DNA from: a virus | Virus record (IMG/VR): IMGVR_UViG_3300029319_000006 | Coordinates: 82,763-146,762 of that record | Strand: one strand, 5' to 3' | DNA: 64,000 bases | Shown: positions 1 to 64,000 of the stretch, piece by piece | Position numbering within the stretch: the first letter of the stretch is position 1 | How the letters are laid out: each line of letters starts with the position of its first letter | Translations under genes and position numbers: made by a program | Notes under the pieces: generated by a model | The model's database searches: none | The model's input: the letters and a program-made list of their open reading frames with translations, nothing else | What the model was told of the DNA's origin: nothing

Positions 1-319
1 TAACATCTGCACTAAAAGAAACTGTATCTGTGTCAGCATCACCTATTCTTAAGGCTCCTCCAACAACAACATCTCCTTGCATTCTTGCATCACCAACTAC
101 TCTTAATTTACCTCCAACTGTAACATTACCAGCAAATGCAGGTGAACTATCAGCAGCAGTAAATTTTCCTGCAACTTCATTTACAGCTCCTGTAATATTT
201 TTGGAAGTCGTTACTAGAGTAGATACATCACCAACTGAATCAATTAATTGATTGTGTCTTAATCTTTGTAAATTAAGATTGTCTGTAATATTAGTATGTG
301 GTATCTTAGAATTAGGCAT
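1..319 (-). CDS. Virion structural / tail fibre-like protein, N-terminal part (runs off the window start)
   Basis: Not in the ORF track. Manual translation from ATG at 319: MPNSKIPHTNITDNLNLQRLRHNQLIDSVGDVSTLVTTSKNITGAVNEV...GNVTVGGKLRVVGD. Fibre-like N-terminus and GxLxVxG repeats; baseplate context. Confidence 0.7.
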   Translation of the reverse strand, partial: MPNSKIPHTNITDNLNLQRLRHNQLIDSVGDVSTLVTTSKNITGAVNEVAGKFTAADSSPAFAGNVTVGGKLRVVGDARMQGDVVVGGALRIGDADTDTVSFSADV

Positions 320-512
320 TGGAAACTTTCTCTAAAATCGTTTGAAGCATACCCTTCATATCTGAAACTTCTTTTTTTAAATTTTCTATTTCTAATCTTT
401 GAGCATTCTTCCGTTTATTTATATTGACAATCATACCCGTGTCTTCATCTCTTCTTAAATCAGGAAATTCAGCTACTCTTTGTAATTGTCTTGGTTTATT
501 CAATTTCATCAT
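312..512 (-). CDS. Small conserved T4-like hypothetical protein (coiled-coil C-terminus)
   Basis: LRRDEDTGMIVN motif followed by a heptad pattern; overlaps both neighbours in an operon. Confidence 0.7.
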   Translation of the reverse strand: MMKLNKPRQLQRVAEFPDLRRDEDTGMIVNINKRKNAQRLEIENLKKEVSDMKGMLQTILEKVSNA

Positions 513-2209
513 GATGTAGCAATAGTCCTTATATTAGCAAATACTGGAGGATGAGTTTGTCTTGTTGTGTGCATAGTTATTTTTATTTGATACTCATCAA
601 ATGCTTTTAAATCAAAAACACTAAAAGCATATTCTCTAAATGCTGTATAATTATCAGTAGGAGCAATATCGTTATAACCCATACCTTTTACTTGTTTAGT
701 TGTTTTACTAAATTCAACAAAACTTTGATCTGTTAATTTTGATCCATCATCACCAGCTGTTTTTGTTCTAAAATAAACACTAAATTCAGCTCCTTTTGGT
801 CTTACAGCATCCATGTAAACTACAATAGATGTAGCAGATGTTTCTAACTTATAAGGTATAGTTAGATGTTGTGCAGCAGCTGTTCCCCCTGAAGATGCAG
901 AATCAGCTACAAATGATACTGATGATAAAGTATTTTTACCAGTGGCTGCAGCAGCAGCTTGAAAATCAACTAATGCAGCTTCACAACCTACAAAAGATGT
1001 GTTAACATTAAAATGAGGGGCAACATTAGCATCATCAGTAATCATAGTTACAGTAAATTTACCTGAAGGATTACCACTAAGTCTTAAAGTTTCATTTTCA
1101 GTTGTAGCAATCATATGAGGATTTTTAAGTCTTATAGTTTTAAAAGGTAATAGTTTTATATCACTAGTAGTGTTATAAGCTGTTTCAGATCCTGCAAAAC
1201 TTTTACTTGTTGTTAAATCTGCTTTTGCAAAAAGTGAAGTTTTCTTAGGTGTTACATTAGGAAGATTAAGATATATTTGATCTATACCATAATTTTCTGT
1301 AGCAAGTAATCCTGTTCCTCCAGCTCTTATACTTGCAGTAGCATTTGAATCAGCATTGAATGTATATCCAAAAGGATCAGCATTTACAATTGTTCTTTCA
1401 CCTAATACACTTCTTCCAAACATTCCATTTATAGAACCACTACTATCAAAACTATTCACTCCATCAGTTGATAATACAACTTTATCACCAGGTTGAAAAC
1501 CATGTGAAGGATGTCTAACTTTTACTAATGTACTAGCTGCAGTAAATGTTAAAGGATCAAAACTATAGTGACTTAATCCATCTCTAACTGTAGATTCTGT
1601 TAATTTTTTAGGTCCTGGATTATTAGCAAACATAACAGCTGTGTGTTTAGTAGCTGTAGTAAATTGAGCTTTATAAACTTTAAATGTTACATCTTTACTA
1701 TTATCTGCTTCCCAAGAAGTTCCATTAGAAGAACTATAATATGCACCTTGTTCAGTAGATGAATTAAATGTGTAAAATTCTTGTGTACTTCCATATAAGT
1801 AATTTAAATTTTTAGCAATATACATCTGATATTGTCCAGCTGGAGCTGAAGTGTATATTACAAATGAACATAATGTGTTAGCAGGCACATATATTGGATG
1901 TCTAAATTCAAATTTAAATTCTCTAGCAGCAGCAAAAGTTGTACCAGCAAAAGATCCACCAGGATCAGTTTTAGCTCTGATTTGTGCTGCAGTAGCTGTA
2001 ACTCTTGTACCAGGAATATATCTAATAGAAGAAGGTGCACCATCTTCACTTGTTGGTCTCATTTCTATTGTGATTCCATAATCATCATCTGCTGGTGCTT
2101 TGGCAAAGAATATGCCAATTGCAGTTAATGTACTAGCTTGATCAACAACAAAGGTTTGAGCTGTTGGATTTCTTTGTTCTGCTAGTTGAAGTAAACCTGC
2201 TTGAGCCAT
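509..2209 (-). CDS. Virion structural protein, C-terminal portion of a DUF4815-type baseplate protein
   Basis: NPTAQTFVV...IFFAK, S.NGTSWEAD..KDVTFKVYKAQF and F..YQIKI.M motifs resemble the C-terminal half of the large marine T4-like baseplate protein. Confidence 0.7.
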   Translation of the reverse strand: MAQAGLLQLAEQRNPTAQTFVVDQASTLTAIGIFFAKAPADDDYGITIEMRPTSEDGAPSSIRYIPGTRVTATAAQIRAKTDPGGSFAGTTFAAAREFKFEFRHPIYVPANTLCSFVIYTSAPAGQYQMYIAKNLNYLYGSTQEFYTFNSSTEQGAYYSSSNGTSWEADNSKDVTFKVYKAQFTTATKHTAVMFANNPGPKKLTESTVRDGLSHYSFDPLTFTAASTLVKVRHPSHGFQPGDKVVLSTDGVNSFDSSGSINGMFGRSVLGERTIVNADPFGYTFNADSNATASIRAGGTGLLATENYGIDQIYLNLPNVTPKKTSLFAKADLTTSKSFAGSETAYNTTSDIKLLPFKTIRLKNPHMIATTENETLRLSGNPSGKFTVTMITDDANVAPHFNVNTSFVGCEAALVDFQAAAAATGKNTLSSVSFVADSASSGGTAAAQHLTIPYKLETSATSIVVYMDAVRPKGAEFSVYFRTKTAGDDGSKLTDQSFVEFSKTTKQVKGMGYNDIAPTDNYTAFREYAFSVFDLKAFDEYQIKITMHTTRQTHPPVFANIRTIATS

Positions 2210-3424
2210 TTATTTCTCCCTCACAAATAGTCCTACAATAAATGTTTGTAAAACTCGATAATAATATCTTGTTGCTATTTTTAGTTCAAACGGTCTTTTT
2301 CCATTACCCCATTCTAAACACTCTTTGAATTCTTTATAAACTTTTTCAGCTGTTCCATTTGCTATGTGTTTACGACCAAGATATCTATAACCTCTTCTCA
2401 TAGCTTCTCCCCACCATTTATTGTGAAGATTTTTCTTACACCAATCAACTGCATTAGCTTTATCACTAGAAAGAAAAGCACCACTAGATACAGCATGAGT
2501 AGCTATAACACAACTATTATTTGAAGACTCTTTTCCTCCATTACCTTTATCACCTTGAACAGCTTCTGACCATGTTTCAGCTATATATCCACCATCACTA
2601 TGTTTAGCATCTCCTTGTCCAGCTACACCTAATGCAGTAGCACTAGTACCAGTTCCTGCTTGATTATGATAAGCTAATGAATTATTAATATTTTCTATTG
2701 TATCGTGATATGTGTAGGTTCCACTCCAATTTGTAACTTGATAATACCCATATTCTTTATCATTGCCTCCATCATCATTTTTTGAAGTAGTTGTATTTGG
2801 AGTAGCTGTAGGTTGAGCATTAGTAGTAGGAGTTACTTCAGGTTCTTGCCATACTTGTTCTATTGCTGTATAAGTGTATGATGAAGTAGTACTATATTGA
2901 TAATAATTTTCATATTGTCCATAACCTTTAAAAATAGCTGTTCCATAAGATTTACATTTAGCTTTATTTGGAGAGGATATATCAATAGCCATAAAAGTGT
3001 GTCCATCTGTATTCAATGGCCAACTTATGTCCGCATTACTTTGTAAATAAAATACTCCTCTTAGTATTCCATTAGCAGTTGATGTTACTGGAGTATTTAC
3101 AGCTCCTCCATTAGTAGCACCACTGTAAGCTAAATTACTTGCTGAAGGAAATGATGTAGCATTTACATATTGTTCACCAGGTTCTTTTAATGAAGAATTA
3201 CCTGATGCAGAAGTGAAATCTGATTCACTATAAGAAGTATTTACAAATCTAGTAACTTCTTTATTTCCAAAAAATATCCAATGAGGAATATTAGGTCTTA
3301 GTCCGGTAAATTCAAAATATATAAATTTTGGTCTGTGCACTGGAATGGGATCATAACCAACTACAGATTCATGTGTTGTTGTTTGATAACCAGTTTTTTG
3401 TACAGATACGTCTACATATGGCAT
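2210..3424 (-). CDS. Virion structural protein, middle portion of a DUF4815-type protein, with a T/P-rich linker and an extra C-terminal domain
   Basis: IP..RPK.IYF.FTGLRPN..H..FF and T.ANG.L.GVF motifs; C-terminal CVIATH domain. Confidence 0.6.
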   Translation of the reverse strand: MPYVDVSVQKTGYQTTTHESVVGYDPIPVHRPKFIYFEFTGLRPNIPHWIFFGNKEVTRFVNTSYSESDFTSASGNSSLKEPGEQYVNATSFPSASNLAYSGATNGGAVNTPVTSTANGILRGVFYLQSNADISWPLNTDGHTFMAIDISSPNKAKCKSYGTAIFKGYGQYENYYQYSTTSSYTYTAIEQVWQEPEVTPTTNAQPTATPNTTTSKNDDGGNDKEYGYYQVTNWSGTYTYHDTIENINNSLAYHNQAGTGTSATALGVAGQGDAKHSDGGYIAETWSEAVQGDKGNGGKESSNNSCVIATHAVSSGAFLSSDKANAVDWCKKNLHNKWWGEAMRRGYRYLGRKHIANGTAEKVYKEFKECLEWGNGKRPFELKIATRYYYRVLQTFIVGLFVREK

Positions 3425-3433
3425 TTTATTTCC

Positions 3434-6403
3434 TTAGTCGTTTGTAACTACTTCGTTTGTACCCTTAACAATAAGTGAAGAGTTAGAAGTTGAAGAATAA
3501 CTTTGATCAACTTTTCTTCTTACTGTAAAATAATCTCCTTCCGGAATCAATTCACTAGAAGCTATATGTTGAGGTGTTTCAAATTGATTTACATTTTCTA
3601 TTGAAGTAGCTTTTTGTTGGCTAAAGTCTGCTACTGATTCAGTATACTTAGGCCAAATTGTACTTCCTTTTACTACACATAATCCACCAGAAGCTGCTGA
3701 GTCATATGTCATTCCAATTGCTTTATGATATATTTTTGGTGTAAGTACATTTACAGATGGCATTTTATTGATTCTAGCTCTATACTCATCATTATACCAA
3801 TCGGATTGTAATTTATCCTGAAAATTATCTCCTGTCAATCCTTCCATTTGTCTTATTGTACTTTGATTATTAGGATCATACACTTCCATTTTAGCTAAAT
3901 TTAATTCAGCTGCAGATAAGGTATATAATCTTTCTAAGTTACCAAGTCTTCTATCAATTCTATTGATATCAGCCATCTTATATCCTTGGTAATTATATGT
4001 AAAAGTTCCAGCATCATTTTTATTCATAGTAAATGGATTCAAATGTATTTCATGTAATATCATATCAGCTGGATCAATATTATTTGGCATAGTAGGTTTG
4101 ACTGCAGCAGTACCATAATTATAAATTAGTTGACCTTGAGGAGTCATTGTTATAGCATCAGTTCTAGGATTAAAATATTTTGCTGTTCCTATTTGTAAAT
4201 TATCTTGATTCCTTGGTAAAAATTCTATTCTACTGATACCTCCAGAAAAAGTTCCATTGGCTGGATTCTTAGATGGTCTCATATCAATACAATCTGCTAA
4301 TCTATAATTTTGACCAGCTGGACTACTGAATGAAGGTATTTTATCATAATCTAAGTTTACATATGAATTTGGTCCAAAAAATCCAGTATTTCCAGCACTT
4401 GGTGTTGAATGTAAAAAATACCTATACTGTACATTAATTGTACCAGCAGGAGCAGAAACTCCAGACTTTAATGTTCCAGTTCCTGGTCCATAAAAATTAT
4501 CTGTTTGACCATTATTAAAGTTAAATTTATATGTAATATCTTCATTAGTTGTATCATCAATAACTTTATGAAACTTAAATATATCATTTTTAGTAACAGT
4601 GAAAACACCACTAGATAAAGATAAACTTGAATCAGTTTGAAATAATCCAGTAGTAGGATCTGGTGTTAACGTTTTTGTTTTTAAAACAAGAGATCTGTTT
4701 TCAAATGTTAATAATTTTGCATTTCCAGCAGGAACATTTCCAGGAGTTGTTGCACCATTTTTATATCCTGTTGTAATAGTTTTTGATGTGGATGTCCCAG
4801 TCATAGAGAGATTACTATAGATATCTCCACTATCCATCACCCATAACCATTGATCAGTATCGTCAAAAGTTCCTGTTGTAGTTGAAACTGCATTTGAAGG
4901 ATTAGTTAATCCTGTTTTTACTACACCTATCGTACCAGTAACAGATGATGTTTCACTAACTCTTGCTCTTGGCATTCTAAATAATAAATTGTTGTCTTGT
5001 TTATCAATAAGGTCAAAGTTACCTAAAACATTTTTTAAATTAACAAAACTTGTACCACTTGTTCCAACACTTCTTACATCACCTAGATTATTATTACTAT
5101 CTAAACTTATATCAAATACATGAGTTTTAAGAGTAGATCCAAATTTATCAACCATTCTTACTTTAGCAGTTCCAATAGTTGTTCCTCCATGATCTCTAGC
5201 ATTTTTTAAGTTTACTGTTCCATAAGTTGGTATTTCTCCAATCATACCAAAAGAACTATCAATATTTGAAAGAAAATAATTTCCGTAATTAGCACCAACA
5301 AATTCATTAGTTATTATATTAATATTTTCATCTACGTTAGGATCGTTTGGTTTTCTAACTCTGAATGGTAATGGATTATCACGAGTAATTTTATTACCTT
5401 TGATAAATGCAGTACCACTAGATATTTCAATTGATAAAAAGTCTGTACTTGCACTATCATCTTTTATTGTTATATCAAATTCACCTATTGCACTTCTCTC
5501 AATAAAATCTCCAGTAATAGCATCTGTTCTAGCATTTAATATTTTAGCAATATTACCTAAAGTTCTATCTGATGTACTAATATTACTTACAATCTTACCA
5601 TTCTTAATTTCATATATTGAATAGAATGTATCTCCTGCAGATATCGCATCTTGAGTAGTAAGAGTTAATATAATTTGTAATCTATCAGCACCAGGCGAAG
5701 TAAGATTTGGAGTAGCTCCAGCATTATCAAACAATGCTACATTATCTGATGAAGTCACTATTTGTTGAGTTACTTTAAATCCAACTGTTTTAGATGGAGT
5801 GGCACTAAATTTATCAAGAACTAATGTTTGAGCTTCCACATGAATTAAATGACCAGCAGCATAAGTGTCAAAAGATGGTACTTCTATGATTGAACCACTT
5901 CCCACAGCATCACTAACATTCTCAATAGTTATATTACCTAAAGTCGAAGACAGAACAGCTCCTGGAGCAAACTGTTTGGGTTGAGAGGTATCAGTGGCTA
6001 CGGATGAACCTCCTGTTTTACCTTTACCCATTCTTACCATAATTACATCTTGAGCTGCATCAGGTATAATTGCTTTTACTGTAGCAAATAAATCTCCATC
6101 ATTAATTATTGTACCTTTTAAAGCAGCATGACCAGTTGGTAATGAAGTTACTTTGATATATGTGTAAGAAAATGAATCTGATCCTGCGGCTAATGTTCCA
6201 GAATTATTAAATATTGCTCCTTCACTTACAATAAATTTAGCAAGTCTTTCAATTTCTTTTTGTATAATTGTTTGAGATTGAGTTAATTCTCTAGCTTGTA
6301 ATGCTTTACCTGAATTAAATAATATACGGTGGTAATGATCACTGTCTCTATAATCATCATTATATGTACTTAAAAAAGTTGTTTTTGATACGTTAGTAAC
6401 CAT
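3434..6403 (-). CDS. DUF4815-type baseplate/virion structural protein, N-terminal portion
   Basis: YNDDY...YHRILF..GKALQARELTQSQTI.Q, PGADRL, DCIDMRP and GYKMADI..I..R..NLE motifs. Confidence 0.85.
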   Translation of the reverse strand: MVTNVSKTTFLSTYNDDYRDSDHYHRILFNSGKALQARELTQSQTIIQKEIERLAKFIVSEGAIFNNSGTLAAGSDSFSYTYIKVTSLPTGHAALKGTIINDGDLFATVKAIIPDAAQDVIMVRMGKGKTGGSSVATDTSQPKQFAPGAVLSSTLGNITIENVSDAVGSGSIIEVPSFDTYAAGHLIHVEAQTLVLDKFSATPSKTVGFKVTQQIVTSSDNVALFDNAGATPNLTSPGADRLQIILTLTTQDAISAGDTFYSIYEIKNGKIVSNISTSDRTLGNIAKILNARTDAITGDFIERSAIGEFDITIKDDSASTDFLSIEISSGTAFIKGNKITRDNPLPFRVRKPNDPNVDENINIITNEFVGANYGNYFLSNIDSSFGMIGEIPTYGTVNLKNARDHGGTTIGTAKVRMVDKFGSTLKTHVFDISLDSNNNLGDVRSVGTSGTSFVNLKNVLGNFDLIDKQDNNLLFRMPRARVSETSSVTGTIGVVKTGLTNPSNAVSTTTGTFDDTDQWLWVMDSGDIYSNLSMTGTSTSKTITTGYKNGATTPGNVPAGNAKLLTFENRSLVLKTKTLTPDPTTGLFQTDSSLSLSSGVFTVTKNDIFKFHKVIDDTTNEDITYKFNFNNGQTDNFYGPGTGTLKSGVSAPAGTINVQYRYFLHSTPSAGNTGFFGPNSYVNLDYDKIPSFSSPAGQNYRLADCIDMRPSKNPANGTFSGGISRIEFLPRNQDNLQIGTAKYFNPRTDAITMTPQGQLIYNYGTAAVKPTMPNNIDPADMILHEIHLNPFTMNKNDAGTFTYNYQGYKMADINRIDRRLGNLERLYTLSAAELNLAKMEVYDPNNQSTIRQMEGLTGDNFQDKLQSDWYNDEYRARINKMPSVNVLTPKIYHKAIGMTYDSAASGGLCVVKGSTIWPKYTESVADFSQQKATSIENVNQFETPQHIASSELIPEGDYFTVRRKVDQSYSSTSNSSLIVKGTNEVVTND

Positions 6404-6412
6404 TTTTTATCC

Positions 6413-7807
6413 TCAAAGTTGAACGACGAGTTTTATATCGTCTGTACTAGCAGTCGTTCGAGTTTGTGCAGAAGCATTATTAATAAAGAATATTTCACCT
6501 GAATATCTGTCTACATCAGGTCTTATGTTATGTTGTCCTGTTGCAATTGTTCTTGTACTACCCAATCCTTCAACAGTAATTGTTTCTCCTGATCTAAATG
6601 GAGTAAATCCTGATGCTTCATCTTGATGATACCATATTGTAGAATCTTGAATAAAATCTACCCAAGCCTTAGCATTACTGTCTCCTGTTATTTCAACATC
6701 ATTTGCAAAAGCAAAAGAACTAGAAATTGGTGATGTAACTCTAATTTTCTTTAAACAGTTTCCTGCTGTACCTTGAAACTTATTTCTAGATGCACTGTCT
6801 ACTAATGGATTTTTCCATAATGCTATTTGTCTATAATCATTATCAACTATCCAATTACCAGAAACATTTCCTTCTGGTTTAATATGAAACATCATAGCTG
6901 AAGCTCTTAAATCATTTATTGGATTAGCTCCAAGACCGTTACTATCGTGAGCAAAAACTGGAACAACAGTAGCGTTAGTTCCTCCAGGTGAAGTTATTCT
7001 TATATTAGCTTGTTTATAACCAGATCCTAAAAATGGTGATATGTCTGTGGTTCCAGAACTTTCACCAACTTCTACAGCTGTTATAACACCAGATCCTACA
7101 ACAGCGTATGCTTTGGCTCCATTTCCATCACCTACTACAGTCAAAGAAGTAGTTGCACTGTCATATCCAGATCCACCATTAGTTACTCTATATCCTAAGA
7201 TTTGGCCAGACACAGCAGCATTTTGAATTGTAAACTGAGCAAATCCAGGATCAGTTGCTGAAGCAGAATCAACTTTCTTTACAGGCATAAAATTAGATGT
7301 AGTAAAAAAGTTTGTATCAGCAGTAGAAATAGAATACATAAATTTCCAGATATATCCATCTGCTTCAATTGGTAATGATACATTAGTATGATCTGGTTTA
7401 ACAGTAGAAACTTGGTTGTTACCTAAAGAATCTTTACCCACTCTTAAACATACGTATACATTATTTTCTGCTGTTTTTACATAATAAGATGTAGCTGGAT
7501 GTCCTGTAGAATTATCATTATATTGTGCATATTGTGTATTAGTTGTCCAATCTTTGATAGGTACCACATGAGAAAATGCTTCAATAGCTTTTACAGACTG
7601 TAAATTATATCTAAACAATCTAGTTTCTCTATCTGTAACATTTGGTGTTGGTGCAACATCTGTATTTGCTATAGGATCCCATTGTTGTGATCTACCAACT
7701 GCTATATAGTAATTATTATTAGAATCACCAAGTTTTGTACCCGTCGCTTCATCAAACAATTGACTTAGAAATGTTCTTTTAATTTTATCTGTAATAATTG
7801 CTGTCAT
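6413..7807 (-). CDS. gp8: Baseplate wedge subunit gp8
   Basis: YYIAVGRSQ.W, NVYVCL, DGYIWKFMYSI, NDYRQIAL.KNP, C-terminal DDIKLVVQL. Confidence 0.9.
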   Translation of the reverse strand: MTAIITDKIKRTFLSQLFDEATGTKLGDSNNNYYIAVGRSQQWDPIANTDVAPTPNVTDRETRLFRYNLQSVKAIEAFSHVVPIKDWTTNTQYAQYNDNSTGHPATSYYVKTAENNVYVCLRVGKDSLGNNQVSTVKPDHTNVSLPIEADGYIWKFMYSISTADTNFFTTSNFMPVKKVDSASATDPGFAQFTIQNAAVSGQILGYRVTNGGSGYDSATTSLTVVGDGNGAKAYAVVGSGVITAVEVGESSGTTDISPFLGSGYKQANIRITSPGGTNATVVPVFAHDSNGLGANPINDLRASAMMFHIKPEGNVSGNWIVDNDYRQIALWKNPLVDSASRNKFQGTAGNCLKKIRVTSPISSSFAFANDVEITGDSNAKAWVDFIQDSTIWYHQDEASGFTPFRSGETITVEGLGSTRTIATGQHNIRPDVDRYSGEIFFINNASAQTRTTASTDDIKLVVQL

Positions 7808-7819
7808 AATTGTTTCCTA

Positions 7820-8818
7820 TTAAGATACTGTATGTCCTTCACCACCCATCACATACCAGTTTGTTCCGTCCCAGATAAGTGTTGCTGTATCGAATTGTTG
7901 AAATGTTACTCCTGTTGATCCTTGAGGGAATTGAGCTGCAGTGATACTTAATACTAAATCACCAGCACCTGATTGTCTTATTACATGCAAGTTAAGAGTT
8001 TTACTTGCAGGACCATTAGGTAATGTTACTGTACCAGCACCACCTTGTAATAATAATAAACTTTTTGTGAGTGATGCAGTATCACCATTTGATAATGTTT
8101 CTGAAGATAATCCATATTGATTTATGTTTACAATTCCTGTACCTTTGGAAGAAATATCTAAACCTATATTAGCGTCTGTGCTTCCAATAACTGATAAACT
8201 AGGTGTATTACCATTTGATACACCAGTAACTTTTATTCTATTTCTTGTGTTTCCTACATCAGTAAATGAAATAACTGGATTGCCTGTAGAATCAGAAAGA
8301 TGAGTTGTAATTTTAGGAGAGGATATGGTAGGTGAAGCTAAAGATTTATTTGTTAATGTTTGATTATGAGCTTCCATTACCATTACATCATTACTACCTA
8401 AAAGAGGTAAAACAACATTTCTATTTGCTGCCAGATTACTTGGTACAAAATTATAATGATGTGATGAATCTAAATCTTTTATTTTAAATCTATCAAATGT
8501 AGCACTATCTATAGATGGTTGAGTTAAAGTTTTATTAGTTAAAGTTTGAGATGCTGTATTTAATGTTACTTCACCAGATGCATTAGGAAAATCAATATTT
8601 CTTTCTGCAGTTGGATTTACATGACCAATCTTTGTTCTAAAAGATGCTCCAATGAAATCTACACCACTATCAGTAAGAGCAGATACACCAGCACCTCCTC
8701 CGCCAACTAATGTGTAAAGTTCAGTAAAATTTTCATTAATTTTAGTACCAGCAGTTCTTAACGTATCGCCTGTACCATCATTAGCTGAAGTACCAGTATT
8801 AATTGTTTGTCTTGCCAT
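7820..8818 (-). CDS. Baseplate wedge / tail fibre connector, gp9/gp10-like N-terminal domain
   Basis: N-terminal INTGTSANDGTGDTLRTAGTKINENFTELY signature; QTLTNKTL repeats; late promoter upstream. Confidence 0.8.
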   Translation of the reverse strand: MARQTINTGTSANDGTGDTLRTAGTKINENFTELYTLVGGGGAGVSALTDSGVDFIGASFRTKIGHVNPTAERNIDFPNASGEVTLNTASQTLTNKTLTQPSIDSATFDRFKIKDLDSSHHYNFVPSNLAANRNVVLPLLGSNDVMVMEAHNQTLTNKSLASPTISSPKITTHLSDSTGNPVISFTDVGNTRNRIKVTGVSNGNTPSLSVIGSTDANIGLDISSKGTGIVNINQYGLSSETLSNGDTASLTKSLLLLQGGAGTVTLPNGPASKTLNLHVIRQSGAGDLVLSITAAQFPQGSTGVTFQQFDTATLIWDGTNWYVMGGEGHTVS

Positions 8819-8842
8819 GTTTTATCTCTTTTTTCTTAACAT

Positions 8843-8850
8843 TATTTATA
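8843..8850 (-). promoter_or_regulatory. T4-type late promoter TATAAATA
   Basis: Exact TATAAATA in the intergenic gap about 25 nt upstream of the gp9/10-like start. Confidence 0.7.
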
Positions 8851-8859
8851 TGTGTAAAA

Positions 8860-9927
8860 TCAAGGTCCTGTTGGATAATGAGCAGAATCTGCACTATTTG
8901 AAGAAGAATCAAACAATGTCCTATATCTATGCTCATCAAATCTTGGAAGTAGAATAACACCTGATGGTGAATCTCTATCCATTCTAATTGCTGTTGCAGT
9001 TTCAGAATCATCCATTAAGAATGAATTAGGTGTAATCAGTTCTCTAAATGTTAGTGTAGCAGTACTATCCATTATAGTTGTAAGACTTCTTTCTATGTCT
9101 TTTTCTACATCTGCTCTAATCATACCAATAGTACCATCACCTCTTTGAATAAGTGTAGTATCTACACTACCAAGTAAATTCATATTAGCTATAGTTTCTG
9201 TAGAAGTAGTAAATACTGGTTTTGATCCTGGTCCTGATTCTCTTAATGATTGAATAACATTACCATTTACTAATTCTAAAACAATTTGAGCTGCTAGATG
9301 AGCTCCAGCTGGGTGAACAAATAATTTATAAGCATCTTCCCATTGTTGTACAGGAATTGCACTTTTTATGAGAATAGACATTACTTGAAATTGTCCATTA
9401 TCAGTTAAAAACTTTTGAGATTCTGATCCTAATACACCAGCAGCAGTTTTAATTTGCTGACCTGATGAATTAACACTATCTAAATTATAATCTATAGCAG
9501 GACCTACATGAAAAATATTTTCTTTTGGATAGATTACTTGAGGATCATCATTAAAAAATCCACGGAAGAATTGTTGTATACTATATTTGGTACCTTTAGA
9601 TCTATATAATTGATTTGAAAACTTTATTGCTTCTCTTTTATTTAAGAATCCTCCAAATGTAGCATTACCTAATAATAACTCATCTTCTAAAAATTTTAAT
9701 AAATCTTCTGGAACTTGAGTAGCGTCTCTACTTGAATATAAATCATGGATTTGACCAGAAGGTTTTCCAGATGAATCCATATATTCATAATATGCATCAA
9801 ACAATGCTTTTAACTTAGGATAATCAATACCAAAATACTCTGGTAGAATATTATCAACTTCTGCTCTTTGCAGATTTAATAATCTTCTATTAAGATCAGT
9901 AGTAGTTTTATCTTGTTCGTATTCCAT
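8860..9927 (-). CDS. Baseplate wedge initiator gp7-like (short form)
   Basis: LPEYF..DYP.L..LF.AYYEY, LYRSKGT.YSI..FFR.FF and K.FVHPAG motifs; directly downstream of gp6. Confidence 0.75.
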   Translation of the reverse strand: MEYEQDKTTTDLNRRLLNLQRAEVDNILPEYFGIDYPKLKALFDAYYEYMDSSGKPSGQIHDLYSSRDATQVPEDLLKFLEDELLLGNATFGGFLNKREAIKFSNQLYRSKGTKYSIQQFFRGFFNDDPQVIYPKENIFHVGPAIDYNLDSVNSSGQQIKTAAGVLGSESQKFLTDNGQFQVMSILIKSAIPVQQWEDAYKLFVHPAGAHLAAQIVLELVNGNVIQSLRESGPGSKPVFTTSTETIANMNLLGSVDTTLIQRGDGTIGMIRADVEKDIERSLTTIMDSTATLTFRELITPNSFLMDDSETATAIRMDRDSPSGVILLPRFDEHRYRTLFDSSSNSADSAHYPTGP

Positions 9928-11933
9928 TAATTTGCAGCATCAGTTGTTACAGGAGTTGTTACAGACAAAGTTGGATCAAATACAAATCTATCATTTCTTA
10001 CAGGAGCTAGCACACTTTGGTTAGCTGGAACTACAGACAATTTCAATTGAGTTTCACCACCTGATAATGCAGTTGGATTAAAAAATTGTATTGTAACAGT
10101 TCCATCATTAGCATTGTAACTTCCAATGTTATCTGTTATTACAACACCTCCTGCAGCTGTAACTATTTGTAAAGTATTAGAATTTAATAAATTTTTGATT
10201 AAACATAGTTGACTATTAAAAGTAAATTCTGTAGATGTTACTATAAATGTATCATTATCTGGAACAGCAATAGAAGCAGGAAATTGTAAAGTTTGACTTA
10301 TCCTGTTGACAGCTAAAGATAATTTGTTTATATTAAATGTTGTGCTGTTACTAGACAAATTATTATTTTGCATGTAAGTAGCTGCATCATTATATGCTTT
10401 ATTTGTAACAAAAGAAACTATTTTATCCAATTGAGTTGTTGTAACAGTTCCTGGACTAGTTAATAAGGATTTAATTGTTGCAATTAAGTTTGGAACTGAT
10501 GGTGCAAATCTTTGTTGCATTCTAACATTAGCTCTTGATGATAAAATAGCTGTAGAAGATTCATCAATTAAAGATAACATATTTGATCTTCTAAATGATT
10601 GATCAAATTTACCTGTATTATTTGAAAAATAATTTGCTACAGTAGTATCCACATTTGCTTGTACAGCATTCACTGTAAGATCAGTTAACTTAGGATTAAA
10701 TTGAAAAAATGTATCTACTTCAACAAATGTTGTTACTGGATCTACAAATCTTAGATTAAATGATACTACAGCTAATTGTGCAGCTAAATCTAAAATTCCT
10801 AATTTAGTTGCTGATATAGTATCATCAGATACTGAATCTTCAAATAATATAGAAACATATACAGCTCCAAATTCTTGTAATGCATTATCTTGACCACCCC
10901 AAGATGTTATATCACTTATCAAACCTCCATAATTTTTAAGAATCATAGCTGAATAATCAGCTGCAGTCACCATTCTATTTTGAGTAGCATATTGAAATGG
11001 AGCATTTTGTCTCATAGATTCAATGCTTTCCTTATCTTTACCACCAGCAGAATTGATAAATGTTGTTACATTTAATGTAGCTGATATAGTACCAGAATTG
11101 AAAGTAGCTTGGGGAGTAAAAACACTAGCTCCATTTGCTGCAGCACCTTTAGTAGAAAGATACTGTAATTCAATTCTATTTCCTGCACTTGGAGCAATAC
11201 CAAAAGTAGAACCATCACCAAAAGATAGTTCAAAGAATCCATTTGGAGATTCTTTTAATATATAAACTGTTGAATTAGCACTTAGACTTGTTGCCTTAGT
11301 TATATTTTGAAAGGTTGTAGATTGTGTTGATGTAGTACTATCAAATACTTTTACTGTTACAGATTCAGAATTCAAAGTTGTATCTGGAATAATATAAACA
11401 GGATTATCTTCATATTCTCCAACTAAAAATGTTTTAGTTTTTAAAGTACCTTCAGATATTGGAATTCTATTCAAACCATCAGAAGTTTTGAATTCATAAA
11501 AACCACTACCATTATCTGTAGCTTCAAATGGTTCAATAGTTTGGAATACATAACTTATATCATCTACTGTCGTATTAAATTTAGTATATGCTGGTAAACT
11601 TACTTTAGATGCTCTTCCTGCAGCAGTTGAATTGAATGTAAGTCTTACCGTTCCTATAGAAGATGCATCTGTATCAGGAATATAACCTATACCCTCAGCT
11701 AAAGAAACCATAGAAGATCTTAATTGAGCTGTTGGTAAATAAGATTCATTCAATGCAAAGTTTGCTATAAGACCATTTATGTGAGTATTATATGCCAGAA
11801 CATCTAAAATATTATTTAATCCTGAAGCCTCAAAATTATAATCTTTAAACTCTTCTTTATTTTCAAAGAAAGTTTTTAAATTACTTTTTATATTATTAAA
11901 GTCTAACGCTGTTGATCTTATTGTTGTCGCCAT
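9927..11933 (-). CDS. gp6: Baseplate wedge subunit gp6
   Basis: LDFNNIKSNLK...DYNFEASGL...LDVLAYNTH...NESYL.TAQLRSS; QNRMVTAADY. Confidence 0.95.
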   Translation of the reverse strand: MATTIRSTALDFNNIKSNLKTFFENKEEFKDYNFEASGLNNILDVLAYNTHINGLIANFALNESYLPTAQLRSSMVSLAEGIGYIPDTDASSIGTVRLTFNSTAAGRASKVSLPAYTKFNTTVDDISYVFQTIEPFEATDNGSGFYEFKTSDGLNRIPISEGTLKTKTFLVGEYEDNPVYIIPDTTLNSESVTVKVFDSTTSTQSTTFQNITKATSLSANSTVYILKESPNGFFELSFGDGSTFGIAPSAGNRIELQYLSTKGAAANGASVFTPQATFNSGTISATLNVTTFINSAGGKDKESIESMRQNAPFQYATQNRMVTAADYSAMILKNYGGLISDITSWGGQDNALQEFGAVYVSILFEDSVSDDTISATKLGILDLAAQLAVVSFNLRFVDPVTTFVEVDTFFQFNPKLTDLTVNAVQANVDTTVANYFSNNTGKFDQSFRRSNMLSLIDESSTAILSSRANVRMQQRFAPSVPNLIATIKSLLTSPGTVTTTQLDKIVSFVTNKAYNDAATYMQNNNLSSNSTTFNINKLSLAVNRISQTLQFPASIAVPDNDTFIVTSTEFTFNSQLCLIKNLLNSNTLQIVTAAGGVVITDNIGSYNANDGTVTIQFFNPTALSGGETQLKLSVVPANQSVLAPVRNDRFVFDPTLSVTTPVTTDAAN

Positions 11934-11937
11934 TTTT

Positions 11938-12384
11938 CTATCTCAACCTTGTAACTGTAGTAGTAAATGTGATAAATTCGGAAGTATTCACAACTTGATA
12001 TTCTATAGTCACACTTAGATCATTTCTTTCCGCATTTATATTTGTTTCTAATCTCAGCAATTTAGCTCTTGGCTCGTATGTATTACATGCTGATATTATT
12101 TGTTCTTTTAATTCTTCTTCTGAATCATCATCCGCTAATTCAAATAACATTGCTCTAATATTAGCACCAAAAAAAGGTTGGAATGGTTTTTCAAAAAAAT
12201 TAGTTTGTATCAAATTTTTTAATGCTTGCGTAACAGCTGCAGCATCATTTTTTTTAAAAAGTTCACCATTAGGTTTGGCAGTAAAAGATAAATCTACATC
12301 TCTGTATTGACGAGTTCTACTAGTAACAATAGTACTAGTATTTTGCTTACCATCCTGGGTAGAAAAAACTCTAGTTGTTGCCAT
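11938..12384 (-). CDS. gp25: Baseplate wedge subunit gp25
   Basis: YRDVDLSF, NLIQTN..EKPFQP.FG.NIR.MLFE, YEPR. Confidence 0.95.
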   Translation of the reverse strand: MATTRVFSTQDGKQNTSTIVTSRTRQYRDVDLSFTAKPNGELFKKNDAAAVTQALKNLIQTNFFEKPFQPFFGANIRAMLFELADDDSEEELKEQIISACNTYEPRAKLLRLETNINAERNDLSVTIEYQVVNTSEFITFTTTVTRLR

Positions 12385-12406
12385 GTTTAACCTCTTTAAC
12401 CATTAT

Positions 12407-14902
12407 TTATGGCTCTTTGTCCCCAACATTAAATCCTTTTTCTTTAAGAACAAAATATGCCCAAGGATAATAATATAAACTACTTCTTGACAGATTATCT
12501 CCCCAACAAGCCTTGCCTGTTGTTCTTATATCAAAATGAATTAACTCTCCACCTTTACTTCTACCAAAAAATGCAGCTCCTTTATTTGTGTATATTCCTA
12601 TACCAGTCAATCCTTCATCACAAGCAATTCTCAATAGTTGTGCTCTTTGTTGATTATTTAAACCATATACAGAAATATCAACAGCATTTCCAAGTGTATG
12701 TTGACTTGTTAATCCTGCACCTTTACTTTTTGTTTTAGGATTCTTTGGATTTCTAAATCCACTTACAACAGTTAGTTTTTTTCCAAATTTTATAGAAACT
12801 CTTTCCAATTTTTGAATCAAAATAGGATCTACTCTTCTAGCTGCTTCAGGTATACTCCAAATTAAATTATTTGAAGTTCCTGCAACAGGATATGTTATAT
12901 TAGGAATAGGAGATAATGGTTCTCTTAACATACATTCTACTAATTCACCCTGTGATAGTTTATGACCATTATATTCTGTTGATACTTCTCTGTTAAAAGT
13001 TCCTGTATAATCAGATCCTAATTTAGGCATTGTAATTATTAATCTAGCAGTTATTACAGGCCTTCTTGCAAGATCACAATCTAAACTATCATAAGATAAA
13101 ATTAACTGTTCAAAATAAGCATTATCTTTTAAGTAAGCAGCTATGTCAAATAATCTTTCACTTGATTCAAAACCATTTGCATCTATTGCTCTATAAACTA
13201 CAGCTCTACCTTGTGATTTCAAATCATTTATACTATTTTTCTCAATTGTTTCTGTAGGACCAGGTTTATATAATCCTTCAGTGGCTTCTAATGACACACC
13301 AGCAAACTCTTTTTGATTTCTTTTAATTTTATCAAATATAATAGTTTGTAAATATAATGCAGCAGCTATTTCTTTTCTTTTTTGCAAATCTTTTATATGC
13401 AACATATTAGTAGGATCTTCTGTACCTAAAAATTTAGATATAGACATTCCATTAGCTATTTTTGTTGCAATAGTAATATCTGCTTTTGTAAATGGATTAA
13501 ATTTAGGATCTGGAGGAAAAGAAGATAAAACATATCTAGGTATATGAACAGCTGCATGATCAGGATGAATTGGATCAGTAGCAGATCCTGATAAAAGAGT
13601 AGATGATTCTCCATCTAAAACTCTTCCTACTGCAGGAGGTACAGCATCATTATATGTTCTACAAATAGTATCTTCTTCTAATAAACTTTGAATAAATTGT
13701 CTATTGTTTCTATTACTTGAAGCTCTTAACTTGGATCTAGCTGCTTCTACTGTAAGATCAATATTAGATATTCCATTATATCTAACAGTTTTATCCAAAT
13801 TATCTTTTATAAAGTTACCATCATCAATAGCTACATTTCTTATTCCACCTTGAGATTTACTAACAAAATTTGCAACTGTATTAGATGCATTATCTGGATT
13901 TACAAAGGTATCCATTGCAGTATTAGTAGCTGTATATCCAGCAGCAGAACCCTGAGTATTTTCAGCATAGCCTTGGGAATTAGTTTCATCAGCAGTAATT
14001 GCTTGTAAAGCTGTTCCTTGTAAATCACCATGAAATGTTGGAGCAGTAACTGCTGTTTTAACATCTATATTGTTACCTGAGAAGTTTACTCCTTCTCCAC
14101 CTATTATACTTCCACTTCCTCCTTGTATTGTCATATTGTTTGCTGATAAACTTATATTATCTGAAGTAGTATTAATATGTGTTTTTGCAGTAACATTCAT
14201 TTTACCACCAGAAAACATTGATAAGTTTTGTCCTATATTATTTTCTAAGTCTCCTTTTACATTATGTTGATGATTTCCTAATATAACATCAGTTTGTTTT
14301 TCTGTAACATAATTAGTTAGATTACCAATAACTCTATTAATTGATCCTTTAGAAACTGTTTTAAATTCAGAACCAAAAATGTTTTCTGTTTTATTACCTC
14401 TAGTAGTTATATTGAAATCAAGACAATCAATATTAAACTCACCTTTAACTTTCATTGTCACATTACCGTTGTAAACTACGTTAGCATCTCCTTCTACAAC
14501 TAATACTTGATCACCACCAGTAATATCAACTTTATTACCAATTGAGTTTATACTAACTCCTCCATCTGGTCTAAGTTCTACTCCTGCTCCTGAATTGTGA
14601 TAAATTAAAATTCTTTCATTACCTGGTGTATCATCAATTTCAAAACTATGGCCAGTAATTGATTTTTGAATTCTATTTAATCCATATGTTGAGTTTATAA
14701 ACTCATCTGCAAGTGCTTCTTTAGCTTGTGTAGATCCAGAAGCTAATTTTAAATCATTTCTATCTTCACCTCTTGCTTCTTTGTTAGCATTACTAGTGTA
14801 CATGTATTCTGGAACAGGATGTTGACCAGTAACATCTTCTGGTAAATTATTAGTTGTTGTTCTGCCTAAATTTTCAAGCTCTTTATCATTAAAATCAGAC
14901 AT
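12407..14902 (-). CDS. gp5-like hub protein, C-terminal part: beta-helix repeats plus C-terminal peptidase M15-type domain
   Basis: GHSFEIDDTPGNERI.IYH.SG (gp5 motif); V.GD/V.GN repeats; C-terminal SGFR...SQH..G.AVD...GIGIY...IHFD. Confidence 0.85.
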   Translation of the reverse strand: MSDFNDKELENLGRTTTNNLPEDVTGQHPVPEYMYTSNANKEARGEDRNDLKLASGSTQAKEALADEFINSTYGLNRIQKSITGHSFEIDDTPGNERILIYHNSGAGVELRPDGGVSINSIGNKVDITGGDQVLVVEGDANVVYNGNVTMKVKGEFNIDCLDFNITTRGNKTENIFGSEFKTVSKGSINRVIGNLTNYVTEKQTDVILGNHQHNVKGDLENNIGQNLSMFSGGKMNVTAKTHINTTSDNISLSANNMTIQGGSGSIIGGEGVNFSGNNIDVKTAVTAPTFHGDLQGTALQAITADETNSQGYAENTQGSAAGYTATNTAMDTFVNPDNASNTVANFVSKSQGGIRNVAIDDGNFIKDNLDKTVRYNGISNIDLTVEAARSKLRASSNRNNRQFIQSLLEEDTICRTYNDAVPPAVGRVLDGESSTLLSGSATDPIHPDHAAVHIPRYVLSSFPPDPKFNPFTKADITIATKIANGMSISKFLGTEDPTNMLHIKDLQKRKEIAAALYLQTIIFDKIKRNQKEFAGVSLEATEGLYKPGPTETIEKNSINDLKSQGRAVVYRAIDANGFESSERLFDIAAYLKDNAYFEQLILSYDSLDCDLARRPVITARLIITMPKLGSDYTGTFNREVSTEYNGHKLSQGELVECMLREPLSPIPNITYPVAGTSNNLIWSIPEAARRVDPILIQKLERVSIKFGKKLTVVSGFRNPKNPKTKSKGAGLTSQHTLGNAVDISVYGLNNQQRAQLLRIACDEGLTGIGIYTNKGAAFFGRSKGGELIHFDIRTTGKACWGDNLSRSSLYYYPWAYFVLKEKGFNVGDKEP

Positions 14903-16396
14903 TTATTTCTCCAACGTTGCTAATGTTTCTTGATCTAATGGATCAGAAGTTTTAGGATCATAGTCTTCTGAATTAGGCCTCTTCAAACGACTTTTTAGTA
15001 ATACTTGAATATCTAATGCTTCAGTATTTACATCATAAACCCATCCAACATCTTTTGCACTAAAAATTTGTATTCCAGGTTTTGCTGTAATTATTTGTTC
15101 TAACAATTCTACTAAGTTATCAACTTGTCCAGGTTTTATTTTATTATCTTGAGATGTTTCATCTACATTGATTCCAATAATTATTGATTTCTCAAAATGA
15201 TTATTTGTAATACATCTAGTGTTTTTTGATTCAATTTCTAATGGTCTTCCTCTATAAGTTATAGAATCATACCCAATATAAAAATGTTGATTGATACCAT
15301 GATTATAAGCATCAACATACAATTGATGATATTCTTCAACAGTTGTATCTTTTTTAGGAAGAAACATTACAATTACTTCTTTTATATCTCTTTCTAAATT
15401 TAACACTTCAGGAGTTATTTCATTTCCTATAATAGGTTTTAACACTTTACCATCTAATAAAGTATTTTCTTCTCTCCATAAATTTTTAAATATATCTGTT
15501 CTTTGTATTTCTAAATCTAATGGTGAAATATCAGGATTAAGTAAATTATTACTGGCTTTGTTGTTTATTTGTTTTACTAAATCAGATAATTCAAGCAATG
15601 TTTTATCAGAATATTCTGTTAATATAAGAGCAGCTTTATCATATCTTTCATTATTAGCAAACTGAACTACTTTTTGTAAATCTTCTTCAGTGATATTTTT
15701 TGCAATACCATCCTTGTATAAAGCAGGAGATAAAATACTTTCTGCAGATCTAAATGTTTTTTCTACTAAGTTTTCAATTGTAGATCCAAATCCACTTTGT
15801 GATTTTTTTAGTAGTTGAGATGAAGAGTTTAAAATGTTGGCAACAGCTTTATTAGCTACCTTACTTTGAGATGATATAGTTTTATATGCATTATCAATAA
15901 CACTTTGAATATTTGGATCATCATGTTCATCTAAATCAATTAATCTTCTAACAGCAGTTTCAATTTCAACCTTTTCAATATTTTCAACATTATTCTTTAG
16001 AGCAGTTGATAGAGCTTCAGGATAAGGAGCAGATATTACTACATCTAAAAAACCATTTTGGGAATTTTCTGATACTCCTGTTATAGCTGTATAATTAGTT
16101 ATTTCATCACTAGTGAGAGTTTTTATTGTTTTATTACTAGCTGATTTATCTAATTGCATTATACTCAAATCTTCAACTTGAGAAGGTTTAGATTCTTTAA
16201 CTCCATCTACAACATTTTGAGAAGCATTTACTACAGTCTTGAATCCTCCTTTTATCTCACCATCTTCTGTAAATAAATGAGACTTTGCAACATCAAAGTT
16301 TTTTACAACAGTATCAACTTCAACAGCTCTTGTTTCATCATTTAGAGAAGAATTAAGTTCATTTACTTTATCTTGGAATTTTTCTCTGTTACTCAT
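14903..16396 (-). CDS. Hub-associated protein with C-terminal degenerate amidase_2 (T7 lysozyme/PGRP-like) domain
   Basis: QHFYI..D...Y.GRPLE...SI.IG...Q...L..LL..I....PG..IF..KDV aligns by eye with amidase_2, but Zn ligands appear to be missing. Confidence 0.55.
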   Translation of the reverse strand: MSNREKFQDKVNELNSSLNDETRAVEVDTVVKNFDVAKSHLFTEDGEIKGGFKTVVNASQNVVDGVKESKPSQVEDLSIMQLDKSASNKTIKTLTSDEITNYTAITGVSENSQNGFLDVVISAPYPEALSTALKNNVENIEKVEIETAVRRLIDLDEHDDPNIQSVIDNAYKTISSQSKVANKAVANILNSSSQLLKKSQSGFGSTIENLVEKTFRSAESILSPALYKDGIAKNITEEDLQKVVQFANNERYDKAALILTEYSDKTLLELSDLVKQINNKASNNLLNPDISPLDLEIQRTDIFKNLWREENTLLDGKVLKPIIGNEITPEVLNLERDIKEVIVMFLPKKDTTVEEYHQLYVDAYNHGINQHFYIGYDSITYRGRPLEIESKNTRCITNNHFEKSIIIGINVDETSQDNKIKPGQVDNLVELLEQIITAKPGIQIFSAKDVGWVYDVNTEALDIQVLLKSRLKRPNSEDYDPKTSDPLDQETLATLEK

Positions 16397-16397
16397 A

Positions 16398-17342
16398 TTA
16401 TCCTACTACAAATTGTTGTGAAGATTTGTAATTTGCTGTTACCTTCAATGATTCATAATATCCATCAAAGGCTTGTTTAGCATTTTGTTGTCTCTCATTC
16501 AATTCATTATCTGAATAAGCAGCTACTTCATATTTTCTTAAAAAATACCATGTAGCATTAGATTCTCCTGGACCTTGATCAAAGTTAGTAGTTTTAAATG
16601 GATCAGATAAATGATTCCAAACTTTATGAGCTGGATTTGTTTTCATATCTATTATTAAAAATTCTAACTGAGTAAAGAAGTCTTCCCAAGGCTTGTTTCT
16701 AGTTTCAGCAAACGACACTAATTGCTGATATCTTCCAACATTAGCATTCCATTGTGCTAATCCAAAAGAGTTTTCTATTGAACTTCTATTTTCTGCAGTT
16801 GGATCCAGAAGTGATTCTTTCATAAGGTTGCCTGTTATACCAGCTGCAGCTCTTGTAGATAATCCAGCTTTAACTAGATACTGCATTATAATAATCATTT
16901 TTGTATTAAAATCACTGTCACCATTATTATATAATGTTTCTAGTTTTTTGTCAAGTATTATACCTTGAGTAACATATTGAGAAGTTAATGGTTGCCCTGG
17001 ATTTGTTTTATCAATTCTATCTCTTTGTACACTAGAAGGAATTCCTTGATGTCCTAAACTTCCTAATATTAAAGGTTTTTGTGAAGCAGATCCATCTAAG
17101 AAAATTCCAAACACAAAAGCACCTTCTAACAATTGAGGAATAAGTCCAATACCAGATACTCCTCCTTCAGTAGTAGGAATCATACACTTTGCATAAGGTA
17201 AATCTTTATCAGGAACATCTGGAGAATGTAAACCGATTACTCTTATTTGTACTCTATCAAATAAACCATCTTTTGAAGAACCAGTAACACTTCTAACAAC
17301 TCTAGCAAGAAACCATCTATTATTATCACCATAATAATTCAT
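16398..17342 (-). CDS. gp5 N-terminal OB-fold fused to phage tail lysozyme domain
   Basis: WF..RV...RVQIRVIGLH...DLP.A...FVFGIFLDG..SQ.PLILG; AAAGITGNLMKES..DP.A...FGLAQW. Confidence 0.85.
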   Translation of the reverse strand: MNYYGDNNRWFLARVVRSVTGSSKDGLFDRVQIRVIGLHSPDVPDKDLPYAKCMIPTTEGGVSGIGLIPQLLEGAFVFGIFLDGSASQKPLILGSLGHQGIPSSVQRDRIDKTNPGQPLTSQYVTQGIILDKKLETLYNNGDSDFNTKMIIIMQYLVKAGLSTRAAAGITGNLMKESLLDPTAENRSSIENSFGLAQWNANVGRYQQLVSFAETRNKPWEDFFTQLEFLIIDMKTNPAHKVWNHLSDPFKTTNFDQGPGESNATWYFLRKYEVAAYSDNELNERQQNAKQAFDGYYESLKVTANYKSSQQFVVG

Positions 17343-18715
17343 GTTGTTAATGGCCTTTCTGCTATTCTACCAATACTAGCTACCACATTATGTCTACTTC
17401 TTGGTATATCTATTATGTGACGTTTAGCTGTCATAATATAATTTCCTGACCTTTTCTCATCATCTAATTTAAAGTTTTCAGGATCAGAATTTAACATTTC
17501 TAATTCTATTTGATGTCCTACACTTACATTAATATTATTCAATGAAAATAATAAACCAGGAACAGTAATAGTATGTGGATTTCTAAACAGATATTTTATA
17601 AAATTATTTTTTATTATTGTTAATCTTTTTGATATTTCTCCTCCATAGTATCCTTCTAAACTAGATTCAGTAAAAGCATTCATGGAAAATGTAAAATATT
17701 TTCTACTAGTATATTCTTCTAATGGATCTGTCTTTAATCCATCTGGATCTGTTGATTCTCTAAATCTAGTATCAATTGGAATAACATTTTGATCTGCAGG
17801 AAGAATACCAATTGCTGCAAGTTTTTCATATTCTTCTTTCATGTTTATTTGAGCATTCATAAACTCACCAGTGTTAACATCAAGATGAGAATAATTAGAA
17901 CCTATGGCTCCAAGTTTTGCCATATCTAAAGTTCTTTCTAATCTACCAGAAGAATAATCACTTACTATTAATGCTTTTTCTTCTGGTGTTAAATCACCAG
18001 TTCCTCCGGCTAATGGTGTAGCTCCAACAGAATATATAAATGGTTTACCTTTATTAAATGGATCTCTTTCTAAAATACTTTCTAAATCAGTAAGTATTCT
18101 TTCTTTATATCCCAAACTACTAAATAAAAAATATGGAAGACCATTTTCAGTATGCATTTTGTTTACTATATTAGAAGCAGCTTCTAATGGTGTCATCCAA
18201 GGAACAATGTATCTTATTTCTGCTCCTTCTGGTTCTTTACAATAATCAGGAACAAGACTTAAATTTAAATTTTCTGCTAATATTTTGGATACAACTTCTT
18301 TAGATGTTCCAGTGTATGATTTACTGATAGGTCTAAGATAACTAAAGTAAGCACAATTTTCTAATATATCTAATTCTAACAGAGAAGTTGTATCATTAAC
18401 TTTTACAGTTCTTCTTATACTTGTAATCATAAATGTTTTTTCAATTAATCCTTCTTGACTTGCAGGATTTTTCAATACAATTTTTACTCTTTCTGTACCA
18501 GACATTTGAGTAATTCTATACAAATCATTATCATCAGCTATAACTAATTTACCAGTTAGGTAAGGTATCATTATATTTTCAAATATATTAAGTTCTACAG
18601 CAGTAGGAGCAGCTGTTTCTTGACCAGCTATATGTAATTTAAGATTGTCTCTAAATCTTTCTGATGAAATTGATATTTCTACAATTTCAATTTGTTCAGC
18701 TGATAATAGTTGCAT
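17339..18715 (-). CDS. Baseplate hub protein, gp27-like
   Basis: LNIFENI..PYLTG.L.I.D, SG.ERV.I, SGNYIMT..RH; position between gp53 and gp5. Confidence 0.7.
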   Translation of the reverse strand: MQLLSAEQIEIVEISISSERFRDNLKLHIAGQETAAPTAVELNIFENIMIPYLTGKLVIADDNDLYRITQMSGTERVKIVLKNPASQEGLIEKTFMITSIRRTVKVNDTTSLLELDILENCAYFSYLRPISKSYTGTSKEVVSKILAENLNLSLVPDYCKEPEGAEIRYIVPWMTPLEAASNIVNKMHTENGLPYFLFSSLGYKERILTDLESILERDPFNKGKPFIYSVGATPLAGGTGDLTPEEKALIVSDYSSGRLERTLDMAKLGAIGSNYSHLDVNTGEFMNAQINMKEEYEKLAAIGILPADQNVIPIDTRFRESTDPDGLKTDPLEEYTSRKYFTFSMNAFTESSLEGYYGGEISKRLTIIKNNFIKYLFRNPHTITVPGLLFSLNNINVSVGHQIELEMLNSDPENFKLDDEKRSGNYIMTAKRHIIDIPRSRHNVVASIGRIAERPLTT

Positions 18716-18718
18716 ATT

Positions 18719-19753
18719 TTATTGTCTCAAAAGTCTTTGAAATTCAGAATGAATTTGACTTACTACTTCTGGTGTGAATATTTTTATTAATCTTAGATCG
18801 TTATTTTGATTTGTTAATCTATCTATATTTCTTATTTTAGTTAATCCGCTTGTTCCAGATGTTTCATTATCTACACCTCTTCCTGTATCAGTTAAGATAG
18901 GAAGATCTGCATAATTACCATCTGTATCTTCATAATGATGAATTGCTTGGTCTTGATCACTAGTTGATAATATTCTTAAAATAGATGTACTTGCTCCAGA
19001 CCATTGAGTTGTATCAGACACACCTCTTACAGAAAACAAATCAACATTATCAGCAATTGTATTAGATGATAATACAGCAGTAGCTGTTGCTTGATTACCT
19101 GATGGATCTGTTGGACTTGAAATAGTAACTGTAGGAGCACTTACATAATTATCTCCTCCTTCTGTTACAGTAATAGAAGTAATATTTCCTGATGCATTAA
19201 TAACAGCTGCAGCCTTAGCTCCACTACCTGAACCACCAGAGAATGTAATAGTAGGTAAAGAAGTATATCCAGAACCACCTGAATTCAATGTTATAGATCT
19301 AACTTCTAAAATTGGTTTAACAATTATCTGTCCTAAATCTAAATCTTTAGATAAAATTTTTGCTTTGAATGGTGGATTAGAAAAAGGTTCTCTAGCAACA
19401 ATATCTCCAACATAAAATTTACCATGTAAAGATCTATTAGTTGATAATACTGTATTAGGATAATATTTTTTGGATAAAGTAAAAATTTCACTTTCCGATA
19501 ATGGCCATCCTTGTTGTCTTAGTTTATCATTCAGTAAATAAAATGTCCAATAATAATCTTGAGTACCATATAATTGATAAGATAGGTTATCTGGTCTTTC
19601 ATTATCTTTTATGTGATACAGTTCATAAAATGATAAATCATCTTTAAATTGATCTACAATATCTACATAAGCTGTTAAATTTTGAAATGCAGCTGAATTT
19701 ATCTCATCTCCAAAATTATAACTTACAAATGGAAAATTTTTAAAAAAGGACAT
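18719..19753 (-). CDS. gp53: Baseplate wedge subunit gp53, with inserted GGSGY beta repeats
   Basis: FF.NFP.V.Y, Y.IKDNERPD.LS..LYG..DYYW.F.L.N, N..LR.IKI. Confidence 0.9.
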   Translation of the reverse strand: MSFFKNFPFVSYNFGDEINSAAFQNLTAYVDIVDQFKDDLSFYELYHIKDNERPDNLSYQLYGTQDYYWTFYLLNDKLRQQGWPLSESEIFTLSKKYYPNTVLSTNRSLHGKFYVGDIVAREPFSNPPFKAKILSKDLDLGQIIVKPILEVRSITLNSGGSGYTSLPTITFSGGSGSGAKAAAVINASGNITSITVTEGGDNYVSAPTVTISSPTDPSGNQATATAVLSSNTIADNVDLFSVRGVSDTTQWSGASTSILRILSTSDQDQAIHHYEDTDGNYADLPILTDTGRGVDNETSGTSGLTKIRNIDRLTNQNNDLRLIKIFTPEVVSQIHSEFQRLLRQ

Positions 19754-20880
19754 TAATAACCTCCAGTAGCTACTTCACGTTTAGTGAGAGTTCTTACTTC
19801 TGTAAATTGAAGACTTAAATCTGTTTCTTGAACTTCACCATCTGTATGAAATGACATGCCTGTTGGATTATAGTTTACATCAACGGCAGATAAGTGACAA
19901 GGTAAAATTCCTGTAGCAACATTTTTTACCTTTCCTAAATTAGTTTTGTATAATAACTTAATATGAAATTCAGATGGATATCTTAATGCTGCAGATACAC
20001 CAAAATTATTAGTTTGTTCAGGATACATTTCTTCTCTAAAAAATTGTATTATACTTTTTACAGATCTAGCTTCGTCTGGAGAAGTAGGAATCATTTTAAA
20101 CGTAAACCTAAATGATCTTAAATTAGGTCCTTGTAACATAGATCTACGATTAGGGTTTACAGCTATTCCTGTTGTAGTACTTACTGCACCTGATACTTCA
20201 CTACTTACTCTTCTTGATAATCTTAACAATGCAATTTGTGCAGCTTCAGTTTGTGCACCTTTTCTTAACAATTCTGGTAATGCTTCAAAAGATTCTGTAA
20301 TAGTACCATATGCATTAGATAACATTTGCATTCCAGTTTGATTACTCTGTAATCCTTGTTCTATTGCATTACCCAATATTCCTAAATCTATATTAGTGTA
20401 AGATACTGTATCCTGAAACTGTAATGCATTAGGAAGATATAATCTACAAGTTCTTCCTTTACCAATGTATTCAGGTAGTGGAGGTCTATCATCTCTTTTT
20501 GCATCTTGTATTTGTTTAGGAGTAGGTTGAATTGGTTTAATATCAACTTCCTTATTACCTGGTCCTACAGTATTATAATTATCTGAATTATTATCTTTTT
20601 TAATACCTAATAGATCAAAACCACCAGCACCTTTACTAATATCTGTTACTAACGAATCAGCAAATGCACCTAACGGTTTAGGTGTTTTTTGTTTAGCAGT
20701 AAATGTGATATATCCTCCATAATCTTGTACGTTTTCCAATGGAAATCTAAGTTGTTGAGGTGCTGTATCATTTACATTACCAGTACCTGGATTAATTCTA
20801 GCAGTTAATCCACTTGCAACTGTATCGAATACATTTGATAACGGATTTGCTTTTGCAAATAGATTTGTGATATCTACCAT
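19753..20880 (-). CDS. gp48: Baseplate tail tube cap gp48
   Basis: LYLPNAL, NP...M..GP.LRSF.F.FKM.P.S..EA, YP.EF.I, DL.LQF.E..LT. Confidence 0.85.
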   Translation of the reverse strand: MVDITNLFAKANPLSNVFDTVASGLTARINPGTGNVNDTAPQQLRFPLENVQDYGGYITFTAKQKTPKPLGAFADSLVTDISKGAGGFDLLGIKKDNNSDNYNTVGPGNKEVDIKPIQPTPKQIQDAKRDDRPPLPEYIGKGRTCRLYLPNALQFQDTVSYTNIDLGILGNAIEQGLQSNQTGMQMLSNAYGTITESFEALPELLRKGAQTEAAQIALLRLSRRVSSEVSGAVSTTTGIAVNPNRRSMLQGPNLRSFRFTFKMIPTSPDEARSVKSIIQFFREEMYPEQTNNFGVSAALRYPSEFHIKLLYKTNLGKVKNVATGILPCHLSAVDVNYNPTGMSFHTDGEVQETDLSLQFTEVRTLTKREVATGGY

Positions 20881-20891
20881 TTAATTCTCCA

Positions 20892-20921
20892 CTAAATACA
20901 AAATAGTTAACAATATTTATA
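20892..20921. promoter_or_regulatory. Back-to-back late promoters for gp48 (TATAAATA, minus, 20914-20921) and gp4 (CTAAATA, plus, 20892-20898)
   Basis: Both motifs lie in the 49-bp divergent intergenic region. Confidence 0.65.
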
Positions 20922-20929
20922 AGGCAATA

Positions 20930-21439
20930 ATGGCATATTCTGGTCGCTATAAAGTCAAAAACAGATCCAAGTACAAAGGTAATGCTGATGAAGTAGTGTT
21001 TAGATCACTATGGGAAGCTAAAGTTTTCAAGTGGTGTGATACTAATTCTCAAATAAAATTTTGGGGTTCTGAAGAAGTTGTCATACCTTATTTCTATGAA
21101 GTAGATAAAAAATATCACAGATATTTTATGGATTTAAAAATTACTTATAGTAATGGTAAAACAATATTAGTGGAAATAAAACCTGAAAAAGAAACTATTC
21201 CTCCTGATTTCAAAGGAAAGAGAACAAAAAGATATATTACAGAAGGAATGACATATGTAAAAAATATGAATAAATGGGCAGCTGCACAAAACTATGCAGC
21301 AGATAGAGGATGGGGATTTGAAATATGGACAGAAAAACATTTACAAGCCATGAAATTATTACCCAATCCTAAGAATGAACTTAAACCTCTTCCTAAGCTA
21401 AAAAGATTAAAACCACTAAGATCTAAAAAAAGAAGATAA
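20930..21439 (+). CDS. gp4: Head completion protein gp4 (TnsA-like nuclease fold)
   Basis: MAYSGRY...KYKG...FRSLWE...WGSEE..IPY...HRYF.D...EIKP...N..KW.AA. Confidence 0.92.
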   Translation: MAYSGRYKVKNRSKYKGNADEVVFRSLWEAKVFKWCDTNSQIKFWGSEEVVIPYFYEVDKKYHRYFMDLKITYSNGKTILVEIKPEKETIPPDFKGKRTKRYITEGMTYVKNMNKWAAAQNYAADRGWGFEIWTEKHLQAMKLLPNPKNELKPLPKLKRLKPLRSKKRR

Positions 21440-21447
21440 ATACTGTT

Positions 21448-22032
21448 ATGGCAAATTTGTTTAGAAACTTAGAACAACAGGCATTTAAAGCAGGGATTAC
21501 TCCTAGAACTCAACAATCCAGAGAATGGTTTAGGAAAAAAGCTGCTGGTCTTAGAAGAATTAATAGAAATGCTTTGATGAGAGAAAAAGAACTAATAAGT
21601 TCTCCAAAGCATATTATTGGTTCTATGCAAATGTTTTTTTATGATCCAAAGACAAAAGATACATTACCTTATTATGATACATTTCCTCTTTCTGTCATAA
21701 TAGGACCAGCTGATGGAGGATTTATGGGATTAAATTTGCATTATCTTCCTCCAATATTGAGAGCTAAATTTTTGGATAGCTTGTTAGATTTAGCAAGTAA
21801 TAAAACATATGATGAAGATACAAAATTTAATATTAGATATAGTATGTTAAAAAGAGCTGCAAAATTTAGATATTTCAAACCATGTATAAAACATTATCTT
21901 TCCAGTAATGTAAGAAGTAAATTTTCTACAGTTTCTGCTACTGAATGGGAAATTGCAACATTTTTGCCAACAGCTCAATGGAAAAAGTCCAATTCCAGTA
22001 ATGTTTATTCTCAATCAAGAAGGATGATTTAA
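21448..22032 (+). CDS. gp2: DNA end protector gp2
   Basis: FFYDPKTKDTLPYYD.FPL, GLNLHYLPP..RA; GATAAATA late-type motif at 21435-21442. Confidence 0.92.
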   Translation: MANLFRNLEQQAFKAGITPRTQQSREWFRKKAAGLRRINRNALMREKELISSPKHIIGSMQMFFYDPKTKDTLPYYDTFPLSVIIGPADGGFMGLNLHYLPPILRAKFLDSLLDLASNKTYDEDTKFNIRYSMLKRAAKFRYFKPCIKHYLSSNVRSKFSTVSATEWEIATFLPTAQWKKSNSSNVYSQSRRMI

Positions 22033-22769
22033 TGGTACAATCAATTGATCAGTTAAAAAGTTTAGTAAGTGCTAAAGATGGTATAGCACGTCCTAATCTT
22101 TTTAGAATAAAATTTCCATCATTACCAGGAGCATCATCAGAAGAAATAAACATTTTATGTAAAGATGTTCAACTTCCAGGAAGACAAATTTTAAGTAACG
22201 AAAGAAGAATTGGTCTTAAAAGAGAAAAAGTACCTTATGGTTATGCTGTAGAAGATATATCTTTAACATTTCATGTTTTAAATGATTATGGTATAAAAGA
22301 GTATTTTGAATCTTGGCAAAACCTAGCTATAAATCAACAAACACAAGAAGTTGGTTATCAGAGAGGATATGGAGGATATGCTAGACAAGTTGAAATAGAA
22401 CAATTCAAGAAGGTGACAAAACTTCCTAATAAATTTACTTCAAGTATATCTAAAAGTTCTAATTCATTTCTACCTAAGTTAAGTGATCTTGATATAGTTC
22501 AAAGTTTTTTTGGTATACAAGATGAAATAAATGATTTAGTTGTTTATAAATGTAAATTAATTGATGCTTATCCAACTACATTAACAGCTATTCAACTTAA
22601 TAATGAATTAGATGGAGTTGTAGAATTGAACATACAATTGTCTTACACAAATTGGGAATCACCATTTGTACTTTCTCCATCTAATATAAAAGATGCAATT
22701 CAAACTAAAATAAGTTCAACGATAGTAGGATTTTTAAATGACGGGATTAATAATTTAATTAAAATATAA
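22032..22769 (+). CDS. Tail tube initiator gp54 / gp19-like
   Basis: GIARPNLF, C....LPG, F..W...I, L..AYP..L..I.L, ...Y..W pattern of the T4 tube family. Confidence 0.8.
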   Translation: MVQSIDQLKSLVSAKDGIARPNLFRIKFPSLPGASSEEINILCKDVQLPGRQILSNERRIGLKREKVPYGYAVEDISLTFHVLNDYGIKEYFESWQNLAINQQTQEVGYQRGYGGYARQVEIEQFKKVTKLPNKFTSSISKSSNSFLPKLSDLDIVQSFFGIQDEINDLVVYKCKLIDAYPTTLTAIQLNNELDGVVELNIQLSYTNWESPFVLSPSNIKDAIQTKISSTIVGFLNDGINNLIKI

Positions 22770-22781
22770 TAAGGATTTGAT

Positions 22782-23483
22782 ATGGCACTACCCAGACTAA
22801 ATGATGTACCAAAATATACATTAAAAATACCATCAACAAAAAAGGAGATTACTTACAGACCATTTTTAGTTAAAGAGCAAAAAGTTTTACTTATGGCTCT
22901 TGAATCTCAAAATGATAAACAAATATTACAAGCAGTATTAGATACAATTGAAGCATGTGTACTTGATAAAATAAATGCAACTAATTTAGCACTATTTGAT
23001 TTAGAATATGTATTTTTAAAAATTAGATCTGTAAGTGTAGGAGAAGGAGCAGAAGTTACAATAAAATGTCAAAAGTGTGAGAATCCAGTAAAGACTAAAA
23101 TAGATTTAAATAGTATTACTTTTGATAAAATGCCTGAAAATAGAATTAAAATAAATGACAAATATACTATACAAATGATGTATCCAACTTTTAATACTAC
23201 TATATCAGGAGTATCTAATTCTACATTAGCAGAACAAGTATATATTTCTGCAATAGGATGTTTAGATAAACTACTTACAAATGATGAAGTGATAGATTTT
23301 AAAGATGAAACAGAAGAAGAAAAAAAGGCTTTCTTAGAAAGTTTAACTGCTCTTCAGTTTGAAAGTATAATTGAATTTGTAAATAATTTACCACGTTTGA
23401 GAAAAGAAGTAGAATATAAATGTGAAGAATGTAATACTATTAATAAAACTACCCTGGAGGGGTTACAAGATTTTTTATCCTAG
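22782..23483 (+). CDS. gp26: Baseplate hub assembly protein gp26
   Basis: MALP.L..P.Y.L.IPS....YRPFLVKEQK.LL.A, FD.EY.FL.IR..SVGE, two CxxC, C-terminal LEGLQDF. Confidence 0.92.
   Translation: MALPRLNDVPKYTLKIPSTKKEITYRPFLVKEQKVLLMALESQNDKQILQAVLDTIEACVLDKINATNLALFDLEYVFLKIRSVSVGEGAEVTIKCQKCENPVKTKIDLNSITFDKMPENRIKINDKYTIQMMYPTFNTTISGVSNSTLAEQVYISAIGCLDKLLTNDEVIDFKDETEEEKKAFLESLTALQFESIIEFVNNLPRLRKEVEYKCEECNTINKTTLEGLQDFLS
23456..23477 (+). other. Candidate -1 ribosomal frameshift signal
   Basis: GGAGG (23456-23460), 10-nt spacer, then T TTT TTA (23471-23477) in the correct phase of gp26. Confidence 0.7.
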
Positions 23484-23668
23484 GCCTTTCCCATGATTCT
23501 TTGACAAATCATTATCATGTAAATTATCAGTTAATACAAAACCACAAATATTCCTTAACTGATGTAGAAACAATGATACCATGGGAGAGGGAAATTTATT
23601 TAACTATGCTTATTGATGATATTAAAAAACAAAATGAAGAAGCACAAAAACAAAATATGCAAAGGTAA
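23471..23668 (+). CDS. gp51: gp51-like hub assembly catalyst, in the -1 frame of gp26; probably expressed by frameshift
   Basis: Not in the ORF track. Manual translation FFILGLSHDSLTNHYHVNYQLIQNHKYSLTDVETMIPWEREIYLTMLIDDIKKQNEEAQKQNMQR*; N..L.Q.HKYSL...E.MIPWER.IY is the gp51-like signature. Confidence 0.85.
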   Translation, partial: FFILGLSHDSLTNHYHVNYQLIQNHKYSLTDVETMIPWEREIYLTMLIDDIKKQNEEAQKQNMQR

Positions 23669-23671
23669 GTC

Positions 23672-25360
23672 ATGTCTAATTTAAAAAATGTAGTAGAAGA
23701 ACTACAAAATCAGCAGGAAGGTCTTAATGATGTTAATTCTAGTATTCAACAATTAATTAAGATACAAACAGATCAACTTAAATCAGAAAGAAGACAAGCT
23801 GGTGATGACTTAGAAAAACAAATCGAATCTAATCGAAAGAAAAAAGCTGGAACACAGTCAAGAGCTCCTGCTCCTAGATCTTTTGCACAAGGTTTAGGTC
23901 AAGGTACTGGTATTAGTGCAGTACTTGGAGGTGTCCAAGGTTTATTTCCTTCTTTTGCTGGTGCTTTAGGTGGTGCATCATTAGCAGGATTATTAGGAAA
24001 ATTTACTGGAAGATTAGTATTAGGATCAATTGGTTTCTTTTTAGGTAAGGAGTATTTGGATAAACATGTAGATAAACTTACTAATATGTTAAATTTAGAT
24101 ACTATCAATATATTTGGAGAAGATTATGATACATCTAAAATAGTTTCTGGATTAACTGGAGCATTTGCATTAGTATTAGGTCCTGCTGCAATAGGAGCTG
24201 CTGTAAAAAGATTCTTTGGAGGAGCTTCATTTAGAAATCAAATACTTGGAGGTCCTTCTGGTGGTGCTGGTCCAAGAAGAGGATTTGGCTTTATAGGAAG
24301 ATTAGGATTAGGTGCTGCAGTTCTTACAATAGGTAGTTTATTAGGAGATAAAATTGGTGAATTAACAAGCAATCAAGACTTAGATGATGCAGTAACAGCA
24401 GCTGCTTCAACAGCTGGTTTACTAATGATGTTTAACCCAAAAGTTGGTATACTTGCTGGTTTAGCTGTTTTTGCTTATAAAGGTTTTCAGGCTTTAGATA
24501 AATGGCTAGATGGCAAAAAAGCTGAAGCTATGAAAGAGTTACAAAGAGAATTAGATAGTACAGTAATTCCTGGCACTACCAAATATTATTCAGATATGTC
24601 AGCTGAAGATTTTAGAAATTTAGAAGAAAAATCTTTAGGATTTAATGTAGCTTCAAGATTACAAACTAGAGCAGCTGATGCATATACTGGAGGCTATATG
24701 GAAGCATCTGGAAATGAAAGTGCTTCATATAGAACCAGAGCAGCAGAATTAGGAAATGCTGCTAAAATAGCTATGGTTAATATGAGTTTAAAAGATGGTA
24801 ATAATAAAAAAAGAGTTATTGATGCAAAACTAGAAGCTGCTGTTGAAGGTAATGCTTTAGTTGCATCTGAATTAGCAAATTTTTATTATAATAAGTTTGG
24901 TTCGGATTACTTATCAGCTATAGATAATGATTTACAAAGAGCTGATGGTATATTTGCTCCAGGTCTATATGGAATAACTGAAGACAAAAGAAAAGCATTT
25001 TTAAATAATATTAATAATTTACAAATGGAGAGAATGAGAGGTTCAGGAGATGGAAATTATGACTCTCTTATTTTACAAAATACCAGTGGTGCTAAAAAAC
25101 CAGGATATTTAAGTAAAATTACAGGAGCAATTAGTAATTTTATGGGAAGAGGCTTAGCTGATATATCTAATCCTGGAATGACTAATCAACCTTCTGTGTT
25201 TATTGATAATAGTAACAGCAATAATAGTACTGTTAATAACAATGGAAAAACCTCCGCAACAAGTTCTGGATCAAGTGGTTCAGCCACTGACTTTGATGTC
25301 ATATTTGATCCATTAGTTATATACGGAGGTGGTTCTAAAGGAGTTAGTCCAGAATATTAA
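23672..25360 (+). CDS. Tape-measure-like (gp29-position) protein
   Basis: Coiled-coil N-terminus, Gly/Ala-rich hydrophobic helices, N/S-rich tail; follows gp26/gp51. Confidence 0.6.
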   Translation: MSNLKNVVEELQNQQEGLNDVNSSIQQLIKIQTDQLKSERRQAGDDLEKQIESNRKKKAGTQSRAPAPRSFAQGLGQGTGISAVLGGVQGLFPSFAGALGGASLAGLLGKFTGRLVLGSIGFFLGKEYLDKHVDKLTNMLNLDTINIFGEDYDTSKIVSGLTGAFALVLGPAAIGAAVKRFFGGASFRNQILGGPSGGAGPRRGFGFIGRLGLGAAVLTIGSLLGDKIGELTSNQDLDDAVTAAASTAGLLMMFNPKVGILAGLAVFAYKGFQALDKWLDGKKAEAMKELQRELDSTVIPGTTKYYSDMSAEDFRNLEEKSLGFNVASRLQTRAADAYTGGYMEASGNESASYRTRAAELGNAAKIAMVNMSLKDGNNKKRVIDAKLEAAVEGNALVASELANFYYNKFGSDYLSAIDNDLQRADGIFAPGLYGITEDKRKAFLNNINNLQMERMRGSGDGNYDSLILQNTSGAKKPGYLSKITGAISNFMGRGLADISNPGMTNQPSVFIDNSNSNNSTVNNNGKTSATSSGSSGSATDFDVIFDPLVIYGGGSKGVSPEY

Positions 25361-26274
25361 TCTTCGTTAGCTAACTTAGAAAAATAAGCCATAGTGTCAT
25401 CATCATCCAATGCAGTCTCTGCAGTTTTAGCTTTAGGAGCTGGTTCTGATTTTATTGGTGGCTCTGGATCAGTTTTAAAGTTATCATATGGAATCTCATC
25501 ATCTAAAGCAATCTCTTCTTTTACAGTACGAGGAGAGCTTTCTCCTAATACAGAAGCCAATCTTACTTTTAATTCATCATAAGACTTATAATTCTTAGGA
25601 TCAGTCCATTCTGATAGATCTTGTTGTTTGTTATAGATCTCTTCTAACTTTGCTTCATCATCTGATATTGCAGATGGTGATTTAAAAGTAGATGTATCAT
25701 AATTAGGATATCCTTCTACTTTTCTAATCTTTAAAGTAAAGTCTGCACCCTTCCACATATCAAATGGATTGACTGGTGACTCATCTGGAAATTGAGGTTG
25801 CATACTATCCATAATCTTATCAAAGATCTTTTTACCAAATCTAAATAGTTTTACAGTACCATCATTTTCCGGATTAGCAGGATCATTAACAATAAGAACA
25901 TTAGCTACATATCGTAAGTTTCTCTTACGTTGTCTTACTAGTGCCTTAGCAGCATTAGAACCATCTTGATTCCAAAGTCTACTATTCATTTCACCAACAG
26001 GATCTTGTTGTCCAATAGATGTTAAAGATTTCTCAATATACCATTGACCAGTTGGTCCTTTGAAAGCATGTTCCCAATATCTAACCCATGGAGTAGCAGC
26101 TCCTGCATCTCCTGGTAAGAATCGAATAACAGCATAACCATTACCAGCTTTATCTCTAGTAGGTTTCCAAAATCTATCATCAGTGAATGTTTTAGGTTCG
26201 GCAGGTCCATTGCCTGCCATTTCAACTAGTTTAGATAAATCAGTTGATTTACTTTTTAACTCTGCAAAGCTCAT
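25357..26274 (-). CDS. gp32: Single-stranded DNA-binding protein gp32
   Basis: DDRFWKP..DKAGNGYAVIRFLP, HAF.GP.G.WYIE.SLT, FGKKIFDKI, acidic tail DDDDTMAYF.KLA. Confidence 0.97.
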   Translation of the reverse strand: MSFAELKSKSTDLSKLVEMAGNGPAEPKTFTDDRFWKPTRDKAGNGYAVIRFLPGDAGAATPWVRYWEHAFKGPTGQWYIEKSLTSIGQQDPVGEMNSRLWNQDGSNAAKALVRQRKRNLRYVANVLIVNDPANPENDGTVKLFRFGKKIFDKIMDSMQPQFPDESPVNPFDMWKGADFTLKIRKVEGYPNYDTSTFKSPSAISDDEAKLEEIYNKQQDLSEWTDPKNYKSYDELKVRLASVLGESSPRTVKEEIALDDEIPYDNFKTDPEPPIKSEPAPKAKTAETALDDDDTMAYFSKLANED

Positions 26275-26323
26275 ATATATCTCCTATTGTTTATATTCAG
26301 TGTGTACAGTGTATATTATTATA

Positions 26324-26890
26324 TTACTTTTTCCAGATCCAGGCAACTAGTGCATCTCTGGTTCCTTTATTTATTTGATTAACTTTATGGAAAGTTCGTG
26401 AATCAAAAAATAATGTTTCTCCAACTTCCAAAGGTACGGGATGAACACCTTGATCATTTCCTTTAATCCAAAATTCACCACCGGATAAATCATCACTCTT
26501 AGATAAAATAGTAGAAGTAGAAAAAATTCTTCTTAACTTTTCTCCAGGTTGATCAATAGCATCACGATGCATTTTAAAAAAATCTCCTTGAACATACTTT
26601 ATGTATTGAAGCTCACCTATCTTGTATTGATCTTTAAACAGAGAATCATTCCATAAAGGAATTATATCTAAAATTTGATTACACAAATTAGGATAATTTT
26701 CTGGTATAACTGGAGCTATAACACATTTTCTACTAGAAGGATTAACATAACTATTTTTTTGTCCTGTTTGTTCATTATAGTTTACTACAGTTCCAGGACG
26801 AAAATCCAAATTATCAGATATTAGTCGTTTAATATCCTCAGTACTTATTTGTTTTCTTTTTATATAAAGTTTTTGTAAATCATATTCCAT
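26324..26890 (-). CDS. 2OG-Fe(II) oxygenase
   Basis: Y..GDFF..HRD, GGE, FDS...H.V..I.KG.R..LV.W. Confidence 0.9.
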   Translation of the reverse strand: MEYDLQKLYIKRKQISTEDIKRLISDNLDFRPGTVVNYNEQTGQKNSYVNPSSRKCVIAPVIPENYPNLCNQILDIIPLWNDSLFKDQYKIGELQYIKYVQGDFFKMHRDAIDQPGEKLRRIFSTSTILSKSDDLSGGEFWIKGNDQGVHPVPLEVGETLFFDSRTFHKVNQINKGTRDALVAWIWKK

Positions 26891-26891
26891 A

Positions 26892-27152
26892 TCAATCCAC
26901 TGGTAATGTATTTCCTCGAGGCAAAAAATTTAAATTCTGTGCCTCTGCTTCAACTTTTTCTTTAATAGATGGTGCAATGTATTTGTTTACATCCTCTACT
27001 TCTAAATCAACTATAAATTCACAAACATATATGATAGCATCCATATAAGAAAGTTTATGATCTTTTACGGTACTTTCTATTAGTTTTGTAAATCTTACTT
27101 TTGTTAAAAATTGATTTTCTTTTTCTGTAGGGTTTGATTGTTGGGTTGTCAT
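26892..27152 (-). CDS. gp33: Late transcription coactivator gp33
   Basis: F...IE..V....SYMDAI...C....IKEK.EAEA..LNFLP; start probably MTTQQ. Confidence 0.88.
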   Translation of the reverse strand: MTTQQSNPTEKENQFLTKVRFTKLIESTVKDHKLSYMDAIIYVCEFIVDLEVEDVNKYIAPSIKEKVEAEAQNLNFLPRGNTLPVD

Positions 27153-27642
27153 CTTCGTACATTTCCTGTGTATAAACTGCACCTATATCTTCGTAGAAAA
27201 ATCCAACGCTTCTCTTAGGAGTACCATCAGCATTATATGCCATATGATCTTTTCGTACTCTATATTTAATTAAATGTTGATGATGTTCACCATAGAATAG
27301 ATCTTTGTATACACCATCTCTCAAATAACTTTGAAGATTTGATAAATAGGTATCTTCTATATTGAAAGCATCTCTTTGTTTAGAGTCATTAGATTTATTC
27401 CAGTTCTTCATACCAGAAAGTTTATCTTTACAAGTTTTAATCCATCCTTTAACTTTTTTAGGAGATAATGGATGGTCGTCAGGTAAAAATCTGATATCTT
27501 CATGGATAGTTAAGTTAGCTGAAGTTTTTTTGTTTTCTCTAGCTTTATTTATACGGTCTCTTAAAACTTGCCTTTGAGCTTCAGTAAGGTTACGTTTCCT
27601 TCTAATTTTTTTAATTGGTCTGTTCATAATAATATCCTCCAT
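27055..27642 (-). CDS. Hypothetical basic protein (probable start at 27627, MNRPIKK)
   Basis: Long ORF; GGAGG SD before 27627; early promoter immediately upstream. Confidence 0.7.
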   Translation of the reverse strand: MEDIIMNRPIKKIRRKRNLTEAQRQVLRDRINKARENKKTSANLTIHEDIRFLPDDHPLSPKKVKGWIKTCKDKLSGMKNWNKSNDSKQRDAFNIEDTYLSNLQSYLRDGVYKDLFYGEHHQHLIKYRVRKDHMAYNADGTPKRSVGFFYEDIGAVYTQEMYEDDNPTIKPYRKRKSIFNKSKIYKTNRKYRKRS

Positions 27643-27648
27643 TAGATT

Positions 27649-27686
27649 ATTATCGCATAGCTCATTAAAAAAGTCAACAGTTAATT
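27649..27686 (-). promoter_or_regulatory. Early sigma70-type promoter (AATTAACTG-TTGACT-17-GATAAT)
   Basis: -35 at 27672-27677, -10 at 27649-27654, 17-nt spacer; 18-bp core identical to copies at 29.6 and 33.5 kb. Confidence 0.8.
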
Positions 27687-27690
27687 TAAA

Positions 27691-27951
27691 TTATATTTTA
27701 CAAAAGTATTTTACGTTCTCAACTCTAAACGATCTAAATGCTTCTTTGTTAATATCCCAAGCTCTAATAACTTTGTCATTAGGTTGAGTCTCTTTACCTT
27801 TCAATTCATAATTAATTTTATCAGGATTAAGAGTACATATCATGTCTCTCTCTTCACCATTTACTTTTGTAAATATTACATTACAATCAGATTCACGTAA
27901 ATCACGTATCATTTCATCTCTATAGAATTCCATTTTTTTATCCCCAGTCAT
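27691..27951 (-). CDS. Small SH3/Sm-like (WYL_2-like) phage protein
   Basis: V.FTKVNGEER.M.CTL...AWD....FRSFR; probable start MEFYRD. Confidence 0.75.
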   Translation of the reverse strand: MTGDKKMEFYRDEMIRDLRESDCNVIFTKVNGEERDMICTLNPDKINYELKGKETQPNDKVIRAWDINKEAFRSFRVENVKYFCKI

Positions 27952-28159
27952 TATCTAATCCAGTTGTTTGTCTATAACGATCACCATAATACTGTTCAGC
28001 ATATTTAGATTCATCTGTATAATAGAAATCATCATTAGTTAATCCATTATATTGAACACGTTTAGCTCTAGCTTGTCTTTCTTGTTTACGCATAAACTTA
28101 GCTGACTCATTCTTGAGTAATCGTACAAATTTTTCTTGTGGTGTTAATCTCTTAGCCAA
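27938..28159 (-). CDS. Hypothetical protein
   Basis: ORF with GGAGG SD before a TTG start; operonic. Confidence 0.6.
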   Translation of the reverse strand: MAKRLTPQEKFVRLLKNESAKFMRKQERQARAKRVQYNGLTNDDFYYTDESKYAEQYYGDRYRQTTGLDNDWG

Positions 28160-28251
28160 TTTATTAGTCCTCCTATTCCTTCAACAATAATTGTAAGTAT
28201 AATTAGTATGCTTAAAAACATAAAACATCCTACCACTGCTCCCATTATCAT
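28144..28251 (-). CDS. Small membrane protein, 35 aa (not in ORF track)
   Basis: AAGGAGA SD then MIMGAVVGCFMFLSILIILTIIVEGIGGLINWLRD*. Confidence 0.5.
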   Translation of the reverse strand: MIMGAVVGCFMFLSILIILTIIVEGIGGLINWLRD

Positions 28252-28280
28252 ATCTCCTTTCAATAATGTCAACAATTAAT
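28244..28280 (-). promoter_or_regulatory. Early sigma70-type promoter (ATTAATTG-TTGACA-17-GATAAT)
   Basis: -35 at 28267-28272, -10 at 28244-28249; variant of the repeated motif. Confidence 0.6.
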
Positions 28281-28878
28281 TTAATAATTCGAAAATTTCT
28301 TTCCAATTTTTTACTTTTGTAATTTCTTCTTTATTACAATCAAAATTCATATTATGACCATGTTCAATCAATATTGAAGATAATCCCCAATCTCTACCAG
28401 ATATAGCATTATCAATTTTATCTTCTATCCAAAATAATCCTGAATCTTTCCATGGTCTGAAACATTCATCTTTATCAGCAGCAGTTCCTAAAAAAGTAAA
28501 TCCATCAAATACAGTTTCACCAAACATTTTTCTTAGATTCATTTTTCTAAGTTCACATGCATATGGATTTTTAGAAAGAGAAGTAATAACATGAAAGACA
28601 TATCCAAGTTCTTCGTGTAACTTTCTTACATATTGAATTGCATCTCTCTGAGGAGGTAAGAATCCCATTGCTGCAGATTCATTAAAATGTTTAACTAATG
28701 ATTTAGCTACATCACTAGATAACTCATATCTTTCTTTCATATCATAACTGTATTTGTTTACAGGATCTTCACTAATTGTATAACCATTAGCTTGCATCCA
28801 TGTATTGAAAGCATATTCCCAATTTAAAAGTACACCGTCACAATCTACAAGGATTAATCTATCAAGTTGTTTATTCAT
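28276..28878 (-). CDS. HAD-family 5'(3')-nucleotidase-like protein
   Basis: LVDCDGVL (DxD motif I), VITS, WIEDK..N. Confidence 0.85.
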   Translation of the reverse strand: MNKQLDRLILVDCDGVLLNWEYAFNTWMQANGYTISEDPVNKYSYDMKERYELSSDVAKSLVKHFNESAAMGFLPPQRDAIQYVRKLHEELGYVFHVITSLSKNPYACELRKMNLRKMFGETVFDGFTFLGTAADKDECFRPWKDSGLFWIEDKIDNAISGRDWGLSSILIEHGHNMNFDCNKEEITKVKNWKEIFELLN

Positions 28879-29234
28879 TATAGATTTCCTAACTTCTTTT
28901 GCTCAGCAGCAGCTTCCTGCATTATTTGAGTAAATGTAGGCTCAAGTGCTTCCTCGAACCTTTCCCAATCATGTCTACTATACTGATAATGTCTATTTTG
29001 AGCATAAGGCGCCCAACCAAAGAATGTTCTAAAATGAGCTTTTCTATTACAAAGACCATTGTTGAACAAATCGTATATTAGATTCTGAGCTACACGAAAC
29101 TTATCTAGTTTCTTGTTTGTTGATCTTGAATTTTCACATTTACCTGATAAAGGTACTAACTCATTGAGTTGTTCTCTAAGAGCTTCAAATCCTTCGTTTG
29201 TAGCCCATGAATTTTTAAATAATTCTAATTGCAT
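28878..29234 (-). CDS. Hypothetical early protein
   Basis: ORF with SD, TAATG-coupled; YDLFNNGLCN motif. Confidence 0.7.
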   Translation of the reverse strand: MQLELFKNSWATNEGFEALREQLNELVPLSGKCENSRSTNKKLDKFRVAQNLIYDLFNNGLCNRKAHFRTFFGWAPYAQNRHYQYSRHDWERFEEALEPTFTQIMQEAAAEQKKLGNL

Positions 29235-29584
29235 TATTCAATCTCCTTAAATCCAAAACTAGATACTTTAAATCTTTTACCATTCCAAAATGCATTTTCA
29301 TTTTCCATATGCACAACCATTTCATCAAAAGTCATTGTAGATCTAAGACCTAAATATCTTCTATTCTTTTCATCCCAATGTAGTGGAGCTAAAACTTCAA
29401 CATTATCGTTAGCATCCATTCCTATTTTCTTGCTCCAAGAACCACCCAAATTTTGAGTCCAACGATATGCATACTCAAGTACATCATCAATATCTTTAAC
29501 ATTAGACGGATTTGGAATATTAACTAGAGCAACAGGAGTAGGTGTTTCATCTCTCATTGCTTTGTGTATAACTGTGATTTTCAT
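29234..29584 (-). CDS. Hypothetical early protein
   Basis: AAGGAG SD before MKITVIHK; LEYAYRWTQN..GSWS and GLRST motifs; first gene after early promoter. Confidence 0.7.
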   Translation of the reverse strand: MKITVIHKAMRDETPTPVALVNIPNPSNVKDIDDVLEYAYRWTQNLGGSWSKKIGMDANDNVEVLAPLHWDEKNRRYLGLRSTMTFDEMVVHMENENAFWNGKRFKVSSFGFKEIE

Positions 29585-29609
29585 ATTAACTCCTTCATTT
29601 CTTAATATC

Positions 29610-29647
29610 CTTATCACTTATTTTTAAACAAAAGTCAACAGTTAATT
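29610..29647 (-). promoter_or_regulatory. Early sigma70-type promoter (AATTAACTG-TTGACT-17-GATAAG) with upstream A-tracts
   Basis: -35 at 29633-29638, -10 at 29610-29615. Confidence 0.8.
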
Positions 29648-29681
29648 TCAAAAAAACACATTTTTTTTAATTTTTTTTATA

Positions 29682-29689
29682 TATAAATA
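29682..29689 (+). promoter_or_regulatory. T4-type late promoter TATAAATA
   Basis: Exact match, intergenic, 21 nt before the ATG at 29711 with GAGG SD. Confidence 0.65.
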
Positions 29690-29710
29690 GATAAAAAATA
29701 GAGGTATAAG

Positions 29711-30433
29711 ATGTTATTTAAAACTATAATGATAAGAGTAAAAAATGATATAATTTCTGAATCTTATGCTGAATATTGTAAACAATCTTGGGAGTTTGCA
29801 AATATAAGATTTTATGATGCAGTTACTCCATCTCAAGTACATTTACAAGATGGTAAATTAAAATTTGGAAGAAAAAACAATAAAGATTTAACTCCTACAG
29901 AAAAGGCATGTTTTTATAGTCAGTACAATTTATGGAAAAAGTGTGCTAAAGAAAGAATACCTATATTAGTGTTGGAACATGATGCATATTGTACTAATAG
30001 ATCTGCAATTGAATTTAATCCTAATTTAGGTGTTCAGTTTTTTGGTCAACATGCTATGGAAGCTGTAATGTATCATCCAGATTTTTGTAATATAATAGTA
30101 GAACATTGTCAAGGTGATCATTGGGTTACAGGACCAATGAAATTAGTAGATGCATTGTTAGGATATTTCAATCCTGGAGCTCAAAGTAGATATGGAATTC
30201 CTCATGCAAGATATCAAGGAAGATTGGCACCAGTTAAATCTTGTATTGATGAGAGATATGGTACAACAGTAAAACATTTTAATGGTTCTACTACAGCAGA
30301 TAGAGTAAAAGGAGCAGATAGAGAATTATTTAAAATGATTGATCTTAGACCAACTAAAAGAAAAATGGAATTACGTTTAAGAGATGCAAAATTAGTAATT
30401 CCTTCTGAGCAGGAAGTAGTAACAGAAGATTAA
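29711..30433 (+). CDS. Glycosyltransferase family 25-like
   Basis: FYDAVTP, TEKACFYSQYNLWKKC....PILVLEHDA. Confidence 0.8.
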   Translation: MLFKTIMIRVKNDIISESYAEYCKQSWEFANIRFYDAVTPSQVHLQDGKLKFGRKNNKDLTPTEKACFYSQYNLWKKCAKERIPILVLEHDAYCTNRSAIEFNPNLGVQFFGQHAMEAVMYHPDFCNIIVEHCQGDHWVTGPMKLVDALLGYFNPGAQSRYGIPHARYQGRLAPVKSCIDERYGTTVKHFNGSTTADRVKGADRELFKMIDLRPTKRKMELRLRDAKLVIPSEQEVVTED

Positions 30434-31068
30434 TAATAATATCCTATAACCATAAATCTTGTATAATTTTCCATTTTCATACTATCTTGATATAAAATAT
30501 CAGTAATATTATTTTTTAAAGCTAACTCTTCTGTAGATTCAACTAAATTAATATGTCCTTTTACCCCTTCATAATCATTTGATTGTAGTGCATATGTAGG
30601 TCCATAATCAGCAGAAATATCTTTCATGTGTTCACAGCTACAATTAATAACCAAGTCATAATTACTATGAGGTTCTGAATAATCTAATGCATCACATTGT
30701 ATACTATTATAATTTTTTTCCATATTATTAATATCAAAATACAAATCTCTTTGTTTGTGAACTATTGGATTAATATCAACAAAATCATACCAACCAACAT
30801 TACAATTGTATTTCATTAATTCATAAAGAAGAATAGAATTCCAACTTCCAAGAACTAATACATTATCCCATTTTGTTCCAAATTTAGATATTTCTTCAAC
30901 TAACCAAGATTTACATTTTATTTGATTAGGTCTAAAACTTTCTGCAAATTGTTTATCTAATTTTTTAGACATAAACATTTGAAAAGATATTTCAGTTACT
31001 TTTCCTAGTATATCAAACCCTGGATTTTGAAGCATTAAGTAAATACCGTATTGTACTGTTGAGTACAT
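30430..31068 (-). CDS. Class I SAM-dependent methyltransferase-like protein (start uncertain)
   Basis: K.WLVEE, VLVLGSW (motif I-like), [21 protein letters not shown]. Confidence 0.65.
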
Positions 31069-32204
31069 CTAATAAATGTGGTGCACTTACTCAATTGTTT
31101 TAATTTGTTAGCTCCAACATATGTACATGTAGATCTTACTCCACCAAGTATTTCTTGTATAGTAGATTCTACTCCACCTTTATATGGTACCATTACTTCT
31201 CTTCCTTCAGCAGCTCTGTAATCTTTCAATCCTCCAAAGTGTTTGTCATTTGCAGCTTGACTACTCATTCCATAAAATAGAACTTGTTTTTCAATTCTGT
31301 GAATTCTGTTTATAGAACCACCATGATGTAACATTGTTCTATGAGATCCTTCATCTAATATTTCACTAGTAATATATTCTTTTTGTACAATATTTCCACC
31401 ACCTTCATCATGTCCTGCAAGCATACCACCTAACATTACAAAATCTGCTCCTCCAGCAAATGCTTTAGCAATGTCACCTGGGCATGTACAGCCTCCATCA
31501 GCAATGATATGTCCACCAAGGCCATGAGCAGCATCAGCACACTCCATAATAGCACTAAGCTGAGGATAACCAACACCAGTTTGAATACGAGTAGTGCAAA
31601 CGCTCCCAGGACCGATCCCAACTTTAACAATATCTGCTCCACTTAAAATCAACTCCTCTGTCATTTCACCAGTTACTACATTTCCAGCAATAATAACTAT
31701 ATTAGGATAATTAAACCTAAATTTCTTTACAAAGTCAACAAATCTTTCACTATAACCATTAGCAACATCAATACAAACATATTTTAATAATCTATTACAT
31801 TGTTCATATACTTTACGAAACTTTTCATGGTCTTGGTCAGTTATTCCAATACTCATAGCAACATAATCTGCACGTAAACCAATAGGAACTTTATCAGTTC
31901 CTTCATGGTCAAAATAATCTACTAATTGTTGTACTGTATAAGTTTTTACTAAACAAGTCATAATTCTTTGTTTAGCTAATGTGTCAGCCATTGTCATAGT
32001 ACCAACACCATCCATATTACTAGCTATAATAGGAATGCCTCTATAATGTTTATCTTCTTGAAATTTAGGATGACCACTATACTCATAGTTCCGAAAAGTA
32101 AATCCACGAGAAAGTTCTATTTCTTTTCTACTTCCTAGAGTACTTCTTTTAGGACGGATTAATACATCCTTGAAGTCTAACTTCACATCTTGTTCTATTC
32201 TCAT
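31035..32204 (-). CDS. guaC: GMP reductase
   Basis: [55 protein letters not shown]. Confidence 0.95.
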
Positions 32205-32509
32205 TATACACCAAAACTCTCACCACATCCGCAACTTGCTGTTGCATTAGGATTAATCACTTTTAAATAAGATCCACCAAGTTCTTTAACATAATCAATT
32301 GTACATCCAAAAACAAACATTTCTGCCATTGGGTCTAACCACAAATTCTCTACTGTTGGTTCCTTATCTGTTATTCCCCATTCGTATTGGAAACCAGCAC
32401 AGCCTCCACCTCTAACCGAAAGTGATACATTTGGTTTTCCAACAGATTGTAAATACTCTTTTGCTGAGTCTGTCAGCTTAAGAGGTATTTTCAGGGTAGT
32501 GCCTTGCAA
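32204..32509 (-). CDS. A-type Fe-S cluster carrier (IscA/HesB family)
   Basis: [28 protein letters not shown]. Confidence 0.92.
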
Positions 32510-32705
32510 TGGTTTCTATTATCTCCTGGTGTTTAGCTATCTCACATATCTCTTTTTCTAAAGATTCAACAACACAACTATGTTCACCTATTCCGGCTGG
32601 AGCAGAAAGATAAATTTCTACATTTGCTTTATGCACTTCTATCATACCTTGAGCTTTTGCAATTATTGCGTCCAGCATCATTTTTCTTTTCTCGCTGAGG
32701 TTCAT
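32478..32705 (-). CDS. Conserved marine phage hypothetical protein
   Basis: H.ANVEIYL..PAGIGEH motif; AGGAG SD. Confidence 0.75.
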   Translation of the reverse strand: MNLSEKRKMMLDAIIAKAQGMIEVHKANVEIYLSAPAGIGEHSCVVESLEKEICEIAKHQEIIETIARHYPENTS

Positions 32706-32805
32706 TTTTTCTCCTATTTTTCACATCAGTTTTGTCAATTGGTTCAACTTTTCTTGTATTTGTTACGTAATAATTATTAGGTGATATTTGATAAACATTT
32801 ATCAT
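32629..32805 (-). CDS. Possible 58-aa late protein (not in ORF track)
   Basis: TATAAATA at 32811-32818 directly before the ATG; MINVYQISPNNYYVTNTRKVEPIDK...; fills an otherwise empty gap. Confidence 0.35.
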   Translation of the reverse strand: MINVYQISPNNYYVTNTRKVEPIDKTDVKNRRKNEPQREKKNDAGRNNCKSSRYDRSA

Positions 32806-32813
32806 AGTTGTAT

Positions 32814-33110
32814 TTATACCATTCTTAATTGTTTTACTGCACCCTCAACTCTTGGTGGATATCTTCCTAAAAATGTTCCTGCTTTTAAAGCATCTCTTAC
32901 AATATGTTGTTTATGTATATGATCTATAATATCCCAATTTTCATCTATTTTTCTAGCTAATCTATCAAACAATGCATCACTTAATATTGGATTATCTTCT
33001 TCATAGTACGCATAAGCTGCCATAAGATACCATGGTATAGTCATATTAACATTATTATCAACTTTATCTAAACATTCCTTATCGTACAATTTGTTCTCCT
33101 CTTTCGGCAT
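32814..33110 (-). CDS. Stand-alone NAD-dependent ligase domain Ia-like protein
   Basis: AYAYYEEDNPILSDALFDRL matches the YY..D.P..SD..(Y/F)D.L motif of LigA domain Ia. Confidence 0.75.
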   Translation of the reverse strand: MPKEENKLYDKECLDKVDNNVNMTIPWYLMAAYAYYEEDNPILSDALFDRLARKIDENWDIIDHIHKQHIVRDALKAGTFLGRYPPRVEGAVKQLRMV

Positions 33111-33465
33111 AAAAAGCCTCCGTTAATTCTTTTTCTATTCTATACGCTTCCTGTTCAAATGGTCTTTCATAATATGGTAAATCGGTACTCATATCTACCT
33201 TTCTCAGATATTGATTCACATGAACTAATTCATGGAATAAAGTTGTAATGATTTCTAGTGGGGAGAGAGAACCGTCGAATCTGATCGTAAAATCACGATC
33301 ATCTTCATGCATGCAATCGCCATTGACTCCTTGGTTACGTATTCTAATAATATTTATAAAAATATTTTTATGTCTAGGAAATAAAGATTTACTACCAAAT
33401 AATAATACATCTGATATAAGATCTTGTAATTTTTTAGTTCTTATATTTTCAAAACTAATTAACAT
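33079..33465 (-). CDS. Zincin-like metallopeptidase
   Basis: LFHELVHVNQY (HExxH), PFEQEAY. Confidence 0.75.
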   Translation of the reverse strand: MLISFENIRTKKLQDLISDVLLFGSKSLFPRHKNIFINIIRIRNQGVNGDCMHEDDRDFTIRFDGSLSPLEIITTLFHELVHVNQYLRKVDMSTDLPYYERPFEQEAYRIEKELTEAFYAERGEQIVR

Positions 33466-33470
33466 ACTTA

Positions 33471-33508
33471 CTTATCGCATATTAAAACACAAAAGTCAAC
33501 AGTTAATT
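33471..33508 (-). promoter_or_regulatory. Early sigma70-type promoter (AATTAACTG-TTGACT-17-GATAAG)
   Basis: -35 at 33494-33499, -10 at 33471-33476; ATG follows 5 nt later. Confidence 0.8.
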
Positions 33509-34129
33509 TTTAGTTCTTATTTCTACATTTTTTCCGACAGGAAATTTTATCTGGTTATGAGGATGATATAGTATCCACTGAACATTTTGAAACTCATTGA
33601 ATATTCCTTGCCAGATTGGTCTCCATCTATCATTAAGTCTAACATTATTAGTAGCACCTCGATCAGAGTTCAATACAAAGTCTGTATAACTTCTCAGATT
33701 CATATCAAACAAACTATCGAATCCGTACATATGAATTTCATCACATTTTAATTTATTAGCTGTATAATGAGCAGCCATATGTCCACAATTAAAGTTAGTA
33801 TATCCTTGACCTACTTGTCCTTCTTCACCTGGCATTCTTGCATATGGAGGTAACACAGTATAAAATTCTTTAATTTTATGACCAAATCTCATTTTAAAAT
33901 TACCTTGATTTTGATCATACCAAACTTTAGGTCTATATCCTAGAGTCCAATCATATTGAATTTGTACACTTCCCTCAGTTAATGCATTACACATTTTAAA
34001 ATCTACTATACATGAAGTATAAAAATTTAAATGAAAAGGAGGTTGATTACACGCTATATGTAAACCTCTAGCTGGTTTATACATTGCAACTTGATCACCA
34101 TTACCAATAATATGTGCTACTTTACTCAT
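33503..34129 (-). CDS. MptE-like / sialyltransferase-fold glycosyltransferase-like protein
   Basis: AHIIGNG, IACN, VD, N.G..A, EIHMYGFD motifs. Confidence 0.6.
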   Translation of the reverse strand: MSKVAHIIGNGDQVAMYKPARGLHIACNQPPFHLNFYTSCIVDFKMCNALTEGSVQIQYDWTLGYRPKVWYDQNQGNFKMRFGHKIKEFYTVLPPYARMPGEEGQVGQGYTNFNCGHMAAHYTANKLKCDEIHMYGFDSLFDMNLRSYTDFVLNSDRGATNNVRLNDRWRPIWQGIFNEFQNVQWILYHPHNQIKFPVGKNVEIRTKN

Positions 34130-34817
34130 TATGCCAATATTCTTTTATCCATTGTTGGGGTTCATATGTAGCCATTGGTGTTACTATAGTTTCTGTCATA
34201 GCTTGTATAATACTTGGTCTGCCATGAAAACAAATTATAGACACATTCTCTTTAGGAGGTCTTGGATACACATTGTACTTATATGATTTTAATTTACCTG
34301 GATATTTGTTTTGAAGTAATGTTCTATTATAAGGATTCATTTTACTACTAAGGTATTCTCCATCACCTCTAAATCTATCAATAACATGATCATATCCTAA
34401 TACAAATTCATTCCAAAGATAATTGTTAGGATTAAAGTCCCAAGACATTACTCCTGTTTGTAACACTCCTTTTAAATGAGGTTGATGAGCATTAACTGCT
34501 CCAACATCTTCTATACCCATAAACCAACTATCATCTGTTAATAACCAATCTAGGTTTCCTGTAATCAAAGTATCTAAATCCAAATACACCATTCTTTCAG
34601 AAGTTTTTTGAGCAGGATCAAACATTTGTAATTTATTCCACCAACCTTCATATCCAGGTCTAAGAACTTTTACATCTATTCCACTTATTGCTTTATCACT
34701 ATAACATACAAAATTATGATCTATTGTAGTGTTTCGTTTGACTGCAGCTTTTAAATTATAAACATAATCAATTGGAAATTTATTTCCCCAATAAACACAT
34801 GCTACTGTTGGTTTCAT
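34122..34817 (-). CDS. GT-A glycosyltransferase (GT8-like)
   Basis: CV.WG.KF..DYV.NL, GWWNKL.MF, YLDLD, GD..Y, IICFHG.P. Confidence 0.8.
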   Translation of the reverse strand: MKPTVACVYWGNKFPIDYVYNLKAAVKRNTTIDHNFVCYSDKAISGIDVKVLRPGYEGWWNKLQMFDPAQKTSERMVYLDLDTLITGNLDWLLTDDSWFMGIEDVGAVNAHQPHLKGVLQTGVMSWDFNPNNYLWNEFVLGYDHVIDRFRGDGEYLSSKMNPYNRTLLQNKYPGKLKSYKYNVYPRPPKENVSIICFHGRPSIIQAMTETIVTPMATYEPQQWIKEYWHNE

Positions 34818-35335
34818 TTTTTATCCTCCATAATTAAAGATACAATATCAATATCAATTGGTTTAGGTCTTGTATATTTTAAATCTATTATAGTACCAGC
34901 TCCTAAAACCTTAGCTCCTGTTTGTTGTATCAAAGATTTAGTAGCCATAATACTTCCGCCTGTTGCTACTAAATCATCTATAATTATACACCTACTTGTG
35001 TGTCCTAACAACCCTTTTTGTAATGTTAATTCTGATTGACCATATTCTAAATTATATTTTTGATATAGTAACTTACCTGGATAAGCTGAGTTTGGTTTTC
35101 GGACCATTAAAAATGGAATATCTTTTATCATAGATAATGCACTACCAACAACAAAACCTCTACTTTCAATACCAACTATATGAGTTGGTCCTTTAAATTT
35201 TTTTACTTTTTTAGCTAATTGGTAAATGCTATATCTGAATGCACCACTACTAAACAAACTATTCATATCATAAAAATTTACACCTTTGACAGGATAGTTA
35301 GGTATAGTTCTAATATAATCTAATATTAGTTTCAT
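34814..35335 (-). CDS. apt: Adenine phosphoribosyltransferase
   Basis: IR.IPNYP.KGV.F.D, GIESRGF, VRK, Y.LEYG, IIIDDLVATGGS. Confidence 0.92.
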   Translation of the reverse strand: MKLILDYIRTIPNYPVKGVNFYDMNSLFSSGAFRYSIYQLAKKVKKFKGPTHIVGIESRGFVVGSALSMIKDIPFLMVRKPNSAYPGKLLYQKYNLEYGQSELTLQKGLLGHTSRCIIIDDLVATGGSIMATKSLIQQTGAKVLGAGTIIDLKYTRPKPIDIDIVSLIMEDKK

Positions 35336-35979
35336 ACTTCCTCAATAATATAATTTTCATTATACATATGTTTTGCTAGACAACCATACTGTCTTTGAAT
35401 AGTAGAAAAATTTTCTTTTACTTCTACAGGCCATGGATAATATTCTTCTAACCAAGGAAATGTTTGTAAGTTTAAAAATATATCTGTAGGAGCTCCTCTA
35501 GTAATTCCTGTTTCTACCATTATTTTAGCTGCATTAGGTTTGACTCTATATGCATGAGCACCTGGAAAATATGGTTTAGATACAAGTCTATTTCTTCCTA
35601 AAGCCATAGGAGTGTTAAATTTACCATATGATGGTTTTCCAAAAGATATACAACCATTGTGTTCAATTGAAGGGATATTTTCCATTATAACTGCATCATG
35701 TTCAAATATAGTAACTTCTTCTCCAGATTCCATACTATACATCCATAAAGATAAATGAGAACAAAAAGCTGCCATAGCATTATGTTCTCTTGAATATTGA
35801 CTATTATTAAATTGTTCTGTGTTTATTTTATGTTCAGAAATAAAATCAAAACATGTATGAGGGGTGAATGCTTGATAATAATCTATTTCCAAACCAAACT
35901 TTTTTCCAGACTCTACACATCTATCAGCAGCTTGATGAGATTTATCATTATCAATTATAGTTATAACAAAGTGTTTCAT
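35332..35979 (-). CDS. Glycosyltransferase family 25-like
   Basis: FVITI, AFTP, AAFCSHLSLW, IFEHDA, PGAHAY.V.P.AAK. Confidence 0.85.
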   Translation of the reverse strand: MKHFVITIIDNDKSHQAADRCVESGKKFGLEIDYYQAFTPHTCFDFISEHKINTEQFNNSQYSREHNAMAAFCSHLSLWMYSMESGEEVTIFEHDAVIMENIPSIEHNGCISFGKPSYGKFNTPMALGRNRLVSKPYFPGAHAYRVKPNAAKIMVETGITRGAPTDIFLNLQTFPWLEEYYPWPVEVKENFSTIQRQYGCLAKHMYNENYIIEEV

Positions 35980-35981
35980 AA

Positions 35982-37106
35982 TTATCCTTGGGTAGTAGAA
36001 GCAACTCCTTGTAATGTTGTGTAGTATGGATAAACTACTCTCATTAAATGTCCACCCATCAATTGTTTACACATAAGAGCATCATTTGGCCACAATCCAA
36101 CATCATCAATTATTTCAAATAATTTTCTAGCAGGACCTGGGTTCATTAAATATGCTGAATTACCAGCTAAACCTTGTGGTACAGATTTATCATCCACCCA
36201 AGGTACTTCTCTATAAAAATGCTTAGGTTTGTTTTCTCCTGTTACACCATTTTGTAACATATTCATAGCATTATCTAAAGAGCTATTCATATTAGGATTA
36301 AAAAGTTTCTTGTCAATTTGACTAGAAGCTATTTTTTCTCCTTGACTGTTGTGATGTACTCGTTTCATTAAATTAGCTTCTACTATTTCATCACCTACAA
36401 CACTAGGTGAAAAAGCTCCACCCCAGCCATCAGGTATGATTTTATTATCTGCTATACTATTACCAGAATTAAGAACTTTTTCATAGTATAAGTGTGCCTT
36501 TCGTGTTGCTCCTAATGGATTATTCAACCCTATAACACAATTTCTTTTTTCCCAACCAGGTGGCATTTCTTGATAATCAAATTTTCTTGTAAAAATAGCA
36601 TCATGTTCCAATACCATAATTGGTGTGTTTATCATTAAACAGAATCTCCATACATTCATATGAGATAACAAACATGCAACTACTTTTTTTTGATCTTTTG
36701 CGCCATAAGCATGAACTTTCAAACCAGATCTTAAATCTATTTTCTGTGTCCCTGGTTTTACAGGCCATGTCCAATCAGTAATTTTTTTACTAAAACTTTG
36801 TAATGCAGGTTGTAAAGTTTCAGGAGTAACAGCTGGAATAATAAAAGGAGACAACTTAGAATTAGTAGCTTGTATTGATCTAATACATTTACGAGCAGCT
36901 GCAATACTATTTGTATTGTTTATGTCTGTAATGATACCAGCACATATTTCAGATTGAATTCTTCCATCTTGTGGACTAAGTCTTTCAAATTCAGGTACTA
37001 GATTTTTTTTAAATTGTTCTACAGTTTCAGCTTTTGATAAATTCTCACTTCGTCGAATTTTATCTTCATTTTCTCTAGCTGTTGCACCTTTTGTAACATC
37101 TACCAT
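35982..37106 (-). CDS. Glycosyltransferase family 25-like, with internal insertion
   Basis: AVTP, ACLLSHM..W, VLEHDAIF, GLAGNSAY...P..A..L, WPND; cATAAATA at 37125-37132 upstream. Confidence 0.85.
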   Translation of the reverse strand: MVDVTKGATARENEDKIRRSENLSKAETVEQFKKNLVPEFERLSPQDGRIQSEICAGIITDINNTNSIAAARKCIRSIQATNSKLSPFIIPAVTPETLQPALQSFSKKITDWTWPVKPGTQKIDLRSGLKVHAYGAKDQKKVVACLLSHMNVWRFCLMINTPIMVLEHDAIFTRKFDYQEMPPGWEKRNCVIGLNNPLGATRKAHLYYEKVLNSGNSIADNKIIPDGWGGAFSPSVVGDEIVEANLMKRVHHNSQGEKIASSQIDKKLFNPNMNSSLDNAMNMLQNGVTGENKPKHFYREVPWVDDKSVPQGLAGNSAYLMNPGPARKLFEIIDDVGLWPNDALMCKQLMGGHLMRVVYPYYTTLQGVASTTQG

Positions 37107-37127
37107 AAGTTTTCCTTTTTATTGTAT

Positions 37128-37841
37128 TTATGGTTCTATTAATCCACGTTCTACAAGTTCCTCATAATTTTTCATCTTTGCTCCATATACTCCTTGTGAA
37201 TCATCATAAGGTTTTTTTCTTATGTGAATCATATAACAATTTTCTACATTAGGTAAGTAATGACTATAACACCATTTTTCATCTAAACATTTATCGTATA
37301 TACTATAACCTAAATTTCCATGTACGGCAAGCATATGCATAATACCTTCTTCAACATATGGATGTGGACTTATTTGTCTCATCATTGCTCGAGTTACTGG
37401 ATTAATTTGAGCTCTAAATGCTTGTCTTACTTCTCTTGGTAATACATAACAAGCTCCAGACCATAATTGAACATCTCGACTAGTAAAACCTGGAAACAGT
37501 TGAACAAAGGCTGGATGTTGTCTATTTTTATGAACATCATCATAACATGCAACTCCTTTAGCTTCAAATACATTTTCTGTCATCCCTTTACGAACAAACA
37601 TATCTGAGTCTAACATAACAACAGTATCATATTCATCATATTCTTCATTAAGCATAGCAAGTTTTTGACATTGCATTCGAAGATCTTCCATAAATGGTTT
37701 ACCATCTAATAGTTTATATTCCGCACCTAAACTTTTTGCATACCTTTCTATATTAGCTACACTTTTTTCTACAATCGGATGTGAATTTTGACCCAAGTAT
37801 TTTTCATGTGGTTGAAAATGTTGAAGAATAATATTTTTCAT
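37128..37841 (-). CDS. GT-A glycosyltransferase-like (paralogue family)
   Basis: IILQH, YA..LGAEY, QKL..L...YD.YD.V.MLDSD. Confidence 0.7.
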   Translation of the reverse strand: MKNIILQHFQPHEKYLGQNSHPIVEKSVANIERYAKSLGAEYKLLDGKPFMEDLRMQCQKLAMLNEEYDEYDTVVMLDSDMFVRKGMTENVFEAKGVACYDDVHKNRQHPAFVQLFPGFTSRDVQLWSGACYVLPREVRQAFRAQINPVTRAMMRQISPHPYVEEGIMHMLAVHGNLGYSIYDKCLDEKWCYSHYLPNVENCYMIHIRKKPYDDSQGVYGAKMKNYEELVERGLIEP

Positions 37842-38521
37842 AATATTTCTAATCCATATATTTCTCTTACTACTTGAGGTATATTATTTTTTCTTGCATT
37901 ACAAAAGTGTAAAAGAGTAGCATCTTTATGAGCCTCTTCAGGTAAATCACAAAATCTATCATGTGGTAATTGTAATTCCTTATGATCTTTTAATATTCCA
38001 GTTATATGAAATAGATGGTGAGTCAATATCTCATCATTAGGTGGTAATCCATCAGAAGATTTGTTATTATCTATTATATCCTTTTTTAGAGCTTTTCTCA
38101 ACTCTTTTCTGTATTCTTTTTTTAATTTTACACAATTACCAAAGAACATAGGTTGACCTTTATGATATAAGGTAGGCCATTTTCTACCATTTTTACTAGC
38201 ATCTACTTTAGACATACCTTTTAAATGTAATCTACCAATACCTTCATAATTAAATATATTATCTATATTCTTTGTAGCAATCATATCCATATCTAATAAT
38301 AACACATCATCATATGAATCAAATTTTTGACTAAGTACATATAATTTTTGTAGTATTAACCAAGGCTTTTCTTGTTTCTGTTTTACCATATCCATCATTG
38401 GATAATCTTTTAGTAAAAGATATTCACTATTAATTGATTTAGCATATTTCCTTATAGTTTGTTCTGCCATTGATGTCCATTGAGGAAAATCACCACACCA
38501 ATGTTGTACAATTAAATTCAT
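37838..38521 (-). CDS. GT-A glycosyltransferase-like (paralogue family)
   Basis: LIVQHW.G, YA..I..EY, QKL..L...FD.YD.VLLLDMD, LLHF. Confidence 0.7.
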   Translation of the reverse strand: MNLIVQHWCGDFPQWTSMAEQTIRKYAKSINSEYLLLKDYPMMDMVKQKQEKPWLILQKLYVLSQKFDSYDDVLLLDMDMIATKNIDNIFNYEGIGRLHLKGMSKVDASKNGRKWPTLYHKGQPMFFGNCVKLKKEYRKELRKALKKDIIDNNKSSDGLPPNDEILTHHLFHITGILKDHKELQLPHDRFCDLPEEAHKDATLLHFCNARKNNIPQVVREIYGLEIL

Positions 38522-39117
38522 CTTGAAAACACCATCACATATCCTCCATGTCTTGCAAGACCTGGACCTTTGCAGATTGTATCTTTTAACTTAAATCCAT
38601 ATAATTTAATTATATCTGTAATTTCTGATCCTACAGCATTTAAAGGATCTTGTTGAGTAACACCTTTCATATTCTGATAATCAGACCATTCTATAGCTAA
38701 TATACCAAACTCTGAAACTTGATTACACCATGTCTGTAACGTAAGTTTTACATCATTAGTATGATCTAATGAATTAGAATAAACAATATCATGCTGGCCA
38801 ATCCATTCATCTTTTTGTTTATTAAAATCCCAAACTTCTGTCATAGGAGCATACTTAGCTTTTTCACAAATCTCTGTACCAACAATCTCACATTCTGGTA
38901 AATAAAAATTAAAATGTCTTTGTTCTTCTCCACTTCTTGTTCCATGACATAAGACACTTGATATATTAATATTATTTTGTTTTGTATATTCAACTATTTT
39001 TTCAATAGTAGCTTGTCTAACATAAACTGTTCTATTATATTTGAAATCTGTAGTCTTTTTTTGAGAATTTATATAATCATTATAATCTTGATATTCATAA
39101 CTTTTCATAATTTCCAT
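38518..39117 (-). CDS. SAM-dependent methyltransferase-like protein
   Basis: VLCHGTR.GEE, G.EI, DF, DIVYSNSLDH. Confidence 0.7.
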   Translation of the reverse strand: MEIMKSYEYQDYNDYINSQKKTTDFKYNRTVYVRQATIEKIVEYTKQNNINISSVLCHGTRSGEEQRHFNFYLPECEIVGTEICEKAKYAPMTEVWDFNKQKDEWIGQHDIVYSNSLDHTNDVKLTLQTWCNQVSEFGILAIEWSDYQNMKGVTQQDPLNAVGSEITDIIKLYGFKLKDTICKGPGLARHGGYVMVFSR

Positions 39118-39911
39118 TCCGTTACTGGTAAGTTAACAACTCTATCAATTTTTTCAGGGTCAAACTTATTAGCTCCTGCTAATTGTACATGAACAAAATT
39201 ACTTTGATCTCTAAGATCTACTACGGGTCTTGGATCTTTTGTATCTGGTTGATAATGTACACTACTGTTCCATTTATAATCCATTGTTATCCAATTCATT
39301 TTAGCTACTTCTAACATAGCATGTAGATATGGTTGATCACAAGTATAAAATTCTGGTAATCCTGAATTTTGAATCATAGAAGTATATAATTGAAATTTTA
39401 GAAATTTATATTTTGCTTTTAACATTCCAGGTTTAGAATAAACTACAACTCCTGAATTATATACTTTAGGTAAACCAGATTTTGTTCTTGGAAGTTTCAC
39501 GTTAAAGAATGCTTCTATAATTTTTACCCATCTTTCATCATTCATATTATTAATACCAGCAATAGTATGTTTAGTTCTTACATCAGGAGCATTCCATTCT
39601 TCACATATTCCTATATCAATTGGTGTTCCTTTAAATTGATCAAATATATTTTCTGTTAATCCTATTACTGGAAATACATCAGTATCTACATATAAAACAT
39701 AATCATAATGTTCAGACATATAATCATTAAATATAGGTTTAAATGATCCATAATGAGAGGAAAAAGAACCTAAATTAGTAACAAACTTAGGATTATGTTC
39801 GTATACATATTCAGAATTTATTTCCTCAGCATAACGTCTCATACATTTTACGCTATGTTCACTTTCGCTGGTTTCTTCACCATCTCTGTATTGATATATT
39901 AATGTCCTCAT
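39105..39911 (-). CDS. GT-A glycosyltransferase-like (paralogue family)
   Basis: LIYQY, YA..I..EY, YDYVLYVDTD, YNSGVV, DQ.YL, KWN, FVH. Confidence 0.75.
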   Translation of the reverse strand: MRTLIYQYRDGEETSESEHSVKCMRRYAEEINSEYVYEHNPKFVTNLGSFSSHYGSFKPIFNDYMSEHYDYVLYVDTDVFPVIGLTENIFDQFKGTPIDIGICEEWNAPDVRTKHTIAGINNMNDERWVKIIEAFFNVKLPRTKSGLPKVYNSGVVVYSKPGMLKAKYKFLKFQLYTSMIQNSGLPEFYTCDQPYLHAMLEVAKMNWITMDYKWNSSVHYQPDTKDPRPVVDLRDQSNFVHVQLAGANKFDPEKIDRVVNLPVTEWKL

Positions 39912-40603
39912 TAGAAACCCTTGTATCTTTTTTGATAATTATGTATTTGTTGAACTATATCTTTTTTAATAAAAACTGCATCAATTTGATTCCATATTCC
40001 TTTTCTTATTGCTACATGATGTACTCCTGATGGAACAAAATCATGTTCATATAATGTTTCTATATATTGATCAAAACGTGGAGCTCCTTTGTTATACCAC
40101 ATAATAGGCATTTCAGTTATAATAGCTTTTGTATGTTTCAATGCTTCTTTGCTACCATTAAATATATCTATTTCTGATCCTTGAGTATCTATTTTTATAA
40201 AATCAGGTTGAGGTAATTTGTTTTGTTTAATTAAACTATCTAAAGTAATAGTTGTTACATCTATACTATGATTTTCTAAGTAGTTATCAGTCATTTCTTG
40301 ATATACGCTGTTACCGGTAGTTTGTTCTCTATCATTATCTGATAAGTAAAATTTTACTTCTTTATCATCTTTATCAGACAACACAGCATATATTGAATGA
40401 CTATGGTTATCATCTAATAATTTATTTCCTGCAAAAGCCTCAATCAAGTAAAACATAGTTTCTCTTGGAAATTTATGTTTCCATTTTCTGTACCATTTTC
40501 CTTCATTAGCTCCTATGTCATACACATTCTTAAATGTTATTCCAGCATCTAACAATTCTTGAAGAATAAATTCTAATGTTCTTTCTGGGGATCCTGTAAT
40601 CAT
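39911..40603 (-). CDS. FkbM-family methyltransferase
   Basis: YDIGAN.G, IE, TLD, PDFIKIDTQGSE..I..G. Confidence 0.9.
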   Translation of the reverse strand: MITGSPERTLEFILQELLDAGITFKNVYDIGANEGKWYRKWKHKFPRETMFYLIEAFAGNKLLDDNHSHSIYAVLSDKDDKEVKFYLSDNDREQTTGNSVYQEMTDNYLENHSIDVTTITLDSLIKQNKLPQPDFIKIDTQGSEIDIFNGSKEALKHTKAIITEMPIMWYNKGAPRFDQYIETLYEHDFVPSGVHHVAIRKGIWNQIDAVFIKKDIVQQIHNYQKRYKGF

Positions 40604-40604
40604 T

Positions 40605-41747
40605 TTACCACTCCGGTGATGTTAGTATATTATCAGGATCTAAATTATCTTTCATCTTTTCAGCTATAAATTTAATATCATCTATAAGAGTATTTGAAAG
40701 AGTAATTGGTTCAAAACCTAAACTACGAAGACCTTGATTATCTACTTCTAATTCATTTTCTTTTAATTCTTTTCTTGGATTAGGTACATATTGAATATTC
40801 GCACCATATTTTTCAGCACATAATTCTGCTAATTCCTTTACATTTCTTACTTCAGCAACTTGATTAAATATTCTTACTTTATTTCCTTCAGGGATACTTT
40901 CTACTGCTAATTTTATACAATTAGCTGTATCTTGAATATGAATAAAAGCTCTAGTCTGACCTCCAGTTCCATAAACTGTTATATCATTACCAGTTGCTGC
41001 CTGAGAAATAAATCTATTTAATACTGTTCCATAGATACCATCATAATCAAATCTGTTCACTAATTTTGGATCTAACATAGTTTCTTCTGTTTGAGTTCCC
41101 CAACATATACCTTGATGAAGATCAGTAATTTTGATACCCCAGTTTTTATTATAGAACTGAAATAGGATTTGGTCAAGAGATTTTGTCATATGATAAACAC
41201 TACCAGGATTAGTTGGATAAAGTACATCAACATCTTTTTGTGTTGAATTAACTTTTATATTTAAATATCCTTCTGGTATTTTACCAAAATCTTTAGAATA
41301 TCCATATACACCCATAGTACCTAAATGAACTAAATGACATTCAGGAACAATATTAACAATAGCATTTAGAATATTATGTGTAGTCGTAATATTGTTTTCA
41401 ACAGTATATCTTCTATGCATTTCAGAAAGCATTGAATATGGAGCAGATCTTTGTTCTGCAAAATGAATTATAACTTCTGGTTTCATTTTTTGAACATAAT
41501 TCGTAAATCCTAAATAATTTATAGCAACATCAATCTGTCCAAATTTTAATGGCATACCATGTCTTAAAGCTGCATCTATTCTATTCTCCATTGATTCAAT
41601 ATTAGTAAGAGAATTACTATGTGTCTCTTTATCAATTTTCCTTCTGGAAAAATTATCTAATATGTGAACATCATGTCCAGCTTTAGCTAACTTCAATGAA
41701 GTTGGCCAACCACAAAAACCATCTCCTCCTAAAACTAAAATTCTCAT
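40605..41747 (-). CDS. sqdB: UDP-sulfoquinovose synthase
   Basis: GGDGFCGWPT, DN.SRR, HFAEQRSAPYSM, HLGTMGVYGY, IPEGY, YP..PGSVYH.TK, TDLHQGI.WG, NRFDYDG.YGTVLNRF. Confidence 0.95.
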   Translation of the reverse strand: MRILVLGGDGFCGWPTSLKLAKAGHDVHILDNFSRRKIDKETHSNSLTNIESMENRIDAALRHGMPLKFGQIDVAINYLGFTNYVQKMKPEVIIHFAEQRSAPYSMLSEMHRRYTVENNITTTHNILNAIVNIVPECHLVHLGTMGVYGYSKDFGKIPEGYLNIKVNSTQKDVDVLYPTNPGSVYHMTKSLDQILFQFYNKNWGIKITDLHQGICWGTQTEETMLDPKLVNRFDYDGIYGTVLNRFISQAATGNDITVYGTGGQTRAFIHIQDTANCIKLAVESIPEGNKVRIFNQVAEVRNVKELAELCAEKYGANIQYVPNPRKELKENELEVDNQGLRSLGFEPITLSNTLIDDIKFIAEKMKDNLDPDNILTSPEW

Positions 41748-41950
41748 TTTAAATCTGTACCTTCCTCATGGCATGATAATTGAATTGAATAATATTGATT
41801 ACTTTCATGCCAAGACCAATTATCTAAATTAGCCATTGCTTCACATTGTTCTAATGGCATAGGTTGATTAAGAACATATTGATTTCCTATATAAACCCAA
41901 TCCGTTCCTGTATTTCCCCATAAAGAAAATACTAATAAATATTTTACCAT
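41744..41950 (-). CDS. Small hypothetical protein with hydrophobic N-terminus and two Cys
   Basis: Operonic 68-aa ORF overlapping both neighbours. Confidence 0.55.
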   Translation of the reverse strand: MVKYLLVFSLWGNTGTDWVYIGNQYVLNQPMPLEQCEAMANLDNWSWHESNQYYSIQLSCHEEGTDLK

Positions 41951-42906
41951 TGATTGCTCCCATAATAATTTCTATACCATTGTACAAATTCTTTTACACC
42001 TATTTCAATAGGAGTTTTAGGATTATATCCTAACTGTCTTATTTTAGTTGTATCAGACCATGTTTCTTTAGCATCTGCATCATGTTTTGGTCTCATAGTT
42101 TTTGCAGATGTCTTACCTAATTCTTTTTCGATTATTTCTATAAAATCTAATAGCTGAACTTGTCTACCATTACCTATATTATATATTTCTCTTTTACTCA
42201 TGTTATTTGATATGATGTGTATACCGTCTACTATATCATCAATATATGTAAAATCTCTTTTCATATCTCCATGATTAAATACTTCAATAGGTTTATCATT
42301 AAGTATTTTATCAGTGAATCCAAATAAAGCCATATCAGGTCTACCCCATGGTCCATAAACTGTAAAGAACCTTAGACCTATTGCATTAGGTATTTTAGAT
42401 ATATGAAACATATGTTCATTCAATTGTTTAGTATATCCATAAGGACTTAGCTGAGGTCCTAACTTATCTGATTCTTTCCAAGGTAAAGGATTACCATGCA
42501 TAACACAAGATGTTGAAGCATAAATTACATTTTCAACATCATGTTTTTCTAATACTTGTATCAAATTTAAAGTACCAGTAACATTATTATCAACATACTC
42601 TTGAGCGTTATCCATAGAATATCTGACTCCAGCCATAGCTGCTAAATGTATAACCAAATGAGGTTTTATTTTTTTAATATATTTGTCTAAACCATGTAAA
42701 TCGTATAAGTCAAGATTCTTACATTTAATTTCATATTTTTCTTTTAAATATTTGGCTCTGTCTCTTTTCAATTTAGGATCATAATACATATTAAAATTAT
42801 CAAATCCATAAACTTCATATTCACCACTTTCTTCTAAATTAATAGCTGTATGAAATCCAATGAATCCAGCCATTCCTGTTATTACTACTTTAAGAGCCAT
42901 TAACAT
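41944..42906 (-). CDS. NAD-dependent epimerase, UDP-glucuronate 4-epimerase-like
   Basis: TG.AGFIG, YYDPKLK..R, HLAA.AGVRYS, YGYTK, LRFFTVYGPWGRPDMA. Confidence 0.92.
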   Translation of the reverse strand: MLMALKVVITGMAGFIGFHTAINLEESGEYEVYGFDNFNMYYDPKLKRDRAKYLKEKYEIKCKNLDLYDLHGLDKYIKKIKPHLVIHLAAMAGVRYSMDNAQEYVDNNVTGTLNLIQVLEKHDVENVIYASTSCVMHGNPLPWKESDKLGPQLSPYGYTKQLNEHMFHISKIPNAIGLRFFTVYGPWGRPDMALFGFTDKILNDKPIEVFNHGDMKRDFTYIDDIVDGIHIISNNMSKREIYNIGNGRQVQLLDFIEIIEKELGKTSAKTMRPKHDADAKETWSDTTKIRQLGYNPKTPIEIGVKEFVQWYRNYYGSNQW

Positions 42907-43678
42907 CCTCCATTAATTGTTTAATATTTTCTCCTCTATTAGGCAATAAATCTTTCAAAAAGAAATGTACAAAATTGCATTCGTTTATTCTAGTATTAGC
43001 AGTATACAACCCATTCCATTTCCAGTCAAGGTTTTTTATTTTCATGTTTTCTTCTCTAATCCATGTATTAAGAAGTGTCTGATCTGTCGACCATTTCCAT
43101 GCTCCTTGACCATCTATAAAATCTTTAAACCTAGGTCTTCTTAAAAACTCTGTAGGTGTTTGACCTTTTAGATATGGAAGTATTGATTGGTTCATAACCA
43201 TTACACCCATATTCATAAACTCACCACCTAATTGATTCCATTTCCAATCTACAGTTTTAATATTATGATACTGCATTTGTGAATAATTAATTATTTTTGC
43301 CTTATACTGTTCTGTGATAGGCATTTCTCTTTCTACTACAGCAGCAAAATGATAATCACTAGGCACGCTATCAAAAATGGACTCACTGACAGAGCTCCGA
43401 ACAAATACATCAGCGTCAATAACACAGACACTGTCATAGGTTTCAAGATAATTGAACGAATTTTCTTTCTCATAGATTGGAAGGAAGCCACCATATTTTT
43501 CATAAGATTCATTACTCCTATTTGTTGCGAACACATCAGGTTTAATTCTAAGAATTGGTTGGCGCTGTATTGCGTAATAAGCACCTATTCTACTTGCATA
43601 TTGTTTTACTGAATCGGTACAACGATCGTATAGATTGGATCTATTTCCCGTGTACACTTGGTAGATCAATGTCTTCAT
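42890..43678 (-). CDS. GT-A glycosyltransferase-like (paralogue family)
   Basis: LIYQV, YA.RIGA, YD.V.VIDAD, N.GVMV, DQTLLN.W, KWN, FVHF. Confidence 0.75.
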   Translation of the reverse strand: MKTLIYQVYTGNRSNLYDRCTDSVKQYASRIGAYYAIQRQPILRIKPDVFATNRSNESYEKYGGFLPIYEKENSFNYLETYDSVCVIDADVFVRSSVSESIFDSVPSDYHFAAVVEREMPITEQYKAKIINYSQMQYHNIKTVDWKWNQLGGEFMNMGVMVMNQSILPYLKGQTPTEFLRRPRFKDFIDGQGAWKWSTDQTLLNTWIREENMKIKNLDWKWNGLYTANTRINECNFVHFFLKDLLPNRGENIKQLMEDVNGS

Positions 43679-44288
43679 AATCTAAGCCTATAAAATGTCT
43701 TTTTGGAGTGTAATGTTCTATGGTATTTAGTCCTTCAATATTTACTTGTTCTATAAAGTAAAAATCATTCATTTCTTTTTGTTTTTTAGTATTCATAAAA
43801 TTAGCTATATGACCATCACTATTCATTTTTATTGTTTTACATATTGCATTGGAAATTAATCTTTCAGCAAAAAGAGGAGTAATATAATATCCAGATCCTA
43901 CTGATAGATCTTTAGTACCATCTTCTCTTCTTATATAAGATAAAATTTTATATCCTTCAAACAAAATATCTTGTTCTATTGGTTTTATTAATTTTGAATC
44001 GTGTTCAATAATTATCATAGGTCTCCATTCTCTAAGACATTTGCACCACAAATCAAAATGGCTATACCACACGGCTTTTTCAGTAGCAGAAAATTCTCTA
44101 TCTTTCCTTGCTACTGTGCCTTGTTTTAAACCAAATTTTAGTTGATTTCTATAAACTAAATCTTTAGCAGTAGTTGCTTCGTGATAAAATAAATCATAAT
44201 CTCTCCAACTGTGTTTTACATGATTCACATATAATTCAGAAAGAGGATGTTCTGACATCCTTATCATAAATATTTTAAATTTTTTCAC
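43641..44288 (-). CDS. Glycosyltransferase family 25-like
   Basis: EATT, TEKAVWYSHFDLW.KC, IIEHD, GYYITP..A..L. Confidence 0.8.
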   Translation of the reverse strand: MKKFKIFMIRMSEHPLSELYVNHVKHSWRDYDLFYHEATTAKDLVYRNQLKFGLKQGTVARKDREFSATEKAVWYSHFDLWCKCLREWRPMIIIEHDSKLIKPIEQDILFEGYKILSYIRREDGTKDLSVGSGYYITPLFAERLISNAICKTIKMNSDGHIANFMNTKKQKEMNDFYFIEQVNIEGLNTIEHYTPKRHFIGLDYEDIDLPSVHGK

Positions 44289-44974
44289 TACATCCCATGA
44301 ACATTTATTGGAAATGCATATCTTGCCATATTCATTTCTGATCCAAACTTAACAGTATTTAAAAAATCACCATGATTTTCTTCTGCTATCCATCTTTTCC
44401 ATGATCTCGATAAAAACTCATCAAGAGGAATATCGATACCAATTGGTGAATTTTTATACAAATTAGATTTACATATTTGATTAACTAAAGACCAAGCCAT
44501 TTTAGGTGTAATAAAAGTCCCAAAAGAAAATAAAGCCTTGTTGGTCACAGAACCTTTAGCTAAAGGCCAAAATTTAAAGTATCTTGTATCCATGAATATT
44601 TTATCATCAATAAAATCTAAACTACCATATACAAAGGGATCAGATAAAAAATTTCTATGAAGTTTAGCCCCCTGTTGAGTTATTATTACAGCATCATCTT
44701 CAAGCCTTCTTATTTTTCTTAAAATGTTAACATAAGAAAACCATTCTGATATTTTTTGTTTACCCAACATTTTAAATAAAGGAATTTGGTAATCATATCC
44801 ACCTTGATCTAATTTAGATATCCAAGCATATTCTTGTACAATACAATTTGTAAATCCTGATGCATAAAAGGAATTTTTTGTTAAATCAATAGCTCTTTGA
44901 CCTTCAAATGTATAGGGGTCTCCAATAATATATACTTTAATATCTGGATCTAAAAAATGGCTTTTGTAGGTCAT
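44288..44974 (-). CDS. Divergent GT25-like protein
   Basis: VYII, WFSY..IL, FITPKMA..L, D.FL; the EHD motif is replaced. Confidence 0.45.
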   Translation of the reverse strand: MTYKSHFLDPDIKVYIIGDPYTFEGQRAIDLTKNSFYASGFTNCIVQEYAWISKLDQGGYDYQIPLFKMLGKQKISEWFSYVNILRKIRRLEDDAVIITQQGAKLHRNFLSDPFVYGSLDFIDDKIFMDTRYFKFWPLAKGSVTNKALFSFGTFITPKMAWSLVNQICKSNLYKNSPIGIDIPLDEFLSRSWKRWIAEENHGDFLNTVKFGSEMNMARYAFPINVHGM

Positions 44975-45930
44975 CTGTAATCTTCTAAACTAAATTTTGT
45001 TCCATACATCTTATAGTTTTTACGATCGTGATTAGTATACACTAAAACTTCAGGGTCATCAACTAAAAAATCACAAGTTTTACAAAAGTCTGGATAATCA
45101 CCATCTCTATGTTGTTGTCTAAGTTTATTGTATTTATCTCCATTCCATATGTCAACTATTTTATTTTCACTACCATGTCCTAAAACAGCTTCATCATCTC
45201 TTCCAAGCACTTGACAACAAGGGTGAACAGCTCCAGTTTTACCATCAAGACCACCACTGCGAATAACAATATCAGGCGAAAAAGGTCGTCCACAAGTTTT
45301 TTTATTTCCTTTTCTTTCGTATTCTGGTTCATAAACACCACTCCAGTTATGCATTTTCCATATTTCTGTTGAAACTCTTGCAGAATCAACAATTTTTAAA
45401 TACTGTTGTATTTCATATTCTATTTGATTATTATCTAAAATTAAATGATAAGTTGCTACTTTACATGTCGATCTAGTTTTGACAACATATCTTTTCATTT
45501 CATGTAAATTACTTATAACTCTATAAAAATGTTTACTATTCATCCATTGATTGTAAGTATCAAAGTTATATCCAATTATACTAAATCTAAAAAAATCTAA
45601 CCCAGCATCAACACATTCATTCATAAAGTTTCCAAACATTCTCATTCCATTAGAAAATATTACTGCTTGTGCGTTATATTTTTTTACTATGGAAATATAA
45701 TTTGGTAAATTTTTAAGTACTGTAGCTTCTCCAGAACCGTCTAAATTAACTACATTCAATCCAGCTTCTGCACATTGAGCTACATAATTTTCAAATTCAG
45801 ACAAAGGCATACGACCAGTCCAAGCCTTACCTCTAGCTCCTGTTTTACCTTCTGGAGTAGTTTGAGGACACATTTTACAAGTATAATTGCATCCTCCATT
45901 TACTTCTATAACTGCTCTATCTATATACAT
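44971..45930 (-). CDS. Radical SAM protein with SPASM/twitch domain
   Basis: CNYTCKMC (CxxxCxxC), GSGE, SNG, C-terminal C.RPF...PCC...IW......LR..H...CKTC. Confidence 0.92.
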   Translation of the reverse strand: MYIDRAVIEVNGGCNYTCKMCPQTTPEGKTGARGKAWTGRMPLSEFENYVAQCAEAGLNVVNLDGSGEATVLKNLPNYISIVKKYNAQAVIFSNGMRMFGNFMNECVDAGLDFFRFSIIGYNFDTYNQWMNSKHFYRVISNLHEMKRYVVKTRSTCKVATYHLILDNNQIEYEIQQYLKIVDSARVSTEIWKMHNWSGVYEPEYERKGNKKTCGRPFSPDIVIRSGGLDGKTGAVHPCCQVLGRDDEAVLGHGSENKIVDIWNGDKYNKLRQQHRDGDYPDFCKTCDFLVDDPEVLVYTNHDRKNYKMYGTKFSLEDYR

Positions 45931-46760
45931 TAATATCCATTTATTAACTTGAAAAATAACATTTTATAATTATTAGCTTTTTCTGTAGCTGATTCAATAA
46001 AGTAAGTTATCTTTTTTAAATTAGTATCAATAAAAAATTTTTCTCCTCTTATTATATGAGCGGCTGGTGTATGCCAAACAGATAAATTACTATTTGTAAT
46101 AACAATATGAGGTTTAAAAAAATTCTTAGAAATATAATGCCACATACCTTCATAGGAAATGCAGCAATCACAAGTTCTAATGTGATAATAAGCCTCTCTT
46201 ATAGGAGTTCTATAATCAATCTCTACAACATCATAACCAAAGTCTTTTAATAAATTTATTAATCTTTCCCATTCCCATTCAAGTAAAGGAAATTTAAAAC
46301 TTTTTACTTGTTGTTCTGCATTGAATGTAGGCCTCCACAACACTATCTTATTATCTATAGGAGTTGTGTCTATAGATTGATCAAAAGCCCAATACTTATA
46401 AAAAGATGAATTTCTTTCCCAAGGTTTTTTTACACCAGTATACTTTTTTCTGTATAATAAAAAATCCTGAGAATTAAATACATGTGTTACATTTACAATG
46501 TCTTTCCACATGTATCTATCCAATACAAATTTTGCCCTTTCATCTACTGATTCAGGATCTTCAAAATGGTAATAATAATTTTTGGGGAAGTGATAATGTA
46601 GTTCTAAGTTAACTGGTTTTTGATTTATAAATGCTCTAATGTATGCACTATTGAATGCATACATGCTATCGCCAATACCAACAGTGGTTTTCCATTTAAT
46701 ATCGCTAACACCATAATTATCTTTCCAGTTTGAGACAATTATTTGCCACAGATTTTTCAT
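45930..46760 (-). CDS. GT-B (GT9-like) glycosyltransferase-like protein
   Basis: GIGD near the N-terminus; W..LI..L...G..VVEI...I..C...ISYEG..HY. Confidence 0.55.
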   Translation of the reverse strand: MKNLWQIIVSNWKDNYGVSDIKWKTTVGIGDSMYAFNSAYIRAFINQKPVNLELHYHFPKNYYYHFEDPESVDERAKFVLDRYMWKDIVNVTHVFNSQDFLLYRKKYTGVKKPWERNSSFYKYWAFDQSIDTTPIDNKIVLWRPTFNAEQQVKSFKFPLLEWEWERLINLLKDFGYDVVEIDYRTPIREAYYHIRTCDCCISYEGMWHYISKNFFKPHIVITNSNLSVWHTPAAHIIRGEKFFIDTNLKKITYFIESATEKANNYKMLFFKLINGY

Positions 46761-46965
46761 AATATTCTACAATCTCATTAGCAATATGTAATGCTTGTTT
46801 ATAGTTTTTTCTAAATCTATTACTTTTATGACCTGTATTTATAAAGTATTTTAAATTATCAATATCTCCAGAATGGGAGTTTAATTTAAAAGGACGTCTT
46901 GCAGTAATCAAATTTTCATACTGATATCTTAAATTTAATATTTCTGCAAGAGACTTTTCATCCAT
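46717..46965 (-). CDS. Hypothetical protein
   Basis: AAGGAG SD; operonic. Confidence 0.65.
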   Translation of the reverse strand: MDEKSLAEILNLRYQYENLITARRPFKLNSHSGDIDNLKYFINTGHKSNRFRKNYKQALHIANEIVEYYEKSVANNCLKLER

Positions 46966-46969
46966 AAAT

Positions 46970-47572
46970 TTACTCCTTGTTATTCAGACTTTGATCGCTA
47001 ATTCCAATAGTTGGATTCATTTTGGCATATTCGTCTGGTTTATTAAGTTTTATATATTCTCTATCTACTTCATATTTTATATTACATGCTAGAATTGTTT
47101 TTCTTAAATTACTTTCAATAATAGGCGATCTATGAACTAAAAAAGTAGGAAAGAAAAGAATATCTCCTTCTTTAACAGGAAATGTTCCATAATCTAAAAA
47201 TTCTGTTGCTTCTTTTACCTCAGGCAACTCTACATAATATATAACTCCAAAATGGCCGTCATGGTTATGCCATCCAAAATCTGATCCTTGAATATATTGT
47301 TGAAACCAAGGTCTTCCAAGACTATTTAGTTTTACTTTGAGTGAATATATTTCACCCACATCTACTAAATAGTTCCACACAACATTTTGCAAATACATTT
47401 CATAGGGTCTTGGAATATTTGGATCCATATTAAAATCATAATAATATCCTTTTTCATTAGGAACTATATTATTAACTTTTATATATTCTTCAATATAATC
47501 AAGAAGAACTTTTTTATGGATCTCATGGTCCTCAACATGAAATATGTGAACGTGTTCAGGAACGTTTTTCAT
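46970..47572 (-). CDS. 2OG-Fe(II) oxygenase-like protein
   Basis: WFQQY...WHNH...IYY..LP...TEF...EGD...FP....HRSP....R. Confidence 0.8.
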   Translation of the reverse strand: MKNVPEHVHIFHVEDHEIHKKVLLDYIEEYIKVNNIVPNEKGYYYDFNMDPNIPRPYEMYLQNVVWNYLVDVGEIYSLKVKLNSLGRPWFQQYIQGSDFGWHNHDGHFGVIYYVELPEVKEATEFLDYGTFPVKEGDILFFPTFLVHRSPIIESNLRKTILACNIKYEVDREYIKLNKPDEYAKMNPTIGISDQSLNNKE

Positions 47573-47574
47573 TA

Positions 47575-48042
47575 TTACATTAATTCAAAGTGAGGACCGT
47601 CTATAAATGGACGTCTGCCTTGACTGCGTCTTAAATCAACATATTTCATCATTGCATCTTCTGCTGAACCAGGATATGTTCTTATATCTCCTTCAGACCA
47701 TGCAGCACCCCATTTTATTGCAACTCCATGTTGTTCAGCTGCAGCTTTGAATGCGTCACAAATATCATCATATACATTAATTTCCCAAACAACATCTGAT
47801 CCATCATATGCAACAACATCTACTGCATGTGAATAACCAGAGTCTTGAATCAAATGTTTTGATTTCATAGTTTGTGATCTACCAGATGCTACGAGCTTCT
47901 CCTGCTCGGCTTTTGTTCGCACCCCATATGTCACTCCAAAGTCGACTTTAGTCAATCCTATAGCCGTTTCGACAACTTTAACCATATCTGGATGAACACC
48001 TTCAAGTTTACCTTTAGATCTATTACTTAATTTAAAAGCCAT
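47575..48042 (-). CDS. Endolysin, peptidase M15 (L-Ala-D-Glu peptidase-like)
   Basis: S.RS...LEGVHP.., G.RT..EQ..L, SKH....HAVD, WG..W, DGPHFEL. Confidence 0.9.
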   Translation of the reverse strand: MAFKLSNRSKGKLEGVHPDMVKVVETAIGLTKVDFGVTYGVRTKAEQEKLVASGRSQTMKSKHLIQDSGYSHAVDVVAYDGSDVVWEINVYDDICDAFKAAAEQHGVAIKWGAAWSEGDIRTYPGSAEDAMMKYVDLRRSQGRRPFIDGPHFELM

Positions 48043-48050
48043 AATTTCTC

Positions 48051-48281
48051 CTATACATTAATTTTATTATCTTTACTTGAACCTTTTTTTATACTCTTCA
48101 AAACATCTTTCCAACCATCAGAAGTCTTACTTAGCGTACTTCCATGTTGAGTAATAAATTTTGGAGATATAATTTTTTGTTCATATTTACCACTTTTTAA
48201 TTTTTCTTCTCTTTCTGCAAGAGTACAAAAAACTTCTTCCTCTTCTCGAGTTTTTTTATTTATGAATGTGTAAGTAGGCAT
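48051..48281 (-). CDS. FmdB-like small protein
   Basis: MPTYTF N-terminus; SDGWKDVLK.IK. Confidence 0.7.
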   Translation of the reverse strand: MPTYTFINKKTREEEEVFCTLAEREEKLKSGKYEQKIISPKFITQHGSTLSKTSDGWKDVLKSIKKGSSKDNKINV

Positions 48282-48715
48282 TATTTCAATATTAATCCTG
48301 GAAAAGCCTCTTTCACTAAAGACTTAGTGATTCCTTTTAATTTTAAATCTTTATTTATCATTTGCACAACTAATTCAGCATCTTTAGGATGTATAGATTC
48401 AATTATATCTAAGAACATTTTTTCCCTTAAATAATTCTTCATTCTAGATCCAGGACCTCCTTTAGCAAAATTTGATAATTTTTTATGTTGCTGAGTCCAA
48501 GTTGAAGGATGAGTATCTTCTGGTGCTGGTTCATAAGGTACTTTTCCTTTAGGTAAAAGCCAAACAACCACATCATCAAAAGACCCTCTTAAAATATCTT
48601 TCAAAGCCCAATTATTGTCTTCTTTTTTTAAAAGTTCTAATCTTTCTTTTTTAGTTTTTGCTTTAGATATCTTATCTAAAATTTCAAACGTATACCAATT
48701 AGTTTTATTTACCAT
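48281..48715 (-). CDS. Conserved T4-like hypothetical protein
   Basis: EIL.K.SK, FD..V.W.LP.G.VPY, RE.MF...ESIHP.DAEL, V.EAFP. Confidence 0.75.
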   Translation of the reverse strand: MVNKTNWYTFEILDKISKAKTKKERLELLKKEDNNWALKDILRGSFDDVVVWLLPKGKVPYEPAPEDTHPSTWTQQHKKLSNFAKGGPGSRMKNYLREKMFLDIIESIHPKDAELVVQMINKDLKLKGITKSLVKEAFPGLILK

Positions 48716-49557
48716 TATATAAAATCCCTTACATCTTCTAATAATCTACGACATCTTTTTTCTAAAAGATAATTGAATACTTTATTTTTATTTTTACTTT
48801 TATCTTGATTAGTAAAACTATTTATAATTTGTTTTTTTATCTCTTGTGGAGCTTCTTCTAAATCTATAAGTTTTCTATTACGACAATAGTTACGATATAT
48901 ATCTTCACCCATACTTTTAGGATCATTAGAAAGTATATCTAACTGTTTTTTACGAAGAGGTGTTTGTCTAACACCGTCGACAAAACAATTATCAGAACTT
49001 AGTACATTAGGTACACCATCTGCTTGATCTCCACGTAACACTAATTCCATTAATTGTGCTCTAGGAGTATTTTCTTTTATCCATTTTTTGAGGACAGGAG
49101 AATATTGATCTACATTTTCATATTTTTGCAATTGAGCAAAATCTTTATCTGCTGAAATAATTAATACTTTTTCATACTGTCCAAATTCTTGTGTATTTTC
49201 TACTAACGCTGCTATACAATCATCTGCTTCGGCTTTATCATTTATAACAATTTTATATGGAAAATTATTTTCAATTTCTTCAAAAACCATATTGGTTATT
49301 CTAAACACTTCATTCCAATCTAACTTTGATTGTTTACGAGCATCTTTACGTTTGTATTTGTATTGAGGAAAATAATCTTTACGCCAGTTTTTTGTACCAT
49401 CACTACATATGACTAATTCACCATATTTACTGTAATGTTTAGATCTATGCATTCTTAAACTATTAAGAATCATATGTCTGATCAAATCTTCTTCTGGATC
49501 TAATTTTTGAGCTACTATTGTTCCAATTGCTATAGCATTATAATCAATTAATATCAT
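48715..49557 (-). CDS. rnh: T4-like RNase H (5'-3' exonuclease)
   Basis: ILID, IRHMILNSLR, WRK..FP.YK..R, EADD, IS.DKDF.QL, GD..DG.PN.LS. Confidence 0.95.
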   Translation of the reverse strand: MILIDYNAIAIGTIVAQKLDPEEDLIRHMILNSLRMHRSKHYSKYGELVICSDGTKNWRKDYFPQYKYKRKDARKQSKLDWNEVFRITNMVFEEIENNFPYKIVINDKAEADDCIAALVENTQEFGQYEKVLIISADKDFAQLQKYENVDQYSPVLKKWIKENTPRAQLMELVLRGDQADGVPNVLSSDNCFVDGVRQTPLRKKQLDILSNDPKSMGEDIYRNYCRNRKLIDLEEAPQEIKKQIINSFTNQDKSKNKNKVFNYLLEKRCRRLLEDVRDFI

Positions 49558-49672
49558 CTAATTTTTTTTCAAGTTCCTTTAGTTTTTGTTTCAACTCAGA
49601 AATTGTTTGCTGGAGTTTTTTTATTTCTTCCACACCTCTATAACCATATTCAGTATAACTATCTTCTGTCAT
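49544..49672 (-). CDS. Small coiled-coil protein, 42 aa (not in ORF track)
   Basis: AAGGAGG SD; MTEDSYTEYGYRGVEEIKKLQQTISELKQKLKELEKKLDDIN*. Confidence 0.6.
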   Translation of the reverse strand: MTEDSYTEYGYRGVEEIKKLQQTISELKQKLKELEKKLDDIN

Positions 49673-49699
49673 TATACCTCCTTATTTGTTTAATGTCAA
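49671..49699 (-). promoter_or_regulatory. Consensus sigma70 promoter TTGACA-17-TATAAT upstream of rnh
   Basis: -35 at 49694-49699, -10 at 49671-49676. Confidence 0.75.
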
Positions 49700-49701
49700 C
49701 A

Positions 49702-49902
49702 TCATTCAAATCTTATAATTAAAGGATCTTTTATTTGTCTTCTTTCTTCACTCAACTGTATCATTATTTTGTCACGTTCAAAATCAGTATATCTTCTCCA
49801 ATATTGAATCTGATATATTGTTCTTAGACACCCTTTACACCTTTTTGTTTTTGCATTAATCTTGCAGATTTGTACACAAGGTGTCTTTAACGTGTCTTGC
49901 AT
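49702..49902 (-). CDS. DUF1289-like Cys-rich (putative Fe-S) protein
   Basis: TPC..IC......C.GC.RT..QI..W. Confidence 0.8.
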   Translation of the reverse strand: MQDTLKTPCVQICKINAKTKRCKGCLRTIYQIQYWRRYTDFERDKIMIQLSEERRQIKDPLIIRFE

Positions 49903-50281
49903 GAATTTTACAACCTATAAATTCATTATAATATTCATTACTAAAAAGCACATTGCGATCAAATTGTTCTTTGGCTTCATAATAAGACATTTCACCTTTT
50001 GTTTTACATAAACGAATTATTTCTCTTTTAAAATTATCTTTCCCTTTTTGTTCAACGAGTAAGGAAAATTCCTTACTAGATCCATAATATTCACGCCAAT
50101 CAGATTCTGTACGTGTACGTACTTTTCTCTTACGTTTTTTATTGATTGGTAAGGTTTTAGGTTTCCAGAAATTCTTTTTTCCAATATAGTGTTTGTTGGT
50201 ATCAACTTCTGTGATAACATATACGAACCCTTGGTATTGTTCTGGTGTGTGTAAAAATTGCTTTCCATCATATAACCACAT
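49856..50281 (-). CDS. GIY-YIG-like nuclease
   Basis: GFVY.I......YIGKK, Y.GSS, F.REII, E.....YYN. Confidence 0.8.
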   Translation of the reverse strand: MWLYDGKQFLHTPEQYQGFVYVITEVDTNKHYIGKKNFWKPKTLPINKKRKRKVRTRTESDWREYYGSSKEFSLLVEQKGKDNFKREIIRLCKTKGEMSYYEAKEQFDRNVLFSNEYYNEFIGCKIHARHVKDTLCTNLQD

Positions 50282-50289
50282 ACGACTAT

Positions 50290-51075
50290 TTAGTCGTTAT
50301 CTATCATCTGATTTTTACATAGTTTGTAATAAGTTGAAATGTCATGGTCACTAAAACTATCCCATGTTCTCAATGAAAATAATGATCTATACAATCCCAT
50401 AAACCAATTTCTCATCATGTACCAAGAACCTGATCCAGTGTTAACCATGTCTTTGTAATCAAAATAATTAAGTTCTCCATTATGTTTGAATCCTATCCAT
50501 CTAGGAGGTACTCTTGTGACAATATCATTATTATTTCTGAATCTATAATGTGTAAACTTTTGCATTGAATTCCATTTACCATCTCCTACTCTAGGAGATC
50601 CAAATGTATACAAAACTACTGTTGGATCATTTAATCTACCAGCTACAAGAGTTGCTAATGCTGCTCCAAGACTATGACCAGTAATTAAAATATTTTTATC
50701 TTTTGTGTCACATTTTTTCATATGTTTTAAAATATCATCCCAAATTTCATTTAGAGCATCTTTGAAACCTCTATGAACTTTTCCCTCACGAACTCCATCA
50801 CTTGAAATAGAAATCTCTTTTCTAAATTTTAAATCTGCTTTTATATCAGCCCATTGTGTTGGTTGTGTTCCTCTGAATACTAATACAAAGTTTTTCTTAC
50901 CATTCAATGCATATGCTTGAGTTCCACCAAAATCAAAATATTTTACTTTCCAAGAACCTAATGGTTTCATTGCTTTTTTGAAACCAGACTCTTTTTGATA
51001 AGCATGCATAGATAGTTTTGCCATCCATGTTGCTATTTCCCAGTTAAATGATGTTTTTACTTTAGTATCATTCAT
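50290..51075 (-). CDS. Class 3 lipase (alpha/beta hydrolase)
   Basis: FRGT, VHRGF, TGHSLGAALA, YTFGSPRVG, NNNDIVTRVP, DH. Confidence 0.92.
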   Translation of the reverse strand: MNDTKVKTSFNWEIATWMAKLSMHAYQKESGFKKAMKPLGSWKVKYFDFGGTQAYALNGKKNFVLVFRGTQPTQWADIKADLKFRKEISISSDGVREGKVHRGFKDALNEIWDDILKHMKKCDTKDKNILITGHSLGAALATLVAGRLNDPTVVLYTFGSPRVGDGKWNSMQKFTHYRFRNNNDIVTRVPPRWIGFKHNGELNYFDYKDMVNTGSGSWYMMRNWFMGLYRSLFSLRTWDSFSDHDISTYYKLCKNQMIDND

Positions 51076-51214
51076 CCTCTTCTTCCTCTAATGATTCGTA
51101 TGTTACTGGAGATCCACACATTGCACAAAATTGAGGTAGTTCATTAGAATCCATAACTAAAACTTGTGATTCAGTATCACAGGCTTCACAGTGAGTAAAA
51201 TACTCGAGTTCCAT
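51068..51214 (-). CDS. Zinc-ribbon protein, 48 aa (not in ORF track)
   Basis: MELEYFTHCEACDTESQVLVMDSNELPQFCAMCGSPVTYESLEEEEDE*; two CxxC; TAATG-coupled to RNR. Confidence 0.75.
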   Translation of the reverse strand: MELEYFTHCEACDTESQVLVMDSNELPQFCAMCGSPVTYESLEEEEDE

Positions 51215-53442
51215 TAGAATGTAATCTCACAGGCACCACCTTGACAAGCAGCTGATCCCATAGTATCTATGTCTGTGAATCTTTTTTCGTCAAGCTGAGA
51301 TACAAAATCTATTGGAGAGATATTTTGTTGAATCTTAGTCCATTTGTGAAGAAGAAATACATCTTTCAAACAATTACCACATTCTTCCATATCATTCATA
51401 AAATAATTATCTGAAAATTTAACAAATCTTCTGATCCATTCTTTATTAAGATCACTTATTTCTCCTCTATGTTCAGGATTCATTTTTGCATACATTATAG
51501 CTTCCCACAAATCTCTAAAACCTGACTTTCTCGTATCTACAATTAATCCAGATGCAAATAGTGCAGCTTTACCATATTTATCTACAATTTGATCTTCAGA
51601 TAATACTTCTGTCATAGGCGCTTGAGCGTAATCTTTATCTCCTGTACCGCCCAAGAAAGAGATTCCAGCAAACGAGTGACGATTTTTGTAAACATAATTT
51701 TCTACCTTTGCCCACATATGAGGCATAACAGTTACAGTGTTAGATACATTGTGTCTTAGAGTTGGATCTGCACATAATTCTATATCTGTTCCTGCTTCTA
51801 CCCAATTTTGCTGGACCAATTTTACTTTTTCTAATAAATCAGTTCCATATAATTCTTCTCTGTATAATGATCCTTCTGGTGTAATAATTGGAAAGCCAAC
51901 ACAGTAATCTGTATTATTAGCAGACCATACACTTTCTTCAACCATGTATGGATTTGTTTTAGCAATTAATTGACCAACTTCGGTTTCTTTGTTTAGCTGA
52001 ATATGTCTTAGATATCTAGGACTATGTTCAGCATGAATTCCACTAGCTGTCTCTAAAAGTACCGAAGCATTACCAGACGGTTTGACACACGTGGTTCTGG
52101 CTGCAGCATTGATTCCAATAAGTGCCGCAACTTCTTTATTAACTTTCTTAACAATTTCTGCTCCTTCTTTTTGAATTTCAGCATTTAAAAGTATCTCTGG
52201 ATTATTCATCCATCCTGTTACAGACACTCCTAACAATGCTTCTCTTTCAAATATCTCTTTTGATGTTTGTTCAAGATATTTGAAATTTGTATATCCAGCT
52301 TGTAATGTTCCCATAATAGAACCAGCTCTACAAGCCTTAAAAAATTCTTCTTTAGATGTACACTTACCACCATTTATCTCAGTTAGATTACATCCTTGCC
52401 ATCCTGTCTTTCCATCTATCTGAGGAAACATTCCTATCTCAACACAAGGATTAGTAGTATGTTCTTTTGACTCAACAAAGTAGAATCCAGGTTCACCAAA
52501 CTCTTTTATTGATTTCATTATATTTTTAAATTCATCTTCTGTACATTCATCTCTAACAATAACAGCACTATTATTGGAACGGCCACGTTGTGGATTATCA
52601 ATAAACCAGTTTCCTGTTTTTGCATCTAACATTTCCTGATCATCTTTTGAAAATAAACATATAGTAGCTGATCTACGAACACCACCAGCTAGTACAGCAT
52701 CTGATGCATGCATTGCAATATCATATACTTCAATTGGTTTTAATGTATCTCTTCCAGATAATACTACAGTCTGTAATAGATGTTCTATTTTATCTAAAGC
52801 TCTTCTTAGTGGTTCTGGTCCAGGTGCTTTGAATCCTCCTGATATCATTGCTCCTTTAGGTCTAATACCACTTATATCAAAATATACTTTACGTCCTGCA
52901 AACTCAGGAAATTGTTGATTGTCTGTAAAGTAAGATGACATTAGCACACCTAATGAATCAGCCCATCCTTCAATACTATCTTCTACTACCCATCCTTTAG
53001 CAGCTTTCTTTCTTTCTGCTACTTTAGGTAATTTGCTAACATGATGATTTTGCACTGAAAACCCTGCACCAGCCCCGCATAGAAGCACGTAGAACAGTTC
53101 ACTAAAGAACCTTGGTCTGTCTGCATAGGTGGAAGTACAATTGTACATTCTCATCATATGTTTTAGGAGTTGATCACCTCCAAATTGTAAAGCTCTCTGA
53201 GCTCCTAATGCATATTTTAATTTGTATAGATGTTCTGCTTCATCTATAAGTTGAGATAAATCTGGAGTCATTTTATCTGCATAATAGTCTCTATGCATAT
53301 TCATAACTCTTGTTACTGATTCTTCCCAAGTTTCATATCTTGCTTTTTTTTCGTCCCACCTGGAATAACCTTCATAGAACTTAGTTTGTGACATTATATT
53401 TCTGGTATCCCAGTCTTTATTATTTGGAACTACTTTTAGCAT
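51214..53442 (-). CDS. nrdJ: Class II (adenosylcobalamin-dependent, monomeric RTPR-type) ribonucleotide reductase
   Basis: YNC, DS.EGW, IRPKGA, GGVRRSA, TNPCVEI, CNL, TTCVKPSG, C-terminal CQGGAC; no beta-subunit gene adjacent. Confidence 0.9.
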   Translation of the reverse strand: MLKVVPNNKDWDTRNIMSQTKFYEGYSRWDEKKARYETWEESVTRVMNMHRDYYADKMTPDLSQLIDEAEHLYKLKYALGAQRALQFGGDQLLKHMMRMYNCTSTYADRPRFFSELFYVLLCGAGAGFSVQNHHVSKLPKVAERKKAAKGWVVEDSIEGWADSLGVLMSSYFTDNQQFPEFAGRKVYFDISGIRPKGAMISGGFKAPGPEPLRRALDKIEHLLQTVVLSGRDTLKPIEVYDIAMHASDAVLAGGVRRSATICLFSKDDQEMLDAKTGNWFIDNPQRGRSNNSAVIVRDECTEDEFKNIMKSIKEFGEPGFYFVESKEHTTNPCVEIGMFPQIDGKTGWQGCNLTEINGGKCTSKEEFFKACRAGSIMGTLQAGYTNFKYLEQTSKEIFEREALLGVSVTGWMNNPEILLNAEIQKEGAEIVKKVNKEVAALIGINAAARTTCVKPSGNASVLLETASGIHAEHSPRYLRHIQLNKETEVGQLIAKTNPYMVEESVWSANNTDYCVGFPIITPEGSLYREELYGTDLLEKVKLVQQNWVEAGTDIELCADPTLRHNVSNTVTVMPHMWAKVENYVYKNRHSFAGISFLGGTGDKDYAQAPMTEVLSEDQIVDKYGKAALFASGLIVDTRKSGFRDLWEAIMYAKMNPEHRGEISDLNKEWIRRFVKFSDNYFMNDMEECGNCLKDVFLLHKWTKIQQNISPIDFVSQLDEKRFTDIDTMGSAACQGGACEITF

Positions 53443-53456
53443 ACAAAACTCCTTCT

Positions 53457-53474
53457 GCCAGTGCCTTCACCGGC
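53457..53474 (-). promoter_or_regulatory. GC-rich hairpin in the nrdJ leader, next to the SD
   Basis: GCCGGTG-AAGG-CACTGGC (7 bp with one G-U) ends 2 nt before AAGGAG. Confidence 0.5.
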
Positions 53475-53536
53475 TGTAAATATTAACAGTTATTTTTTGA
53501 TAGTATTATATAGGATTATATGATATTCTAAAACAG

Positions 53537-53917
53537 TTATTTTTCTGTTTCTTCTGAAATATTTTCAGATAAATTTTCCTCATAATAAACTATTATTTCT
53601 TTTTGTTGATTTATGTATCTTCTAAGGTCAGCTATATTTAAAGATAAATTTTCATAATCTTTTATACTAATAGCTACATAAACCAACTCACCATTCTTTT
53701 CAGTAAACTCTTGAATAAAAGTATCATAATTTTCAGCCGTAACCACATATATTTTAACATCCGTAAGATTAACAGGCGCAGGCCTAGCTTGAATAGGGAC
53801 ATAAACTTTCTCTATCTTTGTTACAATTTCTACTTCTGGTTCAGTTCGCCAACTACTGCACGACGTTAATATTAGTGTCGTTAGTAATATCATCCCAAAG
53901 TTTATTAGTCGCATCAT
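53537..53917 (-). CDS. o-spanin (Rz1-like lipoprotein)
   Basis: Signal peptide with ILTSC lipobox, Pro-rich segment, Y..LS.N..DL.RYI.QQ..II.YY; overlaps the i-spanin. Confidence 0.8.
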   Translation of the reverse strand: MMRLINFGMILLTTLILTSCSSWRTEPEVEIVTKIEKVYVPIQARPAPVNLTDVKIYVVTAENYDTFIQEFTEKNGELVYVAISIKDYENLSLNIADLRRYINQQKEIIVYYEENLSENISEETEK

Positions 53918-54245
53918 TCATCTTCTTTTCTATCAACGTTGATTTTTTTAAAGCCAACATAGTTAGATTATGTTTCTTTAAAGTATTCTGTAATTGTTTA
54001 CTATAATCTTCTGCTTTTTGTAACTTTATTTGAAGTTCTTTTGCAAGTTCTGTATTTATTTTATTTTGTTGTTGTAGTGCACTTATACTAGCTTCACTTG
54101 TTTCAATAGCTATTTTTAGTTTAGAATTATTTTTTGATAATTGAATAACTTTTTCTTGCATTTGAACATAGTAACTATATCCAGCGTAGCCGATACTTCC
54201 ACAAACTCCAAAAATAATAATAAACAAATATATTCTAGCCGCCAT
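53853..54245 (-). CDS. i-spanin (Rz-like)
   Basis: N-terminal TM helix followed by a long coiled coil; directly upstream of the lipoprotein. Confidence 0.75.
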   Translation of the reverse strand: MAARIYLFIIIFGVCGSIGYAGYSYYVQMQEKVIQLSKNNSKLKIAIETSEASISALQQQNKINTELAKELQIKLQKAEDYSKQLQNTLKKHNLTMLALKKSTLIEKKMNDATNKLWDDITNDTNINVVQ

Positions 54246-54600
54246 GATAAAAATACTGTAGAAACTTTTTTCTCATTTTAGGTGGTTTTTTTGGACTGAC
54301 TCTTCTATCAGTTACATGAATTGGTATACCCATTTTTCGTCTCAGTATACCCATAGGTAATCTGGATCTAGGACCCATATTTTTTGTATCTTGAGGTATT
54401 CCAGCATCTGCAGTAGTTGTTGCTTCTTCAGATGCCAGAACCTCTTTCACTTTTTTAGTATCTGGTTTCTTGTAGGGGTTCTTTACATTCAGATTAGTAG
54501 ATCCAGGAAACATACGTTCCTTATCTTTAAGAGGTTTAAATAACTTCTTCATTAATTTATCGTGATATGCACTAGCCCCTAGAGCCATAACTATCTCCAA
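54235..54600 (-). CDS. Hypothetical basic protein
   Basis: ORF (probable start MALGASA) in the late gene run. Confidence 0.6.
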   Translation of the reverse strand: MEIVMALGASAYHDKLMKKLFKPLKDKERMFPGSTNLNVKNPYKKPDTKKVKEVLASEEATTTADAGIPQDTKNMGPRSRLPMGILRRKMGIPIHVTDRRVSPKKPPKMRKKFLQYFYHGG

Positions 54601-54631
54601 GATATCTTAATATTAACATTTTTCATTTACG

Positions 54632-54871
54632 CTAGGCACCTTTTCTATGCCATATGGCCCATAATATCCATATTGCGATTAAGCCCATAACACCCTGACT
54701 TCCTAGACCAGCTATGATGCCAGATACGTTATCAACTACACTCCAATTCATAGGCATGAAAGGCATATTCTTTAGACCTAATACTTCGAGTATAATTGCG
54801 AGAGCAGCAATACTTACACCAACATCTGCTAGTGATGATGCCCACCCTCTAATTGTACTTAATGTTTCCAT
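54632..54871 (-). CDS. Small two-TM membrane protein (holin candidate)
   Basis: Two hydrophobic helices, basic C-terminus; AAGGAG SD; GATAAATA at 54903-54910. Confidence 0.55.
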   Translation of the reverse strand: METLSTIRGWASSLADVGVSIAALAIILEVLGLKNMPFMPMNWSVVDNVSGIIAGLGSQGVMGLIAIWILWAIWHRKGA

Positions 54872-54909
54872 TTAGTTCTCCTTCTATACTTGCGTAATCT
54901 AGTATTTAT

Positions 54910-55509
54910 CTATCTTGCTAATTCACCAACAGTTACAAACACTTTTTGGTTAGTTTTCACATGAGTTGCATTATATATGTGTAAACCAAAGACATTATCT
55001 ATAGGAAAACTATCTTCTTGTACTTTAACAAGATCTTTTGCTCTTACTACTTCTTCTAATGTAGAATTTACCATTTTACTATTAAGAAGTTTGTAAGTAC
55101 CAGGAGCTAACTGATTATCATCTAATAAAAACCAACTTGTTTTTTCTTCTAAAAAATCTAATGGATCAATGCCAACTTTAGTTAAACTTTTTTTAAGATC
55201 TTTATCGCTTACTCCAAACTTTTCTTTCAACAAATATAAAGCAGCTGCATACGAAGCTAATCTTGAACCACCTCCTGGTGCTTTTGCCATTATCTTTTTT
55301 ATATTAAAAACTAATCTATGAAATGGAGTATAATAATCTCTGTATATTTCTCTATTATCCATGGTATTCAATGTAAAAGATTTTAATCTTTTTCCATCTT
55401 TATCGATAATACCTCTTTTGAATGCTTCTGTTTCTTCAAATGGAGTTGTTAAAAGTCTGAGAAATCTAAAAGTATAGACTAAATCACCAGCGCGTTTGAT
55501 AATACCCAT
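54910..55509 (-). CDS. Conserved T4-like hypothetical protein
   Basis: D..Y.FRFL.LL.TPF....AF..GIID.DG, YT.FHRLVFN.K, AAAL.LLKE. Confidence 0.75.
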   Translation of the reverse strand: MGIIKRAGDLVYTFRFLRLLTTPFEETEAFKRGIIDKDGKRLKSFTLNTMDNREIYRDYYTPFHRLVFNIKKIMAKAPGGGSRLASYAAALYLLKEKFGVSDKDLKKSLTKVGIDPLDFLEEKTSWFLLDDNQLAPGTYKLLNSKMVNSTLEEVVRAKDLVKVQEDSFPIDNVFGLHIYNATHVKTNQKVFVTVGELAR

Positions 55510-55877
55510 TATATTTTTCTTAGTCCTTCTATTATACTTTTATCCATTTCTATATTAGTATATTCAGTATTCTTTATATAATTTAAATAAATTAAAAATG
55601 GTTTCAGAATATACCAATACTTTTTATCAATATGAAATTCTAACATTCTTAAACTTGGCTTTATATCAAATACATTAAATATAACAATTAAATGATTTAA
55701 CACAAGTCTTTCAGATAATTCACCAGATCTATCATATCTATTAAATAATCTTTTTAAATAAATAAATCTTTTCAAATCATTATAAAATTCTTCTGCATCT
55801 ACACAATTTGGTTTATAATAATGTCTAGCAGCAAATAATAATATATTACTGTTAGTTAAAGTATCAAATAATTTCAT
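55509..55877 (-). CDS. Conserved T4-like hypothetical protein
   Basis: EEF..DLKRF.YLKRL..RY...GEL..RL.LNH.I...NVF. Confidence 0.8.
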   Translation of the reverse strand: MKLFDTLTNSNILLFAARHYYKPNCVDAEEFYNDLKRFIYLKRLFNRYDRSGELSERLVLNHLIVIFNVFDIKPSLRMLEFHIDKKYWYILKPFLIYLNYIKNTEYTNIEMDKSIIEGLRKI

Positions 55878-55907
55878 TGGTAATCATCCTAAAGTATTTT
55901 ACTTTAT

Positions 55908-56351
55908 TTAGACACCAACTCTTTTAAGTTTTTTCAATTCTTTAATTAAATCAGCTTTTCTTCTTCGTCTATCAAGTTCAATTCCATGTTCTCTACCTAA
56001 GAGCTCAAGTTCTTTTTTAGACATAGCTTTCAATTCAGAATCAGATACCCACCAAGGAGGATCAACATCACCTGGTTCAGAATCTTCAGAATCATTATGA
56101 TCATGTGGTTCATCTCCACCTTCATGTGAGTGTTTTGTACCATCATCATGTGAATGTTCTAAAGGATCTTTAGGTTTGGTTATTTCTACATCCAGTTTTT
56201 TAGATTCTGTTATAGTTGGAATACCATGCCATTCATCAATTTGTTCTTGAGTATGTCTACGTGAAACTAATACTTCACCAGTATTTGGATCTTCCCAACC
56301 GTTTAATGTAGGTACAGCAAATGGAGCATACCCAGGAGGTTTAATAGCCAT
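55908..56351 (-). CDS. Protein with His-rich segment and C-terminal Rho_N/HeH-like domain
   Basis: GW.DP.TGE.LVS; HSHDDGTKHSHEGGDEPHDH; L..MSKKELE.LGREHGIELDRR..K..LI..L. Confidence 0.7.
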   Translation of the reverse strand: MAIKPPGYAPFAVPTLNGWEDPNTGEVLVSRRHTQEQIDEWHGIPTITESKKLDVEITKPKDPLEHSHDDGTKHSHEGGDEPHDHNDSEDSEPGDVDPPWWVSDSELKAMSKKELELLGREHGIELDRRRRKADLIKELKKLKRVGV

Positions 56352-56374
56352 AATTTATCCTTTCTAATATTATA

Positions 56375-57211
56375 TTATCCTTTTGCAGGCGTTGCAGACG
56401 GAATAACTTTTGTATCACCTTTAGCATTATCACCCTTTCTTTTAGGAGCAACTTTAGCTGCATTTTGAGCCTTAGTCATATCATTACCTGATTCTTCTGG
56501 ATTATCCTTCATTTCAGGTTCATGGTCTTTTCTCATTTTTTTAGCTAGACCAGAATCTTTTGAATCCATTTCCTCAGGTGGAGTAGCACCTTTATAATGA
56601 TGTCCTCCTTTATCAGCTGTAGCTCTAGCCTCTAAAATTCTAGCATATACTGATTCTGCCATTGAATCATTCTCAGCACTTTTGGTTTTATCCTTTTTCA
56701 TTTTAGGATTGATTTCTACTTCATCCTGTTCCATTTTCTTTTTTGTAGGATCTCCAGGAGGTAATGTAACTGCAGCTTTACCTTTAGCTGATGGAGCAGA
56801 AACTTTTGCTAATTTTTTAGCAAGAGCTGCTTTTTGGTTTTCTTTTACTTCTGCATCTTTTGAATTATAAAGACCTCTTTTCATCTTTTCCTTAGATGAC
56901 ATTTCCATTTTTTTCTTCTTATTCTTAGGAAGATTTTCATCATCTGCATATCTAGGATCATTATCTGATACAGGAGTTGCCATAGCTTCATTTGTAGAAG
57001 AATTGACTGCATTTGCAGTATCTTTCTTCATAGTAACAGGATGCTTTTTACCATTCATGGTAAAATGACTTTGTCCAGCTTTATGAGCTGCCGCAGCTTT
57101 TGCCATGAACATATCACGTTCATCTACTGGGATATCTTCTGGTATTACAAACTTAGACTCGTTGACTTTTTTATAAGCGTCAGCCAACTTACGCATGATT
57201 TCATTGCTCAT
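56375..57211 (-). CDS. Lys/Glu-rich probable internal head (prohead core-like) protein
   Basis: L..AY..V.E N-terminus; repeated xxE sites (VNE, VKE, MAE, ILE). Confidence 0.6.
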   Translation of the reverse strand: MSNEIMRKLADAYKKVNESKFVIPEDIPVDERDMFMAKAAAAHKAGQSHFTMNGKKHPVTMKKDTANAVNSSTNEAMATPVSDNDPRYADDENLPKNKKKKMEMSSKEKMKRGLYNSKDAEVKENQKAALAKKLAKVSAPSAKGKAAVTLPPGDPTKKKMEQDEVEINPKMKKDKTKSAENDSMAESVYARILEARATADKGGHHYKGATPPEEMDSKDSGLAKKMRKDHEPEMKDNPEESGNDMTKAQNAAKVAPKRKGDNAKGDTKVIPSATPAKG

Positions 57212-57223
57212 GTTTTATCTCCT

Positions 57224-57523
57224 TTACATCCAAAGTTGGGCTGCATATGCTCCAGCAGCAGCTATAATAGCTACCCAGAACAGCTTGTTAATTACGCCAA
57301 CCGTTTGAGCGTTTGTAGTTACTTTTTGTTCAATATCGTCTAGTTTTTGACTAAAACGATTCATTCTATCATAATGAGAATTTGACTTCTCTTCCATCAT
57401 ATGTAATTTTTCTTCTGCCCTAGCTATAGAAACCATTGCGTCAGTTAATTTATCAATTTTAGCTTCGATTTTATCCAAGCGGTGTTCCATTGTCATTATT
57501 GGTTCCTGTCTTAATTCTGGCAT
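57224..57523 (-). CDS. Coiled-coil protein with C-terminal TM helix
   Basis: RLDKIE.KIDKL..A.VS.AR.EE; FWVAIIAAAGA; TATAAATA at 57536-57543. Confidence 0.7.
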   Translation of the reverse strand: MPELRQEPIMTMEHRLDKIEAKIDKLTDAMVSIARAEEKLHMMEEKSNSHYDRMNRFSQKLDDIEQKVTTNAQTVGVINKLFWVAIIAAAGAYAAQLWM

Positions 57524-57543
57524 ATCAACTACACATATTTATA

Positions 57544-58137
57544 TTACCAAGCCTTACAGGACCAGTATCGTGGTTTTGTTTTAGGGCCAGGATCATCACA
57601 GTTGTGTCTTGCTCTAAAACTTTTTCTTCTTGCTGGTATATTTTTTTTAATTTTCATATTTTTGTCACCAAAATTGACTTTTTTCACATTTCCTGTAGCA
57701 GGATCTTTCACAAAAACTTTTGATTTCTTAACGTCACCAGGCATTGGTTTGTTAAGTTTAACTTCTCTTCCTTGATACTCAGCTTCTTTTATACCAGCTA
57801 ATCTTTTTACTGCATCAATATGAATTTGATGATATGTGTGTCCAGGTAAATCAGCATCAGCAATAGCTTGTTTAGCTGCATTTACTAAATCATCCATATG
57901 TTTTACATTCTCTTCTGTAGCACTACCCTTTTTTTCCAACATTTTCTCATAACCAAGATATTGATCAACAGCTATAACAGCTTCATGGAAACCATCTTTA
58001 TCACCTAAACCATCTTCTTGATTTTGATGAAATGCTTTTAACGCAGATGGACACATATCAAAATGTTTTGTTTTTTCTCCATGATGAACTAATTGTTTTC
58101 CATCAACCTCTTCTTTTATGAATGTTCTAAATTTCAT
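57544..58137 (-). CDS. Probable internal head protein with capsid-targeting-like leader
   Basis: MKFRTFIKEE; C-terminal module EAEYQGREVKLNKP...V.KV.FG...RRKSFRARH.C...YWSC..W. Confidence 0.65.
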   Translation of the reverse strand: MKFRTFIKEEVDGKQLVHHGEKTKHFDMCPSALKAFHQNQEDGLGDKDGFHEAVIAVDQYLGYEKMLEKKGSATEENVKHMDDLVNAAKQAIADADLPGHTYHQIHIDAVKRLAGIKEAEYQGREVKLNKPMPGDVKKSKVFVKDPATGNVKKVNFGDKNMKIKKNIPARRKSFRARHNCDDPGPKTKPRYWSCKAW

Positions 58138-59066
58138 GCTAGATCCTTATCATGGTTTAATGTTCCCTTTTTCTTTTTTGCTATAAATGCATTTACTCTT
58201 GCATGTCCCCATTGTGATGGAGTTGTACCTGGTCTATGACCAGTCTTATGTGCAGCCACACCTCTTTGATATACTTTTTTCAAAGTATTTACAGATATTC
58301 CTGATGCTTTAGACTTATCAGCAAAGCTAGCTTCATCTATATCTTCTTTTGCTTTCTTTTTACCTGATTTCATATTAGCTAACCAGTGAGCCATACGTTG
58401 TTTTTCACCAGAACTATTCTTTGCAGTTTTTCTTAAATCACTTATACTTGCTTTAGTGTCTACACCTGATCTTTTTGCTAGACCTTTTCTTTCTGGATTT
58501 TTTCCATCCTTAAAGTTTTCTCCCATCATATTTCTAACATATGCTGTAAATGGAGAAATTTTGTTACTTTTTTTGCCATCACCTGGAGCTGGACCCTTTT
58601 TTTTATCTTTAAAATGTGCATCACGAGCTTTTTTAGTAGCTACTGACATATCATTTGAATAATATTTTGCTGGTTGAGTACCTTTTCTATCTTTAATATC
58701 AGGATCTTGTCTAACTGATGTAGCTTCTCCTTGAGCTTTTTTAATTTCATCTGGTGTTGGTGCATCCTTATGACCTTTAGGATTCATTGGTTCACCACGT
58801 TGCTGTTTTTGCTTTATATAATACCAAAGACCTTTTTTCTCATTTCTCATAATATCAGATATTTTAGCTCTTTTGATCATATTTGTATGCTTAGTTTTAT
58901 CTCTCTTTTTTTCTTTTTCTATAGATTTTTTAACTCTATCGAATCTACTAGTTGTTTCTTGATTCATTCTTGATAACACAGATATAGCGTGAGTATGCAT
59001 AGGATGATTAGGATTATTAGCTATAGATCTTAATCTTCTTTTGTTCATTAATTCTGGTGTATCCAT
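58134..59066 (-). CDS. Modular basic internal-head-like protein (DUF5824-like C-terminus)
   Basis: KS..SGI....L.KVY.RG.AA..TGHRPG.T..QWG.ARVN.F; several short basic modules separated by xxE sites. Confidence 0.65.
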   Translation of the reverse strand: MDTPELMNKRRLRSIANNPNHPMHTHAISVLSRMNQETTSRFDRVKKSIEKEKKRDKTKHTNMIKRAKISDIMRNEKKGLWYYIKQKQQRGEPMNPKGHKDAPTPDEIKKAQGEATSVRQDPDIKDRKGTQPAKYYSNDMSVATKKARDAHFKDKKKGPAPGDGKKSNKISPFTAYVRNMMGENFKDGKNPERKGLAKRSGVDTKASISDLRKTAKNSSGEKQRMAHWLANMKSGKKKAKEDIDEASFADKSKASGISVNTLKKVYQRGVAAHKTGHRPGTTPSQWGHARVNAFIAKKKKGTLNHDKDLA

Positions 59067-60178
59067 TACACTACCCTCTGTATAAATTTACTAAACTTTG
59101 TTGATTCTTTATTATTTTTCTTCTTTTTATTAATAACAACTGATGCTCTACTTAAACCTTTCTGTCCTGGAGTCATAGATTTCATTAATGCAACTGATTC
59201 AGGTGAACCATAATCAAGTTTGTAATTTTCAGTTGCTTTCTTGGCTACCGCGGTGGCAATAGCCATTTTCTTGTCCATAGGCATGTTTGGATTATCTCTT
59301 TGAATGGCCTTTGCAACTTTCTCCCTTTTCTTTAATTCATTAGGTGTTAGTTTTTTCTCCTCAATCTTTTCAACAGCGTGTAACCATTGTCTTGATTTAT
59401 TGTTAGCCGTTTCAATAATAACATAATTAGAGCCAAGAACACTAATAGTACCAACTTCATCAGTCTTTTTAACTATTACTTGTTCTCCAACTTCAAATAA
59501 GTTACCTTTGATAAATTGTTCCCTTCTATCCGATACTTTTTTTAGTTGTATATGATTCTTGAAGTCTGCCTGTTCTTTTAAACCCATTCCTTTCCGAACA
59601 GCATTAAATAATTGTTTAGCATTTGAGTTAGATACAGCATTAGGTAAACCTTGTGCAAATGTAGTAAAGTTATTATCCTTTGCTGCTTGTCTTTGCTTAG
59701 TTGCTGAAGCTCCAGATGCACCTTCGCCATCAGGATCTCTTTCTCCAGCTGATATAGCATTTATTTTTTCAAAATTATAAAATCCATGTCTAGCTTTTTT
59801 ACCATTATATTTGTTCATAAGAATATCAAATTCATTTACCCTATCAGAACCAACTACCATAACAACTCTTTTGAATCCTTCGTTATATAAAGCAGTCAAC
59901 ACTTCTATAGCTGTTCTTACTTTACTATTAATCATAACAGATCGAGCATGCTTCGGAAACATTTTCCTAACATGCTTAATCTTTTCTTTGTAGTGTAGAG
60001 GGTTTTTTCTTTTATCTTGTGATTGTGAAAGATAAATTCTGTATGGATTACGACCAGATTTAGTAGCTAGTTTATCTAATAATTTTCCATGACCAATAGT
60101 AGGAGGATTCATTCTCCCAAATGTAAAGAAGACCGTCTTCTCTTCTTCGACAAGAAATTGACTAAATCTGTTTATCAT
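59066..60178 (-). CDS. Cytidylyltransferase-like (HxGH) nucleotidyltransferase with capsid-targeting-like leader
   Basis: MINRFSQFLVEE; FTFGRMNPPTIGH.KL; NPL....K; VVGSDR; SAG.RDPD; SATK.R. Confidence 0.85.
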   Translation of the reverse strand: MINRFSQFLVEEEKTVFFTFGRMNPPTIGHGKLLDKLATKSGRNPYRIYLSQSQDKRKNPLHYKEKIKHVRKMFPKHARSVMINSKVRTAIEVLTALYNEGFKRVVMVVGSDRVNEFDILMNKYNGKKARHGFYNFEKINAISAGERDPDGEGASGASATKQRQAAKDNNFTTFAQGLPNAVSNSNAKQLFNAVRKGMGLKEQADFKNHIQLKKVSDRREQFIKGNLFEVGEQVIVKKTDEVGTISVLGSNYVIIETANNKSRQWLHAVEKIEEKKLTPNELKKREKVAKAIQRDNPNMPMDKKMAIATAVAKKATENYKLDYGSPESVALMKSMTPGQKGLSRASVVINKKKKNNKESTKFSKFIQRVV

Positions 60179-60181
60179 AAA

Positions 60182-60589
60182 TTACCCGCTTCGTCTGGCT
60201 ATTGCTGCTTTTCTAATTGATGGTCTTAATTTTTTGGCAAGACGTGTTATACGTGGTGTCATTTTATCAAGACGTTTCTCAATTTCTGCCTTTCTTGCGG
60301 GTGTGAGATCTGCTTTAGAAATACCTTTAGTAAGTTTCTTAGCCATTTGATTTCTGGCTGCTTTTCTAGCTCTTCTATCAACTACCTTAGCACTAGGTGC
60401 TCTTTTCATTGCTTTTTTTCTACCTACTCTTAAACGAGCTTGGTATTTCTTCATTTGACGAGCTTTAGCTCTTCTTTGCATCATATTAAGAGCTTCATTT
60501 ACTGGTTCACATTCACATGGATCACACTGACAGTCTGGTCCACATGGACATGTATCTTCTTTAATAAAGTCTTTAAATCTAAGTACCAT
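60182..60589 (-). CDS. Basic internal-head-like protein with N-terminal Cys cluster
   Basis: Start at 60589 (TAATG overlap): MVLRFKDFIKEDTCPCGPDCQCDPCECEPVNEAL..QR, then an Arg/Lys-rich helix. Confidence 0.7.
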   Translation of the reverse strand: MVLRFKDFIKEDTCPCGPDCQCDPCECEPVNEALNMMQRRAKARQMKKYQARLRVGRKKAMKRAPSAKVVDRRARKAARNQMAKKLTKGISKADLTPARKAEIEKRLDKMTPRITRLAKKLRPSIRKAAIARRSG

Positions 60590-61830
60590 TAATTTCTTCC
60601 CGGTTTGTCCCATCCCTTTAAGATATTAGGTGAAAAGTTGTTATATGAAAATTCCATACGATCAACAATTTTCACCGCATCACCACCAAGTTTATCAATT
60701 GCAACAAAGCCTTCTGCTCCTGTTACTTTAAATCCATTACGAGTTTTAACAAAAGTTTTTACATTACTTAACTTATTAAGAGTATTTATAAGTTTTAATT
60801 TAGCTAATACTATCACTTTTTGAAGGTCAAACATAAACTTCAAAGATGTTTTATTCTTTGCAGAAAAGAATGATAATATTTTATCTAGCTTTTGTTGTTG
60901 TCCAGCTTTTCCTTTATTCGTTTTTCTAGCGTCAATTTCTTTTTGATATCTCTTTGTAATCCAGCTAATGAGGCCAGATACGTGTCTTCCTGTATTTCCA
61001 ATAACTTGTCCTTTTCTGACGTATGTGTTATTATAGGTTTCAATGAGGCCCTGTAACTCTGGCGTTTGCTCCAATTGTCGTAGGGTTGATCCTGCAATTT
61101 TGTTGAACAAAAACCCAGCTTCTGAAAGATATTCATTAACCATCTCCGTATCTTTTTTTGACATAGTTACTTTAGTTAAATCACGAAGCATAGCATCTTG
61201 TGACCAAACTTGTTTTGAGGATTTGAATTGCTTAACATTAACTCCATATGATGCTTTCATTGTATCGAATGTTCTTCCAGTATATGTAGTATGCCAAACA
61301 ATTCCTATTTTAGAAGCCTTTATCATTTTAGCTGCTTCACTCTTCATAGGAACAGCATAAACTATAGTATTAGGATGAAATGTTAAATACTTTTCTCCTT
61401 TTATAACTTCAGATTTTACATCACCAGGACTATATAAAAAATCTCCTTGGACAACACCTTTTATTCCTAATGCTGGTAAATATCTCAAAGCCATTTTTAA
61501 TTTAGCATTAAGTTCACCAGATGTATCATTATCAACATCTGCATTAGTTTTATATACTTTAGGATTCTTATTAAAGATTCCTTTTTTTGCTACAAAAAAT
61601 TTACCATCACCAGGATCAGTACCAGCAAAGATAGCTGGTGCTCCATCCCATTTGACACTAACTGATCCATCATGTACTCCTCTTAACATATCACGTAGTT
61701 CACGTAGAGCTAATATTGCTTGGCGGGTACCTGAGACTCCTCCATAGATTACTTTATCTTCTATGTGAGTCATGTGTGTGTTTTTTTGTTCAGTTATAAA
61801 TTCAGAAAAATTCATCTTATTATCAATCAA
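60589..61830 (-). CDS. DUF6267-like protein with ligase-type covalent nucleotidyltransferase motifs
   Basis: MNFSEFITE leader (start 61815); KNTHM.H.ED; VKWDG (motif I), QGDF (III), EGFV (IV), VKIV (V). Confidence 0.7.
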   Translation of the reverse strand: MIDNKMNFSEFITEQKNTHMTHIEDKVIYGGVSGTRQAILALRELRDMLRGVHDGSVSVKWDGAPAIFAGTDPGDGKFFVAKKGIFNKNPKVYKTNADVDNDTSGELNAKLKMALRYLPALGIKGVVQGDFLYSPGDVKSEVIKGEKYLTFHPNTIVYAVPMKSEAAKMIKASKIGIVWHTTYTGRTFDTMKASYGVNVKQFKSSKQVWSQDAMLRDLTKVTMSKKDTEMVNEYLSEAGFLFNKIAGSTLRQLEQTPELQGLIETYNNTYVRKGQVIGNTGRHVSGLISWITKRYQKEIDARKTNKGKAGQQQKLDKILSFFSAKNKTSLKFMFDLQKVIVLAKLKLINTLNKLSNVKTFVKTRNGFKVTGAEGFVAIDKLGGDAVKIVDRMEFSYNNFSPNILKGWDKPGRN

Positions 61831-62890
61831 ATCTTACTCTAGGTGTAACAGTTACATTAGGCTCAACTCCTAAAAAGTTTATTAAAGAAGATGCTTTACG
61901 TTTCACTCTTGAAATAATATTTGATCCTAACTTTTTTATTTTTTCAAATGCTCTTTTAAAACCACCTTTAGTGAATTCTACTAGTGGATTAATCTGTGTA
62001 GTCTCTTCATCTAAGCTATTAACTATAAGAGATACAACTGACCAGAAATTATACTCTCCAGTTTTTACATTTTTTATTTTTCTTGAAGATGTTTTAAATC
62101 TAGCCTGTAGCTTCATTCGATCAGCTATTTTTGTGCAATAAGCATCATCATAAACTGATTTAATTGAAACTCTAGAACCACTATGATTAGCTACTAACAT
62201 ATATTCTGCTGCAGCATTATTATTTTTTCCAAACTTAATAAAACCAGACATAGCTTCTCTAGCAAAAGCAATCTTAAAGTCTTTATTAGACTCAAATAAT
62301 GAACCAAGAGATTTCATCATTTGCTTATGAGCTTTTTCTCCATCCATAACAACTTTGTTTTTACCTTGTTTTATTAAATCTCTCAATTTACCAGGAGCAA
62401 CAGATGCAGTAACAAATTTATCTAAAATTTCTTTAACTTCTGTTAGTTGAGGTGAGTTTTGTATTTTGCTTTCTTCTAATGCTGCTGCTAATGTTGCTCT
62501 TGTTTCTTCTCTTCCTCCAGACATTAATTGGGCTGTTCCAATTTTTAAAGATAGTCTTTTATTTCCTATTAATATATCTGTCTTAGGAGTCTTATTAGAA
62601 CCTCCATTTTGTTTCCAGAAACTAGAAAGATCAGTCTTAGCTCTACCATATTGTTCAGCTTTTACAAAAGATAATCTAAAATGTTTTTTTACAGCAGCTG
62701 CTATGGCTTCCCCAGATGCTAAAACTTCAGGATGAGAAACTAACATTTTAGCTGTAGCAGCTCCTACTCCTGTCTTTTCAGGATTAAAATTTTGGTTATG
62801 AATTTTATACCAACCTATAACGATAGCAGCTTCGTAATCTTCAGCTTTCAATTTGGCCTCCGTGAGTATATACGATTTAAACCGTTGCAT
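61823..62890 (-). CDS. PD-(D/E)xK nuclease-like protein with capsid-targeting-like leader
   Basis: MQRFKSYILTE; YE helix; TPKTDI......SLK catalytic-like pattern. Confidence 0.55.
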   Translation of the reverse strand: MQRFKSYILTEAKLKAEDYEAAIVIGWYKIHNQNFNPEKTGVGAATAKMLVSHPEVLASGEAIAAAVKKHFRLSFVKAEQYGRAKTDLSSFWKQNGGSNKTPKTDILIGNKRLSLKIGTAQLMSGGREETRATLAAALEESKIQNSPQLTEVKEILDKFVTASVAPGKLRDLIKQGKNKVVMDGEKAHKQMMKSLGSLFESNKDFKIAFAREAMSGFIKFGKNNNAAAEYMLVANHSGSRVSIKSVYDDAYCTKIADRMKLQARFKTSSRKIKNVKTGEYNFWSVVSLIVNSLDEETTQINPLVEFTKGGFKRAFEKIKKLGSNIISRVKRKASSLINFLGVEPNVTVTPRVRFD

Positions 62891-62909
62891 AGAATTCCTA
62901 TTTTCACAC

Positions 62910-62917
62910 TATTTATA
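62910..62917 (-). promoter_or_regulatory. T4-type late promoter TATAAATA heading the internal-protein operon
   Basis: Exact match, intergenic, 19 nt before the ATG at 62890. Confidence 0.7.
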
Positions 62918-62919
62918 TG

Positions 62920-63159
62920 TCAATCTTTTTCTATATAAAGCCTGTTACCATCCTTTTTTACTGAAAATTTGTATTGTTCAAAACCTGAATCTTTTAGATC
63001 TTGATTAAGTACTTTTACCATTTTATCAACATCCATGTAATCTTTACTATTATCCATAATACCTACAAGAGTAGGTTCTTTTATATCATTAATACACTTC
63101 ATTCTATCCTCCAAATTTATAACCAAATTCATCAATCTCTTTTTTACAATAATCTCCAA
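62920..63159 (-). CDS. Hypothetical protein (start uncertain)
   Basis: ORF filling the gap in a contiguous run; GGAGG SD before MKCIND. Confidence 0.55.
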   Translation of the reverse strand: MEIIVKKRLMNLVINLEDRMKCINDIKEPTLVGIMDNSKDYMDVDKMVKVLNQDLKDSGFEQYKFSVKKDGNRLYIEKD

Positions 63160-63664
63160 CTAATTTAATATACTTTTTATCTTTATAATAATCAACATAT
63201 TTTTCATTTTTCACATTAGACACATTAACTTTAAATAATGGAACATCACATTTAGTTCTTCTTTGAACTTCCTTAAAATCTTCTATTAGATTTTCATATC
63301 TTATAACATAATGAACAGCTGTTGTAAACCTTAGTTGGTCACTAGCTGGTATAAGATACTTTCTTCCTTTTGGTCTAGGATGAATATATGACTCAAGTAA
63401 ATATCTTTCAAATGAACAAGTAATTGATTTCTGTCTTACAAAAAATCTATACCAACTTACAGCTCTATCCCAAGGATTTCGTATTACACAAAAAGACCAT
63501 CCAAAGTCATCAAACAAATTATATAATCTTTGTGGAGAATTATGTCTAAGTTCATCAATATAAGCATCACCATTACAATTTCTTACTAACCATTCTTCTA
63601 TAGAAGATCCAGCATTTTTAGCTATATGAAAAAATGTAATATTTAAATCTTCAACTCTTACCAT
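63104..63664 (-). CDS. Sulfotransferase family 2-like protein
   Basis: FFHIAKNAGSSI (5'-PSB), VIRNPWDRAVSWY (3'-PB), RYENL.EDF. Confidence 0.88.
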   Translation of the reverse strand: MVRVEDLNITFFHIAKNAGSSIEEWLVRNCNGDAYIDELRHNSPQRLYNLFDDFGWSFCVIRNPWDRAVSWYRFFVRQKSITCSFERYLLESYIHPRPKGRKYLIPASDQLRFTTAVHYVIRYENLIEDFKEVQRRTKCDVPLFKVNVSNVKNEKYVDYYKDKKYIKLVGDYCKKEIDEFGYKFGG

Positions 63665-63833
63665 CTTCTTCTTTTGATCTTCTTTTTATATACTCATGGT
63701 ATCTTTCATTTTTGTAAGGATATTGTCCATTATGAATTTCAAACAAATTACCATCACTATCAACACCACATATAACAGAAGTAGAGTGGATAAAATCTAT
63801 CCACTCTTTCTCCATATCATACTCCCCTACCAT
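63651..63833 (-). CDS. Hypothetical protein
   Basis: 60-aa operonic ORF. Confidence 0.5.
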   Translation of the reverse strand: MVGEYDMEKEWIDFIHSTSVICGVDSDGNLFEIHNGQYPYKNERYHEYIKRRSKEEDGKS

Positions 63834-64000
63834 TAAGCAGGAGTAAATTCAATAGTGTTTTTTAGATCAGGTATATTGATTCTAGAAACATGTCTAGGTC
63901 TACCTTTTTTACCTTCAACAGCACCTAATTGATTATCTTGATATGTATAACGATTTACTGTCATATGATATTTTCCAAATTCATCTGCAATAATATTAAC
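63833..64000 (-). CDS. C-terminal fragment of a gene entering from beyond the window
   Basis: Open frame ...VNIIADEFGKYHMTVNRYTYQDNQLG...IEFTPA*, TAATG-coupled to the next ORF. Confidence 0.55.
   Translation of the reverse strand, partial: VNIIADEFGKYHMTVNRYTYQDNQLGAVEGKKGRPRHVSRINIPDLKNTIEFTPA

Follow-up and report, generated by a model that had tools for sequence, protein, structure and literature searches.

The locus and its Asp-Ser counts

The window, the whole 64,000-nt stretch of viral DNA analysed, carries a set of baseplate genes on its minus strand. The gp8 baseplate wedge protein (464 aa; 6413..7807; phrog_438, E 1e-61) has a homologue profile that matches the T4 gp8 structures 1N7Z and 9F4A. 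Next to it lie a gp9/10-like baseplate/fibre connector of 332 aa (7820..8818; PF07880 T4_gp9_10_N, E 3e-8), a short gp7-like wedge protein of 355 aa (8860..9927; PF23786 Baseplate_wedge at 27.5 bits, plus phrog matches) and the gp6 inner wedge protein (9927..11933; phrog_219, E 1e-118), which is rich in Ser and poor in Asp-Ser (DS). The window opens with the N-terminal portion of a tail-fibre protein of 632 aa (2..319, minus strand; phrog_9017 tail fibre), whose gene extends beyond the window start (genome 81183-83081).

A preliminary description of this DNA had counted by hand how often Asp is followed by Ser in the three outer proteins, and its counts proved exact. In gp8, 8 of 31 Asp are followed by Ser (2.81 DS expected), at residues 28, 126, 180, 216, 288, 337, 376 and 388. 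The gp9/10-like protein has 4 of 18 (1.90 expected; alone not significant, p 0.11) and the gp7-like protein 7 of 28 (2.45 expected). Five of these seven sit, as described earlier, near the C terminus, at residues 287-347 of 355 (the last 69 residues). Pooled, the three proteins hold 19 DS against 7.15 expected (binomial p 7e-5). DS ranks first in enrichment among the 400 dipeptides, and per-protein shuffles gave any dipeptide equally extreme in 2 of 300 cases; the enrichment persists after the composition correction under which it might have disappeared. The contrast with inner parts was also reproduced: DS occurs 2 times against 3.7 expected in gp6, once against 3.7 in the gp5 piece, and 0-1 times each in several further inner proteins of this genome. 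The DUF4815 pieces are close to background (8 vs 6.4 and 3 vs 2.65).

Choosing these three proteins was post hoc. The choice is rescued because independent data agree, namely a genome-wide ranking, 120 gp8 homologues and 80 IMG/VR loci. The genome as a whole holds 213 DS against 204 expected, and its highest-ranked DS proteins all belong to the virion periphery. Fibre genes upstream of the window show a stronger excess (27 vs 10.3, p 1.5e-6; 14 vs 5.0), and the 632-aa fibre has 10 vs 5.2. The tripeptide DS[AD] is found in fibres 14 times against 1.65 expected and 7 against 0.75, and in gp15 4 times against 0.23. The pattern reaches well past the original three proteins, to fibres, gp15 and a whole clade. 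A 147-aa ORF of unassigned function (55908..56351, minus strand), clade-specific like the GT25 tandem discussed below, has 3 DS against 0.9 expected.

Distribution and form of the motif

Relatives were drawn from about 80 IMG/VR loci at 35-57% identity. DS is over-represented 2.05x in gp8 orthologues (n 79; in the 120 gp8 homologues, 803 vs 359 expected), 2.09x in gp9/10 orthologues (n=43; 160 vs 76.5) and 2.20x in gp7-like orthologues (n=51; 278 vs 126.6). The likely carriers of the motif are gp7-like, gp8, gp9/10, gp15, a 115-aa protein and the tail fibres. Inner-protein orthologues under-represent DS (gp6 0.50x, gp25 0.37x, gp5 0.56x). In gp6 the ratio is 0.45x within the DS-rich clade (n 40) compared with 0.81x in DS-poor relatives (n 12; p 0.007), and gp6 appears to be the avoidance side of the pattern. 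The excess is not a composition artefact, since the relative G001, at 42% GC, has 46 DS against 16.5 expected (p 5e-11).

The phages with the motif form a large uncultured marine clade of the T4-like type, related to Kyanoviridae; their nearest named relatives have cyanobacteria, SAR11 and OM43 as hosts. Across the alignment of 120 gp8 homologues four DS columns are near-invariant. At 40-50% identity DS is retained at 41% of sites, as against 21% for other dipeptides, and at 58% when a shift of +-3 residues is allowed, a sign of purifying selection on DS sites, with local relocation. Between lineages just 35% identical the density stays at 2-3x despite site turnover. The gp8 tree agrees with the core phylogeny, and the excess is still present.

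The consensus of the motif is [F/Y/A/I/V]-D-S-[A/D]. After DS, Ala takes 39% of the +2 positions (4.4x) and Asp, second, 21% (2.7x), with Thr at 0.5x. Asp-Thr (DT) is depleted, 265 vs 432 expected (0.61x) in the 120 gp8 homologues and 3 vs 7.8 in a fibre of 1101 aa, so the motif is Ser-specific, with Thr unaccepted. Both families of Ser codons are used at DS sites (AGT 40, TCT 30, TCA 18); the signal therefore lies at the protein level and is not a DNA motif such as GANTC.

DS sites are isolated and scattered along folded proteins, with no long tandem Ser-Asp repeats. On the gp8 model (AF2, pLDDT 91.5), consulted for possible burial, all 8 Ser and 7 of the 8 Asp lie in coil. Often a strand ends 0-6 residues before the site, and the residue at -1 is hydrophobic. 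Fibres contain repeat units with DS, [FYW]-D-S-x-x-G-x-hydrophobic and R-x-D-S-x-x-K-x-A-I, and the C-terminal F/Y-D-S-A of gp7 is present in DS-poor Melnitz too, so some of the signal clearly reflects structure. The repeat units cover just 4 to 10 of about 90-100 DS sites per genome. In gp15, Ser takes the place of Asp in an older acidic D-D-D-F-G-F motif (D-S-D for D-D-D).

T4 gp34, gp37, gp12, gp9, gp10, gp7 and gp8 have no significant DS excess, and no motif excess was found in T4, Syn9, three SAR11/OM43 myophages and one sister lineage. The DS[AD] ratio is 0.68-1.11 in Syn9, HTVC008M, Mosig, Melnitz and G003, compared with 2.1-3.5 in the clade.

One complete genome, C48C1, is an exception. 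It is nested within the clade in the core tree (17 proteins, supports 0.98-1.0), yet its excess is gone in gp8 (3 vs 2.7), the gp7-like protein (1 vs 2.0), gp15 (1 vs 1.5) and three fibres. In its subclade DS stands at 0.89x in gp8, 0.33x in the gp7-like protein and 0.82x in gp6, and the motif has decayed secondarily, and largely, in several vertically inherited proteins. Two C48C1 fibres are still motif-rich (15 vs 3.2; 5 vs 0.8). A 1568-aa protein and a 457-aa fibre are the sole DS[AD]-rich proteins in C48C1. The N terminus of the former is 72-74% identical to the genome analysed here and to G001 while its neighbours are at 26-38%, and the latter is 73% identical to part of a G001 fibre. The motif-rich fibres possibly came from recent module exchange.

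Candidate enzymes

A glycan gene island, annotated from Pfam scans, occupies 33503..46760 on the minus strand and has one transcriptional direction. It contains a 208-aa ORF, a phosphoribosyltransferase, a GT25 tandem, more GT-like ORFs, an FkbM methyltransferase, two NAD epimerase/dehydratases, a GT8-like ORF, another GT25-like ORF and a radical SAM/SPASM enzyme.

The 208-aa ORF (33503..34129, minus strand) is a candidate sialyltransferase (GT42)/Maf-like transferase. The assignment is borderline: PF01973 was matched at E 0.015-0.22 in 1 of 5 and 1 of 40 members, and the family profile retrieved eight Cst-II/Cst-I chains at E 0.017-0.065. Conserved blocks in the family are G-N-G-x-S, C-N and G-x-D-S. 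Neither a CMP-sugar synthetase (PF02348) nor GT9 was found in the phage genome, and the host may supply a CMP-sugar donor. Present in 6 of 6 motif-bearing genomes and 0 of 5 outgroups examined, this ORF is the one gene with that pattern, and it lies within 10 kb of the GT25 gene in 72 of 78 and 77 of 80 loci. Around distant relatives of the family, where there are few structural genes, DS is at 1.05x.

The tandem consists of a 215-aa GT25-like glycosyltransferase (35332..35979, minus strand; PF01755 at 21.9 bits, the curated cut-off being 24 bits) and a 374-aa GT25 glycosyltransferase (35982..37106, minus strand; 39.1 bits). For the 215-aa model (AF2, pLDDT 89.6) the best Foldseek matches are GT25 enzymes with probability 1.0; it resembles the beta-1,4-GalT 8XKD, Mimivirus R655 (9CRZ) and human COLGALT1 (9EVK), and its profile matches 8XC8 at E 2e-6. 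Adjacency is kept in G001, G002 and G006, and for the 374-aa protein 69 of 80 loci have an adjacent homologue. A comparison with six DS-poor genomes leaves only four genes that G001 and G002 share and those six lack; the GT25 tandem accounts for two of them. Two small ORFs (86 aa and the 147-aa ORF above) follow the phyletic pattern of the tandem. Elsewhere in the window are a separate GT25-like gene of 240 aa (29711..30433, plus strand; PF01755 at 35.5 bits) and a sulfotransferase-like ORF (63104-63664; PF03567 at 29.8 bits), the latter with a homologue in G001 alone among the genomes compared.

The motif appears to have arisen at the same time as a gene core specific to the clade, made up of the 208-aa ORF and the GT25 pair; phages without this core (T4, Syn9, HTVC008M, Mosig, Melnitz, G003) have no enrichment. 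Phylogenetically the association is thin, as it comes down to roughly a single gain and a single partial loss, and none of the genes follows the motif without exception. C48C1 is without the GT25 tandem and keeps an intact-looking 208-aa ORF though most of its motif excess is lost. G011 is fully DS-rich and has no PF01755 match in a 68-kb contig that includes gp8, baseplate genes and the island position. Because a DS-rich genome shows no GT25 gene, any choice of reading enzyme is tentative. The whole glycosyltransferase cluster, which the preliminary description had proposed as the correlate, fails as such, since much of it persists in DS-poor C48C1 and G011 keeps the motif with no GT25 gene in its 68 kb.

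The total count of the T4-late-promoter-like box TATAAATA does not exceed shuffles, so these boxes are a lead only. One lies at 46836..46843 (minus strand), 76 nt upstream of the island's first gene, and another at 29682-29689, 22 nt upstream of the 240-aa GT25-like gene. Copies of the box stand before gp9/10 (8843-8850) and before the 632-aa fibre (416-423) as well.

Readings of the motif

The simultaneous clade-wide gain in unrelated folds, the depletion in gp6 and the decay in C48C1 argue for a trans-acting reader. At even odds (about 0.5), the DS motif is a tag read in trans by a phage enzyme, with O-glycosylation of Ser as the likeliest chemistry; it evolves like such a tag, most plausibly a sugar-attachment site. 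The preliminary description had proposed an O-glycosylation system of the phage's own, and this idea survived three of the refuting tests named there (composition correction, related phages without the gene core, position of the sites on the gp8 model). The enrichment of the motif, its Ser specificity, loop position, conservation with local relocation, restriction to one clade and linked gene core stand, while the modification of Ser itself, its sugar nature and the identity of the reader are what we infer from them. In the proposed scheme the motif would be a short linear element in exposed loops of outer virion proteins, recognised by an enzyme that the phage encodes and makes in the cytoplasm late in infection. 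The candidate for this reader is the small conserved sialyltransferase/Maf-like ORF of 208 aa. The glycan would be extended, and in some lineages perhaps started, by the GT25 tandem and by island transferases that vary among lineages; gp6 and other inner baseplate proteins would avoid the motif. The fuller version, a widespread clade with its own cytoplasmic, sequon-directed O-glycosylation in which a minimal sialyltransferase/Maf-like protein reads, variable GT25, GT8 and other transferases coat the baseplate rim, neck and fibres with glycan, and inner proteins have evolved to avoid the sequon, is offered tentatively, as somewhat doubtful in its entirety.

DS could instead be purely structural in beta-rich proteins, marking a turn or strand exit, the start of a fibre block or a cation site, with no enzyme involved. 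The coil positions just past strands, the hydrophobic residue at -1, the almost invariant gp8 columns, the recurring fibre units and the gp7 C terminus common to Melnitz all suit such a role. As an account of the whole pattern it is unlikely: equivalent folds lack the motif in T4, Syn9, pelagimyophages and G003, unrelated folds rose together and the vertical proteins of the C48C1 subclade decayed together, the extra gp6 depletion is confined to the DS-rich clade, repeat units explain few of the sites, and in gp15 Ser substitutes for Asp of an older motif. All evidence for a trans-acting reader applies equally to a mark other than a glycan, i.e., phosphorylation, sulfation or nucleotidylation of Ser, or to a site where a decoration or assembly protein docks. 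The D-S-D of gp15 looks as though a charged group had been retained, a sulfotransferase-like ORF is encoded in the window, and the 86-aa and 147-aa ORFs share the pattern of the GT25 tandem. Glycosyltransferases, however, are the sole clade-specific enzymes with a recognisable fold, no kinase was seen, and the sulfotransferase homologue is limited to G001, which makes this alternative quite improbable. That the motif is functionless baggage, inherited with fibre and outer baseplate modules from a DS-rich donor, accords with the mobility of fibre modules (the 1568-aa and 457-aa proteins of C48C1), but gp8 tracks the core phylogeny and is DS-rich, DS sites are under purifying selection, and their density is held across distant lineages despite turnover; hardly any weight can be given to it.

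Sugar attachment, the preferred reading, has several precedents. Virion glycosylation by phage enzymes is described for the cluster F1 mycobacteriophages Che8 and Rita, with glycans demonstrated experimentally on the siphovirus capsid (Freeman et al. 2023, as cited in PMC11256854). As there, this phage has its own glycosyltransferases (PF01755 matches at 35982-37106 and 29711-30433, along with GT8-like and additional GT25-like ORFs), structural proteins of the virion, synthesised in the cytoplasm, would be the substrates, and a glycan coat would be the product; unlike there, the targets, predicted from sequence, are a myovirus baseplate periphery, neck and fibres with a tripeptide motif. The siphovirus tail tube is reportedly glycosylated too. 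The soluble transferases SdgA/SdgB attach directly to their protein substrate and glycosylate Ser in the Ser-Asp repeats of staphylococcal adhesins, and this O-GlcNAcylation shields the adhesins from proteolysis (PMC3794999). Ser is flanked by Asp in both cases (D-S-D makes up 21% of phage sites), whereas the adhesin targets are long tandem repeats in disordered regions and the phage sites single motifs in loops of folded proteins, with Ala preferred at +2; an SdgB-like enzyme was not identified in the phage.

Bacteroidota O-glycosylation works on exported proteins by way of a lipid-linked glycan, while virions assemble in the cytoplasm. The general Bacteroidota motif is D-(S/T)-(A/I/L/V/M/T/S/C/G/F) (PMC8698959). 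It shares with the phage motif an Asp before the acceptor, Ala allowed at +2 and many unrelated proteins as bearers, but the phage motif excludes a Thr acceptor and has Asp frequent and Thr rare at +2. The likeness appears superficial, and the analogy drawn in the preliminary description is weak. Soluble cytoplasmic O-glycosyltransferases also modify flagellins (PMC7591256). Maf/GT42 (PF01973; Cst-II 1RO7) offers the parallel of a cytoplasmic enzyme that sugars Ser/Thr of extracellular filament subunits; the 208-aa ORF is much smaller, its similarity borderline, the phage is without a CMP-sugar pathway, and flagellin sites lack a D-S-A/D consensus. Among enzymes with the GT25 fold are the collagen hydroxylysine galactosyltransferase and R655 of Mimivirus (PMC9546862). 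The phage tandem has the same fold and Pfam family as these and the LOS beta-1,4-galactosyltransferases, a family with glycosylators of protein side-chain hydroxyls, one of them viral, although collagen enzymes use hydroxylysine in X-Hyl-Gly and not a Ser motif.

If Ser is modified, a tailed phage infecting Gram-negative marine hosts would encode a protein modification system whose targets are defined by a sequon and lie on the receptor-binding periphery of its virion. Such a system would bear on host range and on how the virion is protected from proteases and grazers. It would also affect how 'auxiliary' sugar genes in marine-phage metagenomes, usually taken as host LPS remodelling, are interpreted, and a compact enzyme with a three-residue tag would be of interest to glycoengineers. 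The observed/expected ratio of DS[AD] in gp8 and fibres is a cheap sequence marker for thousands of metagenomic genomes.

Asp-Ser excess in peripheral virion proteins

The source contig is a single viral sequence of 146,762 bp and ~31% GC, whose bases 82763-146762 form the window. A T4-type baseplate is encoded on the minus strand of the window and comprises a gp5-like hub, gp25, gp6, a short gp7-like protein, a gp9/10-like connector, gp8 and DUF4815 proteins. The hub (12407-14902, minus strand) carries an M15 peptidase domain (residues 688-779) in place of the T4 gp5 lysozyme domain. Among named phages, gp8 is closest to that of Phage C48C1 (33% identity), followed by those of Mosig, HTVC008M, Melnitz and cyanomyoviruses (25-29%); metagenomes contain hundreds of relatives that are closer.

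The preliminary description had counted by hand how often Asp is followed by Ser (DS) in three outer baseplate proteins. Those counts are exact: 8 of 31 Asp in gp8, 4 of 18 in the gp9/10-like protein and 7 of 28 in the gp7-like protein, where five of the seven sites lie within the last 69 residues. Pooled, the three proteins contain 19 DS against 7.15 expected (p 7e-5), and among the 400 dipeptides DS ranks first for enrichment, an equally extreme dipeptide being found in 2 of 300 shuffles. The accompanying claim that inner proteins are poor in DS and DUF4815 proteins near background holds as well, with 2 DS in gp6 (3.7 expected), 1 in the gp5 piece (3.7), and 8 (6.4) and 3 (2.65) in the DUF4815 proteins. 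The whole genome is at expectation (213 against 204). When observed and expected numbers are computed protein by protein across the genome, the most enriched proteins all belong to the virion periphery. They are a 1101-aa fibre (27 against 10.3, p 1.5e-6), a 655-aa fibre (14 against 5.0), gp8 (8 against 2.8), the gp7-like protein (7 against 2.5), the gp15 sheath stabiliser (5 against 1.7), a 632-aa fibre (10 against 5.2) and a 434-aa fibre-block protein (7 against 3.6). The enrichment reaches well beyond the three baseplate proteins originally singled out.

The excess is genuine and strong, and it is conserved throughout the clade. For example, in 120 gp8 homologues (42-99% identity) DS occurs 803 times against 359 expected and Asp-Thr (DT) 265 times against 432, and D-S is nearly invariant in four columns, where Thr never takes the place of the Ser. 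Across 80 IMG/VR loci around gp8, the outer orthologue groups are enriched about twofold (gp8 2.05x, n=79; gp9/10 2.09x, n=43; gp7-like 2.20x, n=51), DUF4815 stands at 1.07x, and the inner proteins are depleted (gp6 0.50x, n=50; gp25 0.37x; gp5 0.56x). Fibres of the 144-kb relative G001 contain 46 DS against 16.5 (p 5e-11), 22 against 7.2 and 23 against 7.7. In gp8 orthologues at 40-50% identity 41% of DS are retained, compared with 21-24% for other dipeptides and other Asp-X pairs, and about one more site in six turns up again no more than three residues away. The sites are therefore selected, yet free to slide in loops.

Composition, raised in the preliminary description as a possible source of the enrichment, does not account for it. 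The excess survives shuffling, and base composition is not the cause because G001, at 42% GC, shows the same excess. A DNA-level origin, in which GANTC sites would arise from GAT-TCN codon pairs, was also rejected, since AGY codons are used at 46% of the DS serines and GANTC sites are evenly spread over the genome; with both Ser codon families in use, it is the protein sequence, not a DNA motif, that carries the signal.

The motif and its setting

In the proteins enriched in DS, DT shows no enrichment and is for the most part depleted. The context of the motif comes from 249 pooled sites in 14 enriched proteins from four genomes: DS is preceded by Phe (3.1x), Tyr (2.5x) or Ala/Ile/Val (1.6x) and followed by Ala (39%, 4.4x) or Asp (21%, 2.7x), and Thr at +2 occurs at 0.5x. 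The tripeptide DS[A/D] is the sharper statistic, with 14 against 1.65 and 7 against 0.75 in two fibres and 4 against 0.23 in gp15. The last of these proteins reads A-D-S-D-F/Y-G-F in the clade where the outgroups Syn9, HTVC008M and Melnitz have D-D-D-F-G-F. Encoded at genome positions 59746-60543 (minus strand; L001:4746-5543), gp15 has an acidic C-terminal tail, and four of its five DS fall within the last 41 residues.

A confident model of gp8 (pLDDT 91.5) puts every one of the eight Ser, and seven of the eight Asp, of the DS sites in coil, mostly shortly after strands. This is only weak evidence, because Asp and Ser favour coil anyway. A helix N-cap role is unsupported, as none of the sites in that model directly precedes a helix. 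A C-terminal DS tag fares no better: proteome-wide, DS in the last six residues is at expectation, and the F/Y-D-S-A at the gp7 C terminus is present in DS-poor Melnitz too. Internal fibre repeats do not explain the whole excess, since recurring units supply just 4-10 sites per genome and gp8 is free of repeats.

A probable trans-acting reader

T4 gp34, gp37, gp12, gp9, gp10, gp7 and gp8 show no significant DS excess, and no protein does so in Syn9, HTVC008M and Mosig (SAR11 myophages), Melnitz (an OM43 phage) or the 131-kb sister contig G003. The genome-wide DS[AD] ratio is 0.68-1.11 in these five and 2.1-3.5 in this genome and its relatives G001, G002 and G005. The excess does not come with the folds as such. 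In the gp8 tree the DS-rich state forms one large clade whose sister lineages are DS-poor, and the depletion in gp6 is stronger inside this clade (0.45x, n=40) than outside it (0.81x, n=12; p 0.007). The idea that all other proteins generally avoid DS was considered and rejected (structural 0.90 vs 0.78, non-structural 0.78 vs 0.83); only gp6, gp25 and gp5 stand out. Simultaneous gain in many unrelated folds of one clade, together with avoidance by one inner protein, points to a trans-acting reader of the motif, which is the most economical explanation (probability about 0.7). The leading form that such a reader could take is, as first proposed, glycosylation by enzymes that the phage itself encodes; this is unproven, and its chances are roughly even.

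O-glycosylation in Bacteroidota targets exported proteins. The Bacteroidota sequon, D-(S/T)-(A/I/L/V/M/T/S/C/G/F) (PMC8698959), to which the motif had been likened, resembles it in part. Asp at -1 and Ala at +2 are shared; in contrast, the sequon accepts Thr, which the phage motif avoids, and does not list Asp at +2, which is common in the phage. Functionally closer precedents are SdgA/SdgB, with glycosylation of Ser in Ser-Asp repeats (PMC3794999), the flagellin O-glycosyltransferases, of which soluble, cytoplasmic examples are known (PMC7591256), and the phage-encoded virion glycosylation reported for mycobacteriophages, as cited second-hand in PMC11256854. A description of the Asp-Ser phage motif itself was not found in the literature searched.

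Genes that accompany the motif

A glycan island (33503-46760), transcribed in one direction, contains ORFs that resemble GT25, GT8 and other transferases, together with two epimerase/dehydratases, a radical SAM enzyme and an FkbM methyltransferase. A separate GT25-like gene is found at 29711, and a sulfotransferase-like ORF (63104-63664, minus strand) near the window end. An LPS-core-like glycan was rejected, as the phage genome has neither GT9 nor a CMP-sugar synthetase. An unbiased contrast of gene content gave only four genes common to G001 and G002 and missing in six genomes poor in DS; the GT25 tandem (215 and 374 aa; 35332-37106, minus strand) makes up two of the four. The modelled fold of the 215-aa protein resembles GT25 beta-1,4-galactosyltransferases, Mimivirus R655 and human collagen galactosyltransferase. 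Glycosylation of a protein hydroxyl by GT25 enzymes is known, one of these enzymes being viral (PMC9546862). A search of 50,697 phage records gave no homologue of the 215-aa gene. A cellular source was also rejected: just two matches were found in 185,579 species genomes, on contigs FZLS01000043.1 (L268) and CBFHZN010000007.1 (L269), binned as Rhodobacteraceae and Microbacteriaceae MAGs, and these are probably mis-binned phage contigs and not host genes.

The other candidate is a 208-aa ORF (33503-34129), separated from the tandem by a type I phosphoribosyltransferase domain ORF (34814-35335, minus strand). It occurs in all six motif-bearing genomes and none of five outgroups, and it and the GT25 gene are no more than 10 kb apart in 72 of 78 and 77 of 80 loci. 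Its family, small with 212 representatives among 1.84 billion proteins, matches PF01973 at only E 0.015-0.22; a profile of 40 distant members matches eight Campylobacter Cst-II/Cst-I sialyltransferase chains (E 0.017-0.065). The nearly invariant G-N-G-x-S, C-N and G-x-D-S blocks of the family resemble the sialyltransferase superfamily. The ORF is a plausible, not an established, sialyltransferase or Maf-like transferase. In glycan loci in general, the acceptor is read by a conserved enzyme and the glycan is built by variable ones; on that view the 208-aa ORF is favoured over the tandem as the candidate reader. When independent lineages were approached through distant family members, scans with single proteins gave no finds, and the 44 loci retrieved are almost without structural genes. 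In five of the IMG/VR contigs with distant relatives (L377-L381, 18-30 kb), pooled ORFs are mildly enriched (DS 1.3-1.4x, DS[AD] ~2x).

The GT25 tandem as a necessary reader is weakened by G011, a 68-kb contig that covers the island position as well as gp8 and the baseplate genes. This contig has no PF01755 match, keeps the 208-aa ORF and is fully DS-rich (gp8 8 against 3.6, gp9/10 9 against 2.4, gp7-like 9 against 2.7, gp6 0 against 2.5). Neither candidate tracks the motif perfectly, because C48C1 retains the 208-aa ORF. In a core tree of 17 proteins this complete genome lies inside the DS-rich clade as the sister of G001 (supports 0.98-1.0). It is without the GT25 tandem, and its excess is gone in gp8, the gp7-like protein, gp15 and three fibres (33 against 38 in all) and kept in fibre proteins of 1568 and 457 aa. 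Its subclade of ~20 contigs stands at 0.89x for gp8, 0.33x for the gp7-like protein and 0.82x for gp6; within it, G006 still has the tandem and an intermediate level of DS. The association of the gene core with the motif depends on about one gain and one partial loss.

ORFs of 199, 228 and 268 aa in the fibre block have no Pfam match. Two of these (228 and 268 aa) and another small ORF of 152 aa are embedded amid the fibre genes (genome 72549-75134; L001:17549-20000) and are clade-specific, present in G001, G005, G006, G011 and C48C1 and missing in five outgroups.

Recent exchange of modules is suggested by the two C48C1 fibres that keep the excess, since parts of them share 72-74% identity with DS-rich relatives. 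The 1568-aa fibre (C48C1 126305-131011; L111:6305-11011) is fused to a gp9/10-like N terminus that is 72-74% identical to this phage (window 7820-8818) and to G001, and the flanking gp8 and gp7-like genes have only 26-38% identity. Such identities point to a connector/fibre module exchanged recently between sublineages.

Follow-up and report, generated by a model that had tools for sequence, protein, structure and literature searches.

A gp26-like gene in the genome of an uncultured marine T4-like phage very probably contains a programmed −1 ribosomal frameshift site, through which, on the comparative sequence data, the one gene would yield proteins of 233 and 295 aa. The gene lies in the 64-kb stretch of DNA analyzed here (the window), and the features concerned are collected in Table 1. 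The initial annotation had put forward that the phage produces gp26 and, by a −1 shift, a gp26−51 fusion of about 295 aa, the pair being the counterpart of lambda G/GT or P2 E/E′, and this proposal found support in all comparative tests. The G/GT-like reading is supported because the heptamer and the −1 frame are invariant among single-gene relatives, the heptamer is absent from two-gene phages, the extension has no conserved start, and the short form has a chaperone fold in its N-domain. Two features of a tail-chaperone frameshift, a slippery site and a −1 open reading frame that has no conserved start, are present at the locus. The sequence anatomy, its conservation, the paralogy with the T4 genes and the fold are established directly.

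Table 1. Features of the gp26-like locus and its flanking genes (window coordinates)
Feature	Position	Strand	Evidence
Tail-tube-like gene (gp48/gp54 class), upstream of the gp26-like gene	22032..22769	+	phrog_45 'tail tube', 8.9e-29
gp26-like gene, 0-frame short form, 233 aa	22782..23483	+	PF12322 match
SD-like GGAGG, exactly 10 nt 5′ of the heptamer	23456..23460	+	Sequence
Putative slippery heptamer T TTT TTA, X XXY YYZ phase	23471..23477	+	Sequence; invariance among relatives
−1 frame extension, 63 codons + TAA, gp51-like C-terminal domain	23477..23668	+	phrog_634, phrog_150
0-frame stop TAG, one codon past the heptamer	23481..23483	+	Sequence
Next gene, 562 aa, Gly-rich, candidate tape measure or hub protein	23672..25360	+	Position, composition

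The 3′ end of the gp26-like gene reads CTG GAG GGG TTA CAA GAT TTT TTA TCC TAG, with TTT (23472−74) as the P-site and TTA (23475−77) as the A-site codon, and the sequence, the heptamer with its phase and the GGAGG with its spacing had all been annotated correctly to the base. Because this AT-rich window has 106 copies of TTTTTTA and 73 of GGAGG over its two strands, heptamer and GGAGG alone are not beyond chance, and the significance of the candidate slippery site rests on the comparative data, not on the motifs by themselves. The −1 frame was likewise found as described, gp51-like and open from 23447 to the TAA at 23666−23668, with 63 sense codons from 23477; ahead of its MIPWERE motif the only start codon is TTG 23501, which has no SD. 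Reading codons 22782−23477 and then 23477−23665 gives the 295-aa long form. The possibility that the true run is seven Ts, with the split a homopolymer error, was checked on the contigs of four independent marine metagenome studies that cover 23300−23800. These have six Ts and no indel, three of them spanning the region in one piece, and the only difference that they share is A>T at 23521, which turns GTA into GTT, a synonymous change in the −1 frame. None of the sequencing runs listed for the locus was an RNA run. Further downstream, at 23572−23640 (encoding MIPWEREIY), the depth summed over short metagenome contigs climbs from ∼8 to ∼200, and this stretch is apparently nearly identical in nucleotides across many other marine phages.

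Family membership of both parts of the putative long form is clear from profile searches. The 22782..23483 ORF matches PF12322 (T4_baseplate, the gp26/gp51 family) at 1.5e-57 and 195.2 bits against a gathering cutoff of 24.5, and covers positions 2−218 of the 219 in the profile and hence the whole domain; its gp26 body matches phrog_150 at positions 5−232. The 23477−23665 product matches phrog_634 ('baseplate hub assembly catalyst', 5e-23) and continues in phrog_150 at positions 235−281, the same family as the gp26 body. The genome from which the window is taken (146.8 kb, estimated 84% complete) holds one PF12322 gene and one extension, although at that completeness a second copy is conceivable; megablast of the locus against phage records returned no near relative. 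An AlphaFold2 model of the extension consists of three helices (pLDDT 91), for which no specific structural neighbor was found. Mean column identity over 26 relatives is 63% for the extension versus 54% for the gp26 body, a level of conservation that shows the extension to be under purifying selection.

We compared the locus with those of other phages that have a single gene of this family. A tblastn search with the extension recovered 535 phage records, comprising cyanophages, pelagiphages and Vibrio, Sinorhizobium, Caulobacter and other phages. For the analysis of the slip site 55 gp26 genes were used, namely 44 usable loci of 47 from IMG/VR (34−52% identity; the other three run off the contig), those of ten named phages (C48C1, Mosig, DSL-LC03, S-CAM1, Vibrio D484, phiN3, Melnitz, Ochrobactrum OC, S-PM2 and S-SSM4) and that of the window. 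All 55, which come from cyanophages, pelagiphage Mosig, Methylophilales, Ochrobactrum, Sinorhizobium phiN3 and Vibrio D484, among others, carry NNT TTT TTN in phase at the gp26 3′ end, and in every locus long enough to include it the extension lies in the −1 frame. In KVP40 and Aeh1 the site reads GAT TTT TTC, and the extension again follows in the −1 frame. The expectation that the 3′ ends of T4-like gp26 genes share a T-run with gp51 in the −1 frame was thus borne out for every single-gene relative in the set, and the arrangement named as its refutation, gp51 in variable frames with an SD and ATG of its own, was not encountered among them.

Codon-level statistics were computed on 38 lineages with less than 80% identity. 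The P-site codon is TTT in 38/38 (baseline 77% of Phe codons in the same genes), and the codon that precedes it ends in T in all 38 lineages as well, whether it encodes Asp, Ser or Asn, against a 76% baseline; the naive probabilities of these two observations, 5e-5 and 3e-5, ignore shared ancestry. The A-site codon varies between TTT (21 lineages), TTC (14) and TTA (3). Upstream of the heptamer the −1 frame is closed within 0−17 codons in the lineages compared. Downstream, the conserved extension residues LSH[DE]xLxNYY begin already at position +2.

The comparison with T4 is informative in that this phage has two genes of the PF12322 family, as do RB49, RB43 and Acinetobacter 133, while S-PM2, Mosig, phiN3, Vibrio D484, KVP40, Aeh1 and the window's genome have one each. 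T4 gp51 (249 aa) matches PF12322 at 3.9e-52 over its residues 1−201 and phrog_150 up to position 280 of 282, and its residues 196−247 align with the −1 product across the junction. T4 gp26 (208 aa) ends in ...RGLKEFFELL and so has the same GLKEFF motif as the end of the 0-frame product, but encoded as GAG TTC TTT. By sequence, then, T4 gp26 is the short form and T4 gp51 the long form, made from a paralog, and the architecture of the T4 gp51-type long form, a PF12322 domain with a C-terminal three-helix extension, is predicted for the window's phage only when the −1 frame is joined to the gp26 body. What had been described as the gp51-like domain therefore does correspond to the C-terminal domain of T4 gp51, though gp51 itself is not a mere extension but a full gp26 paralog. 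Because T4 gp51 is a full paralog plus extension, the small 'gp51' annotated in cyanophages represents the C-terminal piece of the long form. No heptamer is found at the gp26 ends of T4 (GAG TTC TTT), RB49 (AGT TTC CTT), RB43 (GCG TTT TTA) and Acinetobacter 133 (GAA TGC ATC), nor at the equivalent place in the gp51 genes of these four phages. Across one- and two-gene phages, the heptamer is thus present in all those, and only those, that lack a separate gene for the long form.

Genes 26 and 51 of T4 are divergently transcribed, as are the two paralogs of RB49 and Acinetobacter 133. RB43 (NC_007023, 64.6−65.9 kb; L068:1483−2791) has a gp51-like frame of 253 codons and a gp26-like frame of 191 codons in tandem on the same strand, with the open frames of the long- and short-form paralogs overlapping by ∼23 nt, and this may be an intermediate gene order after duplication. 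A tree of PF12322 domains resolves clans of single-gene proteins (support 97/96), of gp51 (97/93) and of gp26, but as it is unrooted it says nothing on the ancestral state, and an ancestral frameshift is argued solely from distribution among phage lineages, that is, from occurrence in cyanophages, pelagiphages, rhizobiophages and the KVP40 and Aeh1 branches. With this in mind we lean, by a narrow balance, to gp26/gp51 being, for the T4 superfamily as a whole, the long-missing tail (hub) assembly chaperone of G/GT type, with the frameshift as the ancestral state and a swap to duplication, into short 26 and long 51, in the T-even and pseudo-T-even phages.

Three other explanations of the split reading frame were weighed. 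One is that RNA polymerase adds one U in the T-run, such that some of the mRNAs code for the fused long form; the proteins made would not differ, but recoding would take place at the transcript. Runs of 7−8 T slip more readily in transcription (reviewed in PMC5009743), and such runs are found in 21/38 lineages; the remaining 17, the window among them, have six Ts only, which is short for efficient polymerase slippage. Moreover, it is the codon register NNT TTT TTN that is invariant and not the length of the run, and both the nearby 0-frame stop (0−2 codons past the heptamer in most lineages, 8 codons in four) and the partial enrichment in SD-like sequences fit a ribosomal event, so that we consider transcriptional slippage improbable. 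Still less probable, in our view, is the translation of a ∼55−63-aa 'gp51' by itself, through re-initiation or coupling at the gp26 stop. Annotated records do carry a small separate CDS, S-PM2, Vibrio D484 and phiN3 have an ATG 4−5 codons into the extension, and in a profile search with the extension, which returned 1,895 cluster representatives, 67 of the best 150 database ORFs start within the first 8 extension positions. The starts called among these best 150 nevertheless range widely, between 16 residues ahead of the slip site and 20 inside the domain, and in 34/37 lineages there is no ATG, GTG or TTG before codon +10 (the window's first is the TTG at +10, without SD), yet residues +2 to +20 are conserved. 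Separate translation would also leave unexplained the invariant heptamer, its absence in two-gene phages and the colinearity with T4 gp51.

That a homopolymer error or a recent 1-nt deletion has split a single fused ORF is hardly credible, even if a run of six Ts is error-prone and a few database proteins (P0091, P0047 and P0013) do have the end of gp26 and the extension in a single frame, as in ...EGSANFF|LLILSHESL. Such joins may reflect genuine gene fusions, natural variation in the length of the T-run or indels from assembly, and the closest IMG/VR relatives of the three proteins have the usual split arrangement. The reading as artifact or decay is largely refuted by the indel-free contigs of the four metagenome studies, by the recurrence of the same split in 55/55 relatives, including isolate genomes such as S-PM2 (and also in those of KVP40 and Aeh1), and by the signature of purifying selection on the extension.

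Returning to programmed −1 frameshifting, we considered which elements might stimulate it. The GGAGG proposed as an upstream stimulator is present in the window but not universal among the relatives, as an SD-like 4-mer at −18..−6 is found in 20/38 lineages, or about half, versus a background of 4.6%, a difference to which a conserved Glu-Gly contributes as a confounder. The signal in codon choice is modest: the aligned Glu codon is GAG in 9/16 lineages where 22% would be the baseline (P=0.003), and GGR is found in 20/38 lineages against 37.5% (P=0.04). Plausibly, then, the GGAGG at 10 nt is a lineage-specific enhancer, optional at best and outside the conserved core. A conserved downstream RNA structure was not found either: RNAalifold on 35 sequences gave 0 pairs, z-scores in single-sequence folds of 37 lineages were mostly non-significant, and the local fold in the window (−5.4 kcal/mol, z −0.9) is not a downstream stem-loop of the dnaX type. 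Since SD-like sequences are absent from about half of the lineages and there is no conserved downstream structure, frameshift efficiency could be low. S-PM2 (L057:1492−1560) has a 13-bp hairpin ∼16 nt past its TTTTTTC (−15 kcal/mol, z −4.0), which may be a lineage-specific 3′ stimulator; most of its relatives have nothing comparable.

According to the mechanism that we propose, most ribosomes would read on to the TAG at 23481 and release the 233-aa short form. A fraction would slip back by one base with tRNA-Phe on UUU (23472−74) and tRNA-Leu on UUA (23475−77), the two tRNAs re-pairing on UUU UUU (23471−76), after which AUC at 23477 would be read and translation would proceed for 63 codons in all, giving a 295-aa protein with the predicted junction ...EGLQDF(L/F)ILGLSHDSL.... 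The GGAGG 10 nt upstream may raise the level of shifting in the window's lineage, and the shift would fix the ratio of short to long form. The two forms would be counterparts of T4 gp26 and gp51, which are named 'hub assembly chaperones' by Leiman et al. (2010, PMC3004832, Table 2). If lambda G/GT and P2 E/E+E′ are a guide, the N-terminal chaperone-fold domain that both forms share may bind and hold the tape measure or a hub protein, and another baseplate or tube component may be recruited by the three-helix extension. The occurrence of the shift, its efficiency and the binding partners are what we infer from these data, as are expression of the gp26−51 fusion and a set ratio between the two forms.

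The fold of the short form is consistent with such a function. Its AlphaFold2 model (pLDDT 87) was aligned exhaustively to 48,161 PDB representatives, and the three best matches all cover residues 1−96, where the fold matches that of the solved chaperones HK97 gp13 (2ob9), YqbN (3klu) and Rbstp2171 (3fgx). The modeled N-domain thus has a tail-assembly-chaperone fold. Foldseek of the gp26 model against the PDB gave no match at E <= 0.001, with the HK97 chaperone found weakly (probability 0.66), so that the chaperone matches emerged only in the exhaustive alignment, and a sequence search of the PDB with the gp26 profile gave no match. The part of the short form beyond the N-domain has weak zinc-ribbon matches, and four cysteines are conserved, C96 being invariant and C99, C214 and C217 present in at least 90% of sequences.

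Among known systems, the one closest in mechanism is P2 E/E+E′, where slippage takes place on TTTTTTG and no hairpin follows (PMC3091744). Both belong to contractile-tail phages and show a T6N heptamer close to the 3′ end of a chaperone gene that precedes the position of the tape measure, with no hairpin downstream. The P2 E protein, however, counts 91 aa against the 233 aa of the short form, which has an added zinc-ribbon and middle domain; no sequence similarity was detected between the two, and their extension domains appear unrelated. In lambda, the −1 shift that yields gpGT alongside gpG takes place at G GGA AAG (Xu, Hendrix & Duda 2004, cited after the review PMC5009743). The likeness here would be one of logic, in that short and long form share their N-terminus, that neither is found in the virion and that the gene precedes that of the tape measure, whereas the slippery sequence is a different one, the lambda protein is smaller, and the T4 homologs have been assigned to assembly of the baseplate hub rather than the tube. 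T4 itself shares with the window's phage the PF12322 family and the colinearity of gp51 with the predicted fusion, but uses separate paralogs that have no slippery site where the window's phage, with its single gene, would need recoding to make the long form. Finally, the E. coli dnaX gene, which encodes tau and gamma, has A AAA AAG as its heptamer, an SD 10 nt upstream and a 3′ stem-loop. The GGAGG in the window has precisely this spacing, but the family to which the window's gene belongs has no conserved 3′ stem-loop and carries SD-like sequences in about half of its lineages, and the frameshift product would be the longer form here, where it is the shorter one in dnaX.

The review by Atkins et al. 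(2016, PMC5009743) describes the G-T frameshift as conserved in long-tailed phages 'except T4'. Our analysis indicates that most T4-related phages use a tail-chaperone frameshift, located in the gp26 gene, and that T4 makes the same pair from two paralogs. None of 11 annotated phage records has a joined CDS at the gp26/gp51 locus, 'gp51' being given as a mini-ORF or left uncalled, and no report of the site was found in the largely open-access literature covered on gp26/gp51 or on baseplate hub frameshifting. The annotation of hundreds of cyanophage and pelagiphage genomes, in which 'gp51' is a start-less mini-ORF or uncalled, could be corrected accordingly. The results also provide a testable model, in which T4 gp26 and gp51 would be a pair of G/GT-like chaperones serving the tape measure or hub, and a natural example of frameshifting and gene duplication as interchangeable solutions.

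With respect to a position between tube and tape-measure genes, the gene upstream is tail-tube-like, and pelagiphage Mosig has a relative of it under the annotation 'baseplate tail tube initiator'. The 562-aa gene downstream had been called tape-measure-like, and by position, size and Gly-rich composition only it does look like one; this impression is not backed by a family match, as it gave no match in Pfam, PHROGs or PDB sequences, and specifically none to phrog_1283 (= T4 gp29) in searches of Pfam, PHROGs and Atlas. The Atlas groups it with viral hypothetical proteins, some of which have a Gly-zipper.

The wider neighborhood (20930−22032 and 25357−27182) is typical of T4-like phages. It includes genes for a gp4-like head completion protein with a TnsA-like N domain and for the gp2 DNA end protector, and, on the minus strand, for gp32 (PF08804, 5e-43), a 2OG-Fe(II) oxygenase and the gp33 late-transcription coactivator. 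According to ARAGORN, the 64-kb window has no tRNA genes. The stop codon of the gp2-like gene (21448−22032) and the ATG of the tail-tube-like gene have base 22032 in common, which suggests translational coupling inside a late operon.

Follow-up and report, generated by a model that had tools for sequence, protein, structure and literature searches.

Sugars are attached to virion proteins in chloroviruses, mimiviruses and some mycobacteriophages, and glycosyltransferase-rich islands of phages related to the one described here are already in the literature. Giant viruses offer a precedent for virion glycosylation (PMC9614988); published interpretations of such genes lean towards an altered host surface (PMC7029224, PMC12379486), and poly-glycosylated cytosines are known in other T4-like phages (PMC13326640). 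The window analysed here is a stretch of 64,000 nucleotides from IMG/VR record IMGVR_UViG_3300029319_000006, the genome (G000) of an uncultured, T4-like phage of ocean-wide occurrence. Between 29.7 and 47.6 kb, it carries five GT25-like and five DxD GT-A glycosyltransferases, one GT9-like transferase and one protein of the MptE/Maf/sialyltransferase fold, in addition to an SQD1/SqdB protein, a UDP-glucuronate-4-epimerase-like SDR, an FkbM methyltransferase and a radical-SAM/SPASM enzyme. The island is best read as a glycan-assembly module that is conserved and under selection in an uncultured marine T4-like (Kyanoviridae-like) phage clade. The analysis itself shows which genes are present and what folds they have, that they are conserved and under selection, where promoter motifs lie, and to which clade the SqdB protein belongs. 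The ORFs of the original prediction lie where it had placed them and its overall gene content is confirmed; its interpretation, a self-contained pathway building an anionic, methylated oligosaccharide, most simply on virion proteins, is supported in part.

The island ORFs are packed tightly on the minus strand, with only the GT25-like gene at 29711-30433 (240 aa; PF01755, 35.5 bits against a cut-off of 24) on the plus strand. This gene is a paralogue of the variable-shell GT25-like gene at 43641-44288 (34% identity by blastp), and no full-length orthologue of it was found in 40 related loci. A 374-aa protein (35982-37106) has a GT25-like domain at 39.1 bits, whereas 43641-44288 (23.8 bits) and the core gene at 35332-35979 (215 aa, 21.9 bits, present in 20 related loci) fall slightly below the PF01755 cut-off. 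The last of the five predicted GT25-like ORFs, 44288-44974, was assigned by language-model and fold likeness only (ESM Atlas 0.96, TM 0.63). Likewise, the predicted GT9-like ORF at 45930-46760 (276 aa, heptosyltransferase fold) was recovered through the Atlas only, at TM 0.61 to GT9 clusters that include a TibC-type cluster; it has a paralogue at genome positions 30,910-31,740.

Four core DxD GT-A genes, at 37128-37841 (dN/dS 0.07), 37838-38521, 39105-39911 (268 aa, found in 33 loci; blastp 9e-13 to 42890-43678) and 42890-43678, are GT8-like paralogues of one another. The GT8-like ORF that was listed separately belongs within this group, and the fifth DxD GT-A gene, 34122-34817 of the variable shell (231 aa; phrog_1962 glycosyltransferase, 1.3e-19; DLD motif), lies outside it. 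In the case of 42890-43678, a GT8-like retaining GT-A enzyme (PF01501, 23.5 bits; cut-off 24.3), the AF2 model (pLDDT 90) fits the GT8/GT24/GT34 folds, with Foldseek matches to UGGT, PBCV-1 A64R, LgtC and glycogenin. The protein has 2130 metagenome homologues and its gene adjoins sqdB in 35 of the 40 loci; it is a candidate sulfoquinovosyltransferase. The predicted MptE/sialyltransferase-fold ORF is borne out by the AF2 model (pLDDT 80) of the 208-aa core protein at 33503-34129, which matches Maf (5mu5, Z 10.9), Cst-I (Z 9.8) and MptE (Z 8.9). Among the island genes it is under the strongest constraint (dN/dS 0.07). It has 1567 metagenome homologues, and phage C48C1 also carries a homologue; a 128-aa HExxH protein (33079-33465) is kept beside it in relatives.

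Of the donor-making enzymes, the core SQD1/SqdB-type UDP-sulfoquinovose synthase (40605-41747) is intact, matching 1qrr at E 2e-85 over residues 2-380 and retaining LGTMG and YHMTK (T/YHxxK); it scores 351 bits on NF041015, where the cut-off is 575. The anticipated UDP-uronate epimerase is the extended, UDP-glucuronate 4-epimerase-like SDR at 41944-42906 (PF01370, 163.7 bits), which matches 5u4q (3e-72), the Bacillus cereus UGA epimerase 6zl6 (3e-45) and MoeE5. Three methyltransferases had been proposed, and one, the FkbM-family enzyme at 39911-40603 (PF05050, 60.7 bits; TIGR01444, 66.7 bits), stands. The others show class-I methyltransferase-like motifs by eye only, the 212-aa protein at 30430-31068 having no match in Pfam, PHROG, NCBIfam or the PDB, and the 199-aa protein at 38518-39117 no HMM or PDB match. 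The radical SAM/SPASM enzyme of the variable shell (44971-45930; PF04055 and PF13186; dN/dS 0.09) is as predicted, and so is the Sulfotransfer_2 protein at 63104-63664 on the minus strand (PF03567, 29.8 bits; cut-off 22), 16 kb from the island. A 2OG-Fe(II) oxygenase (46970-47572, minus strand; phrog_81, 6e-21) co-occurs with the variable shell.

The description of this cluster as self-contained was overstated. Interspersed among its genes are others that include two of purine salvage, GMP reductase (31035-32204; NF003470, 522.8 bits) and adenine phosphoribosyltransferase (34814-35335; NF002636, 148 bits), as well as a HesB/IscA-like Fe-S assembly protein (32204-32509; PF01521, 40.5 bits) that could serve the radical-SAM enzyme. 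No orthologue was found for a 68-aa ORF at 41744-41950. Two further donor genes, one Ugd-like and one cytidylyltransferase-like, are situated some 90 kb from the island. The phage genome encodes nothing that would supply sulfite, PAPS or CMP-sugars; the host must provide sulfite, PAPS and UDP-glucose.

The core of the island is kept in at least 40 IMG/VR contigs and is surrounded by a variable shell, the genes of which (GT9-like, radical SAM, extra GT25-like and epimerase) occur in only 2-5 of the 40 loci. Island genes have dN/dS values of 0.07-0.49, and the island is under purifying selection. The same island recurs in seawater metagenomes from at least four studies dated 2014-2025. It occupies a hyperplastic region bounded by RNase H and gp32 and belongs to a long array of co-directional genes starting at the replication genes, a position outside the structural operons that counts against virion proteins as the acceptor. 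It is conceivable, if improbable, that this region has accumulated glycan genes that do not form one pathway, with core and shell serving different acceptors, such as virion proteins and the host surface. The core/shell split, the unrelated salvage genes, the one GT gene that faces the other way and has a promoter of its own, and the further GT9-like and donor genes elsewhere in the genome suit this idea, as does the differing gene content of the same region in the complete relative G002 and in C48C1. However, the genes overlap tightly in one direction, donor genes are interleaved with transferases, and a single late motif heads shell and core together.

The lineage of the SqdB protein bears on what is made. 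Phage SqdB clusters, with 99% support, with bacterial copies from surface-polysaccharide or sulfotransferase loci, apart from the SqdB of sulfolipid (sqdBDC-type) loci. SqdD is glycogenin-like and is encoded within sqdB-sqdD-sqdC operons (bioRxiv 10.1101/2022.08.18.504050), e.g. in Rhizobium grahamii L113, and the phage order of GT8-like gene, SDR and sqdB resembles these operons. SqdB, the GT8-like protein and the SDR might then make a phosphorus-sparing sulfolipid or small sulfoglycoside (sulfoquinovosyl-glycerol or SQDG), with 42890-43678 as the counterpart of SqdD, which is glycogenin-like in Rhodobacter and Sinorhizobium, and the SDR as that of SqdC. This is highly improbable. Besides the distinct SqdB clade, no phage GT has tblastn likeness (E<=0.01) to the GTs encoded on either side of sqdB at 80 bacterial loci, sqdBDC operons included; the SDR is missing from most relatives and is epimerase-like; an SqdA-like acyltransferase was not seen; and ten other GTs would be left without explanation.

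From these assignments we infer the donors and the order of steps. SqdB would convert host UDP-glucose and host sulfite to UDP-sulfoquinovose, and the Ugd-like enzyme together with the 41944-42906 epimerase would probably yield UDP-galacturonate; sulfate esters are perhaps a third source of charge. About 12 soluble transferases (GT8-, GT25-, GT9- and MptE/Maf-like) would then work in the cytoplasm with no lipid carrier, adding sugars singly and straight to the final acceptor. FkbM would methylate the glycan, with further tailoring perhaps by the radical-SAM enzyme and the sulfotransferase. At the gene level, there is support for a cytoplasmic pathway of soluble enzymes that needs no carrier, draws on anionic donors and includes at least one methylation. 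As had been noted, flippase, polymerase, ligase and membrane GTs are missing: there is no TM-like segment in any island ORF, no protein with more than four in the genome, and no Wzx/Wzy/WaaL-like protein.

It is above all the acceptor that we infer. Glycosylation of hydroxymethyl- or hydroxy-pyrimidines in the phage DNA, which was rightly ranked low, is very unlikely, since the genome has ThyX and no ThyA homologue. G002 does encode, besides ThyX, a T4 gp42-like dCMP hydroxymethylase (E 3e-70 to 1b49), and poly-glycosylated cytosines occur in other T4-like phages. However, this gene sits in a 7.4-kb cassette that is absent at the syntenic spot of G000, of which little can be missing because the two ends of its contig meet when placed on the G002 map. 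No hydroxymethylase was found in four other, incomplete, island-bearing contigs either. The island is found both with and without the cassette. To our knowledge, the known DNA glycosyltransferases belong to families other than those of the island.

The timing of expression is suggested by T4-type late-promoter motifs, three of which had been reported. Exact copies of TATAAATA occur at 29682-29689 (plus strand; intergenic, 21 nt upstream of the GT25-like ATG at 29711) and at 46836-46843, inside a conserved 82-aa ORF that heads the island (46717-46965, minus strand). The third, CATAAATA at 37125-37132 (minus strand), is a 7/8 match that overlaps the stop of 37128-37841 and is not kept in relatives; the core genes have no late motif of their own. 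Non-coding DNA makes up approximately 6% of the genome yet holds 17 of the 31 copies of TATAAATA, most of them 5-36 nt upstream of an ATG (one precedes a gp9/10-like baseplate gene); in this the motif behaves as a genuine late promoter. Of 16 distinct orthologues of the head ORF, 9 carry the exact motif, where 0.41 would be expected; among them it stands at two different codon positions, and G002 has it as well. The 6 of 16 orthologues without it count, like the motif-free core genes, against a late, virion-directed role. T4-type late promoters would thus transcribe at least part of the island.

The absence of a flippase, polymerase, ligase or membrane GT, a key argument for virion proteins in the original prediction, does not discriminate, as GT8, GT25 and GT9 enzymes of the LOS type are soluble or peripheral and require only host MsbA. 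Working on the cytoplasmic side of the inner membrane, the transferases could instead extend the host's lipid A-core (LOS), or some other glycolipid of the envelope, for export by MsbA, the new glycotype blocking superinfection or keeping progeny off debris. Host LOS as acceptor is somewhat unlikely, although LOS outer-core loci hold precisely these families (GT8, GT25, GT9 and Cst-type), LgtC, WbbM and Cst-I are among the fold matches, and extension of this type is established to need neither carrier nor flippase. The genome also has cytidylyltransferase-like (RfaE/TagD-type) and Ugd-like genes, as in reported pelagimyophages, the island lies among replication and nucleotide genes, and publications on related phages take such genes to serve remodelling (PMC7029224, PMC12379486). 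On the other hand, searches at the sensitivity used gave no cellular relatives for either the GT8-like core or the MptE-like gene, both of which occur on phage-like contigs only, including ones binned into unrelated MAGs. The island is headed by late-type promoters, whereas exclusion would be expected early; a core kept across a wide clade would suit a conserved phage acceptor over diverse host cores. Its twelve transferases and donors far exceed the phage surface-conversion modules (Gtr/Oac-type) known to us.

The preference for virion proteins is strengthened to some degree by the late motif at the island head, which is kept in relatives, and by the most constrained gene having its best fold match in Maf, a flagellin O-glycosyltransferase; PBCV-1 A64R, matched by the GT8-like core, is a capsid-glycan transferase. 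It is further strengthened by an excess of the DS dipeptide in fibre proteins of the island-bearing G000 (z 5.2 and 4.0) and of G002 (z 7.2). C48C1, which has the MptE-like gene, has one protein at z 3.2, and HTVC008M, without that gene, none at z >=3; Melnitz, which lacks the island, counts against the link with one protein at z 4.3, the association being a clade-level correlation over five genomes. We consider it very probable that the phage assembles a charged sugar chain within the infected cell. Its own virion proteins, namely tail fibres and outer baseplate, are the most likely acceptor, a choice held tentatively, and the complete account, from donors to decorated virion, is likewise put forward as a possible rather than a firm explanation.

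The contig that carries the glycan island is an IMG/VR phage sequence of 146,762 bp with a G+C content of about 31%, its final 64 kb forming the window. It encodes T4-type RNase H, SegE, gp32 and UvsX as well as gp9/10-like and gp5-like proteins, and its baseplate wedge is 38% identical to that of Phage C48C1 and about 35% identical to those of Pelagibacter phage HTVC008M, Mosig and Methylophilales phage Melnitz, all of them Kyanoviridae. The CsgG gene typical of pelagimyophages is absent from the genome. CheckV completeness is 84%; because the two contig ends fall next to each other when placed on a complete, island-bearing relative of 152.7 kb (G002), little of the genome is missing. No tRNAs were found within the window, and no ORF of a 'five-gene cassette' among the fibre genes has a Pfam domain at E<=0.01. 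The class II ribonucleotide reductase gene is followed downstream by an apparent 138-nt gap before 50290-51075, which holds a small zinc-ribbon-like ORF with two CxxC pairs (51076-51213, minus strand). Candidate joints in the contig lay-out, with sides of 20-35 letters and 90% likeness, were dismissed as noise from paralogues or other organisms.

The ORFs from 47572 down to 30430 form a single minus-strand array that is tightly packed and often overlapping, the sole plus-strand gene being 29711-30433. The glycan genes of the original prediction are present, with two corrections: the GT8-like ORF belongs inside the paralogue set, and non-glycan genes are present. Four of the five proposed GT25-like ORFs are recovered by Pfam (PF01755), those at 29711 (35.5 bits) and 35982 (39.1 bits) passing the 24-bit gathering score and those at 43641 (23.8 bits) and 35332 (21.9 bits) lying slightly below it, and the fifth, at 44288, is recognised solely in the ESM Atlas. 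Four paralogous DxD GT-A ORFs are likewise found, but the GT8-like ORF counted apart from them is one of the four, namely the ORF that nearly reaches a GT8 score; a fifth DxD GT-A ORF matches a PHROG glycosyltransferase family. The GT9-like assignment of 45930-46760 is borne out by the Atlas only (feature score 0.93, TM 0.61 to GT9 clusters), where a TibC-type protein-heptosyltransferase cluster is a weak neighbour; Pfam (PF01075 included), NCBIfam and PDB-sequence searches gave no match. NCBIfam was also without a match for ten glycosyltransferase ORFs.

FkbM, the radical SAM/SPASM enzyme and the distant sulfotransferase are all identified, and the closest relatives of the epimerase (41944-42906) are UDP-glucuronate 4-epimerases. 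FkbM is, however, the one methyltransferase of the proposed three to be verified, since those at 30430 and 38518 were recognised from motifs by eye, PDB profile and sequence searches being empty. In addition, the island is not fully self-contained, as GMP reductase (31035-32204), adenine phosphoribosyltransferase (APRT; 34814-35335), HesB-like and other non-glycan genes are interspersed. The GMP reductase is shared with the nearest relative only, and together with APRT it is in keeping with a phage of 31% G+C tilting the purine pool towards A. The ORF at 33079-33465 encodes a 128-aa HExxH protein with a weak likeness to DUF3920/DUF6782, and lies directly beside the gene for the MptE/Maf/sialyltransferase-fold protein (33503) in 18 related loci. 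Genes for 2OG-Fe(II) oxygenases, possibly protein or sugar hydroxylases, are found near both sides of the island, at 26324-26890 (about 2.8 kb before the left end of the glycan region) and 46970-47572 (right end).

The gene at 40605-41747 is a predicted UDP-sulfoquinovose synthase (SqdB) with intact catalytic residues. Its product aligns end to end with Arabidopsis SQD1 (1qrr; E 1.9e-85, residues 2-380 against 3-382), and its LGTMG and YHMTK segments, which align with LGTMG and YHLSK of SQD1, are invariant in 11 sequences. In 1999, Mulichak et al. reportedly described a catalytic Thr and Tyr-His-x-x-Lys, the His beside Tyr being typical of SQD1. On the NCBIfam model NF041015 the protein scores 351.1 bits, below the equivalog cut-off of 575, the next-best family scoring 56.6 bits. 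A tree of 115 SqdB sequences unites the phage proteins with five marine bacterial copies in one phage-dominated clade (99% SH-aLRT) apart from 80 others, among which are those of Rhizobiaceae and Rhodovulum. The single locus inspected among the latter, that of Rhizobium grahamii L113, is an sqdB-sqdD-sqdC operon with a GT8 SqdD and an SDR SqdC. The bacterial relatives are 61-64% identical to the phage protein. For instance, the sqdB of Neptuniibacter lies between GT4, GT2, epimerase, Bac_transf initiating transferase and Polysacc_synt_2 genes, that of Paramylibacter ulvae adjoins two Stf0 sulfotransferases and a GT4-GT2 giant, and that of a Rhodobacteraceae MAG adjoins a group-4-capsule gene; Luminiphilus has two phage-clade copies. 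Such contexts hint at sulfoquinovose-containing bacterial surface glycans and, with the separation of the clades, place the phage SqdB on a 'glycan-type' branch. This branch appears to differ from the sulfolipid branch, and its role may be comparable to that of archaeal Agl3 (PMC4388408). As with SQD1/SqdB/Agl3, homology is full-length, and as in Agl3 the context is that of a glycoconjugate and not of a lipid (1qrr; PMC4388408). The tree fits transfer between phage and bacteria in either direction. One earlier viral sqdB is on record, that of a Mu-like virus (PMC7785012).

It could be argued that SqdB and the adjoining GT8-like gene (42890) mimic sqdBD and make sulfolipid, since SqdD is glycogenin-like. 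This is very improbable, as the phage SqdB falls in a clade other than the sqdBDC type, and the phage glycosyltransferases gave no tblastn match (E<=0.01) to those flanking 80 bacterial sqdB genes; the SqdD-type reading was rejected on this unlikeness.

The GT8-like ORF (42890-43678) scores 23.5 bits with PF01501, under the gathering score of 24.3, its paralogues being without a match. Its AF2 model (pLDDT 90.4) gives Foldseek probabilities of 1.00 to UGGT, XXYLT1, LgtC, WbbM and glycogenin, a retaining GT-A fold with DxD, and D88 and D90 are invariant. The A64R protein of PBCV-1 is also among the best fold matches, at a sequence identity of 11-14%. In the case of 33503, the AF2 model is confident (pLDDT 80), and structure comparison gives Maf (5mu5, Z 10.9, 163 aligned residues), Cst-I (2p56, Z 9.8) and the MptE pyrophosphokinase (8sd5, Z 8.9). 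Foldseek returned weak sialyltransferase matches only (E about 3e-3), and there was no Pfam or PDB-profile match, nor was the sequence placed in DUF115/GT42. The modelled fold would fit a transferase as well as a pyrophosphokinase. The top fold match of 33503, the gene of the island under the strongest constraint, is thus the flagellin glycosyltransferase Maf.

SqdB is encoded on forty IMG/VR contigs, with identities of 58-77%, and a core of genes recurs among their loci: the GT8-like gene 42890 in 35 of the 40, 39105 in 33, 37128 in 24, 37838 and the GT25-like 35332 in 20 each, 33503 in 19, 33079 in 18, the 82-aa ORF at the head of the island in 20 and FkbM in 14. A shell of genes, comprising the GT9-like gene, radical SAM, two GT25-likes, the epimerase, GMP reductase and APRT, is found in few loci. 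Unnamed metagenome homologues number 2130 for the GT8-like family and 1567 for the MptE-like family. Comparison with the nearest relative gives dN/dS values of 0.07-0.49, the lowest being those of 33503 and 37128, and near-identical contigs span the entire island in seawater metagenomes from at least four studies (2014-2025); the decay of genes that would have counted against the original prediction is therefore not seen.

The 17-kb island has no Megablast match among GenBank phages, and tblastn with the SqdB, GT8-like and GT25-like core genes found none in any of them either; the MptE-like gene is found there in C48C1 only (42% identity), in the same plastic region near gp32 but with a much smaller glycan set. 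A profile of the GT8-like family hit 13 contigs only among GTDB genomes, with unrelated MAG labels, and as one of them (JAHEGS010000004.1) carries the whole syntenic island, these contigs look like mis-binned phage. No cellular members of the GT8-like and MptE-like core families were detected. The MAG labels of phage-like contigs are scattered, with island-bearing contigs filed under Bacteroidota, Verrucomicrobiota, Actinomycetota, Rhodobacteraceae and others; their presence in unrelated phyla probably reflects binning errors, which makes the labels unsafe for calling the host. The cellular GMP reductases nearest to that of the phage come from odd MAG contigs (58-60%), followed by those of numerous Pelagibacteraceae SAGs (53-56%), a weak signal that hints at a SAR11 host.

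Some steps of the pathway would depend on genes elsewhere. Since a PAPS reductase/CysD-family protein, APS kinase and CMP-sugar synthetase are not encoded in the genome, the host must supply sulfite, PAPS and any CMP-sugar; from the predicted functions, sulfite would feed SqdB, PAPS the sulfotransferase, and a CMP-sugar, if any, the MptE-like enzyme. SAR11 reportedly does not carry out assimilatory sulfate reduction (Tripp et al. are said to have described this in 2008), so the source of sulfite needs explaining if the host is SAR11. Outside the window, at genome 25,218-26,592, UvsX is adjoined by two likely further sugar-donor genes, one of the UDP-glucose/GDP-mannose dehydrogenase family (310 aa) and one for a cytidylyltransferase-like protein of RfaE/TagD/PPAT type (150 aa). 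A second GT9-like gene (genome 30,909-31,739), a paralogue of 45930-46760 (25% identity, 129 aa) that is absent from G002, has an exact copy of the T4-type late-promoter octamer TATAAATA 5 nt before its start.

The dehydrogenase and cytidylyltransferase-like pair occupies the spot where G002 has a 7.4-kb, 12-ORF cassette (G002 33408-40774), which holds a T4 gp42-like dCMP hydroxymethylase (G002 34937-35614; E 3e-70 to 1b49) and four proteins of 313-389 aa with unassigned function. The hydroxymethylase would speak for hypermodification of DNA by the island transferases, but this is hardly probable at all. The hydroxymethyl- and 5-hydroxy-cytosine routes both require a ThyA homologue (PMC13326640), and the genome studied here has ThyX and no ThyA homologue (PF00303 absent). 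The cassette itself is absent from this genome, where the flanking genes are only about 1.7 kb apart; the island thus occurs with and without it, which also counts against a role in DNA modification. Within the clade, hmC-based DNA is probably present in part of the members only.

Routes that require membrane proteins were rejected, these proteins being absent. A Wzx/Wzy/ABC pathway lacks, by Pfam and hydropathy, an initiating phosphoglycosyltransferase, flippase, polymerase and ligase, and O-antigen conversion of the GtrABC/Oac type lacks a membrane flippase, bactoprenol glycosyltransferase, polytopic glycosyltransferase and acetyltransferase. Unlike the Neptuniibacter locus with its Bac_transf gene, the phage island has no initiating phosphoglycosyltransferase. 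The island ORFs are without a TM-like segment, the maximum in the genome being four per protein. The membrane-type proteins of the genome are confined to positions 1,500-15,200, outside the window, which encode a series of small proteins whose N-termini bear hydrophobic segments, together with a 319-aa protein that has four TM-like segments. Collagen-type hydroxylysine glycosylation by GT25 and a 2OG oxygenase was also rejected, no G-x-y repeats being found in this genome or in G002.

With regard to timing, TATAAATA is not in excess in the window (12 copies against 17.7 in shuffles), so that only an intergenic position near an ATG and conservation give it meaning. Over the genome, 17 of 31 copies lie in the roughly 6% of DNA that is non-coding, mostly 5-36 nt before a start codon, and one precedes the gp9/10-like baseplate gene. 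For most plus-strand copies in G002, a called gene starts no more than about 70 nt downstream, and several such genes are large fibre-like or baseplate-homologue genes. Two of the late motifs proposed for the island are exact, one at 29682, 21 nt before the plus-strand GT25-like gene, and one at 46836-46843, inside the conserved 82-aa head ORF (46717-46965, minus strand); the third, at 37125, is a 7/8 match only and is not conserved in relatives. Nine of 16 distinct orthologues of the head ORF contain the exact octamer (0.41 expected), although coding constraint may contribute and the lineages are not independent. The octamer lies at codons F-I-N in one subclade and 24-30 nt earlier, at D/S-I-N, in another that includes G002, and its retention at two positions argues for a putative working late promoter ahead of the island. 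Core genes in relatives have no late motif of their own. A scan for sigma-70 promoters and terminators gave chance-level results. The array continues from the replication genes upstream, and there may be early or middle read-through.

As to the acceptor of the glycan, virion proteins are the reading we favour, with somewhat less than even confidence. Late in infection, a phage-specific enzyme, either the MptE/Maf-like or the TibC-like GT9-like protein, would initiate an O-glycan on Ser at Asp-Ser-(Ala/Asp) motifs of the outer baseplate and the tail fibres. Sulfoquinovose and uronate would next be added by the GT8-like and GT25-like enzymes, and methylation would follow. In all its particulars, this giant-virus-style, fully cytoplasmic protein-glycosylation line with a DS(A/D) O-glycan in a globally distributed T4-like marine clade is a tentative and rather doubtful proposal. 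Virus-encoded soluble glycosyltransferases with donor and tailoring genes, as looked for at gene level in virion glycosylation, are present. The late motifs at 29682 and 46836 and the apparent restriction of the core families to phage would favour virion proteins, as might the modelled likeness of the most constrained gene to Maf and of the GT8-like core to A64R, a capsid-glycan transferase, and, weakly, the TibC-type cluster among the GT9-like neighbours. By analogy, a set of this size recalls giant viruses with their clade-specific glycogene clusters (PMC9614988). DS dipeptides are enriched in two fibre-like proteins of the phage (27 against 10.3 expected, and 14 against 5.0) and in one of G002 (33 against 10.1). 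C48C1, with the MptE-like gene only, has one DS-enriched protein (z 3.2), HTVC008M has none, and Melnitz, with no island, has one small case (z 4.3). The excess is consistent with a virion acceptor but weak support for it, because the pattern amounts to one or two evolutionary events.

The LOS outer-core loci of Haemophilus, Neisseria and Campylobacter encode LgtC (GT8), Lic2A/LpsA (GT25), WaaC/F (GT9) and Cst-I/II (GT42). The island draws on these same families, its enzymes likewise being soluble or peripheral and suited to stepwise, carrier-free extension, and LgtC and Cst-I are themselves among the fold matches, all of which would suit a host-envelope acceptor. As LOS-type enzymes are themselves soluble and work without a dedicated flippase, the lack of a flippase or membrane glycosyltransferase, originally taken to favour virion proteins, fits LOS too and does not discriminate. 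The cytidylyltransferase-like and Ugd-like genes elsewhere in the genome are also in keeping with the envelope, and papers on related phages favour a change of host glycotype (PMC7029224, PMC12379486). LOS loci, however, are cellular genes acting on lipid A-core, whereas the phage families have no detected cellular members and no Kdo/lipid A genes accompany them. Modification of the host envelope is regarded as unlikely, if well worth considering, and the use of several acceptors as improbable.

Glycosylation of a phage's own proteins has a precedent in cluster F1 mycobacteriophages, whose glycosyltransferases reportedly modify capsid and tail proteins in the cytoplasm, as Freeman et al., whose study PMC11256854 cites, are said to have found in 2023. 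Those phages have one or two glycosyltransferases inside the structural operon and no donor synthesis, whereas here about 12, together with donor genes, lie outside the structural operons. With the giant viruses (PBCV-1 A064R, mimivirus glycogene clusters) the island shares sugar-nucleotide enzymes, soluble GT-A transferases, sugar methyltransferases and clade-specific, cytoplasmic, carrier-free clusters, and some mimivirus clusters hold sulfate-metabolism genes (PMC9614988). Giant viruses, however, have eukaryotic hosts and chemically solved capsid or fibril glycans, whereas the present system has a bacterial host and is known from genes alone. The same is true of the glycosyltransferase-rich 'LPS-like' gene sets of pelagimyophages, read by Zaragoza-Solas et al. 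2020 as modifying the host O-chain (PMC7029224). Both belong to the same wider group of marine T4-like phages (baseplate wedge 35-38% identical to HTVC008M, Mosig, Melnitz and C48C1), and both have many glycosyltransferases with GT8 prominent, Ugd- and RfaE-type donor genes and plastic regions. In contrast to pelagimyophages, the present clade is without the curli gene CsgG, and its GT8-like, GT25-like and SqdB genes lack a tblastn match in GenBank phages; unlike that account (PMC7029224), a defined conserved core surrounds a phage-clade SqdB and has a putative late-promoter head. Thus, glycosyltransferase-rich islands in pelagimyophage-like phages and self-glycosylation in giant viruses and mycobacteriophages are already known. 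What is new is the conserved core around a phage-clade, glycan-type SqdB, the phage-only GT8-like and MptE-like families, the putative late-promoter head, and the separation of the island from the DNA-modification cassette of a relative.

The interest lies mainly in the virion-glycan reading because it and the core families (each with more than 1,500 metagenome homologues) can be tested directly in E. coli, with no need for the uncultured host. If protein glycosylation is correct, the product would be without precedent in two respects, as a sulfoquinovose glycoprotein outside Archaea and as a complex glycan that a tailed phage of Gram-negative hosts makes for its own virion. Abundant ocean phages with the glycan on the virion would wear a charged coat of phage-made sugars, which could govern adsorption and host range as well as stickiness to particles and decay, and host recognition would not be predictable from tail-fibre sequence alone. 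If the glycan is instead placed on the host envelope, the island would represent a very large superinfection-exclusion or glycotype-switch module. With either acceptor, a phage clade of UDP-sulfoquinovose synthases would add a viral term to marine organosulfur (sulfoquinovose) cycling.
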